Assembly (NCBI RefSeq): GCF_002113885.1
Contig: NW_018408800.1
Location: 262,907 to 326,906, forward strand
Direction: 5' to 3'
DNA length: 64,000 nt
Source of the DNA: Mizuhopecten yessoensis
Taxonomy: Eukaryota
Part shown: positions 1 through 64,000 of the stretch, one piece after another
How the letters are laid out: each line of letters begins with the position of its first letter
Position numbering within the stretch: the first letter of the stretch is position 1
The notes under the pieces: model-generated
Told to the model about the DNA's origin: nothing
Databases searched by the model: none
The model's input: only the letters and a program-made list of their open reading frames with translations
Position numbers and translations under genes: made by a program

Positions 1-77
1 CAGTTATGAAAAGTAATCACATTGTATATCTTTTCTTTTGAATAGTACATCCAAAGAACTTTAAGATGTTCACTTAC

Positions 78-3000
78 CACACACGCGACAAAGTAGTCCC
101 ATTTGTCCTCCAACTCGGCCTTTGTGAGGAGCTTTGTGTTAGCTGTAGACACTTTCTCCAGAATATCCAAGCACCTGCTTGAACCATACTTGTCTAGCTC
201 AGCTTTACTGAAACACAATTATCAACTTATCATGTATAACTTTGAACGAGGTCGTCGAATGAACCACAATATTATGTATAATTACATGTAATTCGAATAG
301 AAGAACTGTTTGTATTTTGAACAAAATTAAGAAATATTCATGCTCATAATCATGATTTTATATTGTAAGCATCCTGTCTGGGCTCGTACCTATGATGTGC
401 AAGGATTTGCGCCGACATCTGACTGACTGTAGAACTGCTGGTGGAGGATTGGAGACTTGCAGCGTCAGTAGAGTCGAATGAAGTGGCGTTCTTTCGTTGT
501 TCGTATAACGTCTTACTCTATACAAACGAAAATATGTTATACTCGTTCATTCTAAAACAATATTACGTGATCCTGATTTAGTTGAAGTCAATAACAATAC
601 TTCAACTGAAACGTATTCTTTGCTAATCTATCAAAAAAATTAGCAAATCAAGTTTATGCAGCAATGAAACAAAACATACCTTTAAATACACGCTTCAAAA
701 GGTTGATAAGAAGAAGAATTGTGAAAACATAAAAAATATCTCATTTTAATAAAGTTACTAAAGTACACTTTACAAATAAAAAAATAGCATTACCAGGCCT
801 CGTGTCAAGCATGGAGTTTCGCTGATTTTTGTGAGAACATCGAGGTAAGAACTGTCTTGCACGAAGTTGATAACATCTTCCTTACTAAAGCCACACGCAT
901 AAGGAAGAATATTTGTTACCCTCATCAGGGTAAAGTTGGTGTTGGTTGAAGTTACATCTCCGACAACAGTCTTCACTTTCTTCATCAGAAACCTTGCCTG
1001 AAGACATATTATGTATAATATGGTGTATCCAAGGTCGCAATGTAACGTTAAAACTGGTTCAAAACAGTTCTAAGGTGTTTCAGTTAAAACTGAAACACAT
1101 TTCCCTTTACCCTGTATTATACACGACTTTGAACTAATGATTCTAATAATTATATAACCCATTAATCTTATTCTATACCGACATAACTTTATCATACATA
1201 TTTAGTTTCTCGTACAAACATGATTTTCAGTACTGTTATAGCTGTTTTAAACGTACATAACATATATTATTTCATATCTGTCATGCATATATTCCCGTTT
1301 TAATTGTTAAACCATATATTGTCTTCACCATATACTATCTCTAGGAGCATCAAAACCCATATTCCATCTTATGCTTAAACAATACATTTTCATGTAGAAT
1401 TTTTCTCATAAAAACAAACCTGCTTTGTGTTACATTCAATGGAACTTTCATTGGTTTCTCCGACCAGGTCGTCAAAATCCGATACAGAGGCCTCCTCTAG
1501 GTCTGATATGGGAATCTCCTTGGCGAGAGAAGTTTCCAAAACTTTTCCAAGACCAGCACCACTCTTCATCTGCATAATCAATATGGAAACCTTTATTTTG
1601 ATACCAAGCTCTTTTGAATAACACGGGTATCCTCAATTATCTTGCTGTTAAATTCAACCACCGAACGATCAGTGGTTCTATATAACCTTAAAGGCCTGGT
1701 ATAGCATAAGAGGCAGTTAAAAAGTTAGTTGGTATTGTAAAACCTAGTAGTACGAGAAATAAAGAATACAGAACGAAAAATATTCTGTAAATTATATGTA
1801 TTTTGTTCCTCAAGACGGTGTTATTCTAACGAAAGTATACTGACTACCGGAATATTTTGCCTAGTCATTTGTTTACCTTTTGTCCTGTTAAACTGATATG
1901 CGCTCTGAGTTAATTTTTACGCTAATGACGAAAACAAGTATATTTATCTAGCTTTATACTTTATACTAATAAATGAACTGTTTAAAAAAACCTTATATAC
2001 AATAATATAACCAGGTATACAGTATATCGTCATTTCAAAATACCATTATTTTCCAATTAAAATCTAATCTTTTCATTCTTTTAAGTTAAAGAATGCCCAA
2101 CGGTATTTTTGAACATTGCAAAACACTTATGGAGAGGTTGATCAGTCGAGTGCTTACCTTTTGGATGAACTTTGCTTTGACGGCTTTAGATATTTGCATT
2201 TCTCCACTCTTGAGAGCAGTGTCCAGAGAGGCTACCACACTGTCGGTAAATGAGGCATCTGGTACATTAATCACCTCTGTAGCTTTCAATGCTAACACCG
2301 ATGAACCCATCTTCTCAAGGTCATCGCTGCTGAAGTCTCCCTTTTCAAGTAAAACATCAGTATTAATAGGCGTGGTCATACCATTTTAATAGTAATTGTC
2401 CATATTTTAGCAAGACTATCCTGTGGATTTGCACAAAAGTAGCCAAACCTACTACCAACATTTTATGATTGGTTGCTTTCGTGTTGGTGAAACAGCAGAA
2501 ATGTTTTAAGATGATACGTATATATCTCATAAAATAATTACCTATTATGAAAGGAATGTTAAAAACGAGGTTTACACATATTTTGTATTACTCTTAGTGC
2601 GGAAGAAGAGAGAAGGACTGTTAAGTGACATATCACTAAAGAATACGAAGAAACGAAGCTTCAGACTTAACTTCTTCGGTTTCATTTGTTGAGGATGATC
2701 AAAAACTATTCATGTTCTTTAAAAAGTATTTAAGTAAAAAGAATGGATAATCTTACTTACATTTGGTTTGTTGAAAGCCGTCTTTGCCATTGTCATTATT
2801 GAGCGAGCCTATTTAAGGTAAAACAAGATATTGCATTTGAGGGGATCATACATGAATAATGAAAAAACAGAAATTTAAACAAATTACTGTTTTAAAAAAG
2901 TAGATATAGAAACCGTTAGGTATATTTTATACACTGTTCATGAATTCTCTAATGAAATGGTATGTGAAGTCTTCATTATTGCGTTTATCTCTACCGTAAA

Positions 3001-6000
3001 TTGGAAAGTATAACGTGCTAACTAGCAACCTTATTGAACTATGCGTCTTTATCAATCGTGGTAGGTACCTTTGACCTAGATTTCAAAGTCATGTTTTTGA
3101 TGTCTCCCGAAGTAAGAGCTCCTTGCATAGCTGCAGGTGGCACCTGGTCAAATGCTGCTTTAGGAAAGAAAGGCAGCATGCAACCGATACATTCCAGTTT
3201 GCTGGCGTCAAAGGTTGTTGGGTCGGTGAATGTTGGCAGCTTACGTTGTATAACCTCGGTGATCATTCTCAACTAAAATAAAATACAAGTAGAGTTAGCT
3301 ATGATTACTTCACATTCCACATCAAGTAAGATCTATAAGTAGGAAATCAAAAACCATGAACGTGTTATCGAGTAAATCCTGTTTTTTAGTTCCATGGAAA
3401 AAGAATATTAAACATTTTACAGTACGTTTTTATCTGCGTCATGATGCTTTACTTTTACTTTGATGTCTTCTCATCGCTGTAAGTGTCTTATCTTGTCTTC
3501 TTTTAGTGCCTTTACTTTCTCAAAACCTTTTATTTCATCCAAATATTTTCAAATTTATCTTAATTAACAAGAAGCATAAATTTAAACGAAAATGTAAGAA
3601 TAAGAAAACATTATTTAGCATATCCTTTGCAAATGACATTAAAAACTTACGTCTGCTTTTCCTAGATCTGATGCTTTTTTACATATGTCACATGCAGCCA
3701 GTTCTAACGCTGTCGCATTTAACTCCATCATTCGGGTTTTATTAAACGCAAGAACCTTGATAAAGCTGAAATTATTTATAACATATATAAAATATAATAT
3801 CAAACTTCAAATATCTAATGTAACAAATGTACAACAATACACAAAATACATACAAAATGTGAAGAAATACAACCAATAAACCAATTGAAGATAAAAAAAT
3901 TAAATATGCAAGGGCGTTGAGAACCCATAAAAAAGGAAAGCACAATTTCTATTCATGTAAGAAATAAATTGTCAAAATAAATCAACGGAATATGTTTTAA
4001 GAACTTACTTAACAATTTGGTCTTTGTCCATGACAGTTACATCTAGAGACTTGCTGTTCTTCTCCATGTATTTCATTGCATCCTTAGGGTCAGTCTTACT
4101 CATGTCCACTGATGACATTGCCTATCAAAGTATGAAACAAGTATTTAAAGATGGTACACATATGTCACACTTTTACAGAACGGATTAGACAAAAGACAAT
4201 AGAACCGATACAAAAAGTAAGTGACAAATCGTAACAAATCGTATTAAACTGTTATTGATCGTTAGTAAGTAGATATCGTAAGTTAAATTGAAACTGAAAT
4301 AACATGCCCAGAACCACATCACAGTACTCGGCCTGGTCATACTATAATGACAAAGGGCTCCCAAGTCGTGTGGTTACCCCAAATGCTGAACGTTTAGCAG
4401 AGAGTAACAACTACCCTTTTATGGAAGTTTCTATAGTAAATCCTGTAAATAAGAGTAATCAAAACTTCTTAAAAATAAAAAAATGGTACAATTATGTGTA
4501 CATGGGCAATAAAACCATGCTATAAAAGCACAGAAGAAGCTTAATTTGCATTTAAATGAAAACGTTTTAAATCCGTCGAAAACATTTCTGGTTGTTAGAG
4601 TTTTTTTTAAAAAAATAATCAGTACCTCCTGAACGTCCAATACACCGTCAAAAAAGTTCGGACTTGCACCGCATTTACTTAAAAGGTCCATCCAATCAGA
4701 TTTAATGTTGGCAGGAATGGTCGCCTGTGATTTCATCGCCACCAATTTGTCCTGTGTCCGTTTGGCAATAGTTTGCACTACTTTTACCGACAGCTTTCCA
4801 CAAAAAGGCATCAAAGTCTTCATGCTGTCAACCAATTTAAACCTTGGTATGCATTGTATGAACAAAACTAACATTAGAAAGCAATGAGTTCGTGTCATGG
4901 TTACTGTGTTTCAATACATTATCGGATCAATTCATTATGTATCGGAGCGAAACGCTTCATGTAATTAATTAACTAATAATTAATTACAACATTGATAATC
5001 CTTCTAATTTGTAAATAATTATGGTAGATGATATCAAAATTATTTCCATATATTGTCATATATTTCTGTTTGCCTTATTATCTTAATATACAGTCACAAC
5101 CACTTGTATAAGGTGGTCTTTTACAAGCGCGTGACATATTAAATAATCTTACTTGTCGATAAGAACATCGATGGGTACGCTCTCAAAATGTGTATATGTC
5201 AAAAGTTCAGCGAAGTACGATAGAGTTTTGTTCCACTCGGCGTCGTCCCAGTTTGTGAAGTTGGTAAGATCAACAAGTGCTAATAGGTCTGTCTTAGATA
5301 GACCCTGGCCTCCACCCTGCTGTAAGTATATACACCTCTAATTTATTTTGCTTTACCTGAAGAAACATTTAGTAAGAATCGTTGCTCTTCAATAACGAAC
5401 TACTTTAATTGTTTGATAAATAGACACAACCAAAAATATGACAATAACAAGTTTTAAGAATACTTGTCAATAAAATAACACTTTCACGAAAAACGTTTTC
5501 AAATACCCATGCACAATTTCAATCGTCAACGTGTTTCATATACTGCATGTATGAGTCAAATTATCATTATTTTGTGAATAATTATGAGCTCGAAAATTGT
5601 AAATCATTGTTGTGATGTCTATTTCCCCTGTCATATGTACCAAAAAGACACCCGGTGATACGCGTTATGACGAGAAAATCGACATCGTTACTTGGTCTAA
5701 ATGTCACCTTTCACAGTTGTGTTAAATATCCCTTCACAAGTCATTTCATTTAAATACTTAATTATTAGAGATGACAAAAATACAAAAAAATGTTAATTAT
5801 ATGATATTTATGTTGAATATTTATGCCCTTGAAGAAAACGTATTTGCCAATCACCCGCTGACGTTACAGTAAAATAGCAATAGAGCTTTACAAATTGTAA
5901 TCCAAAAATGCAACATAAAAAGCACAATTGTGCATATTGTGTGTAGAAGGATAACAATAACTTTACCAGCAATATAGTTGAACAGTCGAGGTTCCTGAGG

Positions 6001-9000
6001 ATTGCCGCGCGAACCAGACAGTCAACAGACTTCAGCTTGTCACAGACCAGTTCTTTCTGTGCCTGGTTCATGGTGCTGAATACTACTTTCTCCAGGTTGG
6101 ACTGCCAATGTTAAAAATCAAAATCACATTATTGATTTAAGCACTATATTTATAATGTGACATTTCCGTATGGTAAACATTATAGAGATATTGTCAACAA
6201 TAACATTACTATCAATTTGGTACAATTTTATTAAGTTTTCGCCAGACATACATTTCCGGGTCAAACGAACTATTTGAGCAATATTTTTATTTTACTTTAT
6301 TTATTTCCTGATTTTCCCCCAGGAAACACTTATCTATTGGTTTTGTTAATGCTTGTTTTTACTTTCGCAGTTATTTAACTCATAATTGATTCGCAGGGAT
6401 TTCAATTTCAAACAACAAACATATCGGTTACAGAAACTGTGTCTAGCATGTTTTTGCGTAATATTTAAAGTTTTCACCGTCTAATAACTGTAACTACACA
6501 CTCGAATTTCCCCCAGCATGACTATAGCTTTAATAAATCAGTCCTGAAAAGCAAACCATACCTTGTTGGAATTTTGTTGGAAAAAAATAAAAGTGAAATA
6601 AAAAAAAACGTAATCAACAACAGTGTTTTGAGTGTAAAAATTCAGAGGCCAGACCGGATTTGAAACCTGGACCTCAGATTTGATATTGTCGCTCTAACCG
6701 ATTGAACTGCCTAGTCAATGTATATAATTGGACTTTACTCTCGCATGTTTTCACGAAAGTTAACCAATTTTTCTTATCGATACACACGGAGGTTATCCAT
6801 AATTTTAAGAAGATGGCATTGTACCGTTACTTTTATTACTTTAACTTGCTATAACAAATGTTGTGGCAAATAAAACTTGGAAATGATGTCCTAATTCTAA
6901 TTATAAATAAATTGATCAAATTTTTTAAATTGTCCGGTTTCCCCTTAAATATTTAATATTCTTTATTTATTTGTTGCTATTAAAAGTTTCAAGAAAAACA
7001 TCAAGTACATTGACTTCACAAGAAATGATGCGTTTGATTTGGGTTATAAAGTAATGTGTTTTTACTTTAAAGTACCTATTTTCCACAAGCGCTATACCTG
7101 TAACGAGGCGTATATTTCCTTTGGGAATGTGGCCATGTCGCGTGCTGTGACAGAAGTGGTGTCGTTGAGGAACTCCTTTATCTTCTGTTTAGTCCTTGGT
7201 GACAGCTTTGCCCATATTGTCATGTAGGACGTTAAGCCTTCACAGGACGCCATCTTTGCATTCACAATAAAAGCTGCAATATTGCGAAAACATTATGCAT
7301 AGCATAGCATTTGGGTATAAATGATCATGTATTTTGTATACATAAAGAGCAAAAACAATGTTCGAAATTATAAATAGGTTGTTTGTGATTCCTTAAACTA
7401 TATGTTTTAAGTCGTAAATCAAATTTACTTACTTTTCATATCTGATGTTTCATTATAAGCCTCAACAAGGTTCCGTGGAAGGGATGACAAAAACCTCTGC
7501 TTTATTTGTCCATACTGATCATATGCCATACAGGTAGACGACTTTACGAAGGATTGGCAGTAGCTACATTCCTTTGGACAGCTGTAAGACACGACTGAGC
7601 CTACACTTGGTTGCACTGGAGGACGAGTTGCAGGACGTGATACAGAAGGCCTGTTTCCAGAGGTAGTACGGTTGTTTGTCGGAACAGTCGGCCTGTTAGC
7701 ACCAGTTGGACGGTTGTTTGGTTGAACAGTCGGTCTGTTTACACCGTTGGTGCCGTTGTTTGGTTGAACTGATGATGTGTTTACACCAGTTGGACGGTTG
7801 TTAGGTTGCACAGACGGCCGACTGGCACCAGTGGGCCTATTTGCACCAGTAGGGCGGTTGTTAGGTTGCACAGACGGTCTGTTTACACCGGTAGTGCGGT
7901 TGTTTGGTTGAACTGTCGGTCTGTTTACACCAGTTGGACGGTTGTTAGGTTGCACAGACGGCCGACTGGCACCAGTTGGCCTATTTGCACCAGTAGGGCC
8001 GTTGTTAGGTTGAACAGTCGGTCTGCTTGCACCAGTGGGTCTGTTTGCACCAGTAGGGCGGTTGTTTGACTGAACAGACGGCCTGCTTGCACCAGTTGGT
8101 CTGTTTGCACCTGTAGTGCGGTTGTTTGGCTGAACAGTTGGCCTGTTTGCACCGGTAGGACGGTTGTTTGACTGAGTTGTTCCTTTCGTTCCCTGCTGCT
8201 TTTGTTGTGACGTTACTTTCGTTCCTTGCTGCTTTAGTTGTGAGGATCCTAATTCTATCATAATAAATGTATTCCTTTACAAGGGAAATAATTGGATATA
8301 AAATGAATGAAAGTCATGAATATTAATCTTTTGTAATATATTCTCTTTTGTTTTACGGAGACCAAGCTAAATTTGATTATAATAAATCAATCACAATGTT
8401 AATACATAGGGAATGATACATAGTCGTGTAACTCTTTTGTTTTGTTTTAACAAAAATAAACTTACCTGGAACTGTCAGGAGTACTGCAAAAGAAACAACA
8501 GGTTCATAGTATGAGCAGATAAAACAATTGCCTTGTGTAACCACAAAGTTAAACCTGTTATCATCGGTATATATTTCTTTCGATATTTGGCTAATATATA
8601 GTTTTACACATTTCAGTACGATGAGAGATTGATATGATGTCCGAACCACACTCAACCGTCTGCAATTATAGTTGTGCTGGCAGAAAAACATTAATAACGT
8701 GGTCCTTGTTTGGAAACATTATCATCGTTCCTGTGTCATAGCTGTACGTTGGAATATGTATTGAAAACAGCTGGCAGATCAGACGTTTACCTAGGCGTTA
8801 CGATTTTGAAACAATTATATCGTTCACTTATTGTTTTCATATCTTATATTATAAAAGATAATAAAAAATATGGTATATATTGTATTTGGTTTGTGTTGAC
8901 CATGGACCCTCCTTGATAGCATTTTTTTGGACGTCACTGTGACTTCATTACCACCTTTGTTATTTAAGTTTCTACTATAATGAGATGGGTTTAAAGTGAT

Positions 9001-12000
9001 CACCAAACGAAACGTCCCACCATTAAAGCGTAGGGATGTAGTCATTGACATTCTATGCCCAAAAAACACATTCTATTAATAATGGAGGTTCCTTTTCTGC
9101 ACAATTTATCTTTCCATTTAAATAACATTTCCTCATCAGTACTTCTTATAAGATCAGTTTATTTATATCAGTAGGGATGATATAGTGTATTCTTTATTTA
9201 ATATAAAAAGGTGTCAATATTATGAAATTAAGCTGTAAGGTCAAGTAGACTTGGCCCTTTCCATAGTTTGTCCTTAAGCTTGTAATCGGGTATCGACACA
9301 CTCACGACACTGGCATTGATCCTATTGTGATTATGAGTACCATGACCTGAATATTTAACACTGGTAGCCCAGTTGATAACCTGGTCAGCTCTGTTGAATA
9401 GATTACAGAACAAACGGCATAATGCCTTAACAAACAGCACAGTAATCTTAAATAATACAATAAACATCAATGCATATACTAGTAGGTAGTGATATGGATA
9501 AAACTAACATATTTTTTCTAGATGTCTGACGTAAGCACTTTTTCGAATCTACTATTTAGTAAAGTTTACTATTGATCAGCCTAAAGAAAGATGCTAAGAA
9601 TTAAAACAAATCCTATTTAAGGCACCCGTGAATGCGCCAAACACGAATCGATGTTATTTACCTTGATACCAGCTATTTATAAACTTAAAATATAAAGAAT
9701 ATGGTTGAATAGTCCAATACAACACAACGACAAAAGTAGTTGAAAGCTAATATAAGACAAATTTAGACAAACGTGTTACACAAGTGTTATGATCGCTTTT
9801 ATGTTCTCGTAGTGTATACATATCATTTCTGTGTGCTTTTTGAAGGTCGATATTTTTTTAATACGCTCATGATCGTGCCTTGTTATTTTGTTGCCATTAC
9901 AAAATTCTTAAATTGAGATGTAACACTGCTTTACTTTCATCTAGATTTATATGGCGGGTGTCATCGATAAAGCAGAAGCACTAACCCTTCCGGAACCCAT
10001 AGTCTTATTTCCTTCTACTTTTTTGAGTGTCTCCATGAAAATCTTTCGTTTGTTGATATTTTGCCTTAGATGATATTAGCACACCTGGCACCGAAAGGCC
10101 ATGTGAGCTTATGCCATACTGCGTGGTCCGTCATCCGTCGTCAGTCGGTCAACTTTTTCTTTTGAACGACTTCTTCTGAAGAACTGGAGGACCCAGGGCC
10201 ATGCTATTTGGCCAGTAGGTACATCGGATGGAGTGCTATACAGTTTCCACATTAAAATGACCTTGACCTACTTTCAATGTCACTGGGGTCAAATATGCTA
10301 AAAAATTCAAACAACAATATCCTCAGAGCCATTTGAACTAGAGTCATGATAGTTTGGTATGTTATGTAGACCAGAAGTGCAAATATTTTTTTCATGACAG
10401 TTATAAGGTCAAATGTCAACTTGAAGTGCAAGTCGGGGGTTAAAGGTCAACATGGGTTAAATGCTTTAACAATGTTCTTTTCAAGTTCCATAAGGCCCAG
10501 GGTCATGATATTTGGCCAGTAGTACGGTATCTAGGATGAAGTGCTATGAAGTTTTCTCATTAAAATGCCCTTGGTCTATTGTCAAAGTCATAGGGGTCAA
10601 ATACGTTAAAAATTTCAAACAACAATAGCCTAAGAACCATGATAGTCATGATACTTGGGTATGTTATATAGACCAGCTGTGTGAATTGTTTTCTTTATTA
10701 CAGTAATGAAGTCAAAGGTCATCTTTAAGTGCAAGTCGGGAGTCAAAGGTCAATGTAGATTAAAAGCTGCAAAATCAAAATTTCAAATTTCAAACAACAA
10801 AATCTTCAGAACTGTTTAAGATGTTTAAATGTCTTGTGTTCTAGTTACCAAATTTGGTCTTAAGTTACCTATATGTCAGTTTCATGTTACAAAAGAAACA
10901 GGTGAGCGATACAGGCCCTCTGGGCCTCTTGTCTATTTTAGATCGAATTATGGTTTAATTGACACATCGGTATTCTCTTGTTTTGATTTTTCCAAACTTA
11001 GAGCGGAATTAAAACCCAATAACAAGAACAGAAAAGATATGACAATAAAAAAAATAACATATATTATTTACATTTGCTCTACAATGTTTCTAAAATCTAA
11101 GAGGGAATTTGAATTAAAATATCAATTTATTGTCATATTGCAAATAATTATTCATATCAAGCTACCGAGCGTTATTCGATTCATCTGCAGTCCTGTTCAA
11201 GTTAATAACTCTGAATAGAATTCTGTTTAATGCTTAAATAAAACGGAAGGAAAACTGTGTTGTTCGGAAGAGTAAGTGTTTTCTAAACATCAGTCGTGAA
11301 TATTTTTGTCAAACCTACAGTTAGATGTCATATTATTCTAGCGTCTCTATGTAATGCCTAAATGTTTGTATTATTTAACGAATTGTGTTTTTATCCAGAA
11401 CATTCTAATACGTGGGGCATGCTTGGAAGTAGTGCATATACTACTGTTAAAAAATCATTTTCTGTTTCATTCTGGTGATCAAACATTGAATTTTGTGGAT
11501 TAATATCATTTATAAAAAAAAGTTACATTTAACATTTTCACTTGGTTCGACTTTCTGGCATTAAAGTATCGCCGATATAAGATAATATCTTTCGTTGGAA
11601 CACAATATGATAGCTTCAAAATCGGGTAGAGAACTGGAATACAAGATAAACCCAAGTTGTCGGACAGGTGCGCCACCTGACCATCCTATTTCATTACAAA
11701 ATCACCTAAGATCTTTTTCTTTTATGAACGTGAACGTTTTAAAAGGTGTTTAATATTATTGAGCACATGTAAAACAAGGCATGTAAAGTCTCAACATAGA
11801 TATCTATATGTTATCAGAGTAAAACTTTCAAAAACTCAAAATATCTGACGTTTTAATATTGTATAATATATAATTTATAATGTATACAAAAATGTTATAT
11901 TTGATGATATAATTAATGAATGCTATGTACTTATGGTATTTACTTAAGCAACTTAACCGACAAATCGTTATAGAGCTAATTCCAATGAAAATAATAATTA

Positions 12001-12119
12001 GGAAACTTTTCCTTAATTCTTTCAAATCAGTAAAACAATATTTGAAAATAAATCGCTATAAATTATAAGATGCATTTGCACTTACCAGTAACAAACAGAA
12101 GGAGATACAAGCACTTCAT
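78..12119 (-). CDS. Gene A: otoancorin/stereocilin/mesothelin-family secreted protein, 3'-partial (continues past position 1); 16 exons in window
   Basis: Exons (minus, GT-AG, phase-consistent): 12086-12119, 8466-8483, 7433-8248, 7098-7273, 5967-6101, 5153-5316 (or 5319, NAGNAG), 4626-4824, 4009-4121, 3651-3765, 3069-3272, 2761-2808, 2158-2340, 1420-1569, 794-997, 390-517, 78-207. The N-terminus MKCLYLLLFVTVLLTVPG looks like a signal peptide. Each exon has a homologous exon of the same or similar size in gene B. Family assignment is by paralogy to B. Confidence 0.85.
7433..8248 (-). CDS. Gene A exon 3: low-complexity Pro/Asn/Thr/Arg repeat (RPTGAN / RPSVQPNN) followed by the Cys motif YSCPKECSYC
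   Basis: ORF 7425-8261. Phase-1 acceptor at 8249-8250 and donor GTAAGT after 7433. The Cys motif matches gene B (YKCPKSCVYC). Confidence 0.85.
9950..10985 (+). mobile_element. Old SINE-like dispersed repeat split by the HINE insertion
   Basis: 9970-10075 joined to 10933-10980 aligns with the reverse complement of ~61875-62035. Confidence 0.55.
10076..10932 (+). mobile_element. Non-autonomous Helentron/HINE-like element (gene A intron 1)
   Basis: 5' TTAGCACACCTG with sub-terminal inverted partner CAGGTGAGCG (~10899-10908), 3' hairpin GGCCC-TCT-GGGCC then CTTGT, CCGT-like microsatellite near the 5' end, and an internal ~300-bp duplication (~10190-10460 vs ~10490-10765). This matches my recollection of bivalve HINEs. 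Confidence 0.7.
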
Positions 12120-12138
12120 CTTGACCAGCAGTTGATGT

Positions 12139-12159
12139 ATCCCCGACCAGCGGGGACTT
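12139..12159 (-). promoter_or_regulatory. Conserved hairpin/palindrome 20 nt upstream of gene A ATG
   Basis: Minus strand reads AAG-TCCCCG-CTGGT-CGGGGA-T; counterpart upstream of gene B. Confidence 0.55.
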
Positions 12160-14496
12160 ACTTTACAAACGACCTACTGACAAATCGTTAAACCCATTTG
12201 GCCACTAGTAACCTAATGTTGCTTTTATTGACATAAACATTTAAACTGTATGTCACGATCAATTTGAGGCATTATTAAACCACTAGTATAACAAATATAT
12301 ACACATGTTTGCCTTAATGCGATATCAATCGAAATATGCTAAGCAGATTACTTGCTTATTCAACATAACTTAATTTATTTATATCAAATATCTTTAACAT
12401 GATACGAAAACAAAATGTGGAAAAAACACTTTTCGACAGCAGCAAGCCGTGTTTGTGGCATTTATTCATACAAGAAGAATAATCGAATCCTCATAATTCT
12501 AAAAGCACTTCTTTTCATATAAAATATAATCTCTAAATTGCAATTGATCGTATATTGACACAATTTCAAATTCAGCATCAAATCAAGTAATTCACTGGTT
12601 TTCTAAAATAGCAGTTGAAGTGTTCTATATGTTATCACACACATACAAATACAATTTAACATGGCGGATATAAACGATAGCTTCAACCGTTAACATCATA
12701 ACCACCCCTGTAAGAACTGTTATGTAGAACAACAACTTACCCCGACCACATACCTACAGGTCGAGGCTTAAGAAATCAATAAACCAGATATTACCCACAT
12801 TACTAGTGAGGAGGAAAATGCAAATATAGCCAGGCAGCGTTTTGTCTGATATTTCTGTGTTAGTAGCATTCTACAATACAAAATCGATGGTTACTTTTTA
12901 ACATTCTGTGGCTTTGAAAACAAGATAATTCTACAGTTTGATGATTTAAATTTAAATTATTATAATCCAGAATCTTCACTGCTATGCACTTGTTGGTTTG
13001 AGCTGTCTTTTTGCATTGTTTCACATGTTTAATATGAGTCACTAAGTTATTAAGATTGCTGCCCGGACCATTTCATTATCATTTGACTCGAACAACGAAA
13101 CGAACATAAGAAAAACTACTTTTGACATCGGTTATATTTAGTGTAACTACGATATTTGAATTGCATTGATAAATTATACAGTACTGAAATATATTCATAT
13201 TACTGATACATTTGACATGAGCGTCTTGAGCTCATTACCATTGTTTAAACTAATACCTTACACACAATACCTGGCACAAAACACGTATACCTGCACTTTT
13301 GATAATTTTATGTTTACTTATTGTCATTTTTCCATCACCTCATTTTCAATTTATTATTATGGGTAACCAGCTTACTTTCTTTTCAAATAACTGGAAATAA
13401 CATACTAATGTTATCCCAACTCTTATCATGACATGCGTCTAACCATCCCAACTTTTTGTTATATTAATTATTATTAGTATTCTTATTGTTTCAGCAATTG
13501 TTGTACAAGTTCAGCACATGACACACATGGGTCTCGATCTAAAGATAGAGGCAACAGGTAACTGTGCATGAAAGAACCATTCTGGTTATACCATACCAAA
13601 CATGATAGCTGCAAATAACGACTTTTGGTATTTGCCATAGTGTAAATAAATAAGTAGAGTTACTACCAAAGTAAATGATAATACTTTAGATTTATTTTGT
13701 TATGCTACGACACATCGACTTGAAAAAGTCACTCAGATTTCACGTGTCAGACTCATGTCGTTGTACACGTCAACACAACCAAAATGCATTGCCTATGTTA
13801 TCAAGAGTGTATATAAATGTAAATTCTATTTATAACGAAACATTCTATAAATTCATGCTTTGTACCTCAATTTTATAAACGGAGCAGTTTTTAGATAAGC
13901 CCGCAAATAAGCCTGGAATGAATTTCATAAATAACTAAAAATAATAATTGCATACATGTTTTATTTCGATATATAAACAATGCATACTATTTATACAAAT
14001 AGTAATGTACTACACATCAAAATATCGACGACATACGATACAGTATTAAAACTTATTACTATAGATAAAAGATATAAAAGAAATTCTGTGAATTGATGGG
14101 ATGTGATAATTTGAAGAATCAATGCATAGCACATTAAGTACACATTAACAACCAAAGCTGCCACCTCACTTATATTTCTACCAGCTTATTAAAGCTCGTT
14201 TTCGATTAAAAGAGTTGAAAATAAACTCAAGTCGGATCAATTTGATTACACTCATCCGTTATGGAACCCCTATATAAACACTAGCTATCACAAAATTAAA
14301 GTAGATATATAATAGGATAACACATTGTATTTACAGCTTCGATACCTTAAAGATAAATACACGATAACAAAGGTAGACACTTGATAACTTAAACAGTTGA
14401 ACTGTGTATAACGTCATGATTACTAAGTCAAAAGATGTATTTATAACCGTTTACTAACATAACAATGACTAAAACAAAATACAACAACAAAACTAT

Positions 14497-14582
14497 TTAA
14501 TAGTAGGAATTAGAATAAATATATAAAAAAAGTAATAAAAACAGCAGCATCCATGAGGGTTTCACCGTGCCCGCACCATTGT
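14497..14582 (-). other. Duplicate terminal (GPI-signal) exon: alternative last exon of gene B or remnant of a lost paralog
   Basis: Acceptor tttgttctcaacAG, phase 1, reads DNGAGTVKPSWMLLFLLLFLYIYSNSYY*. Its start is near-identical to 19581-19654. Flanks align: 14225-14495 with 18935-19250 and 14560-14900 with 19630-19930. Confidence 0.7.
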
Positions 14583-15607
14583 CTGTTGAGAACAAAGAAA
14601 ACGAGTATCACAAAAGCATAACTACTTAATAAGTCCATGTATTTTTTCTTGATATTTGAAGAAGAAGAAAACGAAAAATGAAAATAACGTATAGGACACG
14701 AATATGACAAGCAGATAATATATTCGAAATAAGAGATTTGCTTCGAAACTAAGACCTTATATAAATATAAAACATATATAACATTCCACAATGGAGCTGT
14801 TTTAAACAAGTCACATATTCATATATTATTGTTGAATGTCGATGTGGTGCATGCCTGACTTAACTAATCTGGACTTAGATGTCAACTGATGTCAACTGAT
14901 ATACTCGTTCTTTACGATGAGGATACTTCTAAGACAAAATCAAACGCTTTGTTGACCAACACATTATGTTTTAAAATATTTTCCCTTGAATTCATTAACC
15001 AAAGGTATTTGAGGAAAATTTTGCATCTTCCATAATGCGCGACTACCTGGTGTGGATTTAATTTAGGGCCAAGGTAAATATGTTCAAATCGAAATAATTA
15101 TTAAGATAACTTGATGTTCATATTAAAAAAACAGTGCGTTTGAAAATTATAACGTATATATGTACTTCTCCTTTTATGAGTTTGAGCTTACCAGTCATTT
15201 ACGTAAAAACAAACTACAGGTACATTATAAAGAACAATGCATGTAACAGTTCCATTATACTTTATACCAGATCAAACAGGCAAAATTAAATACAAAATGC
15301 ATATCAGACCTATGCAATACAATGAAGATTTCAAAAACTGTCTAGCTAAGCTCTTCCGTACATTGTTCATGAAAAAATATGGAAGATATAAATCTATTAT
15401 GAATGTCGAAGTCGCCCCGCACCTTGTACATAGAACAAACCTGTAGCCTTTTATTTATGTATGTCGAAGATGTTACATACCTTGTAAATATTCAAGCCGA
15501 ACGAGTTGAAACAATAAACATGTTGAGACTATCCCATACCATGAAAAGAATACGCTGTGCCGATATGTATACCCATACGTATAGGTAATTTCTTTCTGTG
15601 TACTTCG

Positions 15608-16214
15608 ATTAAAGTAATAGGATTGTGTCGTCGCCATTTCGCAGTAGAATTTATTCAAATTTTGTAGTTATATTGCTTTGAAGTAAAGAAAAATTTCTGC
15701 CACAAAAAATATAGGTTGTCAGAATTTTAAGGATTTTAAATGGAAATTTAAGTAAAAAGGAGTGAATTTAAAAGAGAAAAATTGAAACACAATATTTTGC
15801 AAAATAATGTCGATAAAAATGATACTAACATAGATTAGTGTTGCATTAATGTATACCAATTTCATAAATACAGAAATTGTGTAAAATTAATTATCTTTAA
15901 ACCGATTAAAAATTGACATTTTATAACGAAACCATATACACACAGTAATTGCATGCAAGAGTTATCGTTCTTGAAAAACTTCACAGTAGTGAAAAAGGTA
16001 GCCGGTTTCCTGAAGTACAGAAAAATGGACACATGTGACTCATTGATTAAAACACAATTAAATTAATGTCTGGATTGCTTTGCAATACTTTAATATTGAA
16101 AGAACACACTGTTGTGTCAATAATAAGCATACAATTTTCATCACTTTAATATTAAACATTAGATTATGCGGAAATTGTGATACTGTCTCCCTACATTGGA
16201 TTTTCAACTAGGGA
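15608..16214 (+). repeat. Dispersed ~600-bp repeat, copy 1 (probable non-autonomous transposon fragment)
   Basis: Reverse-complement match to 25620-26165, e.g. ACTGTCTCCCTACATTGGATTTTCAA and TAGTGAAAAAGGTAGCCGGTTTCCTGAA. Confidence 0.8.
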
Positions 16215-16239
16215 TGAATTTCCGTTTAGCAATACACTC

Positions 16240-18240
16240 CTATGACATTAAGTGTTGACATGCAGTCACACAGGCGTACACTGATATGAATGGACAACAG
16301 TAAATCGTATCTCAATAACTAATAATACCTAGTGCTCGTGTATTTCATACCATTAATACACGAACATGTTAATATAATAATATATTCTTGTACATAGTAT
16401 TCACCAATTGTCTCGTGTGTTATCTAAAACCTTTACAAATTGTGAAAATAGAGTTGGTAGGCGATGGAAAATCGATCTTTTCGCCTATAGCGCTATTTTT
16501 GTTTTTGCTGTGTGAAAATTTTAAGCATAACTAACTAACTATCTATAAATAAATGGGTGCGTATATTTCCACACTTTGCTTGACTAGGAAGATTGAAATG
16601 TAAAGGCTTGTATCAACAGTAGGTGTACCTTGTTACAGCTACTTTCTATCTTAATCATATACGGTATTTAAAGTTATAAAATGTTTCAGATGATTGACTC
16701 GGACAATCGTTTGATAGATATATGACTATATATATATACACATATATATATATAAGAGAAATCTATCATCACATTTAACTAATCTATATTGTTCCAAGTG
16801 ATACAAACATACATTTTGTCAAATATCCTAACCATCTCAAAACAAACTTTTAGGCTAGGTCGGCGAGATCAGACCAGACTAGACCAGACCAAACCAGACC
16901 AGACCAAACCAGACCAGACCAAACCAGATCAGACCAAACCAGACCAGACCAAACCAGATCAGACCAGACTAGACCAGACCAAACCAGATCAGACCAAACC
17001 AGACCAGACACAGTTTGCTCTTAGTGCAAAGGATGGGAGATGTGCTGCATGTACTGCTCTTTTAACACGAATAGTTTGTTGAAATGCAAGGTACAGGTAT
17101 AGGATAATATATCTTTGACGAGCAATGCTTTTTAACTCTATCAGTTTACATAAATGTCTCGACATTATTTTCTGTGTCCTATTCGTATATTGCACTAGTT
17201 GCTATAAGGCTACTACACTGTAAATTAAATAAATGGAGTAAAGATTTAACTAAAACATTAACAATAACAAGATCTTATTAAATTGAACCACTTGTTTAAT
17301 GTACAACTTTTTGCATTTCCATCAACCCAGGTGGAGTAAAAGGTGGTCTGGGGATGTTGCTGCAGTGCCTTTTCTGTAGAAGTCAAGTATGGTGGCACTA
17401 TGAAAAACAAGATGCTTGGATGCGAAGTCGCAACATAAAACATAAACGGTTACACACACACACGTGGAGTTATTATACAGGTGACATAAGGCTAGTGGGT
17501 AGTTAAAAGAATAATTAAGGCAGCTCCTGCGCATTACTTTACTTATATTGATTATATGTTTGTATTGATAGTATGAAATTTATGTCTTGATACTTTTAAG
17601 CGCCGTAGACTGGTGTCATATTATAGCTAGGTAGGGAGCTATGATAAATTAACTGTTGTTATAAAGAAACATAATACGGTTCCTTCAATTTAGATACAAG
17701 TAGTTTTACAGTATGTTGCTGACTGTGTCAACATTATTTATCCTTCGTTTTAACAAACAATATAACAACATGGTATGTAGAATAAATGCTCAATTTATTA
17801 AAGAGATACTGTTATCTATTTCAAATCATATATTAAACACATTTAATTGATACTGATGAGGCAAAAAGTACATAATGTAATGGTTTTAGGTAAACAAGAA
17901 CTCAAATTATATGAAGGATCTTGAATGCTTTAAGACAATCTGGAAATAATGTAAGAGTTGCTGCCCTTTGGTTGTAACTTAGCTCGAATGTCCCTTTACT
18001 AAACGTATGTAATAATGACAGGTATAACATAAGCTAAAAGCGATTCTTTTATTTTTATAGATATAAATCAACCAAAATTGCTATGAAAGATGTTTTGTCG
18101 AAACTAACATTCTTTCTAAAACTCAACTTTATTTGTAAATCATAAAAAACTAGATAAAATAAAACGAAACAAATATATCAATAAAGCAACTAGTTATATA
18201 TTTGATCAAGCAATGGTTTTGAAACTTAAGCTGTACTCTA
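16240..18240 (+). repeat. Diverged direct duplicate of gene B's upstream flank (49340-51220)
   Basis: Colinear shared blocks: GGCGTA(C/A)ACTGATATGAATGGACA; AGACCAGACC; TTTACATAA..CCTATTC; CTGGAAA..AGAGTTGCT.CCCTTTGG; TTTGAAACTT. Confidence 0.65.
16868..17009 (+). repeat. (AGACC/AAACC)n pentamer microsatellite
   Basis: Visible directly; 15-bp superperiod. Confidence 0.95.
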
Positions 18241-19580
18241 CCCAGTGCTACCATTTACCTTAAATATAACTATTCTATTTGTACTATACAATTTATACTG
18301 CATGAAGTGTTGTTCTGATTTTTATAGCAATATTTTAAATATTATTTTTAAGGTTTTTGCTGATCATATAAAAGTAAGTTCCAACAGAAGTTGAGACCAA
18401 TTTGGATCTCCACGATTTTGGCCTCTACCAAAACCCATGAGTTTTAGAAGGACAAAACAGCTAAAGGATGTAGTGTAAATAGTTGTGGCATACAGACCTA
18501 TTACCAAATATTATAGAATGCAATCACATATGCCTGTCTTACGTTGCTCGTATCGTTTATCACATGACAAGGGAAAAATTAGCGAACTTCAAATGAAATT
18601 TTAAAACCAACATTTATTTTGGCTGAAACTGCATAAAGCAGTATAATAAAAACAACCAACAGTAATGGATTGATACAAACTATTTTATTTTGATATACTT
18701 ATATATATACATATTTTTTCCAAAGAACCATTTCTACGCCATAATTATCATTTTTCCTACATATCAAGATATTGTTGACGTACCAGAAATTGTTGTGAAG
18801 CACTTCTCACCGAATGATGATAAACAGAAATGTTGATTAATTCTAAATTCAAATCACACAAATAATATTAATATAATGCATTAATGCATAATACATTTAG
18901 AAAATATCAACTAAAAAAACTACCAGAAATATACCAATCGAGTCAGATTAACATGGTAAACAACACCCATATAAAACTTAGTTATCACAAAGTTATAGCA
19001 GATATATAATACGTGTCGTCACACAGACACTTAGTGTAGTAGCAGCTTCTACAGCTTCGATACCTTTAAGATAAATACACAATAACAAATGTAAACACTT
19101 GATAACTTAATCAGTTGAACTGTGTAGAACGTCATGATTACCAAGTTAAAAGATGTAGAAAGATAACTCTTGACTAACAAATAATCACAAGAAACATAAT
19201 AACAAGAAAAAAAAAGCGTAAAGTAAAACTGAAATCAACAATACAACAATGGCCAAACAAATTTGTGTTCACTGATTTGTTTTAAATAAAAAATCAAAAA
19301 AAAATCGAGTATTTCTATTTCAATTCCGAATAAATTGACATTTAAACATCAAGCAATAAATTCGTTATTGTCATTCGTAAACAAAACTATAGATTTGTTG
19401 ATAAATCAAATATTATATACATGAGCTGACGGATCACACAATACAAAGTATAATAACGTTTAGAATCACACATAACGCTGTAGAGTGAAATTCCGGAAAA
19501 CAAATACCGGCGTTTATATGTACAACTCTACTGTTCCGTTATTTTGTCAACATTGGTATGGACAAATAACGTCCTTTAAC

Positions 19581-22500
19581 CTATTGGTACACCACAGCCA
19601 ACGAAAGCACTAAAGCCAGCATCACCGATGACGTAACCGTGCCCGCGCCATTGTCTGTTGGGAACAAAGTACATTATTATTACAAACATATAACTCTTTA
19701 TAAAAGTATGTTCTTCACAAAACACAAGAATTCTACATTCTTATGATTTGTCTCGATATTTTAAGCAAAGGACAACAAAATGAACACGTAGAGGGCAATC
19801 AAGCATTAATTTTAATGGAGCATTTGTTTCAGTAATAATAAGTTTTCAATTTAAATCATACTAATGTATATTTATGGACTTCGATGCGTTGTATGTCTGA
19901 CTAAACGAATCTGGATGTCTAATGTCACTGAGGCAAATTGCCTTCGTAATCAAATCCTTAAAAAAATATATATACAATGAAATTAATAATACAACTGACT
20001 TAACGTAACCTTCTGTTTGTATAAATGTTGTTACATCAATTAATTAGGTCATCGATATAATAATAATAATAATAATTCGAGGTTCGTATATACCACTTTA
20101 TCACAACCTAGTTCGTAGGTCGTCTCAAAGCGGTTCACAACCAGCCAATACCTTTTCAACTCCCCGGGGAACATACAGCCGGAGCTGCCATTTCGGCGCT
20201 AACAGCTAACATTCAACCATTCGAGCACTGCCCATCCACGTACTCATTTACAGCTGAGTAAATTCTTGCTCAAAGATATACCACAGTGCCGTGCCGTGAC
20301 TCGAACCCGCAACCCTTCGGTCACGAGCCCGGCGTCCTACCACTAGACTGCCGTGCCTCTACATGAACTTCTATTTGTTTACAACGTCATATGACCTTTG
20401 CTTATATACTTGACATGTATTGCTCGCATGCTATCATTGATCAGACTTGGGAACAATTGTATACATGTAACTTTCAACGGGCATTAACAACTATTTAAAC
20501 TAACCTGACGTTGAACTGAAGTCAGCGGAGAGGGCGGCGAGTTGAGATTCACTTAGAGAAGATCTTTGGTCGGCCGTCGAGGCAGATAATTGTGATGTAC
20601 TGAATGTCAGAAACTGCTCAACAGTGAACCCCTGTCGTAAACAAACAACTGGTAAAAACAAAACAAAACATACCACATTGATTCGAATGATAAAAAATCC
20701 GATTTGTGCGATAGACCTTTCAATTTTGTTAGGGTTGTCAACGCGTAACCGATTAATCGGCTACTCGGTCGCTAGACCGCGAACCGTTACTAAAATCAAT
20801 AACCGAATATTCGGACATTGATTTTTATCCAAAAAGGGAGCTCCTTGGTTTTTTTGGTCTTTTTGTTCAAATTTTACATCAATGAGACTGAAATCGATTT
20901 TTTAGCAATGCAAGCAACGTTCAGGCTGACCTGTTCGGCTGTTATTTCACAATACGGATTGACCACACCATGATAGGCCTTATCAGATTTTAAAATGGAA
21001 CCATAATGCATAGTTGTGATATGCCAACTTTGCGCGGTACATGTAAAACTCTTTTTTTAAGGTGGAGTGTAAAATAGTTTTCGAATGAGTTATAAAAATG
21101 ACCCCTAAAACATGGACTAATCAGCTTGTATCCCACTTTATGCTGACGAATGTTGGCAAAAGAAACTTTTATATTTCCTTCGTTTTGGTGTTGAGAGTTT
21201 GAAATAAAGTAAAAGTTAAAGTAAAACTATCGTGCAAATTAATATATATGGACATAAATTGATTTTGAGCGGAATATTTGCTAAACTTATAATGTATATT
21301 TGTTGTTAAATGTTTGGTAGCCAAACTAACCGATTAACCAGTTACTCGATCGGAAGAATTGTTGAGAAAGTTACCGTTTACTAAAATTTGTACCGTTTAA
21401 AATCACTTGTTAGTTTACGTAAACTTCCGTAAAAGAATATTCAATGTATGTCATTAAAAAAGGACAAGTTAAGAACCGTCTTGTTCCTTCAAAGAGTTTG
21501 TACACATTTACCGGTACATCTTCAAGGACATGTCGACCATCTCTATACTTCACCTTTCGATTTTCGGACGTAACTTTTGGCGTACAGACACTTCGAAAAG
21601 GAAAACCGATATTTCCTTTGCGAAATTTTGATTGTTTTTCTTTTTGCAGCTTTGTTGAAATTGAACATTATCGATATAAAACATGCATATTGCTGAGGAA
21701 CATTCATCTTTTATAATCTATATGTTTCATCAGTACATTGCCATGGATAAACTTGTTTAAAAACTAATTTCGTAAGTATCGCAAATCTATATATCTATAT
21801 TTACTACTTTTATGAATACTCACACACAGGCTGTACGTTCATACGTTACTTACTGCAAATGTAGCAGGTGGAATGTGCGAGATGTGGATGGAGTCTATAG
21901 CATCTATCTGAGTAGTCGATAGCATACCAATATCAGAGGTCGGTAAACCGCCTGTATAACGATACAAATGTTATATAATAGGTCAACTGAAAAGGTCTTA
22001 TTACTGTTCATCATGTTCTCGCTACGTATATCACTCAATCTAGCGAGTCAGTGTTGCGTGTCACTGTATCTAGCAAGGAGTAATACAACAAAGAATATGT
22101 CAACTGCGAACGATTCAAGACACTGACTGACAACGAAATTAGGTAAATGGAAATTAGTTCACAATTTAGTTAGCGTATATTGAATGGGTTTATAAAAAAA
22201 ACACTGTGGCTACAATGATTCGTTGGCAGCAGATGGTTCATCTAGCCTATCGAGTCACTTTTATATGTTCCTGTATACCAATTGTCTTGATTTGTCAATA
22301 GACGTTTCGCAATGGTTTGTAAGCGACGATGACGTTTTTCTCTCGGTGGCTTTTTTTCTGTGATATATTTACAAATCTGTATTACCTATCGTTATCCCAA
22401 TGTTAGATATAACAGAGGAAAGCCACGTAGTGACGTCACTCCCGTAAGCTGCTTTTGCCAAGGCGGCAAACGATTGCAGTTGTGTGTCATCACAGCTCGT

Positions 22501-25500
22501 CAGCTCGCCGATCGAGTCTGCCGCATTCCTGTAAGGCAAAATTCATTATATAAGAGTTTTGATTAGTACTTGTTGCAGTGTTTACTTTCAGTTTATATCG
22601 CTCAAAGGAAAGCATTGCATCGACGAAGGATATTTGGTAGAGAATAGTACAACGATAAATTGCTAAGACATGCCTTGAACTACCTAATGACATATGCAGA
22701 TTTGGATTTGAAAACTAATGCGTATTTATTGTTAAATTTAAAATAGCTATTGTCGTAAAGTGATGCTCCGTTATAGTTGTGAGGATAGAGGTCAAAAGTA
22801 ATTTCCATATAAAGGTCATATTAAATGTATTTCGTGCATACGTTTCTAATATACTAGTGTGCGTATTGTGCTAATGATGTTTGGATAAAAATATAGACCT
22901 ACAAAAACATGCGAAATGACAATGATGAGGATGACATATGACCCGCCAGGTATATGTTGTAGCAATCCAGTTGAGGATGTAGCTGTTTCCGATCATTTAT
23001 GACAGATATGAGCTTAAGGAGATCGCATGTTTCATACAGGTACGTTGTTCAACAACATAATTAATTGACATTTGAATGATGATACTTACTGATAAACAAC
23101 ACATAAAATTTCACTGGGAGGAATTGTGTCCGACTCACAAGGTATATGACCAAGTGATCAATATGAGATCAAACTGACTACAGACAGAAGAATGTAAACT
23201 TAAAAGTATTAAGTCCTTAATACAAAACGTTTTGCAATGACTTTTGAAATATAACTTATTCATAAATAATGCGTGGGGTGACAACAATATGAATTGTGTC
23301 CAAGTTTTTTGATACTTTTGATGATACGTACTTATAGATAGCGTGTGGGATGACATCGATGTGGCTTGTTGTCGCTCCACAGGTTATATGACCTAGTGAC
23401 CTGAGTTCACTGGACGTAATGGTACTGCTATCCCCTCCCTTCAGTAGACTCAACCATCGTTCAAACACTGCCTTTTTCTTGAAATGAAAATAATCATCGT
23501 ATTAACCCACAAGATTTCCTCTTTCAATCATTGATGATTTTTTTCAAGTTACACTGTTAAAAGCTCAACTTAATATTTATATTCTAAATTTCACTTTCAT
23601 TTCTTCTCTTTGGTAGTTTTCAATGTCTTCAGCAACCTTCTCCAGCCCTACATTAAATCAAACTAGACCCTGACCTTAAGACTATCCCAACCATCGAACT
23701 GTCCGAGTCGACTGACGGCGTCCAGGTCTAGAGTGAGGGTACCGATCTGGGCCTCTGTCAGGGCCTGACATATCACACCAGTATTGTAGACGTTGGTGGT
23801 GGACCAAGTGGATGGGGCGCCCAAAACCTGAAACGATCATTATCATGATATGTTCATCTTATCTTATATCGAGTAGCTTTTGCCATTGTTTCCCAATGAT
23901 ATTGAGTTTAAATGGCATTACAGTAGAACAAAGTATATTTAAAAAATGTTATATTAGGTATCTGTTTTGAAGCTTCATTAGTTCAGTTTCTTCTATATAT
24001 TTTCTGATCAATAATTTTTCAATCGTTTACTACAGCGTCATCAAATACGCATTTTTGTTTCAAAGTCGTTCTTCTATTAAAATTAATAACCTTAATATAT
24101 CTAAGTAATGAGTATTGAGGCAAATAAGCACCAATAAATATTGGAATACCCAGGCACGAACTGTTCTACTAAAATAACAAGTTTGATTAGCAACACAAAG
24201 GAATATGCGGTTTAAAGCATTGGTTCTGTGTAGTCTGAAAACTCGAAATAACACATAATCAAATTTGCGATTCATATTGTTAGGACTGTCGAGTCAATTG
24301 ATAATAATTGGTGAATTGGTAAAATTTCAAACATTAAAAGATATAAAAGATGTTTACCGTATTCTACCGTATATTAATGTCCACTTACACTACTCCTCGT
24401 GGCGACGTCTAGAAGGGCCGTCTTTTGTGCGTCACTGTAGTCCGTTACTGATCCCAGTGTCTCTATGCAACTAGTGAACTCCTGATCAGCAAGGCTACTC
24501 AGCTGTGTTGTAGACAGGGCTGACACGCCTGCTGCGCCGAGTACTTGAATGTTACTACACGTCAGTGAGGCTGTAAGGTTAAGTAACAGTCATCAGGGCC
24601 ATAATGAATCAAACCTTATTATTTTTGTGACAGATAATCAAATTGATAAATGACATTTTATACTTTAATGAAAATCAAACTGAGATACGTTCAAGAAACA
24701 AAACTTCTAAATTCGTCACCATCACTTAATGCATTGTAACCAGTGTAGCGTCAGCAATTTTGTCACATACGTCATTCGTCCAAGATGATGGCACGTTACA
24801 AATGGTTCACCATTTCAAAATATCTATTGGAGAAGGAAAATCATACCTGTGGATCTTCTACGTCTGCGACTTCCAGCATTAGCTTTTGTATCTAATGCTT
24901 TCGCTATTTTTGTGTAGAATTTTTGCTCTCCACTGACAAATGCGGTCTCGTCATCCGAAGAAAATTCGTTTGATTTTCCTGACTGTTTTCGGGATTTAGT
25001 ACACTTCTTCTTTTCATTGTACTCATCTTGTATCGGTCCTGCTATGTCTAGTACAGTGTCCTAAAATGATTGAAATTGCAACTAAGGACACATAAGCATC
25101 AGTTTAAGAATATATTCCCGACATTCATATTTTGACTGGAGCAAGAAGAGAAGCCGAGATGAAGTTTCAAGAGCTAAAAATGTGTTTTCTAAGGACTCTG
25201 CGCCACAAGCCTATATTAACAACGTCACTTTACATGACATGATATACAGAAGTAGACAGTAGTTTAAATGCGACAACTTGAAATGTACTTACAACAGTGA
25301 TAGAATCGATAACAGTCTGCGGCAGGAGGGGGAATAAAGTCCCTAGCATTATGATTTCGTACGTCTTGATACTGTTCGTTCTGAAAATACAATGTCATTT
25401 TGAAATCGGAAGTATACTTACAATGATTCTCGGTCGAAGCTGATTATTGACATGAACGGTAATATTTTAAATAATAAATATATTTTCGTCCACAACTCAA

Positions 25501-28500
25501 CATATTAAATAAGTTGTTCAAATTTAAGGCAATTATACTAAATATATAATTGTGGTAGAAATTAAGTGATTAATATAAAGGTCGAATGAGGGTATTGATA
25601 AACGGAAAAAGGACGTAAATCCCTAATTGAAAATCCAATGTAGGGAGACAGTATCACATTTTTTGTATTTTCTGATGTTTAATCTTAAATATCAAATATA
25701 ATGAATATTGTGTGTTAATTATTGATAGAACAGTGTGCTCTTTCAATATTAAAGTATTTCAAAGCAATCCATGTATTAATACAGTTGTTTTTCATCAATG
25801 AGTCACATGTGTCCATTTTTCTGTATTTCAGGAAACCGGCTACCTATTTCACTACTATGAAGTTTTTCAAGAAAGATAACTCTTACATGCAATTACTATG
25901 AGTATATGGTTTTATTATAAAATGTAAATTTTTATCGTTTATAGAAAATTTATTTTACACAATTTCAGCATTTATTAAATTGATATACATTAATGCAATA
26001 CTTATCTATGGCAGTATCATTTTTATTGACATTATTTTGCAAAAAATTGTCTTTTTTTTCAACATTCACTCCTTTTTACATAAATTTCGATTTAAAATCC
26101 TAAAAATTCTGATAACCTATACTTTTTTTCTCTACTGAGAAATGGTGACACAATCCTATTACCTTAACAGAATATCATCACGATGTTTAACAAGCTGTAT
26201 TAGGATTTTTATCCGCACATGCAAGACGTGTGTACAAAAAAGTGAGTTAGGATTTACCTTACCTTCAACATGTCCTAACAACATACCACGTTATCAACTT
26301 CTGTCACTTTTAAATTAATTTAATGAATCGGGAAAGTAGTGTACCTGATTAAAATTGGTCTTCTTGAATTTTAGTTCTACTGCAAGCGGATTTATAATGT
26401 TAAATTTATTTAAATTTATTCCATTAGCAGTATTTATCGAACGTTAATAATGCTGTTTCGGAGATAGTCTATACTCCTAGGTTAACAATCTAAAGGTGGC
26501 TAATTGCCCTAAATAATGTATTTCATATCTTTTATAAATCCACTTACAATCCCTTTGCAGCAACAAAAGCGTTGACTAAAGCCTGTCTCTCAGCATTGCT
26601 CATGGGACATGTTCTTTGCATCCACATCACGTACTGTTCCAAAGCATCATTGTCCAGCCTTACATAATCAGTAGTGGTCATACCACAAACCATGTTTCCA
26701 ATTGATAACAAGTCGTCTGCGGTTATGGTTCCTGTAGTTTTGCTCTGTGTACAAAATTGTTATATTAATCATATAATTTGACTGTTACAACCAAAAACAT
26801 CGATCGATACAATGTACACCGGTCATTACAAGCTAATGTATTGAAAATTTGACTCAACTTCATTGAACACGCATACAAAATTCAAACCTGTTGCCTCCAC
26901 AACATTCATATTTACACCCCAATGTAGCCTCACAAAGTTCGTAACCTTACCTACAATATTAAATTACAATATTAAACTTACAAGACAGGTAATACTGTAG
27001 AGGTATTTCGCCTGAAGTTCTGTCTTTGAAAGAAGGTTGATATCAGCAAGCCCCAATTGCTCAACAATTGTCAAGCACATGGCAGAGCCGTACTTGTTCA
27101 GATCATCCTGTCTATAAAATACAAATACACATTCCTTTTTAATATTTGTATTAAATATTACGTGATCAGCAAAATTAATGGTTTTCCCCTATTATAAGTC
27201 GTATATATCTCAATAGCTAGTTAAGGAGAAATAATGCTTCGCATGACCTTAGATAAGTTCTGTACAGTTATAAAACAGATTGTTATGTTGTTATGTCAGT
27301 CAGCTAATTTATTAAGAATTCAGTTTTAAAACCTTATTACAGACTGAGCTCAATTAGTTCTGTATCATTTTAATAAATAAAATTCAAGTTTACTTTATCA
27401 AAATTATATATCTCAATACCGATGTTTAATTCGAGTTTTTTAAGTTAAATATGCTTTCACCATTCGTTTAAAGTTTACAGGGACCATACCGTACTTGCTT
27501 AACTTTAATTTATTTATAACGTACTTAATGTTGTGATTTTATCCCAGTCTCTCCTGCTTTTCATACCCCATCCACCCACTCCTAACCCCTCCATTTACAC
27601 CTCCATTCGGCACATTTAGTACAAAAAAGACCCCCAAAAGAAGGAACTAAAATAATATATCATCAATATCAATTTTAAACCAGCTGAGTGTGTAGCTTAT
27701 CTTACGTAAATTTGGCCATGATTTTAGGAGACATGTTTGCTAAGGTCGATGTGGTGGTTATTGCTTGAAGGTCCGCAGCCGACGTAGAATCAAAAGAAAG
27801 ATACTCTTTGATGAGGTTGTGTAGAAAAGAAATCTGAAAGAACGGAAAGTGAGGACGTATAATTTAAAACAAAATTGTAAGGTTAAACATTTATCAGGTT
27901 GTTTAAGGTAACGGTGTTTACAGAGAATCACATGTGCATGTTTTAATTCCGTAAATATAAACTTTATTATGTTCCGTTCATTTCACATTGTTTTGCAAAG
28001 CCATGGTTTGTAGATTTTTTTTAAAACAACACACAAACAAACAAAAACGAGATAATTTAAAAATAAATATTTGAACTGACCATATCGATGGTGACACATG
28101 AACTTTCGGTCAATTTGTTAAGGATATCAAAATAGAAACTGTCCTTTTCAATGCCATTTATCTGTTCATTTGTGAGTGCACATGTGTATGGGAGGATGTT
28201 GTTGATCCTCTGCAACGTTAACGTCACCGACAGTTTATCCATCTCCTCTTTCAGGAACCTAGCCTGCATTATATAAGAAGATACACATATCTAACAAAAA
28301 GAAAACAGATAAATTAAAGATCTGTAAAAGGTAGACATTTCATGATCTGCGGTCATTTGTAGTTCTAGCAGTTCTAGAAAAGATATTTTTCTTTTGTTTA
28401 TACTAGTTAAACTCTCAGTTACGGCCCCCAGGTCTATGATTTTGATGGTCTTTTCTGTCATGGTGTCACATCGTTTAAGTAATAGCTTTCCTGATATTAT

Positions 28501-31500
28501 ATGAATATTCAATATACTTTGATGCCTGAACTCCCGTCATAAAACCCTTTACATGACTCCTTATGTAAGAAAATGATTCCCGATCTTCTGAGATTAGGAA
28601 CTGAAGATCAACCTCATCATGTAAGAAACATATTTAGTTACTCCTGATGTGTGACTTCATTACCTAGCTTCTAATATTGAAAGTCTATTTCCTAGCTCCT
28701 CTTGTGTGACTACATTACCTAGCTTCTAATATTGAAAGTCTATTTCCTAGCTCCTGATGTGTGACTTCATTACCTAGCTTCTAATATTGAAAGTCTATTT
28801 CCTAGCTCCTGATGTGTGACTTCATTACCTAGCTTCTAATATTGAAAGTCTATTTCCTAGCTCCTGATGTGTGACTTCATTACCTAGCTTCTAATATTGA
28901 AAGTCTATTTCCTAGCTCCTGATGTGTGACTTCATTACCTAGCTTCTAATATTGAAAGTCTATTTCCTAGCTCCTGATGTGTGACTTCATTACCTAGCTT
29001 CTAATATTGAAAGTGTAAATCCTAGCTTCTGTTGCTATAAACTGATTCACGATCGCCTGAGTTAAGAAACCAGTTCCCTTACTCCTTATAATGGAAAACA
29101 AGTTTCCTATTCTTGTATTTAAAAATCGAAATTGAGTTAAAGTTGTAGTGGCCAGCTTAGTGTAACGTAAGACATCGTTGATAAACTGGATTGATGTTAT
29201 GTTGTCTAGCTTGGTGACGTTCGGACAACTGTAAGTAAACGAGAGGTGTTGATGCATGGGTATGGAGTATGGTCTCTGACTTGGCAAGTAAGCTTGAGTC
29301 GATGTTGCACTGCCTGGCTGGGTGTTGTTTGTGCACTGGACCTGATGTTTTGTTGCTTGGTTGAATGAGGTTTATGACATTTTGATAAATTAGTGATGAT
29401 GTAATACTACCTGTCTAAGTATGGTTTGTGACTTGGTAAATTAACTTAAGTTTAAGTTATACTGTCTGGCTGAGTGTTGTTTCTGAAATGGCATGTAAAC
29501 ATTTAAAGTCTATATTTGGTTCTTAATTTCATTATTTCACAATCATTGTATAAATGATGCGGACAGAATAATAGGATACACGCACCTGTTTTATTGTAAC
29601 TACAATATCGATTTTTGTGTTTTCTCCGGCAATATCAGTCATTGAAGATATCCCGTCAAGAAGTAAACTGATAGGTACTTCTCTAGCCAGGCTTGGTGAT
29701 TCAAGTACTGCCGTAAGACCAGCTCCTTCCACCATCTTCAAAATAACACATCAATATAACGACGTAACAAACAACAAAGGTAACTTCGACGATGATGAAT
29801 TACATTTCATAATTTCAATATCTATTTTATATTACATTAGACAATAATATAAAAGTATTGTTTTTATATTGTGTTTTTGTGATACCAAAGTTCTAGAACG
29901 TAGGGGTAAGTAACTTGACAAAAGAGACTAAAATTGTCGAACCCTGCGTTATCGCCCTTTAACATTAAAAAATCTTGATTAGAATTTAAAATTACGTTCA
30001 ACTATATTTTGATACATAATAACACCTTACAAAAATCTCATTATTGAAACGTCGGGGAACACTATACCTTTTCGAATAATTTACTTTTTACAGCTGCAGA
30101 CATGTCTAATTCATCGCTGGCCTTTTCTATGTCTGCGATAATATCTTTGGTAAAGGATGCAGCGGGTACTTTTGATATCCCATCAACCTCTAGACTATCA
30201 AGTACGACATTTACTCCTAAGGTTTTTATGTCGTTGCTGGACAAAGCTCCCTGCGGTAGAAAAAAATACAGCATTTCATCTTATTTAACTTTTTCGTCTT
30301 GTATTGAAGAGGTGGAAATGACATAAGGGTGATAACATATGACCTATGATAGACACTATCGGCAAAATATACATATGTAGTCAGTGTCGAATGCAATAGG
30401 CTCAGAACACATGTTTCCAGTGTCGGACGCTATCAACTCAGAACACATGTTTCCAGTGTCGGACGCTATCATCTAAGAACACATGTTTCCAGTGTCGGAA
30501 GCTATCGACTCAGAACATATGTTTCCAGTGTCGGACGCTATCGACTCAGAACACATGTTTTCAGTGTCGGACGCTATCAACTCAGAACACATGTTTTCAG
30601 TTTCGGACGCTATCGACTCAGAACACATATTTCCAGTGTCGTACGCTATCGGCTCAGAACACATGTTTCTAGTGTCAGACGCTATCGACTCAGACCAAAT
30701 GTTTCCAGTGTCGGACGCTATCAACCCAGAACACATGTTTTCAGTGTCGGACGCTATCGACTCAGAACACATATTTCCAGTGTCGGACGCTATTAACTCA
30801 GAACAAATGTTTCCAGTGTCGGACGCTATCAACTAAGAACACATGTTTCCAGTGTCGGAAGCTATCGACTCAGAACATATGTTTCCAGTGTCGGACGCTA
30901 TCAGCTCAGAACACATGTTTCCAGTGTCGGACGCTATTGACTCAGAACCCATGTTTCCAGTGTCGGACGCTATCGGCTCAGAACGCATGTTTCCAGTGTC
31001 GGACGCTATCAACTCATAACACATGTTTCCAGTGTCGGACGCTATCGACTCAGAACACATGTTTTCAGTGTCGGACGCTATCAACTCAGAACATATGTTT
31101 CCAGTGTCGGACGCTATCGACTCAGACCAAATGTTTCCAGTGTCGGACGCTTTCAACTCAGAACCCATATTTTCAGTGTCGAACGCTATCAACTCAGAAC
31201 ACATGTTTCCAGTGGCGGACGCTATCAACTCAGAACACATGTTTCCGGTGTCGGACGCTATCAACTCAGAACACATGCTTCCAGTGTCGGACGCTATCGG
31301 CTCAGAACACATGTTTCTAGTGTCGGACGCTATCGACTCAGACCAAATGTTTCCAGTGTCGGACGCTTTCAACTCAGAACACATATTTTCAGTGTCGAAC
31401 GCTATCAACTCAGAACACATGTTTCCAGTGTCGGACGCTATCAACTCAGAACATATGTTTACATTGTCGGACGCTATATACTCAAAACACAAATATCCAG

Positions 31501-34500
31501 TGTCGGACGCCATCAACTCAGAACATATGTTTCCAGTGTCGGGCGCTATCAAATCAAAACACATGTTTCCAGTATCGGACGCTATCAACCCAGAACACAT
31601 GTTTTCAGTGTCGGGCGCTATCAAATCAAAACACATGTTTCCAGTATCGGACGCTATCAACCCAGAACATATGTTTTCAGTGTCGGGCGCTATCAACTCA
31701 TAACACATGTTTCCAGTATCGGACGCTATCAACCCAGAACACATGTTTCCAACGTCGGACGCTATCAACCCAGAACACATGTTTCCAGTGTCGGACGCTA
31801 TCAACTCAGAACATATGTTTTCATTGTCGGACGCTATCGACTCAAAACACATATTTCCAGTGTCGGACGCTATCAACTCATAACACATGTTTCCAGTGTC
31901 GGACGCTATCGACTCAAAACACATATTTCCAGTGTCAGATGCTATCAACTCAGAAAACATATTTCCAGTGCCGGACGCTATCAACTCAGAACACATGTTT
32001 CCAGTGTCGGACGCTATCGCACAGTTCACATATGTAGCCAGTGCCGAACGCCATCGTACAGAACACATATGTAGCCGTGCCGGACGCCATCGTACAGAAC
32101 ACATATGTAGCCGTGCCGGACACTCTCGTACAGAACACATATGTAGCCAGTGCTTGACGCTCTCGCACAGAACACATATGTAGCCTGTGCCGGACACTAT
32201 CGTACAGAACACATGTGGCCGGACGCTATCGGCTCACAACATTTCACTAACTTCAGAAACATTTCGAATACGAAGCTTTATTTATACATTGTCTGATCAT
32301 TAGATAGTGTCTAAAGTTTCTTAACTTAGTAAAACATAGTAGATAACAAACTAATTTATTGTACGTATCAATATCCACTTAAAGTAAACATTATTTTAAG
32401 GAAAAACAAAACTTACATTGGAACCACTGCTATCGATTAACGCCTTCATCATCTTGCTGGCCTATCACAAATGAAAACAAATCATAGTATATTCGATTGC
32501 TATTTCACAACATGTGCTTGTAGAGTTTATCTTTGAAAACTATGTTCTGCATACCAAAATTGCTGAAAAAGTATTTAAGTTTTGAGCAATGGAGATCTGC
32601 TGTTGCAGCTAATTCTTTTTTTATTAATCAAAATAATTCAATTTGCAATGTATGTAAAATTAAATCTTTCAATAGAAACAATTCAATGATATTTATTACT
32701 CCTATTTCAAGCAGTTTTACTTTAAATATGTTTTAGGAATTTCTCTTACGGTTTTCCGAGAAGTTTTTCCAAAGCTGGCGACGTTGCTCATACCCGATAG
32801 TAACACTGAATCCTGGATCGATTCGAACTCAGCATCAGAGAGGTATCCCATCACTGGCGCGAAAACCGCCATTTTTGCGGCATCAAATGAAGAAGGATTG
32901 AAGTAGCTAGGTAAGTTCGTTCTGAACACATTCAGAATCTTTCTCATCTGTTGATTGAAAATGATATCATCACAAAGTGACTCGGTTAGATTTTAAGATA
33001 TTGTGTTTACAGCACTTTATTTTAGTTAGTAATGTGGTGAAGATGTTGTATTTATACAACTGATTTTAGGTCAGTTGTTTTTGTTATTTATCCTATAATG
33101 TATTTTTTTGTCCATAACATTAAAGCTGTTGTTCTGTTAATATCGTCGTACTTTTGCAATTGCTGTAGTATCTTGCACTGTAGTGTTGTATTATTTTAAA
33201 TCTTAAAATATCCTTTACCGTTGTATTTTGGTAAGATATATTGCCACATTACAACGATTAATGCCGTTGCATTATATATCACAACAACGATCAATCTACT
33301 TTTTGCTGGTTATAGTACAATGTATTTTCGCTAATTCGCGGGCATAGACGTAATCTCAAAAGAAGAAATGATCAAGGTAATAATTTGACACCTGTAAATG
33401 AATTAAAAAAAGGTTTATACTATTTGTCGACGTGTTAACTGATATAGTGTAGCTATGAAGTACTTATTACAGCCGTAAACATGTAATTTTCTTTAAAAGA
33501 GCGTGAGGAGGATCTGTTTATATCTGATTTGGGTTATTATAGTGGAATATCATATTTTGAAAACATATCCAGGATTGTTTTCACAGAATTGATACAGAAA
33601 TACGGTTATCCTGTGTGTCATTCATACGGGCGACACGAGAGACGCAGTTTCGACAACTATATATATCATTGTATCGGATTAGCGACCAATATAAGATTTT
33701 TAGCAGTCGTGTCTCAAACACTTTGAGTATACGTATTTATTAGATTTTACTAGTACAATATCAGGAATGATTAGTTTGATGAAAAAATAATATCTTCATT
33801 TCAGTTAAGAAATACGAAATAAATATATTTTTAGCTGATGATATATATATGATATATGTCGCCAAAGTTTCCGGTACTTAATTCTGCACTCAGTATATGC
33901 TGTGATATTTTGCCATAATATTTCGTTGCTCTCTTTAAAATGTAACAATATAGGAAATGCATCGTTTTTCCCGTTGGATACCATTTATATTCCATTGATA
34001 TGGTAGAAAACACTGATTTTTTCACTCACGCTCACCACTAGGAAAAAATATCAGTAACCCGTATACATGTGAAAATTTAGTATGCTATTCAATGGAAAAC
34101 CATTACTGTATATAAAAAGATGTTAACATTACCTGATACGGATCGATTTCTAGTAGAAATATCGCAGGAGCAGCCGTTTCTAACGCAGCAACATTTAACA
34201 GCAACATGTCGCTTTCTGTTAGCCCCGAAATCAGTCTAAAGGAGTGAAAAAGACCCACAGTGTATGGTTAACAAATTAAAACACGGAACTTGGAGCTGGG
34301 AGTTATTGCTCAAGACAAAAATATATAAAGAAGGCAGTGTATATATCTCCTTTTAAATCCATAAAAATTGTCTACATTAAGGTTAGTAAGCATATTAAAT
34401 AAATCCCTTTAAATTACTCAGAAAATATTCTACAATAAGGTTAATAAACATATTGAAAAAACAAATTCAGGATTCCAATAACCTGATATGACTATGTTAT

Positions 34501-37500
34501 ATAAAATGTTCTCAACAAAGCGATTTTGTAAATAATGTATGACTAAAGACATGATATTACATATACTATCTATGGATGTTTTTTGTAATTGAGGATAAGT
34601 TGAAACTACACATTTATTCAAGCACAGTGAAAAAGGTCGACGTTTGTCTGAGAGAATCTGCCAATCATAAAGCGATATTCCTGAACCAGGTGTACATGTA
34701 GGCCTACAATATAACCACTATGATAACCGGGAATGTCAACCCAAAGTTTTTTTCAAATGCATGTTTAATGACGGAATAGCAGTTTCTTTATCCGCACAGA
34801 TTGGTTTAAGGTTTTTATCAGTTTTTCTTGATATGAAGTGAATTTTACTGAACAACACCTGGAGTTCGATAGTCAAAGTATTTCCATTGTAATGGATTGA
34901 AAAAATACCAGTGCTATGATATTTCAATGCGTGGATAAAGGACGGACACTTTCAAGTCCTAAATGATATGGTTTACTACAATGTAGTACCTTGACGTAAA
35001 GAGTTCCTCAGCAGGTAGAAACATAATAAACCTTAGTTAATTAAATAATCTGACGGATGGAAGTTTGTTCGACTGAAGTTTCATCTAGACAACGTGCTCA
35101 TGATAAGTGTAGAATCCCTGTTCTCGCTTTTTGGATTATATTTCATGAATGACATTTATAGGAATTTCGTGACTTCTTGAATACTGGAATTGTATCGTGT
35201 ATTAAATAACTAGAAAATTCTTTTCAGACCATGGCTATGCATTTAACTATAGAAAACTTTAAAAGATTTTTTCGATGTGGAAATATTCGATTTTTTCGCG
35301 TTGATTACATTTGCGAAAATGAAAAGAGGCAAATATCAACTAATAGACTGTAAAATATTTTAAACCATTGCCATTGCAAAATGTCCAGCGATTTGTGTTA
35401 TAACGGGAACATTTCCACACGAGAAAGTTTCTTTCCCAGTTTACAAACCTGACAAGTTCTATGTGATAAGATAAATGTTATATATAATCTAATCAATCTC
35501 TATATAACAAGCTACAATAATTAGAAATATTAGCAATCTCTATATAATGGCCAAGCGAAAAAGGGTACTTACCCGATGATTTGCGAACTAGACAGTGCTG
35601 ACATGTCAATATCATCTTTGTTTTCTTCCAGAAATTTTACTTGATACTCTTTGGTCACTTTCGCCATATCAAGCTGTGACAAACTCTTTTAGGAAAAAGA
35701 TGAAAAACAAAAATGAATAGAAAGTCAGGTAACTCAGGAAACATTAAATATTCTTATTAGTCTGCGAAAAGGAGCAATATTAATCAAAATATGAATAAAT
35801 GAGATGAACTAATAAAATGAATCATAATGTTTCTGGAAAGGTAAACGATGCATTGATATATCTAGAATATTCAATTTCAAAATATATAAATTGTTCTATT
35901 TGTTATGGCTTATAATTGTTGTTACATTTTACTTTCTAAATGATGCTGCCATTTGAAAGAATTGTTTATTGATCTAGCCTATTATGGGTCATCTTATCTC
36001 CCAAAACCCTATAAGTTATTCCCCCAGACTCATTCGATAATTCTGCTAGGAGGTGGTACACTATTTTGATTACCCACTAGTGGGTAAAACCATGGACGTT
36101 ATTGCATTCGTCAGTCGTCTAATTATGACGTCATGTAGCAACGCTTTGCGACTTCACCTTCTGTTGTAACGTCATAGTTCATGGTCATTGTTTTACCGAT
36201 CGGAAACGGGCATAATTTATCCTAAAGAAACCTTATGGTTTTTGTTTTCTATATATCATTTCTAAACGTTGTAAAAGAAAAAGAGTTCCCTAACTCGAGA
36301 TGATTGATTATCATGTTTATCTAACTCTCGATGTTCATTTTCAAAATGTAAAAGTCACTCGGTAAACCTGGTGCCTTTATACAATTTAAGAATTAAATTA
36401 CGAGAGTTAACATGAAAACCAACCATCACTCCTTGGTGAAACTCTATGTATCACAAACAAATCATGAATATTATTGTAACATCGAGACATTGAAGCCCAT
36501 TGACAAGTAAATAAGTGAATAAATAAAAATTGTCTCTTAAATGCTGAGATTGTGAACGACATCCAAATGATTGTCAATTTTTTTAATATCATTTCGTTTC
36601 AATCGACAAGTTTATTAAATCAAATTATTGATAATAATATTGAGTTTTGATATGTCAAGTCAATATTTCCTCAATTACGACTGTTAACACAAAACTGGTC
36701 CAAACACCCCATTTCTTCATTACCGTTGACATTAATGTCAATAGTAATTTCATATTAAAATTGTTAAAGTTGGTTAAATTTTGTTTACAATCTCACAAAT
36801 CGACTTTAAGCGAAATAAGTAAGTCTGTCGATCATACATACTGCCGCTACTCCTAGGACGTCACTGAATAGCTTTGGTTCAGCACCGAATTCTTTCATCA
36901 GATCCACCCAGTCTCTCTGTGTGGCCGACGTTACATTCAGCATTTGACTCAACATATACTCCTTTAAACGTTTCTTGATGGCAAAAATTGCACCTTTCTG
37001 AAGTTCTTTGGCGATTGCTTTGATATTTACCATGCTAGAAACAAAACGGCCAAGCTGATAGTGGCATAGAACAAGACTATTTAGCTTAACCTCAACATAT
37101 ATGAAAACTGCAAAAAGAGGCTGAACTAATAATATCACAAAAGTTGTGATTATTGATAGATTACCTGATTAAGAGAAAGAAAGAACTCATCAGTATGCAT
37201 GTGTATTCGCCATAGGTATTACAAGAATTATTTTAAAATTAATACTTTTAGCTTGGGAAACCACTGCTTATTGTCTAAACTATTAATAATCGTTCATACC
37301 TTATTGTATTTGTTCTCAAAGATACCGTAGCCCTAATGTCATAAGACATCAAAAACAAGGTTATCCCAGGTTTATACTGTATACACGGTAAGTGATACTG
37401 TATAGTTTTGTTAAAGTTACCTGTTGTTCATTTGCAAAGGTCCTTGTTGCTCTGAATTCACGTTTTTACATTACAGAGTAAATAGCACAAAATAACAAGC

Positions 37501-40500
37501 GTCAGCATGTGTAGAATAAAAAGTCAGAGTGTTTCTAAATACAAGCTTCCAAAATAAAAATAAATGCCTGTTTAATTATTAAAATGACATTAAATCATGC
37601 TTTTTTTTTAATTCAGTTCAAACTTACGTTTCTACCATCACAGTAATAGGCATACTCATGTATTGCGCCTTATTTAACACCTCTGGGAACTGTTGTGCTG
37701 CCGTAATCCACTCATCTTCGGACCAGGTATCGTACGAATCCGTATCGACAATTTTTTTCTTCTCGTCAGTTGTCAAAGTCACTCCGTTACTCTGTCAATG
37801 CAACACTTTGTTTATACAAATCATGAAAATAATTCTTCTGGGTCTCACGGATATAAAGTTGCCGTATCAACACAACATATTGACTGGAGGAAAAGTTCTA
37901 AAATCATTTAATACACAAGAAAGTGGCAGTATGTTATCAACACTCTATATATTTCTAACGAATACTTACAAGTACTTACCTCAAGAATATTCACGCAACT
38001 CAATAAGTCTTTGATGACGATTTTGGTCAAGCAATCCTTAGATTTCCATCCGTTACAAACAACCCCCTTCTGTGCTAATGTCATACCGCTGAACACGCGT
38101 GTTTGAACTTCAGACTGTCCAAAATAATAGTAAAAATTGGATACTACTTTTCTTGTGCTTTTTGTATAGAAAATATGTTAATGCCATAAGAGCAGAATGC
38201 TCAGTTATCAATAAAGCATAAAGATCTATTATTGAAAATGTTATATGTTTCTTCAATAAAATAATTAATACTAGTTCGTGTAACAAACAAATTAAAGATA
38301 TTGATTTTTTTTAAAGAACCTGCTATGAAGGCTTTAAGTTCATAAAATTACCAAAATTCGTACCTTTTAAAACGGGAAAATCCACTTTCATGCCACGCAT
38401 GTGACACTTCATTTACAGTCTAACATTTTTTAATCGAATGTTCCGGTTTTAAACACATTCATGATAAGATAAATAAATAAATCACCATGGCCCTAAATGA
38501 CCACAGCCGCCAAACAAACAAACTAAAAAATGCTTGGTCACATGAAAGTATATTGCGGGATGCATTTAATCTTTTGGTGATATGCTGGTGATAGAATTAA
38601 CTATTATCTGTTGAATTGGTGAATTATAAACTGAAAGCATATATCCCTAACGGAGTATTACTAATTACTGTAACACAATGAGGTTTTCAAACCAAGCCAA
38701 TGATATAACATGATGTCGTACCTATCAGAAACCTACGAGAAAAGTACTTTAATTGAGTTGAGCTTTATGAGATATCTAATAACTATAATATCATTCACAA
38801 GTATTTATATAAAGCAAAGAAACGTATCACATCGTTTATACTAAAGAAGTAATCTGAACTTCGATACATGGAAATAACAATTGAAGTGAAATGTCACCAA
38901 AACAAAAGGCGAAACCAAATGTTCCAGCAGGGTAAGCGTTTCCTGTACCATGTAGTAGCCGTCCTGATATATTCCATAAAACCCAAGAAAGTATACAAGT
39001 CACCAACAACATATGACAGAGTGAACAAATCTTTAATATTTTGTAAACAACGACGTGCTAGAGGTTGCATTCAGAAAATGATGACCACTATAGAAAAGAT
39101 AAACATGTATTTAAAAGGGATTAACTTCCTCGCAATAGCTTAGACTTGCGCCTAGGAGGACAGCACCAAAAGGAAAGAACAGACAGAAAGAAAGACAGAG
39201 GGTGTTACAACGGGGTCACTAGATTTACCTGGTAATGGATCGATAACGAGGTCAGCCTTATTTTCATATGTATTATACATATATCTTAGGTGCAAAGCAT
39301 AACAAGTTCTATGATTACAGTTAGGTCATAGAGTAAGGATGCATTTTACAAATGTATTAAATGAAGAAACAGGACAAGACTATATAAAACCAATGCTGTA
39401 TCGGCAAAAACATCCAAGTAGTCAATATTGTGGTAAAAAAATGCTTTTCATACGAAAATTAATAGGTTTTGTTGTTAGCTACACAGGTAAGGTTTGTTTC
39501 TGTTTACAGACTAAAATGACGCAAAATATGATTTTGATAGTTTTTGATATCGGTCTAAGGATTGAAAATATCAATAAAAAGAATAATTTTTCTCTTAATA
39601 CAAAATTTCTCCCTTTTGTTACTACACCAATTTCACAAAAAAAGAAAGGAAACTAACATTGTATATACCCTGTCATAATCCTGTGATAACCCAACCTTAT
39701 ATACAATTAACTTTGTGTTTCTATCTTTGACTAGAATTACTTAAGTATTATACTACTAACCTTTAACATTGAAAATATTTCACCTGGAAACTGTTCAATT
39801 TGAGCGGCTGTAACGATAGAGGGATCGGCCAGGAAGTTTGCCAAATTCGTCTTGACAGCTGTGGTAAGTACAGCGAAGGCTCCGAAGAACGACTTAAATC
39901 CATCACATGTAGCTATCTGGATGTCAATTTTGAACGCTGAAACACATTTCAAAAGATTATTGTTTACCATTGTATGTTACGTACCAAGTTGGGCAGAAGA
40001 AGTGATTTGGGCAAGCATTTTTTAATCTTTAAAAAGTAAAAATGTTGTTGCTCAGGGAATATTTTAATGAAATTCATAAATGTCGTCTATATCTGGATGG
40101 TATTTTTGTTGTTGTTTTCATAAGATCCTGAGGCGGACAACAAGCAATACAGTCATCTATCTTTGATATTGAGTACATCACTACTAAGATGTTTTAATAT
40201 AACTTTTAGAATCAACAAATGCTATCTGTGCAATACAATCATAATCATATTATCTTTGTTAAAAGATTTCCTGATTAAACAGTTGTTTTCCAGATTATAT
40301 TTAATGATATATGTTTGTGCCTTGTTTGTAGTAATGTCAAGGGCGTCATAAACTCAACTTAAAATTTCTACTTTACTTGACTCTTAAATTGGGAAGTATG
40401 GCTTGCTATAGAGACGTTACTTCCCTTTACCAAAACTGGATATTGTAAACAAAACAGTAATACGACCTCCATTGATAAACCTGCGACAAATTATGATCAC

Positions 40501-43500
40501 GGTGACCCTTTGAATAGTTAAAGAATAATAAGACCAGGTGTTCCCAAAAGGTAAGTGATTTTTGCCACATCGATGACTCTAGATCAAGTCTTAGGAATGC
40601 CAACTTCTCAAACTAAGAGCCGAGAAGGTGACAACGAAACCAACAAAGTACATTAACAATATAGAGGTAGAATAGAATAGTTCTCAATAGGATCATGATA
40701 TCTACAATAAAACTGGCCTATACTTGCCTAAAAAACAGTTTATATGATTATACACATTTGCAAAAGTTCATAGTTTTATTTTGGTTATCTTTTGACATAA
40801 AAAAATACAGTATTGATCAACATTACTGTTTCACCTAGCCGAGCGGTACTACTTAGAACCTGCATTAAATATAATATGGCAATCTATCATTTAAACAATT
40901 CAATTGAAAGTAATTTTGTTCTTCTCTGTATTAACGATGTATGAAATACTGTTATGGCTTTTGGCTGTCGTAAATATGTGGTGATATCAACCTTAAACAG
41001 TTATATTGACCGGTCTTTGCAATTAGTTTCATATCACATCATTTTCACCATCCAAAAGGCCCATAATAGTACAATTTCTTTTTTATCATACAATATGCTA
41101 CATTAAACAGCTATGGCATAGATGTCGAACTTGCCAAATTTAAGTTCTTGATATTTCATAATGCATTGTGTTAATTTATACTTACTACCCATCTCTTTGA
41201 ACTGTTGAAAGGCAGTTAACCACACTTGTTCTGCAGTAAACGTAGATAAAATGTCTCCATATTCATCTAAAGCCATACATTTCTTTTTAGCAACCCCACA
41301 ATACACACAGCTTTTCGGGCATTTGTATTTAAACGTTTCTGTTGGAGAAAACGTTGTTACTATCACACTAGAGACATGTGCATGTCCAGTAGTTCCTTGA
41401 ATAATAGATGCAGTTCTATCCTGGGAATGTCCATGTCCTCCTTTAGTCCTAGGTGGTCTGTCATATGAGGTAGACATGTCCTGGGAGTGTTCATGTCATC
41501 CTTTAGTCTTAGGTGGTCTGTCATATGAGGGAGACGTGTTGGAATAATCCTGGGTGTGTTCATGTCCTCCTTTAGTCCTAGGTGGTCTGTCATATGAGGG
41601 AGAAATGTTGGAATAATCCTGGGAATGCCCACGTCCTCCTTTAGTCTTAGGTGGTCTGTCATTTCTCCCTCATATGACAGCCTTCCTAGGACTAAAGGAG
41701 GACATGTTGGAATAATGCTGGGAATGCCCACGCCCTCGTTTAGTCTTAGGTGGCTTGTCATATGAGGGAGAGATGTTGGAACAATCCTGGGAATGCCCAC
41801 GCCCTCGTTTAGTCTTAGGTGGTCTGTAATATGAGGGAGACATGACCTGGGAGTGTTCATGACCTCCTTTAGTCTTAGGTAGTCTGTCATATGAGGTAGA
41901 CATGTCCTGGGAGTGTTCATGTCCTCCTTTAGTCTTAGGTGGTTTGTCATATGAGGGAGAAATGTTGGAACAATCCTGGGAATGCCCATGTCCCCCTTTA
42001 GTCTTAGGTGGTCTGTCATATGAGGGAGACATGTCCTGGGAGTGTTCATGCCCTCCTTTAGTCTTAGGTGGTCTGTCATATGAAGGAGACATGTCCTGGG
42101 AGTGTTCATGTCCTCCTTGAGTCTTAGGTGGTTTGTCATATGAGGGAGAAATGTTGGCCCAATCCTGGGAATGCCCATGTCCCCCTTTAGTCTTAGGTGG
42201 ACTGTCATATGAGGGATACATGTCCTGGGAGTGTTCATGTCCTCCTTTAGTCTTAGGTGGTCTGTCATATGAGGAAGACATGTTGGAACAATCTTTGGAA
42301 TGCCCACGTCCTCCTTTAGTCTTAGGTTCCTTGTCATTTGAGGGAGACAGGTTGGAACAATCCATGGAATGCCCATGTCCTCCTTTAGTCTTAGGTGGTT
42401 TGTCATATGAGGCAGACATGTCCTGGGAGTGTTCATGTCCTCCTTTAGACTTAGGTGGTCTGTCATATGAGGAAGACATGTTGGAACAATCTTTGGAATG
42501 CCCACGTCCTCCTTTAGTCTTAGGTTCCTTTTCATTTGAGGGAGACAGGTTGGAACAATCCATGGAATGCCCATGTCCTCATTTAGTCTTAGGTGGTTTG
42601 TCATATGAGGGAGACATGTCCGGGGAGTGTTCATGTCCTCCTTTAGACTTAGGTGGTCTGTCATATGAGGTAGACATGTCCTGGGAGTGTTCATGTCCTC
42701 CTTTAGTCTTAGGTGGGCTGTCATATGAGGGATGCATGCTGGAATAATCCTGAGAGTGTTCATGTCCTCCATTAGTCCTAGGTGGTCCCATAGGAGGAAT
42801 TGAAAGTGAGAGGCCACTCATTGTTCCACCAACTTGAGTTTTGGTTGGATGAATGGATGCGGGATATGACTCTGTGCTAAATGGAGGTCTGTTTGTTGAG
42901 ACTCGCATCGGGATCGTTGCATGTGTCCACGGCACTACAAAGTGAAATACTATCAGGATCACGTAGGCCCTTGAACACGTGTTACTGTATCCTAAAAGGG
43001 ACACTTTGGTATTGTGTCAAACGGGTTTCTGATTAAATTTGTTCTCCAAACTAGCATTAGCTTTGATAAAAAAACCTTTTGAAAATGATATCAAAATAAA
43101 TAGAGTCGTACGGCACTTCATTTACGAAAGTTTTGTTTTAGTCATTATGCTTACCTTTAATTTGTCCATGTAACGATAAATACTAGACAATAAAGCGTAC
43201 ATACAGTTAAATTGTCAGAAAAATATCATCAAGTGAAACCTGCATGTATAAAAGTACTTCTTTGCATTGCATGGCAGTTTTAGGCCGTTTTCCCACAAGT
43301 GTCCCGTTTTGGGTACAGTGACGTTACAGTGTCCATTGACTATAATGAACGAATCCTGTCACACACACATTTTAATCAAATAGTCCAATTACACTCATTG
43401 GTTATGATGAACGATGTCTGTCGCACTCATATATAAGAACGAACTAGTGCAATAAAAGTACGTGTGTTAACATGAACAAGGCATATCACACCTAAATAAA

Positions 43501-46500
43501 AGAATGAACAAGACCATTCACACACACATGCTAGAATAAAATAGTTGTGTCACCCTTTAGAATGAACTAGGTATATGATACAAATGTGATAGAATGAAAT
43601 ATGCAAATGACATGTGTTGGAATCACGTACATGGTACATCTAATAAGCACATGTGTTAAATTTAATAACTATACCACACACCTATGATCAAGAACGAACT
43701 AGTCCTATCACATGCGCATGTGTTAGAAGGATATATGCCTATCACAAACACGTGATAAACTAATATTTAGTTGAAAGACTGTTCATCGGCACAATGATTC
43801 GTTCAGTTGGTACACGATTACGAATTTATATCACAATTTGAATATACATTTGCATCTGGTGAAAACACTACAGCCATTGAAATCGTTTGAGTTGAAATGA
43901 ATGTAATTCTAAATCGACCACAACATATTTAAAGCAGCTTTTTTTTTTTACAACAGGATAAACATTTCAATTGTAAACCTTTACACAGACGGACATAGTG
44001 TTATTTATTGTTACAAGTATATACACAGTTACATCCTGTTATAACAAAATGGATACCAACAAAGTTCTTGACTGGACTGTTACCGGTATGGATAACAAAA
44101 TGGTTTATACAAAATACAAATTTAGTGTAAGATTCGAACGCAACCCTACTAAAGTGTAAATCACCTCAAAAGTGTTTACGTCTCTCGTTTTACATCAAAA
44201 CATCATATGTGACGTAAATCAGCTTTCTCTTAAAAGCAATATTTGATATCTTGCTTCAACAAAAATAACAACGGATTCAAGTACTTACACGTTGATTTAG
44301 TCTTCCTAAGTAAGATCAATTTGACGTTAAGTTTAGCTATCCGATTGAGAAATAGCTAAGTCATTTAGCAGTCTCATATTAAATAAAAGAATAATGTTTG
44401 TAAGAAGGATACATGATAGCGTATTCTGCACATGATGCTTATAACATGTCAAGCTCATTTGATCTGTTTATACAAGTTACAGGAACGTCATATTATTATT
44501 TTTTATGTTTTCGACTGGCCCTTACCATCATGATGTAAGACAGGCGTGAATTGCAACAGCTAACAAAAGGGGAAAGAATAGCTCCACAGGATATCTGTAT
44601 ATAAATGAACATCAGATAAGTAGCAATTTCCTATCATTCTGTTTGGTTACAAAAGATTGACATGTTATAATATCAGTAAACTATTTTTATGAAGGCATCG
44701 GCCATAATTTCTCATTGCAGACTAAGCAATATTCGTTCTGTATTATCTTAATGAACAGGGCCCAGTTGTTCAAAAGAGGATTAGCTTAATAACTGTTTAA
44801 CGACATTTTTTGATAAGAACGCAGCACACATATTGTATCACGTCACGCTTAAACACATAACCGTTATATCAAATTCATAACAAAGTGGAATGTTAAAACA
44901 AGCATTGTTATGAGGTCCCAGCGGGAGGCACTACTTAGTATATCTCATAGACTCAAATGAAAAGCACACCTGCATATGCACACACACACGCGTTCACATG
45001 CAACAAGAAGTATGATGCAGGCCGTTACTCAACTTTACACGTGTACATAAGTAATTATTTCATTTCGTATTGCTCAAATTAAATACATTTTATTCAGTAT
45101 TGTTCACATTTTATCAAAAGCTGAAAGAATTTATATTTGCATTTTTCTGTAACTTTTCTTAATGAAACGCTTTCTTAATTATGTATTATATTCAGATTGA
45201 ATTGAAAATGAAATGCATGCTCAATATCGCGCTGCTACTATGTTTTTGTTAAATATGGTTGAAGACATCACTTGGGAGATGAAATTAGCTGTTCTTATAA
45301 TTCTTGTAAAACTCACATTCTAAGTTTGATAATAATTTAATTTTCTATCATTTCCCGATAACACAACTGTCTTCAGAATTTAACTTACTCCAAACATCTA
45401 ATATCTTACTTTCAAATTCAGTTTTCATAATTCAAAATACATCAAAAATATAAATTGAAATAATACGTAGTCGTGTTTAAAAAATAACATGATTTTTCTT
45501 GTACACTTATGATTGGTATCCTTAAGTCTTACTTCTATTTGCGCTCGTTTGCCATGGTACTATGTCTGCTTTCCATTAAAACAAATATTAATAAACCGAA
45601 GTAATTAAAGTCATAAATTACCTTCTAAAAATCCGTTAAAATATCATTTATTTTCCTCAACAATATAGTACTTATTTAGCTTTATTAAGTGTTGATTCAC
45701 ATCTTTAAACACTAAGTGTAAAATTGCGTCTCATAAAGCGAAATACAGTAAAAACATCAATCATGTCATATTTATTACTGTATACTATAATTGATTTATG
45801 AAAAATTAAACAGTTTATGCAAAAACTAATAACTAAACCATCTAGTATAATTTGATATATAACCAACAGAGGTCATTGTTTTTAGTGCCTCCGCTAGGGG
45901 TCGAATCTGGAACCTCTGGTTTAATACAAAAGGAATGTTAGAGCATTCTTCCTAATCGAGAAGGTGGAAAACAGCTAGAAGTTTACCAAGGTGAAATATG
46001 ACATTGTAAAACATCGATAATTGATTGAATTCAGCTTGTAAACAAGCATTAAAGTTCTTTTTCTAAAAGCGGATTCTAAAATAACATGTTTACGCAATCG
46101 ATATATAAATAAACATGGTAATCTTGCTAGTAAAATACATGTGCTAGATAAAAGTTACATACATATTGATGCAATCGACATATATACAATGTAAGGTTAT
46201 ATCACAGTTTAACAGTTATCTTAGTTAAGAGTATCATAGAATGCATAAAGTTTCATGCAAAGATATTTCATCAATTAAATGGCATGTGCCTAATATACAT
46301 ACATGCTAATATAGCAAACAATAAAAATTGACATAGTTATATGCTAATATAGCATAATCTAAAATATTGATTTAATTATTTAATTAACTATCAGTCCTTT
46401 TTCCAAAACTTATTTGAAATACACTCCACTGAAAAATGTGAAACACAATCTTATCTTCGCCATGTTACAATACATATTTTAATTTCGCTCTGACAAATAA

Positions 46501-48270
46501 TAAAATACATACCTTGGACACCAAGCACCACTGCAAGGAAAAAACAGTATTTGATTCACTCAGTTATTTTAGCGTATTCGCAACCAATTAGTATTTTCTC
46601 CTTGAGCTTATTTATATCATTAAATGTCAATAATCCGTGCCAGTTAACAGACGAAGAGAACATTATGTGAATCGAAAAAGACAAGGCAATCACTGATACC
46701 GATAGTTTCGAAAGGAAATGTCCCTGAAGTTGAGAATGTGAAATGATCTACTTACAATGGTCACCTTAAAATTACGTTTGTTTTCATGTGTGCAGTGGGT
46801 AAATCTTTGTGAAATACAAGTCCACTCAGAAAAGAGAAGTCATATATATAAACTATTGTTTACCCGGTGTTACTATAATTTACACTACGGTAATGGAATG
46901 CCCGATACGCAATACGGAAATGACGACAGGAAAATACGACAAGAAAAACATGTGTATTACGAAGGGTGGAAAGTCCTGAAGATATGGTTGTTAACAACTG
47001 CAAATTTTGGAAATAATTTTGATTGTTTTGCTTTTCATTTAGTAAAAACCTGAAATGCTATTTTGCTTCAAAACTCTTTAATTGTTTTTAATCAAAACCT
47101 CTATCATCTTTTCTCACTATCTTGTATTTACCCCTTTGTATATATTGACACGGACTTAGATAGCAAGGACTTAGTCTAATCTAATTCCGTGATATTGATA
47201 TCAAGTTTTATAGAAACAAATGTATTTAAGATGACGCCATTATGGAGAAAACATAAATGTAACAAAAACCAATCATTACATCATTACATATACTAGGAAT
47301 TGAACTAGGCAGGGTCCAAACACGACATATTTTGAATAGTGGTCAATGATGTCAAAGGGGCGATTAGTCCTTACGACTAAATTACGTTTCAGTACAAGCT
47401 TTGTTAAAGGCTGTTATTGTAACGGCGTATTGCTCATTTAACGGTTGAATCTTGCCTCTGTTGATCTCATGATGCATTGAGTTTGTCTTAAGAATGGAAT
47501 TAAAAAATAATAAACTCTTTTTCCTCGAAAGATTATTCAATGGCCCTGTGTAATATAATTCATCTATTATATACCTAAGTCTAGGTGATAATACGTTTCT
47601 CGCCGAGAGAGTGAGTCGAGTATACATAATTATGTGTTTTTTTTGTCAGAACTACATCCTCGATATCCAGGGGTTATGCTCACTAAAAAAAAGTGACCAA
47701 TCGCTAGGCTGTCCTTTGAAGATTACAAAGGAGCTACACTCGACTTCAAAGCCTGTCGAGTTTTACCGACCGCGAGATTCGTTTGATGTACATCAAAGGA
47801 TCGAACTGGTCTTCTTGTCTCATCAACAACGTGGCGCACACTGAGCCTTCAATTTGGCTATGGCATATTCCAGGGGTGCAGAGAGCGAAAGTGAGCATAA
47901 CCCCTGGATATCGAGGATGTAAAAACTAAGGGAACCCTTTGAAGTCGAAGCACGGTCAAGCTACTTCATCATCAAATGTTTTTCACCACCTTTGGTATCT
48001 TAAAAATAATGAAATTGCTACTTTTGGCTAATAGGTAAAAATGTGTTATTCTTCTTTAAAACTGAGAATTAGAAAACTAGTTAAAAGAACACTTTTTCTT
48101 AACACGACCAAGAGTATTAACTTATTTCAAGCTCAGTCAAGCCTCTACCGTCTCCCCCTCCTTGTATTAGACAATACTAAACGTTATTGGTACGAAGACT
48201 TTTATTTAATAAAGCAAATTAATACAATTAACTTACCTCCGTAAAGGAGAGCACAACAAAACCACGCCAT
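19581..48270 (-). CDS. Gene B: otoancorin-like (OTOA/STRC/MSLN family) GPI-anchored glycoprotein, 26 exons, ~1175 aa if the short exon 3 is used
   Basis: Exons: 48237-48270, 46513-46530, 41186-41338 (long form to 42934 has stops), 39761-39936, 37980-38114, 37628-37791, 36842-37034, 35573-35685, 34133-34235, 32750-32947, 32417-32461, 30068-30250, 29586-29735, 28081-28263, 27706-27833, 26982-27111, 26548-26744, 25293-25380, 24847-25060, 24389-24570, 23675-23827, 23332-23477, 22386-22528, 21854-21951, 20505-20631, 19581-19654. Sum is 3528 nt, in frame to TAG. Signal peptide MAWFCCALLYGVVLGVQ. C-terminal motifs resemble the otoancorin/stereocilin family: LTCSNIQ..QLSSLADQEFTSCIETLG, LGAPSTWS, LRSLGHITCG, AYGSDVTTW..NIGITIGGL, IPPATFAGFTVEQ. 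Hydrophobic tail DNGAGTVTSSVMLALVLSLAVVYQ*. Confidence 0.85.
20057..20359 (-). mobile_element. tRNA-derived SINE in the last intron of gene B
   Basis: Minus strand: GGCAGTCTAGTGGT (A box), GGTTCGAGTC (B box), central TTGAGCAAG..CAGCTGTAAATGAGTAC, LINE-like tail ending in (TTA)n. Confidence 0.75.
20729..21410. mobile_element. Possible degraded hAT-like MITE
   Basis: Starts TAGGGTTG, with clusters of AACCG(A/T)T sub-terminal motifs at both ends; the right TIR is degraded. Confidence 0.35.
25620..26165 (-). repeat. Dispersed repeat, copy 2, inverted relative to copy 1 (gene B intron 17)
   Basis: TTGAAAATCCAATGTAGGGAGACAGT ... TTCAGGAAACCGGCTACC ... CACAATCCTATTAC. Confidence 0.8.
28641..29025 (+). 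repeat. 55-bp minisatellite, 7 copies (gene B intron 13)
   Basis: Unit CTCCTGATGTGTGACTTCATTACCTAGCTTCTAATATTGAAAGTCTATTTCCTAG. Confidence 0.95.
30400..32230 (+). repeat. 36-bp minisatellite, ~45 regular plus ~5 divergent copies (gene B intron 11)
   Basis: Unit GAACACATGTTTCCAGTGTCGGACGCTATCAACTCA; explains the repetitive ORFs on both strands. Confidence 0.95.
41420..42790 (-). repeat. 60/69-bp tandem repeat encoding (PPKTKGGHEHSQD[CSN]MSPSYDR)n; disrupted or intronised part of gene B exon 3
   Basis: ORFs 42579-43004, 41670-42563 and 41103-41477 share one frame, separated by TGA at 42579-81, 41670-72 and 41496-98. A 198-bp higher-order period is visible (42271 vs 42469). Confidence 0.85.
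43350..43770 (+). repeat. Highly degenerate ~30-bp tandem repeat
   Basis: Recurrent ACAC(A/G)TGT..TAGAATGAAC..GTC motif. Confidence 0.4.
47655..47919. mobile_element. MITE with perfect 30-bp terminal inverted repeats and TA target-site duplication (gene B intron 1)
   Basis: TA-CATCCTCGATATCCAGGGGTTATGCTCACT at the left end and AGTGAGCATAACCCCTGGATATCGAGGATG-TA at the right end; no coding capacity. Confidence 0.85.
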
Positions 48271-48280
48271 TGTGTAATTA

Positions 48281-48301
48281 ATCCCTGACCAGCAGGGACT
48301 T
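48281..48301 (-). promoter_or_regulatory. Conserved hairpin/palindrome 11 nt upstream of gene B ATG
   Basis: Minus strand reads AAG-TCCCTG-CTGGT-CAGGGA-T; compensatory C-G vs T-A difference relative to gene A. A TATA-like TTATAATTATA lies just upstream (~48314-48324). Confidence 0.55.
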
Positions 48302-51300
48302 TTTCAGTTCACATATAATTATAAGCAACGGAAACTTTGTTCATATCCAACAACGCAAAAGACACTGCGCATTATTATGATATTATTACCTATTTATATG
48401 AGCGTAAATATTGGGATAAAGCCAGTTACCATAAACGGAGCTTGATCTGATTGCATGATTGCAACAGGTAAATCTACACCGTTTGGCGACATTGTTTTGT
48501 GGAAAAATCGTGACTTATAGTCAAATGTAAATGACAGATACACATCAGACTAGCGTATGTTTTAATGCGAAGGACCATTACTAGCAGATCGTATGTCATT
48601 CGTTATTATCATTTAAAAAGTCAAGTAATATATCTAGTCAACAGGTCGAGCAGATATCAACTGAACCACCTCCTTATCTTCAATATTGACGCTTTACAAA
48701 CGATATCAAACGAATAACGAACGGACGGTCTTCCGAACAGACAGCCTTCCGAATGTCAAGTGACCGATTTGATAGAGAGAAATTGAAGTTAGTCCCGTTG
48801 TAGACTGACACAGCAGAAATTTACCATGCATGCGTTTAAAGTATGCACTGAGAGTATTCCTATTTAGGGCACTCCGGAAAAGGACAAATTCTGATTAATT
48901 TGAAACTAACTAGTTAATGATAAACTCTTTCTTCATGGAGAGGATATTTCTGGGACAAATTTACATGCTTTGTTGAGAAACATATAACATATGCTATATA
49001 TATTTTTGTGTCGGAAAGGTCCATTTTACATAGAAAAATACTGAACAGTTCAAATCAAGCTCTCATTTATCTCGTACATAGAACTATTTGTAGAATTACA
49101 TGGAATAAACTGGTAGAGTTTAATCAATTATATATATCTCAAAGTCGTCTCGAACATTGTATATATAGAAAAAAAACTGGTAGCCTATCATAAATACACG
49201 GCAAAGATAATTTGTACATAATCAAGCCAAAAGAGTTAAACAATATACCTGTCGAAACTGTCCCGTATCTTAACACAGAACAAGCGTTTAGCTGATATGT
49301 ATGTATATATTTATAGGTCGCTAACATGGAACTTCGATGCAGTGTTGTCATGCATTGAGGCGTAAACTGATATGAATGGACACTAGTATATCTAATACCA
49401 CTAACTGGTTTACGCCAAGTACCTACTTGTATGTGTTTAATACACGATCTTAAAATGAGTTGTCAACTCAAAACTTATAACCGTGTGAGATTTAATACTC
49501 AGCAAATATCGAAATTATACCGAAACTAACAAATTATGTAAACTTAATAAAAAAATAAACTGTGTTTCTTTTATATTTGTATCCATATAGTTTCCTTAGT
49601 ATATAGTTGTGTATTAATTTGTAACAATCAGTATTTCAAATACCGCATGCACAAATACATATTTGGTTTTAAGTACACATCATGTCCATTGAATGTTAAA
49701 AACATGTTGAGAGAATTATCGACAGCTGAAAAAGTTCAAATTAAAGTCAGGCGCGGGACATCAAACATTACGAGTACTTGTGTGAGCATGGTGCAATTCA
49801 CATTCGAAAACTTTCATAGAATATATGTTTTGTGCATAGCGTTTAAAAATTGTCATATGTATCAATTGAAACCTTTACATAAAGTAACGTTGATAGGCGG
49901 TGAAAAATTGCAGTCAATCACACAAGTGTCCATCTGTTCTATATAGCACGTAACTGTTATATGTTGGGGAAATTGATTGTGTACTTTTGTTTGTTAAACT
50001 TGTATATTATCGACTGTATCAGTTGAAATTGGAGTTTTTTTTGTACATTTCAGTGTTAATCAAACAGCTGGATGTATTACTTTTCCCACATGACGGGATT
50101 AATATGTATAACGGCTTTATCAACACCGTATGTCGGAAAGCGCTGCTACTCTTTCATCGTCGTCTTTTAAATTCATTACAGGTTTCACATTAATTATTCG
50201 AAAAAAAGCTATATAGACGCATCGCTAAATTTATAAGAAATTGACATATGTGTCGATCAGTTCAAAAATATAGTGATCTATTAGCATTAAATGAGGCCAG
50301 ACCAGACCAGAACAAAACTGACAGAACCATGTTTTATTGTATGTCGAAAGTTTTCGTCTTATACATTAATTTACACAACTCATATTCTCTACGTCCTATA
50401 TGTCAGCACCTCTTAGTTTGCTTTGCTCAAGTTACTTTCCATTTACGAAGCTCCTGGTGTATTTATTGCGAGGAATTTACATAACTCTTGCTTTGTCTCC
50501 TATTCATATCGTATACATTTAGCGATAGGGATGGTATCATATAAATATATTAAATATAACAAAGTTTCAAATGAAAATTTTGCTCCATAACCTGAGGTTA
50601 ATTGTATTACTCGTTTCATGTATATCTTTTCACAACATCTTGTGGATCCTTCAACTTAGATTCAAGGAGATTGAAAGTACATGTATGCTGTTAATTGTGC
50701 CAACCTTGAATATCCCTCGTATTCAAAAACAATATAACCACAATGTTTGTAAAATAACTGGTCAATTTATTCATAAAAATAGAGCAATTGTAATCCATTA
50801 AAATCATTTATGAAATCCCACACATATGATTCAGATGAGGTAAATGATAAAGATAGTAAGTAAACCATAACATTGATTGAATATATGAACGATTCATAAC
50901 GCTGTTAGACATTCTGGAAACAATATGAGAGTTGCTTCCCTTTGGCTCTGGCAGCTTTACTAGAAACGCCGTATGTTCAGATTATAGATTAATGCTAGCT
51001 GTAAAATCGTTTTGAATAGATTCTCTTAATCTTACTGATTTAAATAAACGGTCAATTTCATGGCAAAATGCTTGATAAATAATGAAATTTATTTAAAACT
51101 GAACCTCTATGCGTAAAAAGTTGCTATTATAACCCAAAAAATAAAATAATAACGAAACTAGTAATATCTATTCAAACATACATAAAGAAAACTAGTTTGA
51201 AACTTGGGCTAACGGAGCATGAGGCTTCTCGTCTATTCCAAACTAAATGGTAGCTACTTTACTGCGATGCTATAAATGTTGTATAGATAGTTGCATATGG

Positions 51301-52369
51301 TCAGCTTTCAGACAATACATTATATACAAACTCTGTTAATTGAATAACAGGAAATATACAAATGTATACAATTGTGATATAGTTAAATAACAGTGACAGG
51401 ACTGATATGATATGAATTGTAATTCTAATGAATGCACTGCTTTCTATGTTTTTGGAGTCTCAGAACAAGATACACACACGTGTATTATTTACATTTGCGC
51501 TGCAACCCACTATATGAACACTACCAGCAGAAATGCATTTCATTGAAGTATGAAAGCAGAAACCCCCACATGACGTGACACGTGATTTAATTATGACGTC
51601 ATACATTAACCTTAGTCAATGTGAGTCTTCGCTTCGGATAAAACATTGCGGGCTTCATGCAATATGGATGTAACCGTTTTGCGTTTATACCGGCATGAAA
51701 ATTTAAAAAACGCCGTTCAATTACTATATATATATTAAACGCTTGAGTTATGCTTAAATTCAGACCTCACGAGCGGTTGCATCTATATATTTTTGAGTTA
51801 AAAGCAGCACACATGCCGTATCATTGCAGCATAAAAGCGTTGCGGTGAGATTGGTACCAATAAAGAAATCAATGAGTGATATTTGAAATCGTATGCGTCC
51901 TTCTGAGTAACAGATGTCTGAATATAAATATACTGTACATACACTTATTTACATTGTATTAGTGTGTAGACTTGTCCTAGACAATAACATGCAGTCATAC
52001 CACCATAAACACTAGCATTTTTATATTCGGCAGAATGATAAACTTGCATAAGTAGTATCTTCAAAATAATGTACAGGGTCATCACATATATGCTCTTTCG
52101 TAACTTCTCTCCTTCGATTTTTTTATCATTAGTAAAGAGCGAGCATTACTATTTAATAATACTGATGCTCAAATAGTTTCATGAAATACAGTCCGTCATT
52201 AATTGGCAAAGATAGAACAACATATATTGTTGCGTGTTATCAAATCCGATTAGTAATGGTTAAAACCGTTGGTATTTTATGTTCTTTTACACAAGGCAAT
52301 GCATTGATCACAAGCACTTATTCCTACGGAGCTTAACCCCTAGCACAAAGGGAAGTCGAACCCGAATGT

Positions 52370-53690
52370 TCAAAGATGAGTGTCCAGCAAAGCTGTAGGA
52401 CTGTCAAGTGCTTGTTTTCTCTTTTTAATTGCTTCTTTAAGTTTTCTCTGAGGCCCAAGCCGAAGGCCTAACCTTGTGAAGTCCTCGTCAGTTAATAGCA
52501 TTAATGCCTCCAAGTCCGTGTCCTCGTTCGTAAAAATGTGCGTATAGTTACTGAGTCCACAAGATTCTAAGAACCGAACTAAGGGAGAAAACTCGGATTG
52601 GTCTTCGTCGTCATCACTGAGAATGTCGTCCTCGTCCTTCCAGGGTACCGGGCCTTGAAGACGTTCCTCTAAACTCGTTGTAGTACCGATACTGTCGGAC
52701 CCTGTGCTGTTCCGGTTACTTCCCTTTTCTGGGTTATCAATGTCGTCATCAATTTCATCCAGGTAGTCGTATGAAGACGCTTTTGAAAACCCGTTGAGGG
52801 TTCCAGTTAGACCTTGACGTGTGTGTAGAAACGACAACGTCCCCAGAGCGTTCTTAAACATTCCAGGAGTGTCAGCCTCGTCTTCGTTACCGTGTGTCGA
52901 ATCGATGGACCCGGTACCTGAGTCAAATAGATCAGACTCGCTTTTCCACTTGTTTTGTTTTGGAAGAGTAAACACATTTGTCAAAGCTGGCCTGCTTCCA
53001 GAGGCAGTTGTACTACTTTCGGAGTCTTTATTTGTGAGATACATAACATCCGAATTCTTTCGGAAGCCATTTGTACCTTTCATAGACCTCAGGGTTCTAT
53101 TCCCATCACCGTCAAACTCGCTAGTTTTAAAATCCATCACTGATTGCGTATCAAAACCATTCATTTGTTTTTGTAATATTTTCTTTTTCGTTCCTCTTGA
53201 CTTTGTCCCGATAGCTATGTCAGAAAATGTCTGCACACTTCTTTGACCATTTCCTGTGTAGTTCCGATTATTTGACTTGAACTTCATTGTCAAAGTCTTA
53301 AACACATTCATTTTTGTTGGAGGTCTGAAATCAGGATCGGTATGCTGTAATCGTTTTAAATCCTCCTTTTCAGCGATTTTCTGCGCTTCCTTGTTACGTT
53401 TTTCTTGCCGCTTTACGTTTCTGTCCGCGTCTTCGAAGGCTTTGGCGCTGAGTTTTTTGACAATGCTAGGATTAAGAGATTGTTGTTGGGCTTTAGCGTC
53501 GTCCAGTAACTTAACAATTTCCGTTTTGTCCCATAGAGCTGCTATGTCCTGAGCCGTCTTGTAGTCGTTGTCCATGGCCCATATGTTAGCGCCGTAGTTG
53601 ACGAGGAAGGAGGCAGCATTGATGTGACCACTCTTACATGCATGGTGAAGTGATGAATAGCCCATCAAATCCATCTTGTCGGGGTCACCC
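52370..53690 (-). CDS. USH1G: Usher syndrome type-1G protein (SANS)/ANKS4B homolog, large terminal coding exon; first exon not found in window
   Basis: Acceptor at 53691-92 immediately before GDPDK. Ankyrin repeats (SLHHACKSGHINAASFLVNYGANIWAMDNDYKTAQDIAA), QQSLNPSIVKKL, central motifs FKTSE..NSDVMYL, LGTLSF and DSIGTTTSL..VPW, SAM domain (SPLVRFLESCGL..DLEALMLLTDEDFTRLGLRLGPQRKL) and class-I PDZ ligand DTHL*. Probably co-orthologous to vertebrate USH1G and ANKS4B. Confidence 0.93.
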
Positions 53691-54920
53691 CTGCAACGAC
53701 ACAAGGTACGAATGGTGAATATGCATGTCTAAGTTATATTTGGGTTCCCAATAGTTGTATAGTATAAACATTCATTTTCTCCGTGCTCATATATTCATCA
53801 ATGGAAAATGCAAGCGAATAAAATATTGAAAGATTTGTACGAGATTCTTCATAGTACTTGTAAATACTTGAAGTAAGATGTATTCAGGGTTTTGGGTCTG
53901 AGATAACTATGAATTAAGAGAACTGAAAATGAATTGAGATAATGGATTTGATTGTTGATGTAAGTTTACTGGCCCGTCCATTTCTTTTGGTGTGTGTGTG
54001 TGGATTAAGACACACATGCGCCCTTACAAATAAGCACCGTTATTAGATAACAACGTATTCAGACAACCTGTTCAGTTATCGTTCAGAACGATGAAACAAA
54101 GTTTTTTTTATACATTGACTGATGCAACTTATCTCTTTATAAGGTAATAACGGGGCTCAAACTAGAACACAGCAACAGCTGTTATGTAACTTATCTTTTT
54201 AGTACGTAACGGTTTTGAAGGACGTGTAAGAGCAAGCCCAGCACATACACAGACATTATCATGTCACGTTCACATTGATACGGTAAAATTTCATTATTTA
54301 CGTAGAGGACAATGAAAACTTTAAAGATATGAGGACAAAACGACTCACACATGAAATAGTTTTTAATTGGATAACTTAAAAGTAATTTTTAATCTAGAAA
54401 AATCAAATAATTATTTCAAAACTATTCCGTTTTGTCTTTAACGTGTCAATTGTAATAACAGTACAAAGTGTAGGGATGTCTTGTGTTTGATGGGAAAAAA
54501 TCTTTAATTATGTAACGGAGTAAAGAGATAACACCTAGCAGACAAAATTTAAAACATGAACTCAACATACCTCACTTAATATACAAAACGCAGACAAGTA
54601 CATTTAATCTTAATGTGATTTCGAACTTACACTCAATCCACACATACTTACATCTAATCCATACATCCATTAACTTAATCTACAAATATACTTACACTTT
54701 ATATAAACATACGTACATTGTTATTCTTACATACACGTATGAAACTTATTCTACACACATACTGAACTCAATTTACACATATACTACTGTCATGATATCT
54801 ACAAACTTAAACTTAGTCTACAACGTAATTACAGACACATTTAATTTAATCTACATACATACTAACACATGCCACACAAAGATATTTACACTGATTTACT
54901 CACTTACATCCACGTAAATT

Positions 54921-55546
54921 ACACACATACTGAACTTAATCCACACATACTGAACTTAATCCACACATACTGAACTTAATCCACACATACTGAACTTAAT
55001 CCACACATACTGAACTTAATCCACACATACTGTACTTAATCCACACATACTGAACTTAATCCACACATACTGAACTTAATCCACACATACTGAACTTAAT
55101 CCACACATACTGAACTTAATCCACACATACTGAACTTAATCCACACATACTGAACTTAATCCACACATACTGAACTTAATCCACACATACTGAACTTAAT
55201 CCACACATACTGAACTTAATCCACACATACTGAACTTAATCCACACATACTGAACTTAATCCACACATACTGAACTTAATCCACACATACTGAACTTAAT
55301 CCACACATACTGAACTTAATCCACACATACTGAACTTAATCCACACATACTGAACTTAATCCACACATACTGAACTTAATCCACACATACTGAACTTAAT
55401 CCACACATACTGAACTTAATCCACACATACTGTACTTAATCCACACATACTGAACTTAATCCACACATACTGAACTTAATCCACACATACTGAACTTAAT
55501 CCACACATACTGAACTGCATCCACACATACTGAACTGCATCCACAC
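54921..55546 (+). repeat. 20-bp minisatellite, ~31 near-perfect copies
   Basis: Unit CCACACATACTGAACTTAAT, with degenerate related copies from ~54600. Confidence 0.97.
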
Positions 55547-57047
55547 CCAACTTAACTTACTATGCAAACAGTCCAAACGTTAATAGCACAGATACACATA
55601 TTCTATACATGTAAACACGTTATTTACACAAATAATTAAACGTTATTTACATTTGTAATTTCCAGTGATCCAGTAATCTATGTGAGTATAAGGATATTAT
55701 GACCATGAATTAACACCTTCTACTATATACACCCGGTAAACCCCCAATAAATCAGCGCCTGCAATTGGGTACTGGGGTTTATGTGCCTACTAGTATATAA
55801 AATACGATCTAGAGACCTGTTTTACAATCTGTACCGCGGTCCAATTAAAATCGCATCAATCGATTGCATGCAACCGCTGTATTGATTGCAAATATCGCTA
55901 TTCCACTTTTGGGTTTAACCACGGTATTTACTTAAAGAAGGTGAATTTCGTACCAGGATCCTACATTATAACTCATGTTTACAAAAGTAATTATTTTCCT
56001 CGTCCGATCTGTTTCCCCTCGTTTCCTTTATGTATATTGCTGAGGTACTTCCTACAAAGTTTTTTGGCTATATTAAAGAAACATGTGGTTTTTATATTAG
56101 AACACAATGTGCTAATATTTAGAGTAACGAATCATGTATAGTTTGATCCGACACGAAATTCCACTTAATGCTTCCAAAAAGTCAGAGGATCATCAAATAT
56201 TAAACAATATTATTATATAGCCAGCGAACGTTTCTATTGATTTTAGTTCTGTTTACTTGCCGTACAAGTTAAACCTTTCTCTCGGGTACCTTACGTCTTT
56301 ACCTGGAAAACTAATTAAGTCTCAGAAGGCAAACACCTGTTGTTTAATTTCCTATTTAATCGAAAGGAACATTATTCAAGCGTTGTGAAGGACTTTTACC
56401 GGTTACATGTTTTCTGTCTGAAAACTATTTTCATTTTTTTTGTTTGCATTGGTTTAGTCAATAAGCTTATGAAAATGTGTGGTAAAATATAACAATTTGA
56501 TCAATCTTGTTAAACATCGGTCGTAAAATAGCAGATAACCAATGAATAACAAATATTATTAAATCACCAATACATACCCTATCAATTTCCCATGCTAAAT
56601 ATTATTAAATATCTTGGCTTTTACCAAATGACCTGTACCTTAACATTATCCGTAATATTCTGGACAATACACAACCTGATAAGTTCACTAGGCTTGGTCA
56701 GTAGCAGTACTTGACCGCTAAAATGTGATGATAAAGAGAGAATTTCACAGCACGTAGTCGAACACAAAGCTATCTATGGTCCCTCTCAAGTGGGCAAATT
56801 CCCAAAGTTACCCCATTGTCCGGTATCAGTAGCATTTACGATTTGACAAATGAACTTATGACGTCAACTTGTGTTGCTGGGTGATGGCTGAGACTATTTC
56901 CTTTACAACTAGGGTATCAACATACCAGCAAATCGGTGAAAATATCGGAGGTCTTGTTTACAGTTAATCTCTTCAAATACGAAGGTTGAAATGCTCGTAG
57001 GAACACCAAGAAGATGAATACAAATAGGTGTCTTAGTTGGGACATTG

Positions 57048-57808
57048 TCCAGTTATATACCTTCATCATATTGTACAGTTATATACCTTCATCATATCGT
57101 ACAGTAATATACCTTCATCATATTGTACAATTATATACCTTCATCAAATCGTACAGTTATATACCTTCATCATATCGTACAGTTATATACCTTCATCATA
57201 TCGTACAGTTATATACCTTCATCATATTGTACAGTTATATACCTTCAGCATATCGTACAGTTACATACCTTCAGCATATCGTACAGTTATATACCTTCCT
57301 CATATCGTACAGTGATATACCTTCATCATATCGTACAGTTATATACCTTAATCATATTGTACAGTTATATACCTTCATCATATCGTACAGTTATATACCT
57401 TCATCATATCGTACAGTTATATACCTTCATCATATCGTACAGTTATATACCTTCATCATATTGTACAGTTATATACCTTCATCATATTGTACAGTTATAT
57501 ACCTTCCTCATATTGTACAGTTATATACCTTCATCAAATTGTACAGTTATATTATTCCTCATATCGTACAGTTATATACCTTCATCATATTGTACAATTA
57601 TATACCTTCATCATATCGTACAGTTATATACCTTCATCAAATCGTACAGTTATATACCTTCATCATATCGTACAGTTATATACCTTTATCATATTGTACA
57701 GTTATATACCTTCCTCATATTGTACAGTTATATACCTTCATCATATTGTACAGTTATATACCTTCATCATATTGTACAGTTATATACCTTCATCATATTG
57801 TACAGTTA
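57048..57808 (+). repeat. 26-bp minisatellite, ~29 copies
   Basis: Unit GTACAGTTATATACCTTCATCATAT(C/T). Confidence 0.97.
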
Positions 57809-58338
57809 TGTCTTTTTCACAGGTTTCGTTATCCAAACTACTAGTGTTTTGTATTTGTATAACATCGTAGTGCGTAAATGTTCATTGCCTGCAGGAGTAA
57901 ACGGTCAAACATTGTGTCATCGATAAGCAGTCCATTGGTTGAAGGTCAAACGATCGTGCTTTATTTATCGCTCGAAAAGAAATATGTACATGTACCAAAT
58001 TTAAGGAAATATTGTTTTCTCAAAGTGAATTCTGTGTTTTTTCTATTCCCTATTATTTTGTATTTGGACACAAATATGTATCATGTTTATATTGGAATGA
58101 GAGAGGTTATGTAACACGTTGCACACTTTGCTGTTTCCTAAAAGTGTAAACTACACAGGAAAACAGATGAAATTCACAGCAGGCAATATTTTTATCTCAT
58201 TGCTTTGTTGACAGATCTGACACTGGAGGTTTTTTATCTCTGTTTATCACTTATCTGTAACTCTGCATGTGTCTAACACACTATATAGCTGCACAGGTTT
58301 GCATGCTATATCTTCCTTGGCAAGGTGTTATAAAGCCC

Positions 58339-58647
58339 GACAATGACATGTACGGTAATGTCAGACGGTCAGAGATAGGTGTACAGGTACCGGCCTGGAC
58401 GATCGTTAAATGTGGTAACGTACACTGACAATGACATCTACGGTAATGTCAGACGGTCAGAGATATGTTTACAGGTACCGGCCTGGACGATTGTTAAATG
58501 TGGTAACGTGCACATGCACGTAGACTGATATAGTACCCCTATCTAAAACCTTAGTTTGTGTCATATTGCTCAGTACAGTAAACATGTACGTAGACTGATA
58601 TAGTACCCCTACCTAAAACCTTAGTTTGTGTCATATTGCTCAGTACA
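58339..58647 (+). repeat. Two abutting tandem duplications (88-bp x2, then 70-bp x2)
   Basis: 58339 repeats at 58427; 58512 repeats at 58582. Confidence 0.85.
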
Positions 58648-61600
58648 CCTTTCAGCAGAAGATATAATGTGCATTTGTAAGCTTTGCAGGTTCGGGGAAA
58701 GAATACACCTGCTTTACCCAACTGATGCAGTAAGAGGCGACTAACATGGGGCACCTGATGACTCGGGTGCGTTCCTCTGTGTCTTTTGTAAAGAGAATCC
58801 TGAAGACACCTACACTTATCTACTGTCTCGATTGCAACATTTGGTATCTTTGTTTTCTTTTCTCAGTATCGTTATCTTTCTTTTTGGCGGTGTCTCCTTA
58901 TACATCCGTCTGTATTATGATCTTGGCTGTTGCGGGGACGTCAAAATCCAAACAATATAATGGCGCATGCGCTATCATAATGATGACGATCATTATGGAC
59001 ACATATTTGAGTAGCTCCGAATTTGCAAAAACATTCCCCTTCTCTTTAACACAATATTGAAACTTGTTAATGCAAGAAAGGGCGGGTTGGGTTATTCACA
59101 GATTTTTATGGCGCAATAACATTTTCTGTTAAATTCGGTTAATTGAAACCAAGTAATAATTGGTTGTCCCAGAGCAAGAAGGTAAGAATATGGAAGAGGA
59201 AGTTTGAAAACAAAATGTGTGTGGTTTTTTTTTTTACATATTACCGGCAAACATTAGAATGGGGTACGATGCTTTGCGGAATTGACAGAGATATTGGAAC
59301 CAGGCTACTGGAAATATGATGTTGTCGGCCGTTTTGTAACATTAACTGCTGCCCAACTGTAACCACTCCGTGTACTGTTTTTTCCGGGATACGAATACCT
59401 TGAACCGTTTGCAACAATATTTTGCTATTATGTCCGCGTTAAGGTTTGTTTCTAAAGCCGGGAAACGTTCCAAGCCTTTTTATTCTATACTTATAAGGGA
59501 GATCTTGGGAAACAATGGGCTTGTAGTTCGGCTAAACAACCGGGCGTTATCTCTTCACAGGTAAAACTACCTGGTAAAACATTGACGTAAGCTAGCTGGT
59601 TCAGGTGGAGATACAGACGGCCTTATCACAAAGGGAGGCAACTGGTGTGTAAACAAGGCCTACGTTACACCTCGTGTAAACAAATAATGACACCCTCAAT
59701 CTACCCACTTGACAGCCATTTGGTATTATCTCAAATCCTGTCCTTGTCTGACAAATCCATAAATATAATAAATATTTTCATTAATTTCTGACTGCCCACT
59801 GCGTTACTATCATATATTAATGTAACTTTGGAATAACACAGCAATTGGTAAATAAACACATGTCTTGCCGAATTTATTCGAGAAATATATATAACGTGAA
59901 CAGCAAATCGTTCAGCTCTTTGTGTTCCGCTGCAAATAATGAACACATCCTCATTATCGTATATATATAAATAGATAATAAAACTATAATCGTAAGTAAT
60001 AGATATAAATGCAAGATTGAGTGAATATTATGGTTTTGTTTTCAACTGAAAATGATTAGAATATTGATGTTTCTCTTTAAGCTTGAATGATTCTATATTT
60101 TTAAGATATAGACGATAGTGTATGGTTCTCTTCCTATTTCACAAGTTTGTGTCAGAACCATTTCTCATCACGAATATGAAGCACTTTTGAGAGTATAGAA
60201 GTAACCATAAGTTTTATAATCAATATGCAGAACAATCCTGATAGAGAATAATACGTGTGGCTTTCATAGAGGTTTAACACCGAGTAACTGCTAATGATAA
60301 TGGTAAACTAACTCGAGCTAATTTAAATAAATTAATAAATAAATGCTTTAAATTAGGTTTTCGATTGTTTTTTTTTTTATAAATTTTAGAATCAATAAAC
60401 AAGAGCTATAACAACAAAGTTAAAGTAATTGTGGAAGAAAGATATAATGTTTGTGAAAGGAGCGATAGGAACCTTTTAAACAAGTTGTACTTACAGAGAA
60501 GTGTTAGCCCTCTGAACATACGCTTCGTTTATCGAATCAGTTTAATTATGGGTTATTATAATTTTCTCTTCGACAGACCTCTGATAATTAAACGATGCCC
60601 GCCGATGTCTTTAACCGATAAAATCAAAGTTATCATGAATATGTAGGATAAATATAGACTGGTATTGTTAATTACATGTTGATATTGATTAAATGTTTGC
60701 ATTCTATGTTATTTCGGCAATTGTAACTTGTTCCCTCATATGCATTAAAATGTAACAACAAACATTTAATACATATATTCATACATTTATAAAGGATTCA
60801 CTTAAATTAGGCCCGTTTGATTTCAATTATTTCATATCAAATATCATCGATTACTTTGAATATTAATGTGTGCGTTCAGACCCGAATAAGGTGTAAAGCC
60901 AGCCCACAACATTTCCTTTCATATCATTTTTTTTTTTTTTTTGAATGATCCTTCAATTTCTCGTATACTTCTTATGTTCAAACTTATGTGACACTGGTTG
61001 AATTCAATTGAGAAAGAATGAAACACTAAACGTGTCATCTTCCCGACTGTCAATACACCTGGCGCATCATCACTACGTAGTATAATGTAGTGAATGGACA
61101 GTTCGCTAAACCAATCAATGATTTTCTATAATTAGTCACCACAATCTGTACGGAAGTAGATACTAGTTGACACTATCGATATGAATTCGAGGACGTTAAG
61201 GATAGGGCTGTCATTTCTAGGTAGACATTCCTTTACTAAATACTAGCTGATACTGGACTGATACCCACACCCACCAATCCGTGATACTCAGTCACATGTG
61301 TAACACGTGGTACACAGGATGTGTGAAAGTAAACTATATTCAAATAATTCCAATAACAGAATTTCGCTTTTTTTCGAAGTCGAATTATAAAGATGACAAA
61401 TCAATGTTAGATATATTAACTCCGATATATCGACTGCTTTGTCCATATGAAGCTCCAAATAGAATATATGGTTTATCTTAAAAGTCGAATGGTATACACA
61501 TGACCCTATTTCGAATGAACATGTGTTTAAAATATCGTTTGAAGAGTATAGAAAAAGTGTCTTATTGTTTCTTTTGTAATTCTAAAGAAAGTATACCACA

Positions 61601-61864
61601 TCACAATAGCACTTAACTTATGTAGCATTGATTTTAGAATTCAATACACATCACATTACTATGGAAGGTGATGGCAGAACAGTGTACAGCACTGCAATGT
61701 CGGATGCGTGATTGGTTAAATGACTTATTTTAAGACTATGAAGGCCCGAACATTACTATGAAAGGTGATGGTGGATTATAGTTTGATACATAAGATTGAT
61801 TGTGTATGTCGTGTTTTGGAAATTTTGGGCACATCACATCACATGTTGACGTAAAAGGTATTGG

Positions 61865-62035
61865 ATGAAAAAACACCCAAGAGAGAATACCGAAGTGTCA
61901 ATAAACAATTATTTGGACTCAAAATCGATAACTCTAGGGCAAAAAGTAGACACAGGACAAATTGACACGGAGAATCTTGTGAAAGAACAAGAAGGATAAT
62001 ACCACATGTTCCGGAAGGAAAAGCCTCTTCTGCTA
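61865..62035 (-). mobile_element. Uninterrupted copy of the same SINE-like dispersed repeat
   Basis: Reverse complement agcagaag..ccttccggaac..tttgccctagag..ttgacacttcggtattctct matches both flanks of the HINE at 10 kb. Confidence 0.5.
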
Positions 62036-62869
62036 CAATGCAATGTATTCTTTTGTTTTAGTAAAATAAAAAAAATATTAATATCCTAAGTTGGCAAAAA
62101 TAAATTTGGTCTAAGAAATCATTGTGTTTCAATAAACACTCTGTCGTGGGACTGATCAAGTCATGTCATAATGGTACTGGTCGTTTTGTGAGAAAGCATT
62201 ACTTCATAAAACATATATTTATGAAACATTTTTATCTAGATATATGAATTTTTGAAGTATTGATTATGATCGATATAGTATAATATATATATAGTGCGGA
62301 AATTATTTTTCGCTAATCAGTGTAAGAGAATCTTATGTATATGAATATGTGACGTGTCAGTGGTAAAGGTTACTGCGAGATATAACTTGGAGGAGTTATC
62401 CATGAGGTACATGTAAACTCGAGAGCATCGACGCATCGACTTTAGCGTTAAATGTTTATAATCATGGTATATATATATTTTATTTTTTTCATCTCTATTC
62501 CAAAAAACAATTTGGTAATGATGTGGAGCTGATTGTTGCAAAGTAATCCTGAGACTCCTAAAACTAGTTAAAGCAATATTTCAGCATGCAAGGATTGAAA
62601 TGCATACTCTGGGCATTTATACGTTAACCATGATGCAAGGTGATACATATTGGAGTAAATATTTTATAAATAACTCGAATTATTTCTGTCATGAAGGTTT
62701 CGAATATGAAAGTCCATCTTCTACTTATTATTAAAATTATTAAGAAGCTTTGCATCGGAAATACAGGCATAATTGGTGTTGAAAAAGTATTTAATAAGAT
62801 ATGAAAATTATCAAATATCTAACATGGAATAGAAATTACATTGACCACACATTATTTTTGGTTTGTTTA

Positions 62870-62938
62870 ACATGTTGTTACCTATAACATGTTGTTACCT
62901 TTAACCTGCTGTTACCTATAACATGTTGTTACCTATAA
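62870..62938 (+). repeat. 17-bp tandem repeat, ~4 copies
   Basis: Unit AACATGTTGTTACCTAT. Confidence 0.8.
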
Positions 62939-64000
62939 TATTATGGAAGTCGGACAAAACAAGGTTTGAGCTATGTAAATAAATGTGTTAAAAATGAGAC
63001 AGAATGAGTAGTGAATTTATATTAGCCATTTGAACCTGCTACTAAATTGTGATTCACCTATCAAGGTATTCAGTTCCATGTACCTGAACTGGCCTCAACA
63101 CATGTGAAGCATGTGGTCTGCAATAAAATTGTTCGTGGAAATATTGATTTTCAAATGACATGGTAAAAGTCTTATCTCTGGTGAACAGGCTGAATACACA
63201 CATCTGTTACCGTATTAACCCTGTCGAACAAGCATTTCTAAACACATAAACACGTCTATAAATAGGTATGTAAATGATAATGATGCTGTGCATAGGTACT
63301 ATTTAAATGAATCACAATTACATGTTTTAGCAAACACAAATGAATGATAAATCAATTGCTTGGTCTATATTTTCTGCAATGCTATAATATAACTATGAAA
63401 TATCTACTTTATCAGCCACGTGTACATGAGCGATGTTATCTTTTGATCAAAGGTGCCTATACAATACTTTTAGTTTAGTAACATATTTTATTGTCTTATT
63501 CTGCTTATAGGTTGTACAGAGATACAGAGCCTGCTTCAGATTTGATTTAGTTTTCGACGACCACTCAGACAATTGAGTATATAGCAGTATGCAGTATGTT
63601 TACGAGTCAGAAAACGAGTAAGAAATAGTGTCTCGGTAAATACAGGTAAAAACAGTGACAAAATCTCTCTTCTTTTGTTCAATGTTTCTTCATAAAAATA
63701 AGAATAAATAAACGAAATGTGTACCAGGTATATAAGATTTCATATTTTTTATAATTACATAATAAGAAGACATGATGAATTCTGGGTATTATACAAAATG
63801 TCATCGTGAAAAAATCTACTTTTATTTTGTGTTTATTACGAAACACCTTTACAGCATCTTGCCCAATACCAGCCAGGCGTGCTGGGACATTGAATCTACG
63901 GGAGGCTTTCTTTTATTGCACTGTACTGAACCAAGAACATTACTTAAACATCAAGTAGTGCTTTATTGATTGGAAACGATCATGCTATTACTTCACACAC

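What the first reader, a model, noticed from the sequence alone, without database searches (positions are those of the whole stretch)
78..53690. SANS/USH1G-like gene directly followed by tandem otoancorin/stereocilin-like genes: candidate invertebrate hair-bundle or microvillar gene cluster
Seen: three co-oriented genes, with the SANS-like stop codon only ~4.1 kb upstream of gene B's ATG. Known: vertebrate USH1G (harmonin/MYO7A scaffold), OTOA and STRC are hair-cell deafness genes, and ANKS4B is the brush-border equivalent of USH1G. From memory, and needing verification, human ANKS4B and OTOA both lie at 16p12.2. Inference: this may be an ancient linkage or a co-regulated module pairing an intracellular scaffold with a GPI-anchored matrix tether, for example in statocyst, mantle or gill cells.
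Basis: partly seen in the sequence, partly recalled or inferred. Interest (0 to 1): 0.75.

Follow-up and report, generated by a model that had tools for sequence, protein, structure and literature searches.

The report
Scallop USH1G beside otoancorin-like gene pair
In the Yesso scallop, the gene for the hair-cell scaffold protein USH1G/SANS is followed by two tandem genes of the otoancorin/stereocilin/mesothelin family, but this tight neighbourhood was found only in scallops, so it looks like a local arrangement and not an ancient hair-bundle gene cluster.

Summary
On the minus strand lie the last exon of a USH1G/SANS orthologue (52370-53690; ANK, SAM, C-terminal DTHL), gene B (ATG 48270, stop 19584) and gene A (ATG 12119, running off the window start). 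The genome matches Mizuhopecten yessoensis, where gene B is already annotated "Stereocilin".

A and B belong to the stereocilin/otoancorin/mesothelin family:
- Pfam Stereocilin scores just above its cut-off.
- BLASTP gives 5e-19 to lemur otoancorin and 3e-44 to amphioxus OTOA.
- The 284-residue module after a conserved RRRRR site models at pLDDT 95 and matches human mesothelin end to end (Z 12).
- Both proteins end in GPI-signal-like tails.

The cluster idea is only partly supported.
- Gene order USH1G then gene A is kept in Pecten maximus. The 50-kb gap could hold gene B, of which only an exon-1-like block was seen.
- No partner lies within 10 kb in Pinctada, Saccostrea, Crassostrea, Mytilus, Sinanodonta, Haliotis or amphioxus.
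- In Pinctada the two genes are 68 Mb apart on one chromosome. In the annelid Owenia they share a chromosome but are apparently far apart.
- The A/B duplication is scallop-specific, and a third paralogue lies on another contig.
- RNA reads cover USH1G but give zero reads on gene B exon 1.

Verdict: known gene families, probably a lineage-specific juxtaposition. Chromosome-scale linkage may be older.

The parts
52370..53690 (-). Last coding exon of the USH1G/SANS orthologue (about aa 57 to the end): last ANK repeats, central region, SAM domain, C-terminal PDZ-binding motif DTHL, stop codon
   Evidence: ORF. Pfam Ank_2 and SAM_1. 86% identity to Pecten maximus USH1G homologue. Splice junction at 53690/53691 seen in RNA reads. 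SAM-PBM aligns to ANKS4B 5f3x_B and USH1G 3k1r_B through the last residue.
50832..52369 (-). USH1G 3' UTR; transcript coverage ends near 50832
   Evidence: RNA-seq depth and Logan contigs cover 50832-53691. There are no reads from 48000 to 50757 in run X21.
53691..64000 (-). Large USH1G intron, continuing beyond the window; coding exon 1 lies at about window 67288-67455
   Evidence: Exon 1 found at G000:C5473:330194-330361. Colinear conserved intronic blocks shared with the Pecten maximus USH1G locus.
48236..48270 (-). Gene B coding exon 1 (MAWFCCALLYG, start of a hydrophobic leader), followed by a GTAAGT donor
   Evidence: Sequence. An 85-nt block, 75% identical, lies about 5 kb downstream of USH1G in Pecten maximus. 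No RNA reads in the four runs laid.
19584..48270 (-). Gene B, otoancorin/stereocilin-like; annotated in M. yessoensis as 'Stereocilin' (P0102, an N-terminally truncated model)
   Evidence: P0102 maps at 79-100% identity (most exons 94-100%) to about 22 exons from 39949 to 19584. Pfam Stereocilin 28.7 bits against a cut-off of 26.6. BLASTP to otoancorin 5e-19 and to amphioxus OTOA 3e-44.
41106..43016 (-). Gene B N-terminal low-complexity (His/Pro/Lys-rich) repeat region, followed by the Cys-containing block YKCPKSCVYC
   Evidence: Open frames. The block aligns with gene A at 7586-7491.
24845..25060 (-). Gene B exon ending in the polybasic site SRRRRRS, a candidate proprotein-convertase cleavage site
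   Evidence: A dibasic motif at the same alignment column occurs in all mollusc, annelid and amphioxus homologues examined, and is absent from the two mammalian otoancorins.
20506..24574 (-). Gene B exons encoding the 284-residue mesothelin-like C-terminal module (P0102:829-1112)
   Evidence: AF2 pLDDT 95.1. The top 8 Foldseek hits are human mesothelin. VIA-align Z 12.2, end to end.
19584..19658 (-). Gene B last exon: DNGAGTVTSSVMLALVLSLAVVYQ then stop, a GPI-attachment-signal-like tail
   Evidence: The pattern is small residues, a short spacer, and a hydrophobic stretch running to the C-terminus. No GPI predictor was available.
12087..12119 (-). Gene A coding exon 1 (MKCLYLLLFVT), followed by a GTAAGT donor
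   Evidence: The region 12283-12082 is 76% identical to the start of the Pecten maximus gene A orthologue locus.
1..12119 (-). Gene A, otoancorin/stereocilin-like tandem paralogue. Only the N-terminal two thirds lie in the window (last complete exon 209-78); the gene continues to about 9.6 kb before the window start
   Evidence: Orthologues P0030 (Argopecten irradians) and P0099 (Pecten maximus) map at 76-97% identity exon by exon. The last exon lies at window -9484..-9564 with a GPI-like tail.
7428..8276 (-). Gene A N-terminal Pro/Asn/Thr/Arg-rich repeat exon, ending in YSCPKECSYC
   Evidence: ORF. Matches the repeats of P0030 and P0099.

Best explanation
The window holds three ordinary, separately transcribed protein-coding genes of the Yesso scallop. 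(1) The single invertebrate orthologue of vertebrate USH1G/SANS and ANKS4B is a cytoplasmic scaffold with ANK repeats, a central region, a SAM domain and a C-terminal PDZ-binding motif (DTHL). By homology it should dock a harmonin-type PDZ protein through SAM-PBM and a class VII myosin through its central region. (2, 3) Genes B and A are tandem paralogues of the stereocilin/otoancorin/mesothelin family. Each has a hydrophobic leader and a gene-specific low-complexity N-terminal repeat, then a roughly 800-residue all-alpha ARM-type superhelix and a conserved polybasic site. After that site come a 284-residue mesothelin-like module and a GPI-signal-like tail. Inferred mechanism: the proteins are secreted and probably cut by a furin-type convertase, as the mesothelin precursor is. 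The C-terminal module would stay GPI-anchored on the apical membrane and tether the cell surface, cilia or microvilli to an extracellular matrix, as otoancorin and stereocilin do. The tight USH1G-B-A arrangement is a scallop-lineage feature. The A/B duplication occurred within Pectinidae, and the adjacency was not found in the other molluscs or in amphioxus. At most the two families share an old chromosome-scale linkage. Shown: gene structures, family membership, fold, scallop-level synteny, absence of nearby partners elsewhere, and USH1G transcription without gene B exon 1. Inferred: cleavage, GPI anchoring, binding partners and tissue role.
For: USH1G identity: Pfam Ank and SAM; 86% identity to Pecten USH1G homologue and hundreds of USH1G-named relatives from arthropods to vertebrates; SAM-PBM aligns to the solved ANKS4B and USH1G harmonin-binding fragments. 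A/B family: gene B is the deposited 'Stereocilin [M. yessoensis]' protein on a 452,526-bp contig, the same length as the window's contig. Pfam Stereocilin scores above cut-off for P0102, P0030 and the Mytilus, Crassostrea, Owenia and amphioxus homologues. phmmer hits mammalian otoancorin at 8e-17; BLASTP gives 5e-19 and 3e-44. The full-length model is an all-alpha solenoid at pLDDT 82.6. The C-terminal module matches mesothelin at Foldseek E 3e-6 and VIA Z 12.2, against 6.1 for the best unrelated ARM protein. Synteny: in P. maximus, USH1G lies at 51.731-51.746 Mb and the gene A orthologue at 51.663-51.681 Mb, same strand and order, with a gene B exon-1-like block 5 kb after USH1G. Lineage specificity: in the tree, scallop A, B and C form one clade (100/100) and other bivalves have one co-orthologue. 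Pinctada USH1G is at 23.0 Mb and its OTOA-like gene at 91.1 Mb. No partner homology was found in the 10-kb flanks in S. echinata, Sinanodonta, C. angulata, M. galloprovincialis, H. rubra or B. lanceolatum. Separate transcription: run X21 has depth of about 15-20 over 50832-53691 and zero from 48000 to 50757, including gene B exon 1.
Against: The 10-kb flanks are short compared with scallop gene sizes, so partners at 10-500 kb would be missed. Only one OTOA-like paralogue per species was examined from the OTOA side. USH1G and an OTOA-like gene share a chromosome in Pinctada and in the annelid Owenia, and human OTOA lies at 16p12.2, where ANKS4B also lies according to memory. Some old linkage is therefore plausible. 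Expression was probed on a single short exon of gene B, in runs whose tissues are coded. Cleavage, GPI anchoring and the signal peptide are read from sequence patterns only. The exon 1 to exon 2 junctions of A and B were not resolved.
Confidence: 0.7

Rival explanations
1. Ancient conserved microsynteny. A USH1G/ANKS4B-type scaffold gene and an otoancorin-type gene were adjacent in the bilaterian ancestor. Scallops keep that state, and human ANKS4B-OTOA at 16p12.2 is its stretched remnant.
For: Adjacency is kept between two scallop genera. The genes share a chromosome in Pinctada and Owenia. OTOA is at 16p12.2 (PMC6770988). ANKS4B at 16p12.2, about 0.45 Mb away, is from memory and unverified.
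Against: It would need independent break-up in Pinctada (68 Mb apart), Saccostrea (different scaffolds), Haliotis rubra (5.79-Mb versus 1.49-Mb scaffolds) and Owenia (protein accessions about 1,900 apart). No partner lies within 10 kb in Crassostrea, Mytilus, Sinanodonta or amphioxus. The genes next to USH1G are products of a scallop-specific duplication.
Confidence: 0.1
2. Scallop-specific co-regulated module. The juxtaposition is derived, but it now places USH1G and the OTOA-like genes under shared regulatory control in a mechanosensory or brush-border-like cell type such as the statocyst, abdominal sense organ, gill or mantle.
For: Short intergenic distance: the USH1G transcript ends near 50832 and the gene B ATG is at 48270. 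All three genes have the same orientation. The order USH1G then gene A is kept between Mizuhopecten and Pecten. The vertebrate relatives act together in hair bundles (established knowledge).
Against: In RNA run X21, USH1G is covered at about 15-20x while gene B exon 1 and the whole intergenic region have zero reads. Fourteen RNA-like Logan runs hold about 0.48 of the sampled words, which equals the share that the USH1G part makes up in the one of them that was laid, X1. There is no read-through transcript. Conservation between two related scallops over this distance is also expected without selection.
Confidence: 0.15
3. A and/or B are decaying duplicates (pseudogenes), so the cluster is not functional.
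For: The deposited gene B model lacks the signal-peptide exon and the repeat exon. A simple acceptor at the start of gene A's repeat exon runs into a stop. Other first-stage notes suggest intronisation of the gene B repeat exon and a ghost paralogue.
Against: All homologous exons are open. Gene A is 76-97% identical, exon by exon, to full-length Argopecten and Pecten proteins. The gene B protein folds with high confidence. The conserved Cys, Trp and Gly columns of the family are kept.
Confidence: 0.05

Closest known systems
USH1G (SANS) / ANKS4B (Harp) scaffold proteins
   Same: Domain order is ANK repeats, central region, SAM, then a C-terminal class-I PDZ-binding motif. It is about 35% identical over 99% of its length to vertebrate USH1G. 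SAM-PBM aligns through the last residue with the solved harmonin-binding fragments of ANKS4B (5f3x_B) and USH1G (3k1r_B). The two-coding-exon structure is shared with other bivalves.
   Different: It is a single invertebrate gene, presumably co-orthologous to both vertebrate paralogues (inference). The tail is DTHL. Binding to harmonin or myosin VII was not tested.
Otoancorin (OTOA)
   Same: Otoancorin was the only vertebrate relative that the sequence search returned (8e-17). The match is 27% identity over 294 C-terminal residues, colinear and ending near the C-terminus. The match to amphioxus 'OTOA' is 26% over 790 residues. Size is similar, and the protein is predicted to be a GPI-anchored extracellular protein.
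   Different: The scallop proteins carry N-terminal low-complexity repeats and a conserved polybasic site that the two mammalian otoancorins lack. One-to-one orthology with OTOA, as opposed to STRC or MSLN, was not resolved, because no STRC or MSLN sequences were in the tree.
Mesothelin precursor (MPF + mesothelin)
   Same: The architecture has a polybasic (furin-type) site followed by a module of about 285 residues and a GPI signal. That module superposes end to end on crystal structures of mature mesothelin, residues 304-585 (Z 12.2; the 138-residue sub-fragment fits at rmsd 3.6 A, Z 9.2).
   Different: Sequence similarity is undetectable by profile search of the PDB. The scallop N-terminal part is about three times longer than MPF. 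The global rmsd is high (about 11-12 A), reflecting a different superhelical pitch or inaccuracy of the model.
Stereocilin (STRC)
   Same: The Pfam Stereocilin domain PF21058 is matched above the gathering score in the middle of the protein (P0102 residues 647-765). The M. yessoensis genome annotation already names gene B 'Stereocilin'. It shares the ARM-type superhelix predicted for this family (PMC2628672, listed).
   Different: The score is only marginally above cut-off (28.7 versus 26.6). No vertebrate STRC was retrieved by the searches. STRC is larger.

Membership tests
USH1G/SANS-ANKS4B | N-terminal ankyrin repeats | tested here: met
   Pfam Ank_2, Ank_4 and Ank hit residues 6-68 of the last-exon ORF. 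The first repeats are encoded by exon 1 outside the window, 91% identical to Pecten aa 1-56.
USH1G/SANS-ANKS4B | C-terminal SAM domain followed directly by a class-I PDZ-binding motif | tested here: met
   SAM_1 at E 5.8e-11, residues 371-429. The protein ends in DTHL. It aligns to the last residue with 5f3x_B (ANKS4B, 1.8e-14) and 3k1r_B (USH1G, 2.1e-11).
USH1G/SANS-ANKS4B | Central (CEN) region that binds the MyTH4-FERM of myosin VIIa/VIIb | tested here: inconclusive
   Conserved central blocks exist across protostome homologues (invariant and near-invariant columns of alignment A4).
USH1G/SANS-ANKS4B | Orthology: best relatives across phyla are USH1G | tested here: met
   290 proteins at E<=1e-10. 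The named ones are USH1G/Sans from molluscs, annelid, brachiopod, nemertean, arthropods, amphioxus and vertebrates. The rest of the genome holds only weak ANK-only matches, apart from a duplicate copy of exon 1 on the small contig C82309.
Stereocilin/otoancorin/mesothelin family | Significant sequence match to family profiles or members | tested here: met
   Gene B protein P0102: PF21058 at 28.7 bits (cut-off 26.6). Gene A orthologue P0030: 29.6 bits. phmmer to mammalian otoancorin 8e-17. BLASTP 5e-19 and 3e-44. Single exons alone do not reach significance; the best is E 0.074.
Stereocilin/otoancorin/mesothelin family | All-alpha ARM-type superhelical fold | tested here: met
   AF2 model of P0102: pLDDT 82.6, about 80 helices, no strands. 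The best full-length Foldseek matches are HEAT/ARM solenoids.
Stereocilin/otoancorin/mesothelin family | C-terminal module with the mesothelin fold | tested here: met
   P0102:829-1112 at pLDDT 95.1. The top 8 Foldseek hits are all human mesothelin, E 3e-6 to 3e-4. VIA Z is 12.2-9.2 over model 1-284 versus MSLN 304-585, and the next unrelated protein scores Z 6.1.
Stereocilin/otoancorin/mesothelin family | Secretory leader and C-terminal GPI-attachment signal (OTOA, MSLN) | tested here: inconclusive
   Hydrophobic starts are MAWFCCALLYG (B) and MKCLYLLLFVT (A). Both tails have small residues followed by a hydrophobic stretch running to the stop. No signal-peptide or GPI predictor was available, and the exon 1/2 junctions were not resolved.
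Mesothelin precursor | Furin-type cleavage site separating an N-terminal fragment from the GPI-anchored module | tested here: inconclusive
   SRRRRRS in gene B and R/K-R/K-R-S in all invertebrate homologues at one alignment column, absent from mammalian OTOA. Actual cleavage cannot be tested here.
Conserved USH1G-OTOA microsynteny block (proposed) | Adjacency present outside Pectinidae | tested here: not met
   No partner lies within 10 kb in Pinctada, S. echinata, Sinanodonta, C. angulata, M. galloprovincialis, H. rubra or B. lanceolatum. Pinctada genes are 68 Mb apart. Owenia genes share a chromosome, but their accessions are about 1,900 apart.

The most novel reading that the evidence does not exclude
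USH1G/ANKS4B-type and otoancorin-type genes belonged to one ancestral bilaterian linkage group and were once neighbours. Scallops would preserve that neighbourhood, and human ANKS4B-OTOA at 16p12.2 would be its relic, marking an ancient genomic pairing of the intracellular and extracellular parts of the apical-protrusion (hair-bundle or brush-border) apparatus.
Probability: 0.1. Interest if true: 0.55.

Novelty: new member of a known kind. Interest (0 to 1): 0.3.

Why it matters
Molluscs have a full-length otoancorin/mesothelin-type protein, with a conserved polybasic site and a GPI-like tail, and scallops have expanded it to three copies. This helps to date the deafness and cancer-antigen family (OTOA, STRC, MSLN) to before the bilaterian split. 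It also suggests that the precursor-cleavage architecture known from mesothelin is the ancestral state. The neighbourhood with USH1G would matter only if it were ancient or regulatory. The evidence here points to a scallop-specific juxtaposition, so it is a modest annotation-level result and not a new gene cluster.

Tried and rejected
- Exon-by-exon Pfam scans of 20 open frames gave only chance-level hits and one weak Stereocilin hit at E 0.074. Family assignment needed full-length database homologues.
- Profile searches of PDB sequences with alignments A2 and A3 found no mesothelin. They found only a designed repeat protein (HeliScrew4) and LRR proteins matching the short C-terminal LxxxQ repeats, which is a repeat artefact.
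- Foldseek with the whole 1137-residue model returned generic HEAT/ARM solenoids with TM of about 0.1-0.15. It became informative only after the C-terminal module was cut out.
- A look-up of the window's own USH1G product found no record. DNA for the Owenia locus was withheld.
- Paper searches found no article placing ANKS4B and OTOA together or placing ANKS4B at 16p12.2. A search of otoancorin/stereocilin together with mollusc and amphioxus terms listed no paper containing either protein name among the 15 shown.
- A words search of earlier scan findings gave nothing.
- I first read Ylistrum P0031 as a gene B orthologue on a different scaffold from USH1G. That reading was rejected: P0031 is the orthologue of a third M. 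yessoensis paralogue on contig C3616.
Deposited proteins (P0102 for B; P0030 and P0099 as proxies for A) were used instead, so M. yessoensis gene A itself is not in the tree or the models.
Full report
**Source and layout.** The window is G000:C5473:262907-326906 of a 987.6-Mb, 82,659-contig genome. The USH1G open frame is 86% identical to the Pecten maximus protein. A protein deposited as "Stereocilin [Mizuhopecten yessoensis]" (P0102) lies on a 452,526-bp contig, the same length as the window's contig. It maps at 79-100% identity, most exons 94-100%, to the window. The organism is therefore the Yesso scallop. The window has no N runs. All three genes are on the minus strand.

**USH1G/SANS.**
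- The open frame at 52370-53704 carries Pfam Ank and SAM domains and ends in DTHL.
- RNA reads and Logan contigs cover 50832-53691. They show a splice junction at 53690/53691 to an upstream exon encoding ..PALRLIVGR.
- That first coding exon (aa 1-56) lies about 3.3 kb beyond the window end. This matches the two-coding-exon structure of Pecten, Pinctada and Saccostrea.
- Relatives named USH1G/Sans are found from molluscs to vertebrates.
- The SAM-PBM aligns to its last residue with the solved harmonin-binding fragments of ANKS4B (5f3x_B) and USH1G (3k1r_B).
- It is a clear orthologue. By inference it is co-orthologous to both vertebrate paralogues.

**Genes B and A.**
- Gene B starts at ATG 48270 (MAWFCCALLYG, then a GTAAGT donor), exactly 4,100 nt after the USH1G stop.
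- P0102 matches about 22 exons from 39949 down to the stop at 19584.
- Gene A starts at ATG 12119. Its exons are defined by the orthologues P0030 (Argopecten irradians, misnamed "platelet binding protein GspB-like") and P0099 (Pecten maximus) at 76-97% identity.
- Gene A leaves the window after exon 209-78 and ends about 9.6 kb further on.
- A and B are colinear paralogues. They have diverged in the N-terminal half (27-48% identity) and are conserved in the C-terminal half (55-89%).
- The low-complexity N-terminal repeats are unrelated: Pro/Asn/Thr/Arg-rich in A and His/Pro/Lys-rich in B.
Deposited proteins were used instead.

**Family membership.**
- Single exons are too short for Pfam.
- A profile of one conserved exon from A and B, searched against 1.84 billion proteins, retrieved full-length homologues. 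They come from scallops, oysters, gastropods, the annelid Owenia and amphioxus "OTOA".
- Several homologues pass the Pfam Stereocilin gathering score. P0102 passes at 28.7 bits against 26.6.
- The C-terminal half of P0030 hits mammalian otoancorin at 8e-17 in a 5.8-billion-sequence search.
- P0102 aligns with lemur otoancorin (27% over 294 residues, E 5e-19) and with amphioxus OTOA (26% over 790 residues, E 3e-44).
- An AlphaFold model of P0102 is an all-alpha solenoid (pLDDT 82.6).
- A polybasic site, SRRRRRS in gene B, is conserved at one alignment column in all invertebrate homologues and is absent from mammalian otoancorin.
- The 284 residues after that site model at pLDDT 95.1. Their eight best Foldseek matches are all human mesothelin (E 3e-6 to 3e-4).
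- VIA-align gives Z 12.2-9.2 over the whole module against mesothelin residues 304-585, while the best unrelated ARM protein scores 6.1.
- Both genes end in a small-residue stretch followed by a hydrophobic tail, which looks like a GPI signal.
- The architecture therefore resembles a mesothelin precursor at otoancorin size. Cleavage and anchoring are inferred, not shown.

**Age of the duplication.**
- In a maximum-likelihood tree of the C-terminal 620 residues, the scallop proteins form one clade (100/100). It contains the gene A orthologues and a group of gene B plus Ylistrum P0031 and a transcript-derived protein (98/97).
- Oysters, Pinctada and Mytilus each contribute one co-orthologue.
- A third M. 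yessoensis paralogue lies at C3616:52370-70443 and is the orthologue of P0031.
- The tandem pair is thus a product of scallop-lineage duplication.

**Synteny.**
- In P. maximus, USH1G (51.731-51.746 Mb) and the gene A orthologue (51.663-51.681 Mb) lie in the same order and strand. The 50-kb gap could hold gene B.
- An 85-nt block resembling gene B exon 1 lies 5 kb after the Pecten USH1G stop. The middle 30 kb of the gap was not seen.

| Species | What was tested | Result |
|---|---|---|
| Pinctada imbricata | Both genes located; 10 kb around USH1G | Same chromosome, 68 Mb apart (23.0 vs 91.1 Mb); no family exon nearby |
| Saccostrea echinata | 10 kb around USH1G | No called gene or homologous exon; its OTOA-like genes are on other scaffolds |
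| Sinanodonta woodiana | 10 kb around USH1G | Nothing found |
| Crassostrea angulata | 10 kb around the OTOA-like gene | No USH1G |
| Mytilus galloprovincialis | 10 kb around the OTOA-like gene | No USH1G |
| Haliotis rubra | 10 kb around the OTOA-like gene | No USH1G; H. rubra USH1G is on a different scaffold |
| Branchiostoma lanceolatum | 10 kb around the OTOA-like gene | No USH1G; two OTOA-like genes lie tail to tail beside a PKD1-like gene |

- Human OTOA is at 16p12.2 (PMC6770988). ANKS4B at 16p12.2 is from my memory only, and no paper in the library confirmed it.
- Tight adjacency is therefore a scallop feature. Chromosome-scale linkage may be older but is weakly supported.

**Expression.**
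- In RNA-seq run X21, depth over the USH1G last exon and 3' UTR is about 15-20. It is zero from 48000 to 50757, which includes gene B exon 1.
- X23 and X24 have almost no reads anywhere on the stretch.
- The Logan contigs of X1 cover the USH1G part but not gene B exon 1.
- Fourteen RNA-like runs hold about 0.48 of the sampled words. In X1, the one of them that was laid, the USH1G part makes up that share.
- USH1G and gene B are therefore separate transcription units and are not obligately co-expressed. Tissues are coded, and only one short gene B exon was probed.

**Verdict.** Gene B's family was already recorded in the public annotation. The interpretation as an ancient or co-regulated hair-bundle cluster is not supported at the scale that could be tested. 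The most likely reading is a lineage-specific juxtaposition of a USH1G orthologue with a scallop-specific tandem pair of GPI-anchored otoancorin/mesothelin-type genes.

Noticed in passing
G000:C3616:52370-70443 (outside the window): A third otoancorin-like paralogue of M. yessoensis lies on another contig. It is the orthologue of Ylistrum balloti LOC132551390 (60-82% identity along the whole protein) and groups with gene B in the tree.
   Followed up: partly
G000 contigs C81759, C70820, C72839, C82110, C82309: Small contigs of 2-4 kb repeat exons of gene B, gene A, the third paralogue and USH1G exon 1 with the same scores as the main copies. They are probably uncollapsed haplotigs and inflate apparent copy number.
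   Followed up: no
window 24845-24870 (-), and the same alignment column in homologues: A polybasic R/K-R/K-R-S site just before a conserved 'LTC' cysteine is present in all mollusc, annelid and amphioxus homologues but not in the two mammalian otoancorins. This suggests that the mesothelin-type precursor cleavage is ancestral and was lost in OTOA.
   Followed up: partly
window 51486-51545: A short stretch inside the USH1G 3' UTR shows much higher contig depth (up to about 700), and reads and contigs run off into unrelated sequence in three runs. It is probably a dispersed repeat or transposon fragment embedded in the UTR.
   Followed up: no
window 30476-32233; 57014-57926; 16853-17020: Long minisatellite-like arrays produce spurious ORFs of 100-460 aa on both strands. 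They lie in a gene B intron, in the USH1G intron, and between genes B and A.
   Followed up: no
L013 (Branchiostoma lanceolatum OV696694.1:321941-372265): Amphioxus has two OTOA-like genes tail to tail, separated by a reverse-transcriptase ORF, with a PKD1-like polycystin gene immediately upstream.
   Followed up: no
window 8180-8330 and 12087-12119 (-): Gene A exon 1 ends in phase 1, but the obvious acceptor in front of the repeat exon (after TTGTAAAG) runs into a stop. The rest of the signal peptide seen in the Pecten and Argopecten proteins was not located, so an extra small exon or another acceptor is likely.
   Followed up: partly
window 12139-12160 and 48281-48300 (-): Nearly identical short inverted repeats (GTCCCCGCTGGTCGGGGAT and GTCCCTGCTGGTCAGGGAT) lie about 10-20 nt upstream of the ATGs of genes A and B. 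The duplication therefore included the 5' leader.
   Followed up: no
P0102 residues about 1040-1105 (window about 20506-21952): The C-terminal LxxxQ(I/L)xxL short repeats match a designed helical repeat protein (HeliScrew4, 9zem) and LRR proteins in sequence searches. This is a repeat-composition effect that can mislead annotation.
   Followed up: no
P0030 (Argopecten irradians XP_069122944.1): The gene A orthologue is named 'platelet binding protein GspB-like' in RefSeq, evidently because of its low-complexity repeat. That name is misleading for an otoancorin/stereocilin-family protein.
   Followed up: partly

What the first reader, a model, noticed from the sequence alone, without database searches (positions are those of the whole stretch)
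41186..42934. Gene B's His-rich repeat exon appears to be undergoing intronisation, rescued by an internal acceptor
From a phase-1 acceptor at 42935-36 (or 42992-93) the frame runs through ~21 His/Pro/Ser/Lys units into YKCPKSC and the conserved donor at 41186, mirroring gene A's 816-nt exon. It carries three TGA stops, two of them GGA>TGA, while all 23 downstream exons are clean. A strong phase-1 acceptor (GTAAC..TTTTCTCCAACAG|AA, 41339-40) sits just before the Cys motif and gives an intact 1175-aa protein. Alternatives are a recent null allele, an NMD-coupled long isoform, a short secreted His-rich peptide ending at 42579, or TGA read-through.
Basis: partly seen in the sequence, partly recalled or inferred. 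Interest (0 to 1): 0.7.

Follow-up and report, generated by a model that had tools for sequence, protein, structure and literature searches.

The report
Broken His-rich repeat exon in scallop gene
In the Yesso scallop reference genome, the large exon that encodes the histidine-rich front end of an otoancorin/mesothelin-like surface protein carries three stop codons while the rest of the gene is intact; this is most likely a freshly disabled allele (or partly an assembly fault), and the proposed rescue by an inner splice site is possible but unproven.

Summary
On the minus strand, a 1,749-nt phase 1-1 exon (42934→41186) runs through about 20 His/Ser/Pro/Lys units (60 or 69 nt) into the YKCPKSC motif. 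It has three in-frame TGAs: 42581-79, 41672-70 and 41498-96.

New here:
- The middle stop lies in a 47-nt inverted segment (41706-41660).
- The organism is Mizuhopecten yessoensis. RefSeq XP_021374529.1 (135 aa) is exactly exon 1 + an 18-nt mini-exon + this exon up to the first TGA, so the only annotated product uses the outer acceptor (42934).
- The syntenic Argopecten irradians orthologue has an open 1,482-nt His-rich exon in the same phases, so the exon is ancestrally coding.
- Twenty-one downstream exons chain into 1,104 open codons.

The rescue by the inner acceptor (CAG at 41341-39) fits in phase and would give a clean signal-peptide junction. But five phase-1 AGs follow the last stop. 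No protein with that junction, or with the Cys-motif exon at all, was found.

This is a fragmented assembly, and two contigs that look like the other haplotype stop inside the array, so assembly error stays open.

Verdict: real feature, interpretation partly supported, modest interest.

The parts
48237..48270 (-). Gene B exon 1: ATG at 48270, 34 nt (MAWFCCALLYG + 1 nt), phase-1 donor G|GTAAGT
   Evidence: It is the start of XP_021374529.1. The 21-nt hairpin-like motif at 48301-48281 matches gene A's motif at 12159-12139.
46513..46530 (-). 18-nt mini-exon (..VVLGVQ), phase 1 in and out. It completes the signal-peptide hydrophobic core.
   Evidence: It is contained in XP_021374529.1.
42935..42993 (-). 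Two outer phase-1 acceptors: AG 42993-92 (cccttttag|GA) and AG 42936-35 (cactttgtag|TG). The second is the one used by the RefSeq model.
41186..42934 (-). Long exon, 1,749 nt, phase 1-1. It holds a unique N-terminal part (42934-42771), the His-rich array (42770-41442, with a partial last unit to about 41420), a linker, and the Cys motif.
   Evidence: Orthologous exon: L009:19169-20650.
42579..42581 (-). Stop 1, TGA (GGA>TGA). It is private to one copy of a roughly 97%-identical 198-nt higher-order duplicate. It is the end of the 135-aa RefSeq ORF.
41660..41706 (-). 47-nt inverted copy of the repeat unit (42/47 to the reverse complement), bounded by CATG palindromes. It contains stop 2 (TGA 41672-41670). 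The unit becomes 99 nt, so the downstream frame is kept.
41496..41498 (-). Stop 3, TGA (GGA>TGA), private to one unit
41339..41360 (-). Candidate inner 3' splice site: branch-point-like GTAAC (41360-56), TTTTCTCC (41351-44), CAG (41341-39). The exon would start at 41338 in phase 1.
   Evidence: The sequence is identical in the second-haplotype contig C82097. Usage is untested.
41186..41338 (-). Short (153-nt) version of the exon: E-TFKYKCPKSCVYCGVAKKKCMALDEYGDILSTFTAEQVWLTAFQQFKEMG, donor A|GTAAGT
   Evidence: 48% identity to Argopecten P0003 456-512
21850..39936 (-). 20 further downstream exons of gene B (39936-39761 ... 21951-21850). Together with the 153-nt Cys-motif exon (41338-41186) they make the 21-exon chain that gives 1,104 open codons. 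At least two more exons follow (20648-~20530 and ~19703-19604).

Best explanation
**What the gene is.** Gene B is the Mizuhopecten yessoensis orthologue of Argopecten irradians 'mucin-3B-like' XP_069125417.1. It is one of two tandem paralogues of a secreted protein that is probably otoancorin/mesothelin/stereocilin-like. Its second coding exon after an 18-nt mini-exon ancestrally encodes a long His-rich low-complexity N-terminal module fused to a Cys motif.

**What happened (shown in the assembly).** In the reference haplotype this module has lost coding constraint. It carries three young lesions, each private to one unit: two GGA>TGA changes and a 47-nt inverted segment that brings in a TGA.

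**Consequence (inferred).** By default the exon is still spliced in from its own outer acceptor, as RefSeq models it. The main mRNA therefore ends after 135 codons, giving a truncated secreted His-rich peptide, and is probably NMD-prone. The reference allele is then a freshly disabled null or hypomorphic allele whose 3.3-kb body has not yet decayed. The inner acceptor at 41338 is at most a cryptic or minor escape route. Intronisation is a possibility, not a demonstrated state.
For: **Sequence.**
- Three in-frame TGAs and the inverted segment.
- Each lesion is private to one unit. Stop 1 is one of 7 differences between two 198-nt duplicates, so it is younger than that duplication.

**Annotation.**
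- P0001 = XP_021374529.1 (LOC110463915, M. yessoensis, no isoform label) equals exon 1 + mini-exon + 42934..42582 exactly.
- An 18-nt exon is very unlikely to be called without transcript alignments (inference).
- No protein containing the M. yessoensis Cys-motif exon exists among 1.84e9 representatives.
- No protein of 498-1,584 aa contains exon 32947-32750.

**Ancestral coding state.**
- The Argopecten orthologue, syntenic with the Ank/SAM gene, has an open 1,482-nt exon in phase 1-1.
- Its repeat shows a synonymous excess: 8 synonymous : 10 non-synonymous unique variants, P=0.03.
- The M. yessoensis array shows 10:39, the random expectation.

**Body and acceptor.**
- The downstream body is intact: 1,104 codons, no stop.
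- The inner acceptor is average for this gene and is one of 5 phase-1 AGs after the last stop.
Against: - No reads were seen, so neither the stops nor the splice pattern is verified.
- Three lesions upstream against none in 3.3 kb downstream is unlikely (about 0.04) if the whole gene were drifting at one rate. This favours continued selection on the body, and hence some bypass, unless the array mutates faster.
- The neutral-looking variation among units suggests the array has been unconstrained for longer than a 'fresh' null allele implies.
- The absence of a full-length RefSeq protein is an argument from a database whose coverage of this annotation I could not measure.
Confidence: 0.4

Rival explanations
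1. The PTC-laden 1,596 nt have effectively joined the upstream intron. Transcripts splice 46513→41338 and make a signal peptide (MAWFCCALLYGVVLGVQ) joined directly to ETFKYKCPKSC and an intact protein of about 1,175 aa. This would be intronisation by a 3' splice-site shift, as in the Catania-Lynch model.
For: - The removed piece is 3n (1,596 nt), lies at the 5' end of the gene, is low-complexity and holds PTCs. These are the features listed in PMC2586383.
- The inner site has a branch-point-like GTAAC, a pyrimidine tract and CAG, and sits in the right phase.
- The junction gives a plausible signal-peptide end.
- All three lesions lie upstream of it and 1,104 downstream codons are open (P about 0.04).
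- Array variation looks unconstrained.
- The site is identical in the other haplotype contig.
Against: - There is no transcript or protein evidence for the junction.
- RefSeq's single product uses 42934.
- No protein with the Cys-motif exon is in the searched collections.
- The site is not stronger than 42934 or 42991, and four other phase-1 AGs follow the last stop.
- The same AG is present in Argopecten simply because of its codons (AGA GAC), so it is not a new feature.
Confidence: 0.25
2. Assembly artefact or haplotype mosaic. The array was mis-resolved in a fragmented draft assembly. In the animal the exon is open, or each haplotype carries fewer lesions, and the gene is normal.
For: - The assembly has 82,659 contigs.
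- Two contigs that look like the second haplotype (C81281 at 99.5% identity, C82097 at 94.4%) stop at 42701 and 41462, exactly at the edges of the array. So the array was resolved only once.
- A 47-nt inverted piece bounded by palindromic CATG is the kind of thing local gap filling can produce.
- From my own knowledge, not checked here: this reference was built from short reads.
Against: - There are no Ns in the window.
- The two GGA>TGA changes are single-base novelties that mis-joining of real units cannot create.
- The higher-order copies differ at about 3%, not 0%, so they are not simple collapse or duplication artefacts.
- The inversion keeps the unit at 99 nt (3n) and has diverged at 5/47 from the consensus.
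Confidence: 0.2
3. Gene fission. The 135-aa secreted His-rich peptide is itself the functional product of LOC110463915, and the body is a separate or dead gene.
For: RefSeq annotates exactly this ORF. It keeps the signal peptide and three repeat units.
Against: - It has no homologue of similar size.
- The ORF ends at a unit-private GGA>TGA inside a recent duplicate.
- The body has no signal peptide of its own downstream of the stops.
Confidence: 0.05
4. TGA is decoded, by selenocysteine or programmed read-through, so the long exon is translated whole.
For: All three stops are TGA.
Against: - No SECIS or any Rfam family is found in the 64-kb window.
- Two stops are plain GGA>TGA changes in single units, and the third sits in an inverted, scrambled unit.
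- The Argopecten orthologue has no TGA there.
Confidence: 0.02
5. The array was never coding here: an intronic minisatellite that happens to be open.
For: - Other minisatellites in this gene's introns also give long ORFs (36-nt array at 30401-32214, a 466-aa ORF).
- Unit variation is neutral in all frames.
- The +1 frame is fully open.
Against: - The orthologue has a His-rich repeat in the same exon and phase, and it is under purifying selection.
- Both unit lengths are 3n (60 and 69 nt).
- Conservation continues upstream of the inner acceptor.
- The RefSeq model includes the 5' end of the exon.
Confidence: 0.03

Closest known systems
Intronisation of PTC-containing exonic sequence (Catania & Lynch 2008, PMC2586383; Irimia et al. 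2008, cited therein)
   Same: The segment is a formerly coding, 3n-long, 5'-located, low-complexity piece with premature stops. A splice site exists that would remove it and keep the frame.
   Different: No splicing evidence was obtained. The event would be a 3' splice-site shift that enlarges an existing intron, not the birth of a new one. The only annotated product still includes the segment.
Young (unitary) pseudogene or segregating null allele with a premature stop
   Same: There are in-frame stops and a rearrangement in an exon that is open in the orthologue. RefSeq's ORF is truncated at the first stop.
   Different: All lesions sit in one repeat exon, and 1,104 downstream codons are untouched. 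Expression status is unknown.
Argopecten irradians XP_069125417.1 'mucin-3B-like' (positional orthologue)
   Same: - Same neighbour (Ank/SAM gene).
- Same 34-nt first exon and the same upstream hairpin-like motif.
- Same phase 1-1 long exon with an N-terminal His/Ser/Tyr/Pro-rich repeat followed by the Cys motif.
- 44-56% identity in the well-aligned downstream exons.
   Different: - Its repeat is 21 x 17 aa (SGSYSGHHPSGYSQPYM), open and constrained.
- The unit sequences of the two species are not demonstrably homologous (BLASTP E=0.35).
Gene A, the tandem paralogue in the same window (exon 8248-7433)
   Same: Same architecture: a 34-nt first exon, a phase-1 long exon, a low-complexity repeat and then the Cys motif (YSCPKECSYC).
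   Different: - Its repeat is an unrelated Pro/Asn/Thr/Arg unit.
- Its exon is open throughout.
- I did not look for a mini-exon in it.
- The AG nearest its Cys motif is in phase 2.
Otoancorin / mesothelin / stereocilin superfamily
   Same: - The nearest named ESM-Atlas clusters by features and by structure belong to it.
- One exon gives a weak Pfam Stereocilin hit.
- The protein is long, apparently helical-repeat and secreted, and has an RRRRR site.
   Different: No Pfam model reaches its threshold. Membership is a lead, not shown.

Membership tests
Intronisation (exon-to-intron conversion) | The segment was coding in the ancestor | tested here: met
   The orthologous Argopecten exon is open over 1,482 nt, in the same phases, with a synonymous excess in its repeat. 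Conservation runs 11 aa upstream of the inner acceptor.
Intronisation (exon-to-intron conversion) | The segment carries premature stops and its length is a multiple of three | tested here: met
   Three TGAs are present, and the removed piece 42934-41339 is 1,596 nt. This is shown in the assembly only, not in reads.
Intronisation (exon-to-intron conversion) | Splice signals exist that remove the segment and keep the frame | tested here: met
   GTAAC, then TTTTCTCC, then CAG|AA in phase 1, with a pyrimidine score within the range of the gene's own acceptors. However, 5 such AGs exist after the last stop.
Intronisation (exon-to-intron conversion) | Transcripts actually lack the segment (alternative or constitutive splicing) | not testable with these tools
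Indirect evidence is negative: the RefSeq product uses 42934, and no protein with the inner junction or the Cys-motif exon was found.
Pseudogene / null allele | Disabling lesions in sequence that is open in orthologues | tested here: met
Pseudogene / null allele | Decay spread over the gene, or loss of expression | tested here: not met
   21 downstream exons give 1,104 open codons. Expression was not testable.
Selenoprotein / TGA recoding | SECIS element in the transcript | tested here: not met
   No Rfam family at gathering threshold anywhere in the window.
Otoancorin/mesothelin/stereocilin superfamily | Pfam Mesothelin (PF06060), Stereocilin (PF21058) or Otoancorin_N domain above threshold | tested here: inconclusive
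   - Exon by exon, the only hit is Stereocilin at E=0.074, 12.6 bits against a cut-off of 26.6.
- P0003 gives no Pfam hit and no PDB hit.
- The Atlas feature score is 0.89 to 'otoancorin-like', and the structural TM-score is 0.45 to a Stereocilin cluster. These are leads only.

The most novel reading that the evidence does not exclude
A caught-in-the-act intronisation. A 1.6-kb, formerly coding His-rich repeat has acquired stops and is being absorbed into the upstream intron through a pre-existing inner 3' splice site. The otoancorin-like body of the protein is kept under selection, and the long, PTC-bearing form persists as a minor NMD-targeted isoform.
Probability: 0.25. Interest if true: 0.65.

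Novelty: new member of a known kind. Interest (0 to 1): 0.35.

Why it matters
If RNA data showed the inner acceptor in use, this would be a rare natural snapshot of the transient stage predicted by the intronisation model. The ancestral state is preserved in a sister genus and in a paralogue 30 kb away.

As it stands, it mainly matters for annotation. RefSeq LOC110463915 (135 aa) is the truncated head of a roughly 25-exon gene whose body appears to have no protein model in the collections searched. The locus also shows how a tandem array can break both an assembly and a gene model.

Tried and rejected
- **Word-index protein searches.**
  - The 302-aa inter-stop ORF gave nothing among proteins of 166-528 aa.
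  - P0003 440-905 and P0003 790-880 found only P0003 itself.
  - So no other scallop orthologue and no M. yessoensis body protein could be fetched.
- **Exact look-up.** The look-up of encoding contigs for P0001 found nothing on record.
- **DNA comparison of genes A and B.** They are too diverged at the DNA level. tblastx was needed.
- **Family assignment.** Pfam on 19 exon pieces and on P0003, and the PDB sequence search, gave no significant family.
- **Structure prediction.** MAFFT of exon fragments against P0003 shredded three fragments, so I ran no further search on it.
- **Homology of the repeat units.** Homology between the two species' repeat units is not demonstrable.
- **Literature.** There are no hits for the accession numbers, and nothing on otoancorin-like proteins in bivalves.
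- **+1 frame.** The fully open +1 frame (484 codons) was considered as the real frame and rejected:
  - it has only about 40% of the stop-prone sites;
  - it cannot reach the Cys motif;
- **Joined model.** The joined spliced protein of gene B was built only inside local scripts to count stops.
Full report
**1. What is in the sequence**

The feature lies on the minus strand. From the acceptor tttgtag|TG (AG 42936-35) the frame that leads into YKCPKSC is open for a 54-residue unique stretch. It then passes through 20 full units and one partial unit. The units are of two lengths, both multiples of three: 60 nt (GGHEHSQDMSPSYDRPPKTK) and 69 nt (GGHGHSQDCSNMSPSYDRPPKTK). A short linker and the Cys motif follow, and the exon ends at the donor A|GTAAGT after 41186.

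- The exon is 1,749 nt long, phase 1 at both ends.
- It holds exactly three stops, all TGA.
- 42581-79 and 41498-96 are single-base GGA>TGA changes against the unit consensus.
- 41672-70 is different. It sits in a 47-nt piece (41706-41660) that matches the reverse complement of the unit at 42/47. The piece is bounded by the palindrome CATG and makes that unit 99 nt long, so the frame downstream survives.
- Each lesion is private to one unit.
- Stop 1 is one of only seven differences between two 198-nt higher-order copies. It is therefore younger than that duplication.
Both are phase 1.

**2. The gene**

Exon 1 is ATG 48270 to 48237 (34 nt, phase-1 donor). An 18-nt mini-exon follows at 46530-46513.

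An exhaustive HMMER search with the last repeat units plus the Cys-motif exon returned three proteins.

- P0001 (135 aa) is XP_021374529.1, 'uncharacterized protein LOC110463915', from Mizuhopecten yessoensis. It equals exon 1 + mini-exon + 42934 down to the first TGA, letter for letter.
- P0003 (905 aa) is XP_069125417.1, 'mucin-3B-like', from Argopecten irradians.
- The third hit is a bacterial Cys-repeat protein and is spurious.

**3. The orthologue shows the ancestral state**

The Argopecten locus (L009) lies next to an ankyrin/SAM gene, as gene B does in the window (ankyrin-like ORF 52373-53728). It is more similar to gene B (48-54%) than to gene A (31-33%). The shared features are these.

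- The same 34-nt first exon.
- The same hairpin-like motif just upstream of the ATG.
- A long exon of 1,482 nt in phase 1-1, open throughout. It encodes 21 tandem 17-residue units (SGSYSGHHPSGYSQPYM), a linker and the Cys motif.

The alignment of the two proteins starts 11 residues upstream of the M. yessoensis inner acceptor (SSVIVTTFSPTE / ASVITTTAIPRD). Four of those codons differ only synonymously.

The repeat units of the two species share composition but are not demonstrably homologous.

**4. Constraint**

| Array | Synonymous unique variants | Other unique variants | Random expectation (synonymous) | Test |
|---|---|---|---|---|
| Argopecten | 8 | 10 | 22% | synonymous excess, P=0.03, coding frame only |
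| M. yessoensis | 10 | 39 (2 of them stops) | 21-22% | matches random |

- The M. yessoensis counts match the random expectation, and no frame there shows a synonymous excess.
- The difference between the two species is suggestive only (Fisher P=0.065).
- The +1 frame is open for 484 codons across the M. yessoensis array. It has fewer stop-prone codons and cannot reach the Cys motif, so I give this no weight.

**5. The rest of the gene**

tblastx against gene A (extended with L010 and L011) and against Argopecten gives collinear, open blocks.

- A GT-AG chain with consistent phases exists for 21 exons from 41338 to 21850.
- It gives 3,313 nt, or 1,104 codons, with no stop.
- Weighted by stop-prone sites and by length, the chance that all three lesions fall upstream of the inner acceptor is about 0.04 if the whole gene drifted at one rate.
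- This favours continued selection on the body, unless the array mutates faster, which tandem arrays often do.

The joined model was used only for this local count.

**6. The proposed rescue**

Joining 46513 to 41338 is in frame and gives MAWFCCALLYGVVLGVQ-ETFKYKCPKSC, a tidy signal-peptide end. Several points weigh against giving this much significance.

- The site's pyrimidine content (0.55) is average for this gene's acceptors (0.40-0.85). It is below that of 42934 (0.65) and 42991 (0.60).
- Five phase-1 AGs lie between the last stop and the Cys motif.
- The same AG exists in Argopecten purely because of its codons.
- The one database product of the locus carries no isoform label and uses 42934.
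- No protein holding the M. yessoensis Cys-motif exon was found among 1.84 billion representatives.
- No protein of 498-1,584 aa holding exon 32947-32750 was found.

An 18-nt exon in a Gnomon model implies transcript alignments; this is my inference. On that basis the available expression evidence points to the outer acceptor.

**7. Assembly caveat**

Two small contigs are near-identical copies of the flanks: C81281 (99.5%) and C82097 (94.4%). They end at 42701 and 41462, the two edges of the array. I take them for the second haplotype; that reading is an inference from the identity values. If it is right, the array was resolved once and may be a mosaic.

Against a pure artefact, the two TGAs are single-base novelties, and the higher-order copies differ by about 3%. 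The inner acceptor and both outer acceptors are identical in these contigs. No other copy of the array or of the Cys-motif exon exists in the genome, apart from gene A and a third, distant member on C3616.

**8. Other readings**

- No SECIS or any other Rfam family occurs in the window, so recoding of TGA is unsupported.
- A never-coding minisatellite is contradicted by the orthologue.
- The 135-aa peptide as a product in its own right has no relatives.

**9. What the protein is**

- Pfam and PDB sequence searches give nothing significant.
- One exon hits Stereocilin weakly (E=0.074), and two exons hit ALTTAQ_rpt weakly.
- The ESM-Atlas places the Argopecten body nearest to otoancorin-like, mesothelin and stereocilin clusters (0.89 by features, TM 0.45 by structure).

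I treat this as the likely superfamily, not as shown.

**10. Verdict**

Its key step, use of the inner acceptor, is untested, and the little indirect evidence there is leans against it as the main form.

| Reading | Estimate |
|---|---|
| Real lesions with the long exon still the default (fresh null or hypomorph) | 0.40 |
| Functional bypass (intronisation) | 0.25 |
| Assembly artefact or haplotype mosaic | 0.20 |
| Remaining readings together | 0.10 |
| Not assigned to any listed reading | 0.05 |

The concept is known (PMC2586383). This would be a new, still unproven instance.

Noticed in passing
window 30401-32214 (minus strand): A 36-nt minisatellite of about 50 copies lies in the intron between gene B exons 32947-32750 and 30250-30068. 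It reads as a 466-aa open frame (units like ASDTGNMCSELI). It is a warning that long ORFs in this genome's arrays need not be coding.
   Followed up: partly
window 48281-48301, 12139-12159; L009:9970-9992: The hairpin-like motif AAGTCCC(T/C)GCTGGTC(A/G)GGGAT lies just upstream of the start codons of genes B and A. It is also present upstream of the Argopecten orthologue's ATG (AAGTCCCTGCTGGTTGGGGAT), where the stem would be kept by G-U pairs.
   Followed up: partly
G000:C81281:1-1734 (L002) and G000:C82097:3577-5199 (L003): These contigs are near-identical copies of the array's flanks, most likely the second haplotype. They terminate at the two edges of the His-rich array. L003 is only 94.4% identical to the window over 1.6 kb of intron, with 15 gap openings, so local heterozygosity is high.
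   Followed up: partly
window 24847-25060 (minus strand): This gene B exon encodes ...NAGSRRRRRSTG..., a poly-Arg stretch that looks like a furin-type cleavage site. It recalls the processing of the mesothelin precursor (from memory, not tested).
   Followed up: no
window 23083-23157 (minus strand): A degenerate partial duplicate (SLGHIPCESDT...) of exon 23477-23332 (SLGHITCGATT...) lies in the following intron.
   Followed up: no
window 52373-53728 (minus strand); L009:1-1022: An ankyrin-repeat gene (ankyrin/SAM in the Argopecten record) lies upstream of gene B in both scallops. This conserved synteny fixes the orthology.
   Followed up: partly
L009:25299-25598: The Argopecten RefSeq model (905 aa) ends by reading on past the exon that matches window 32947-32750. 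No further homologous exons appear in the next 10 kb, so that model is probably truncated at its 3' end.
   Followed up: partly
G000:C3616:70273-70893: This is a third, distant member of the family. The Cys-motif exon matches at 45% identity and the following exon at 35%.
   Followed up: no
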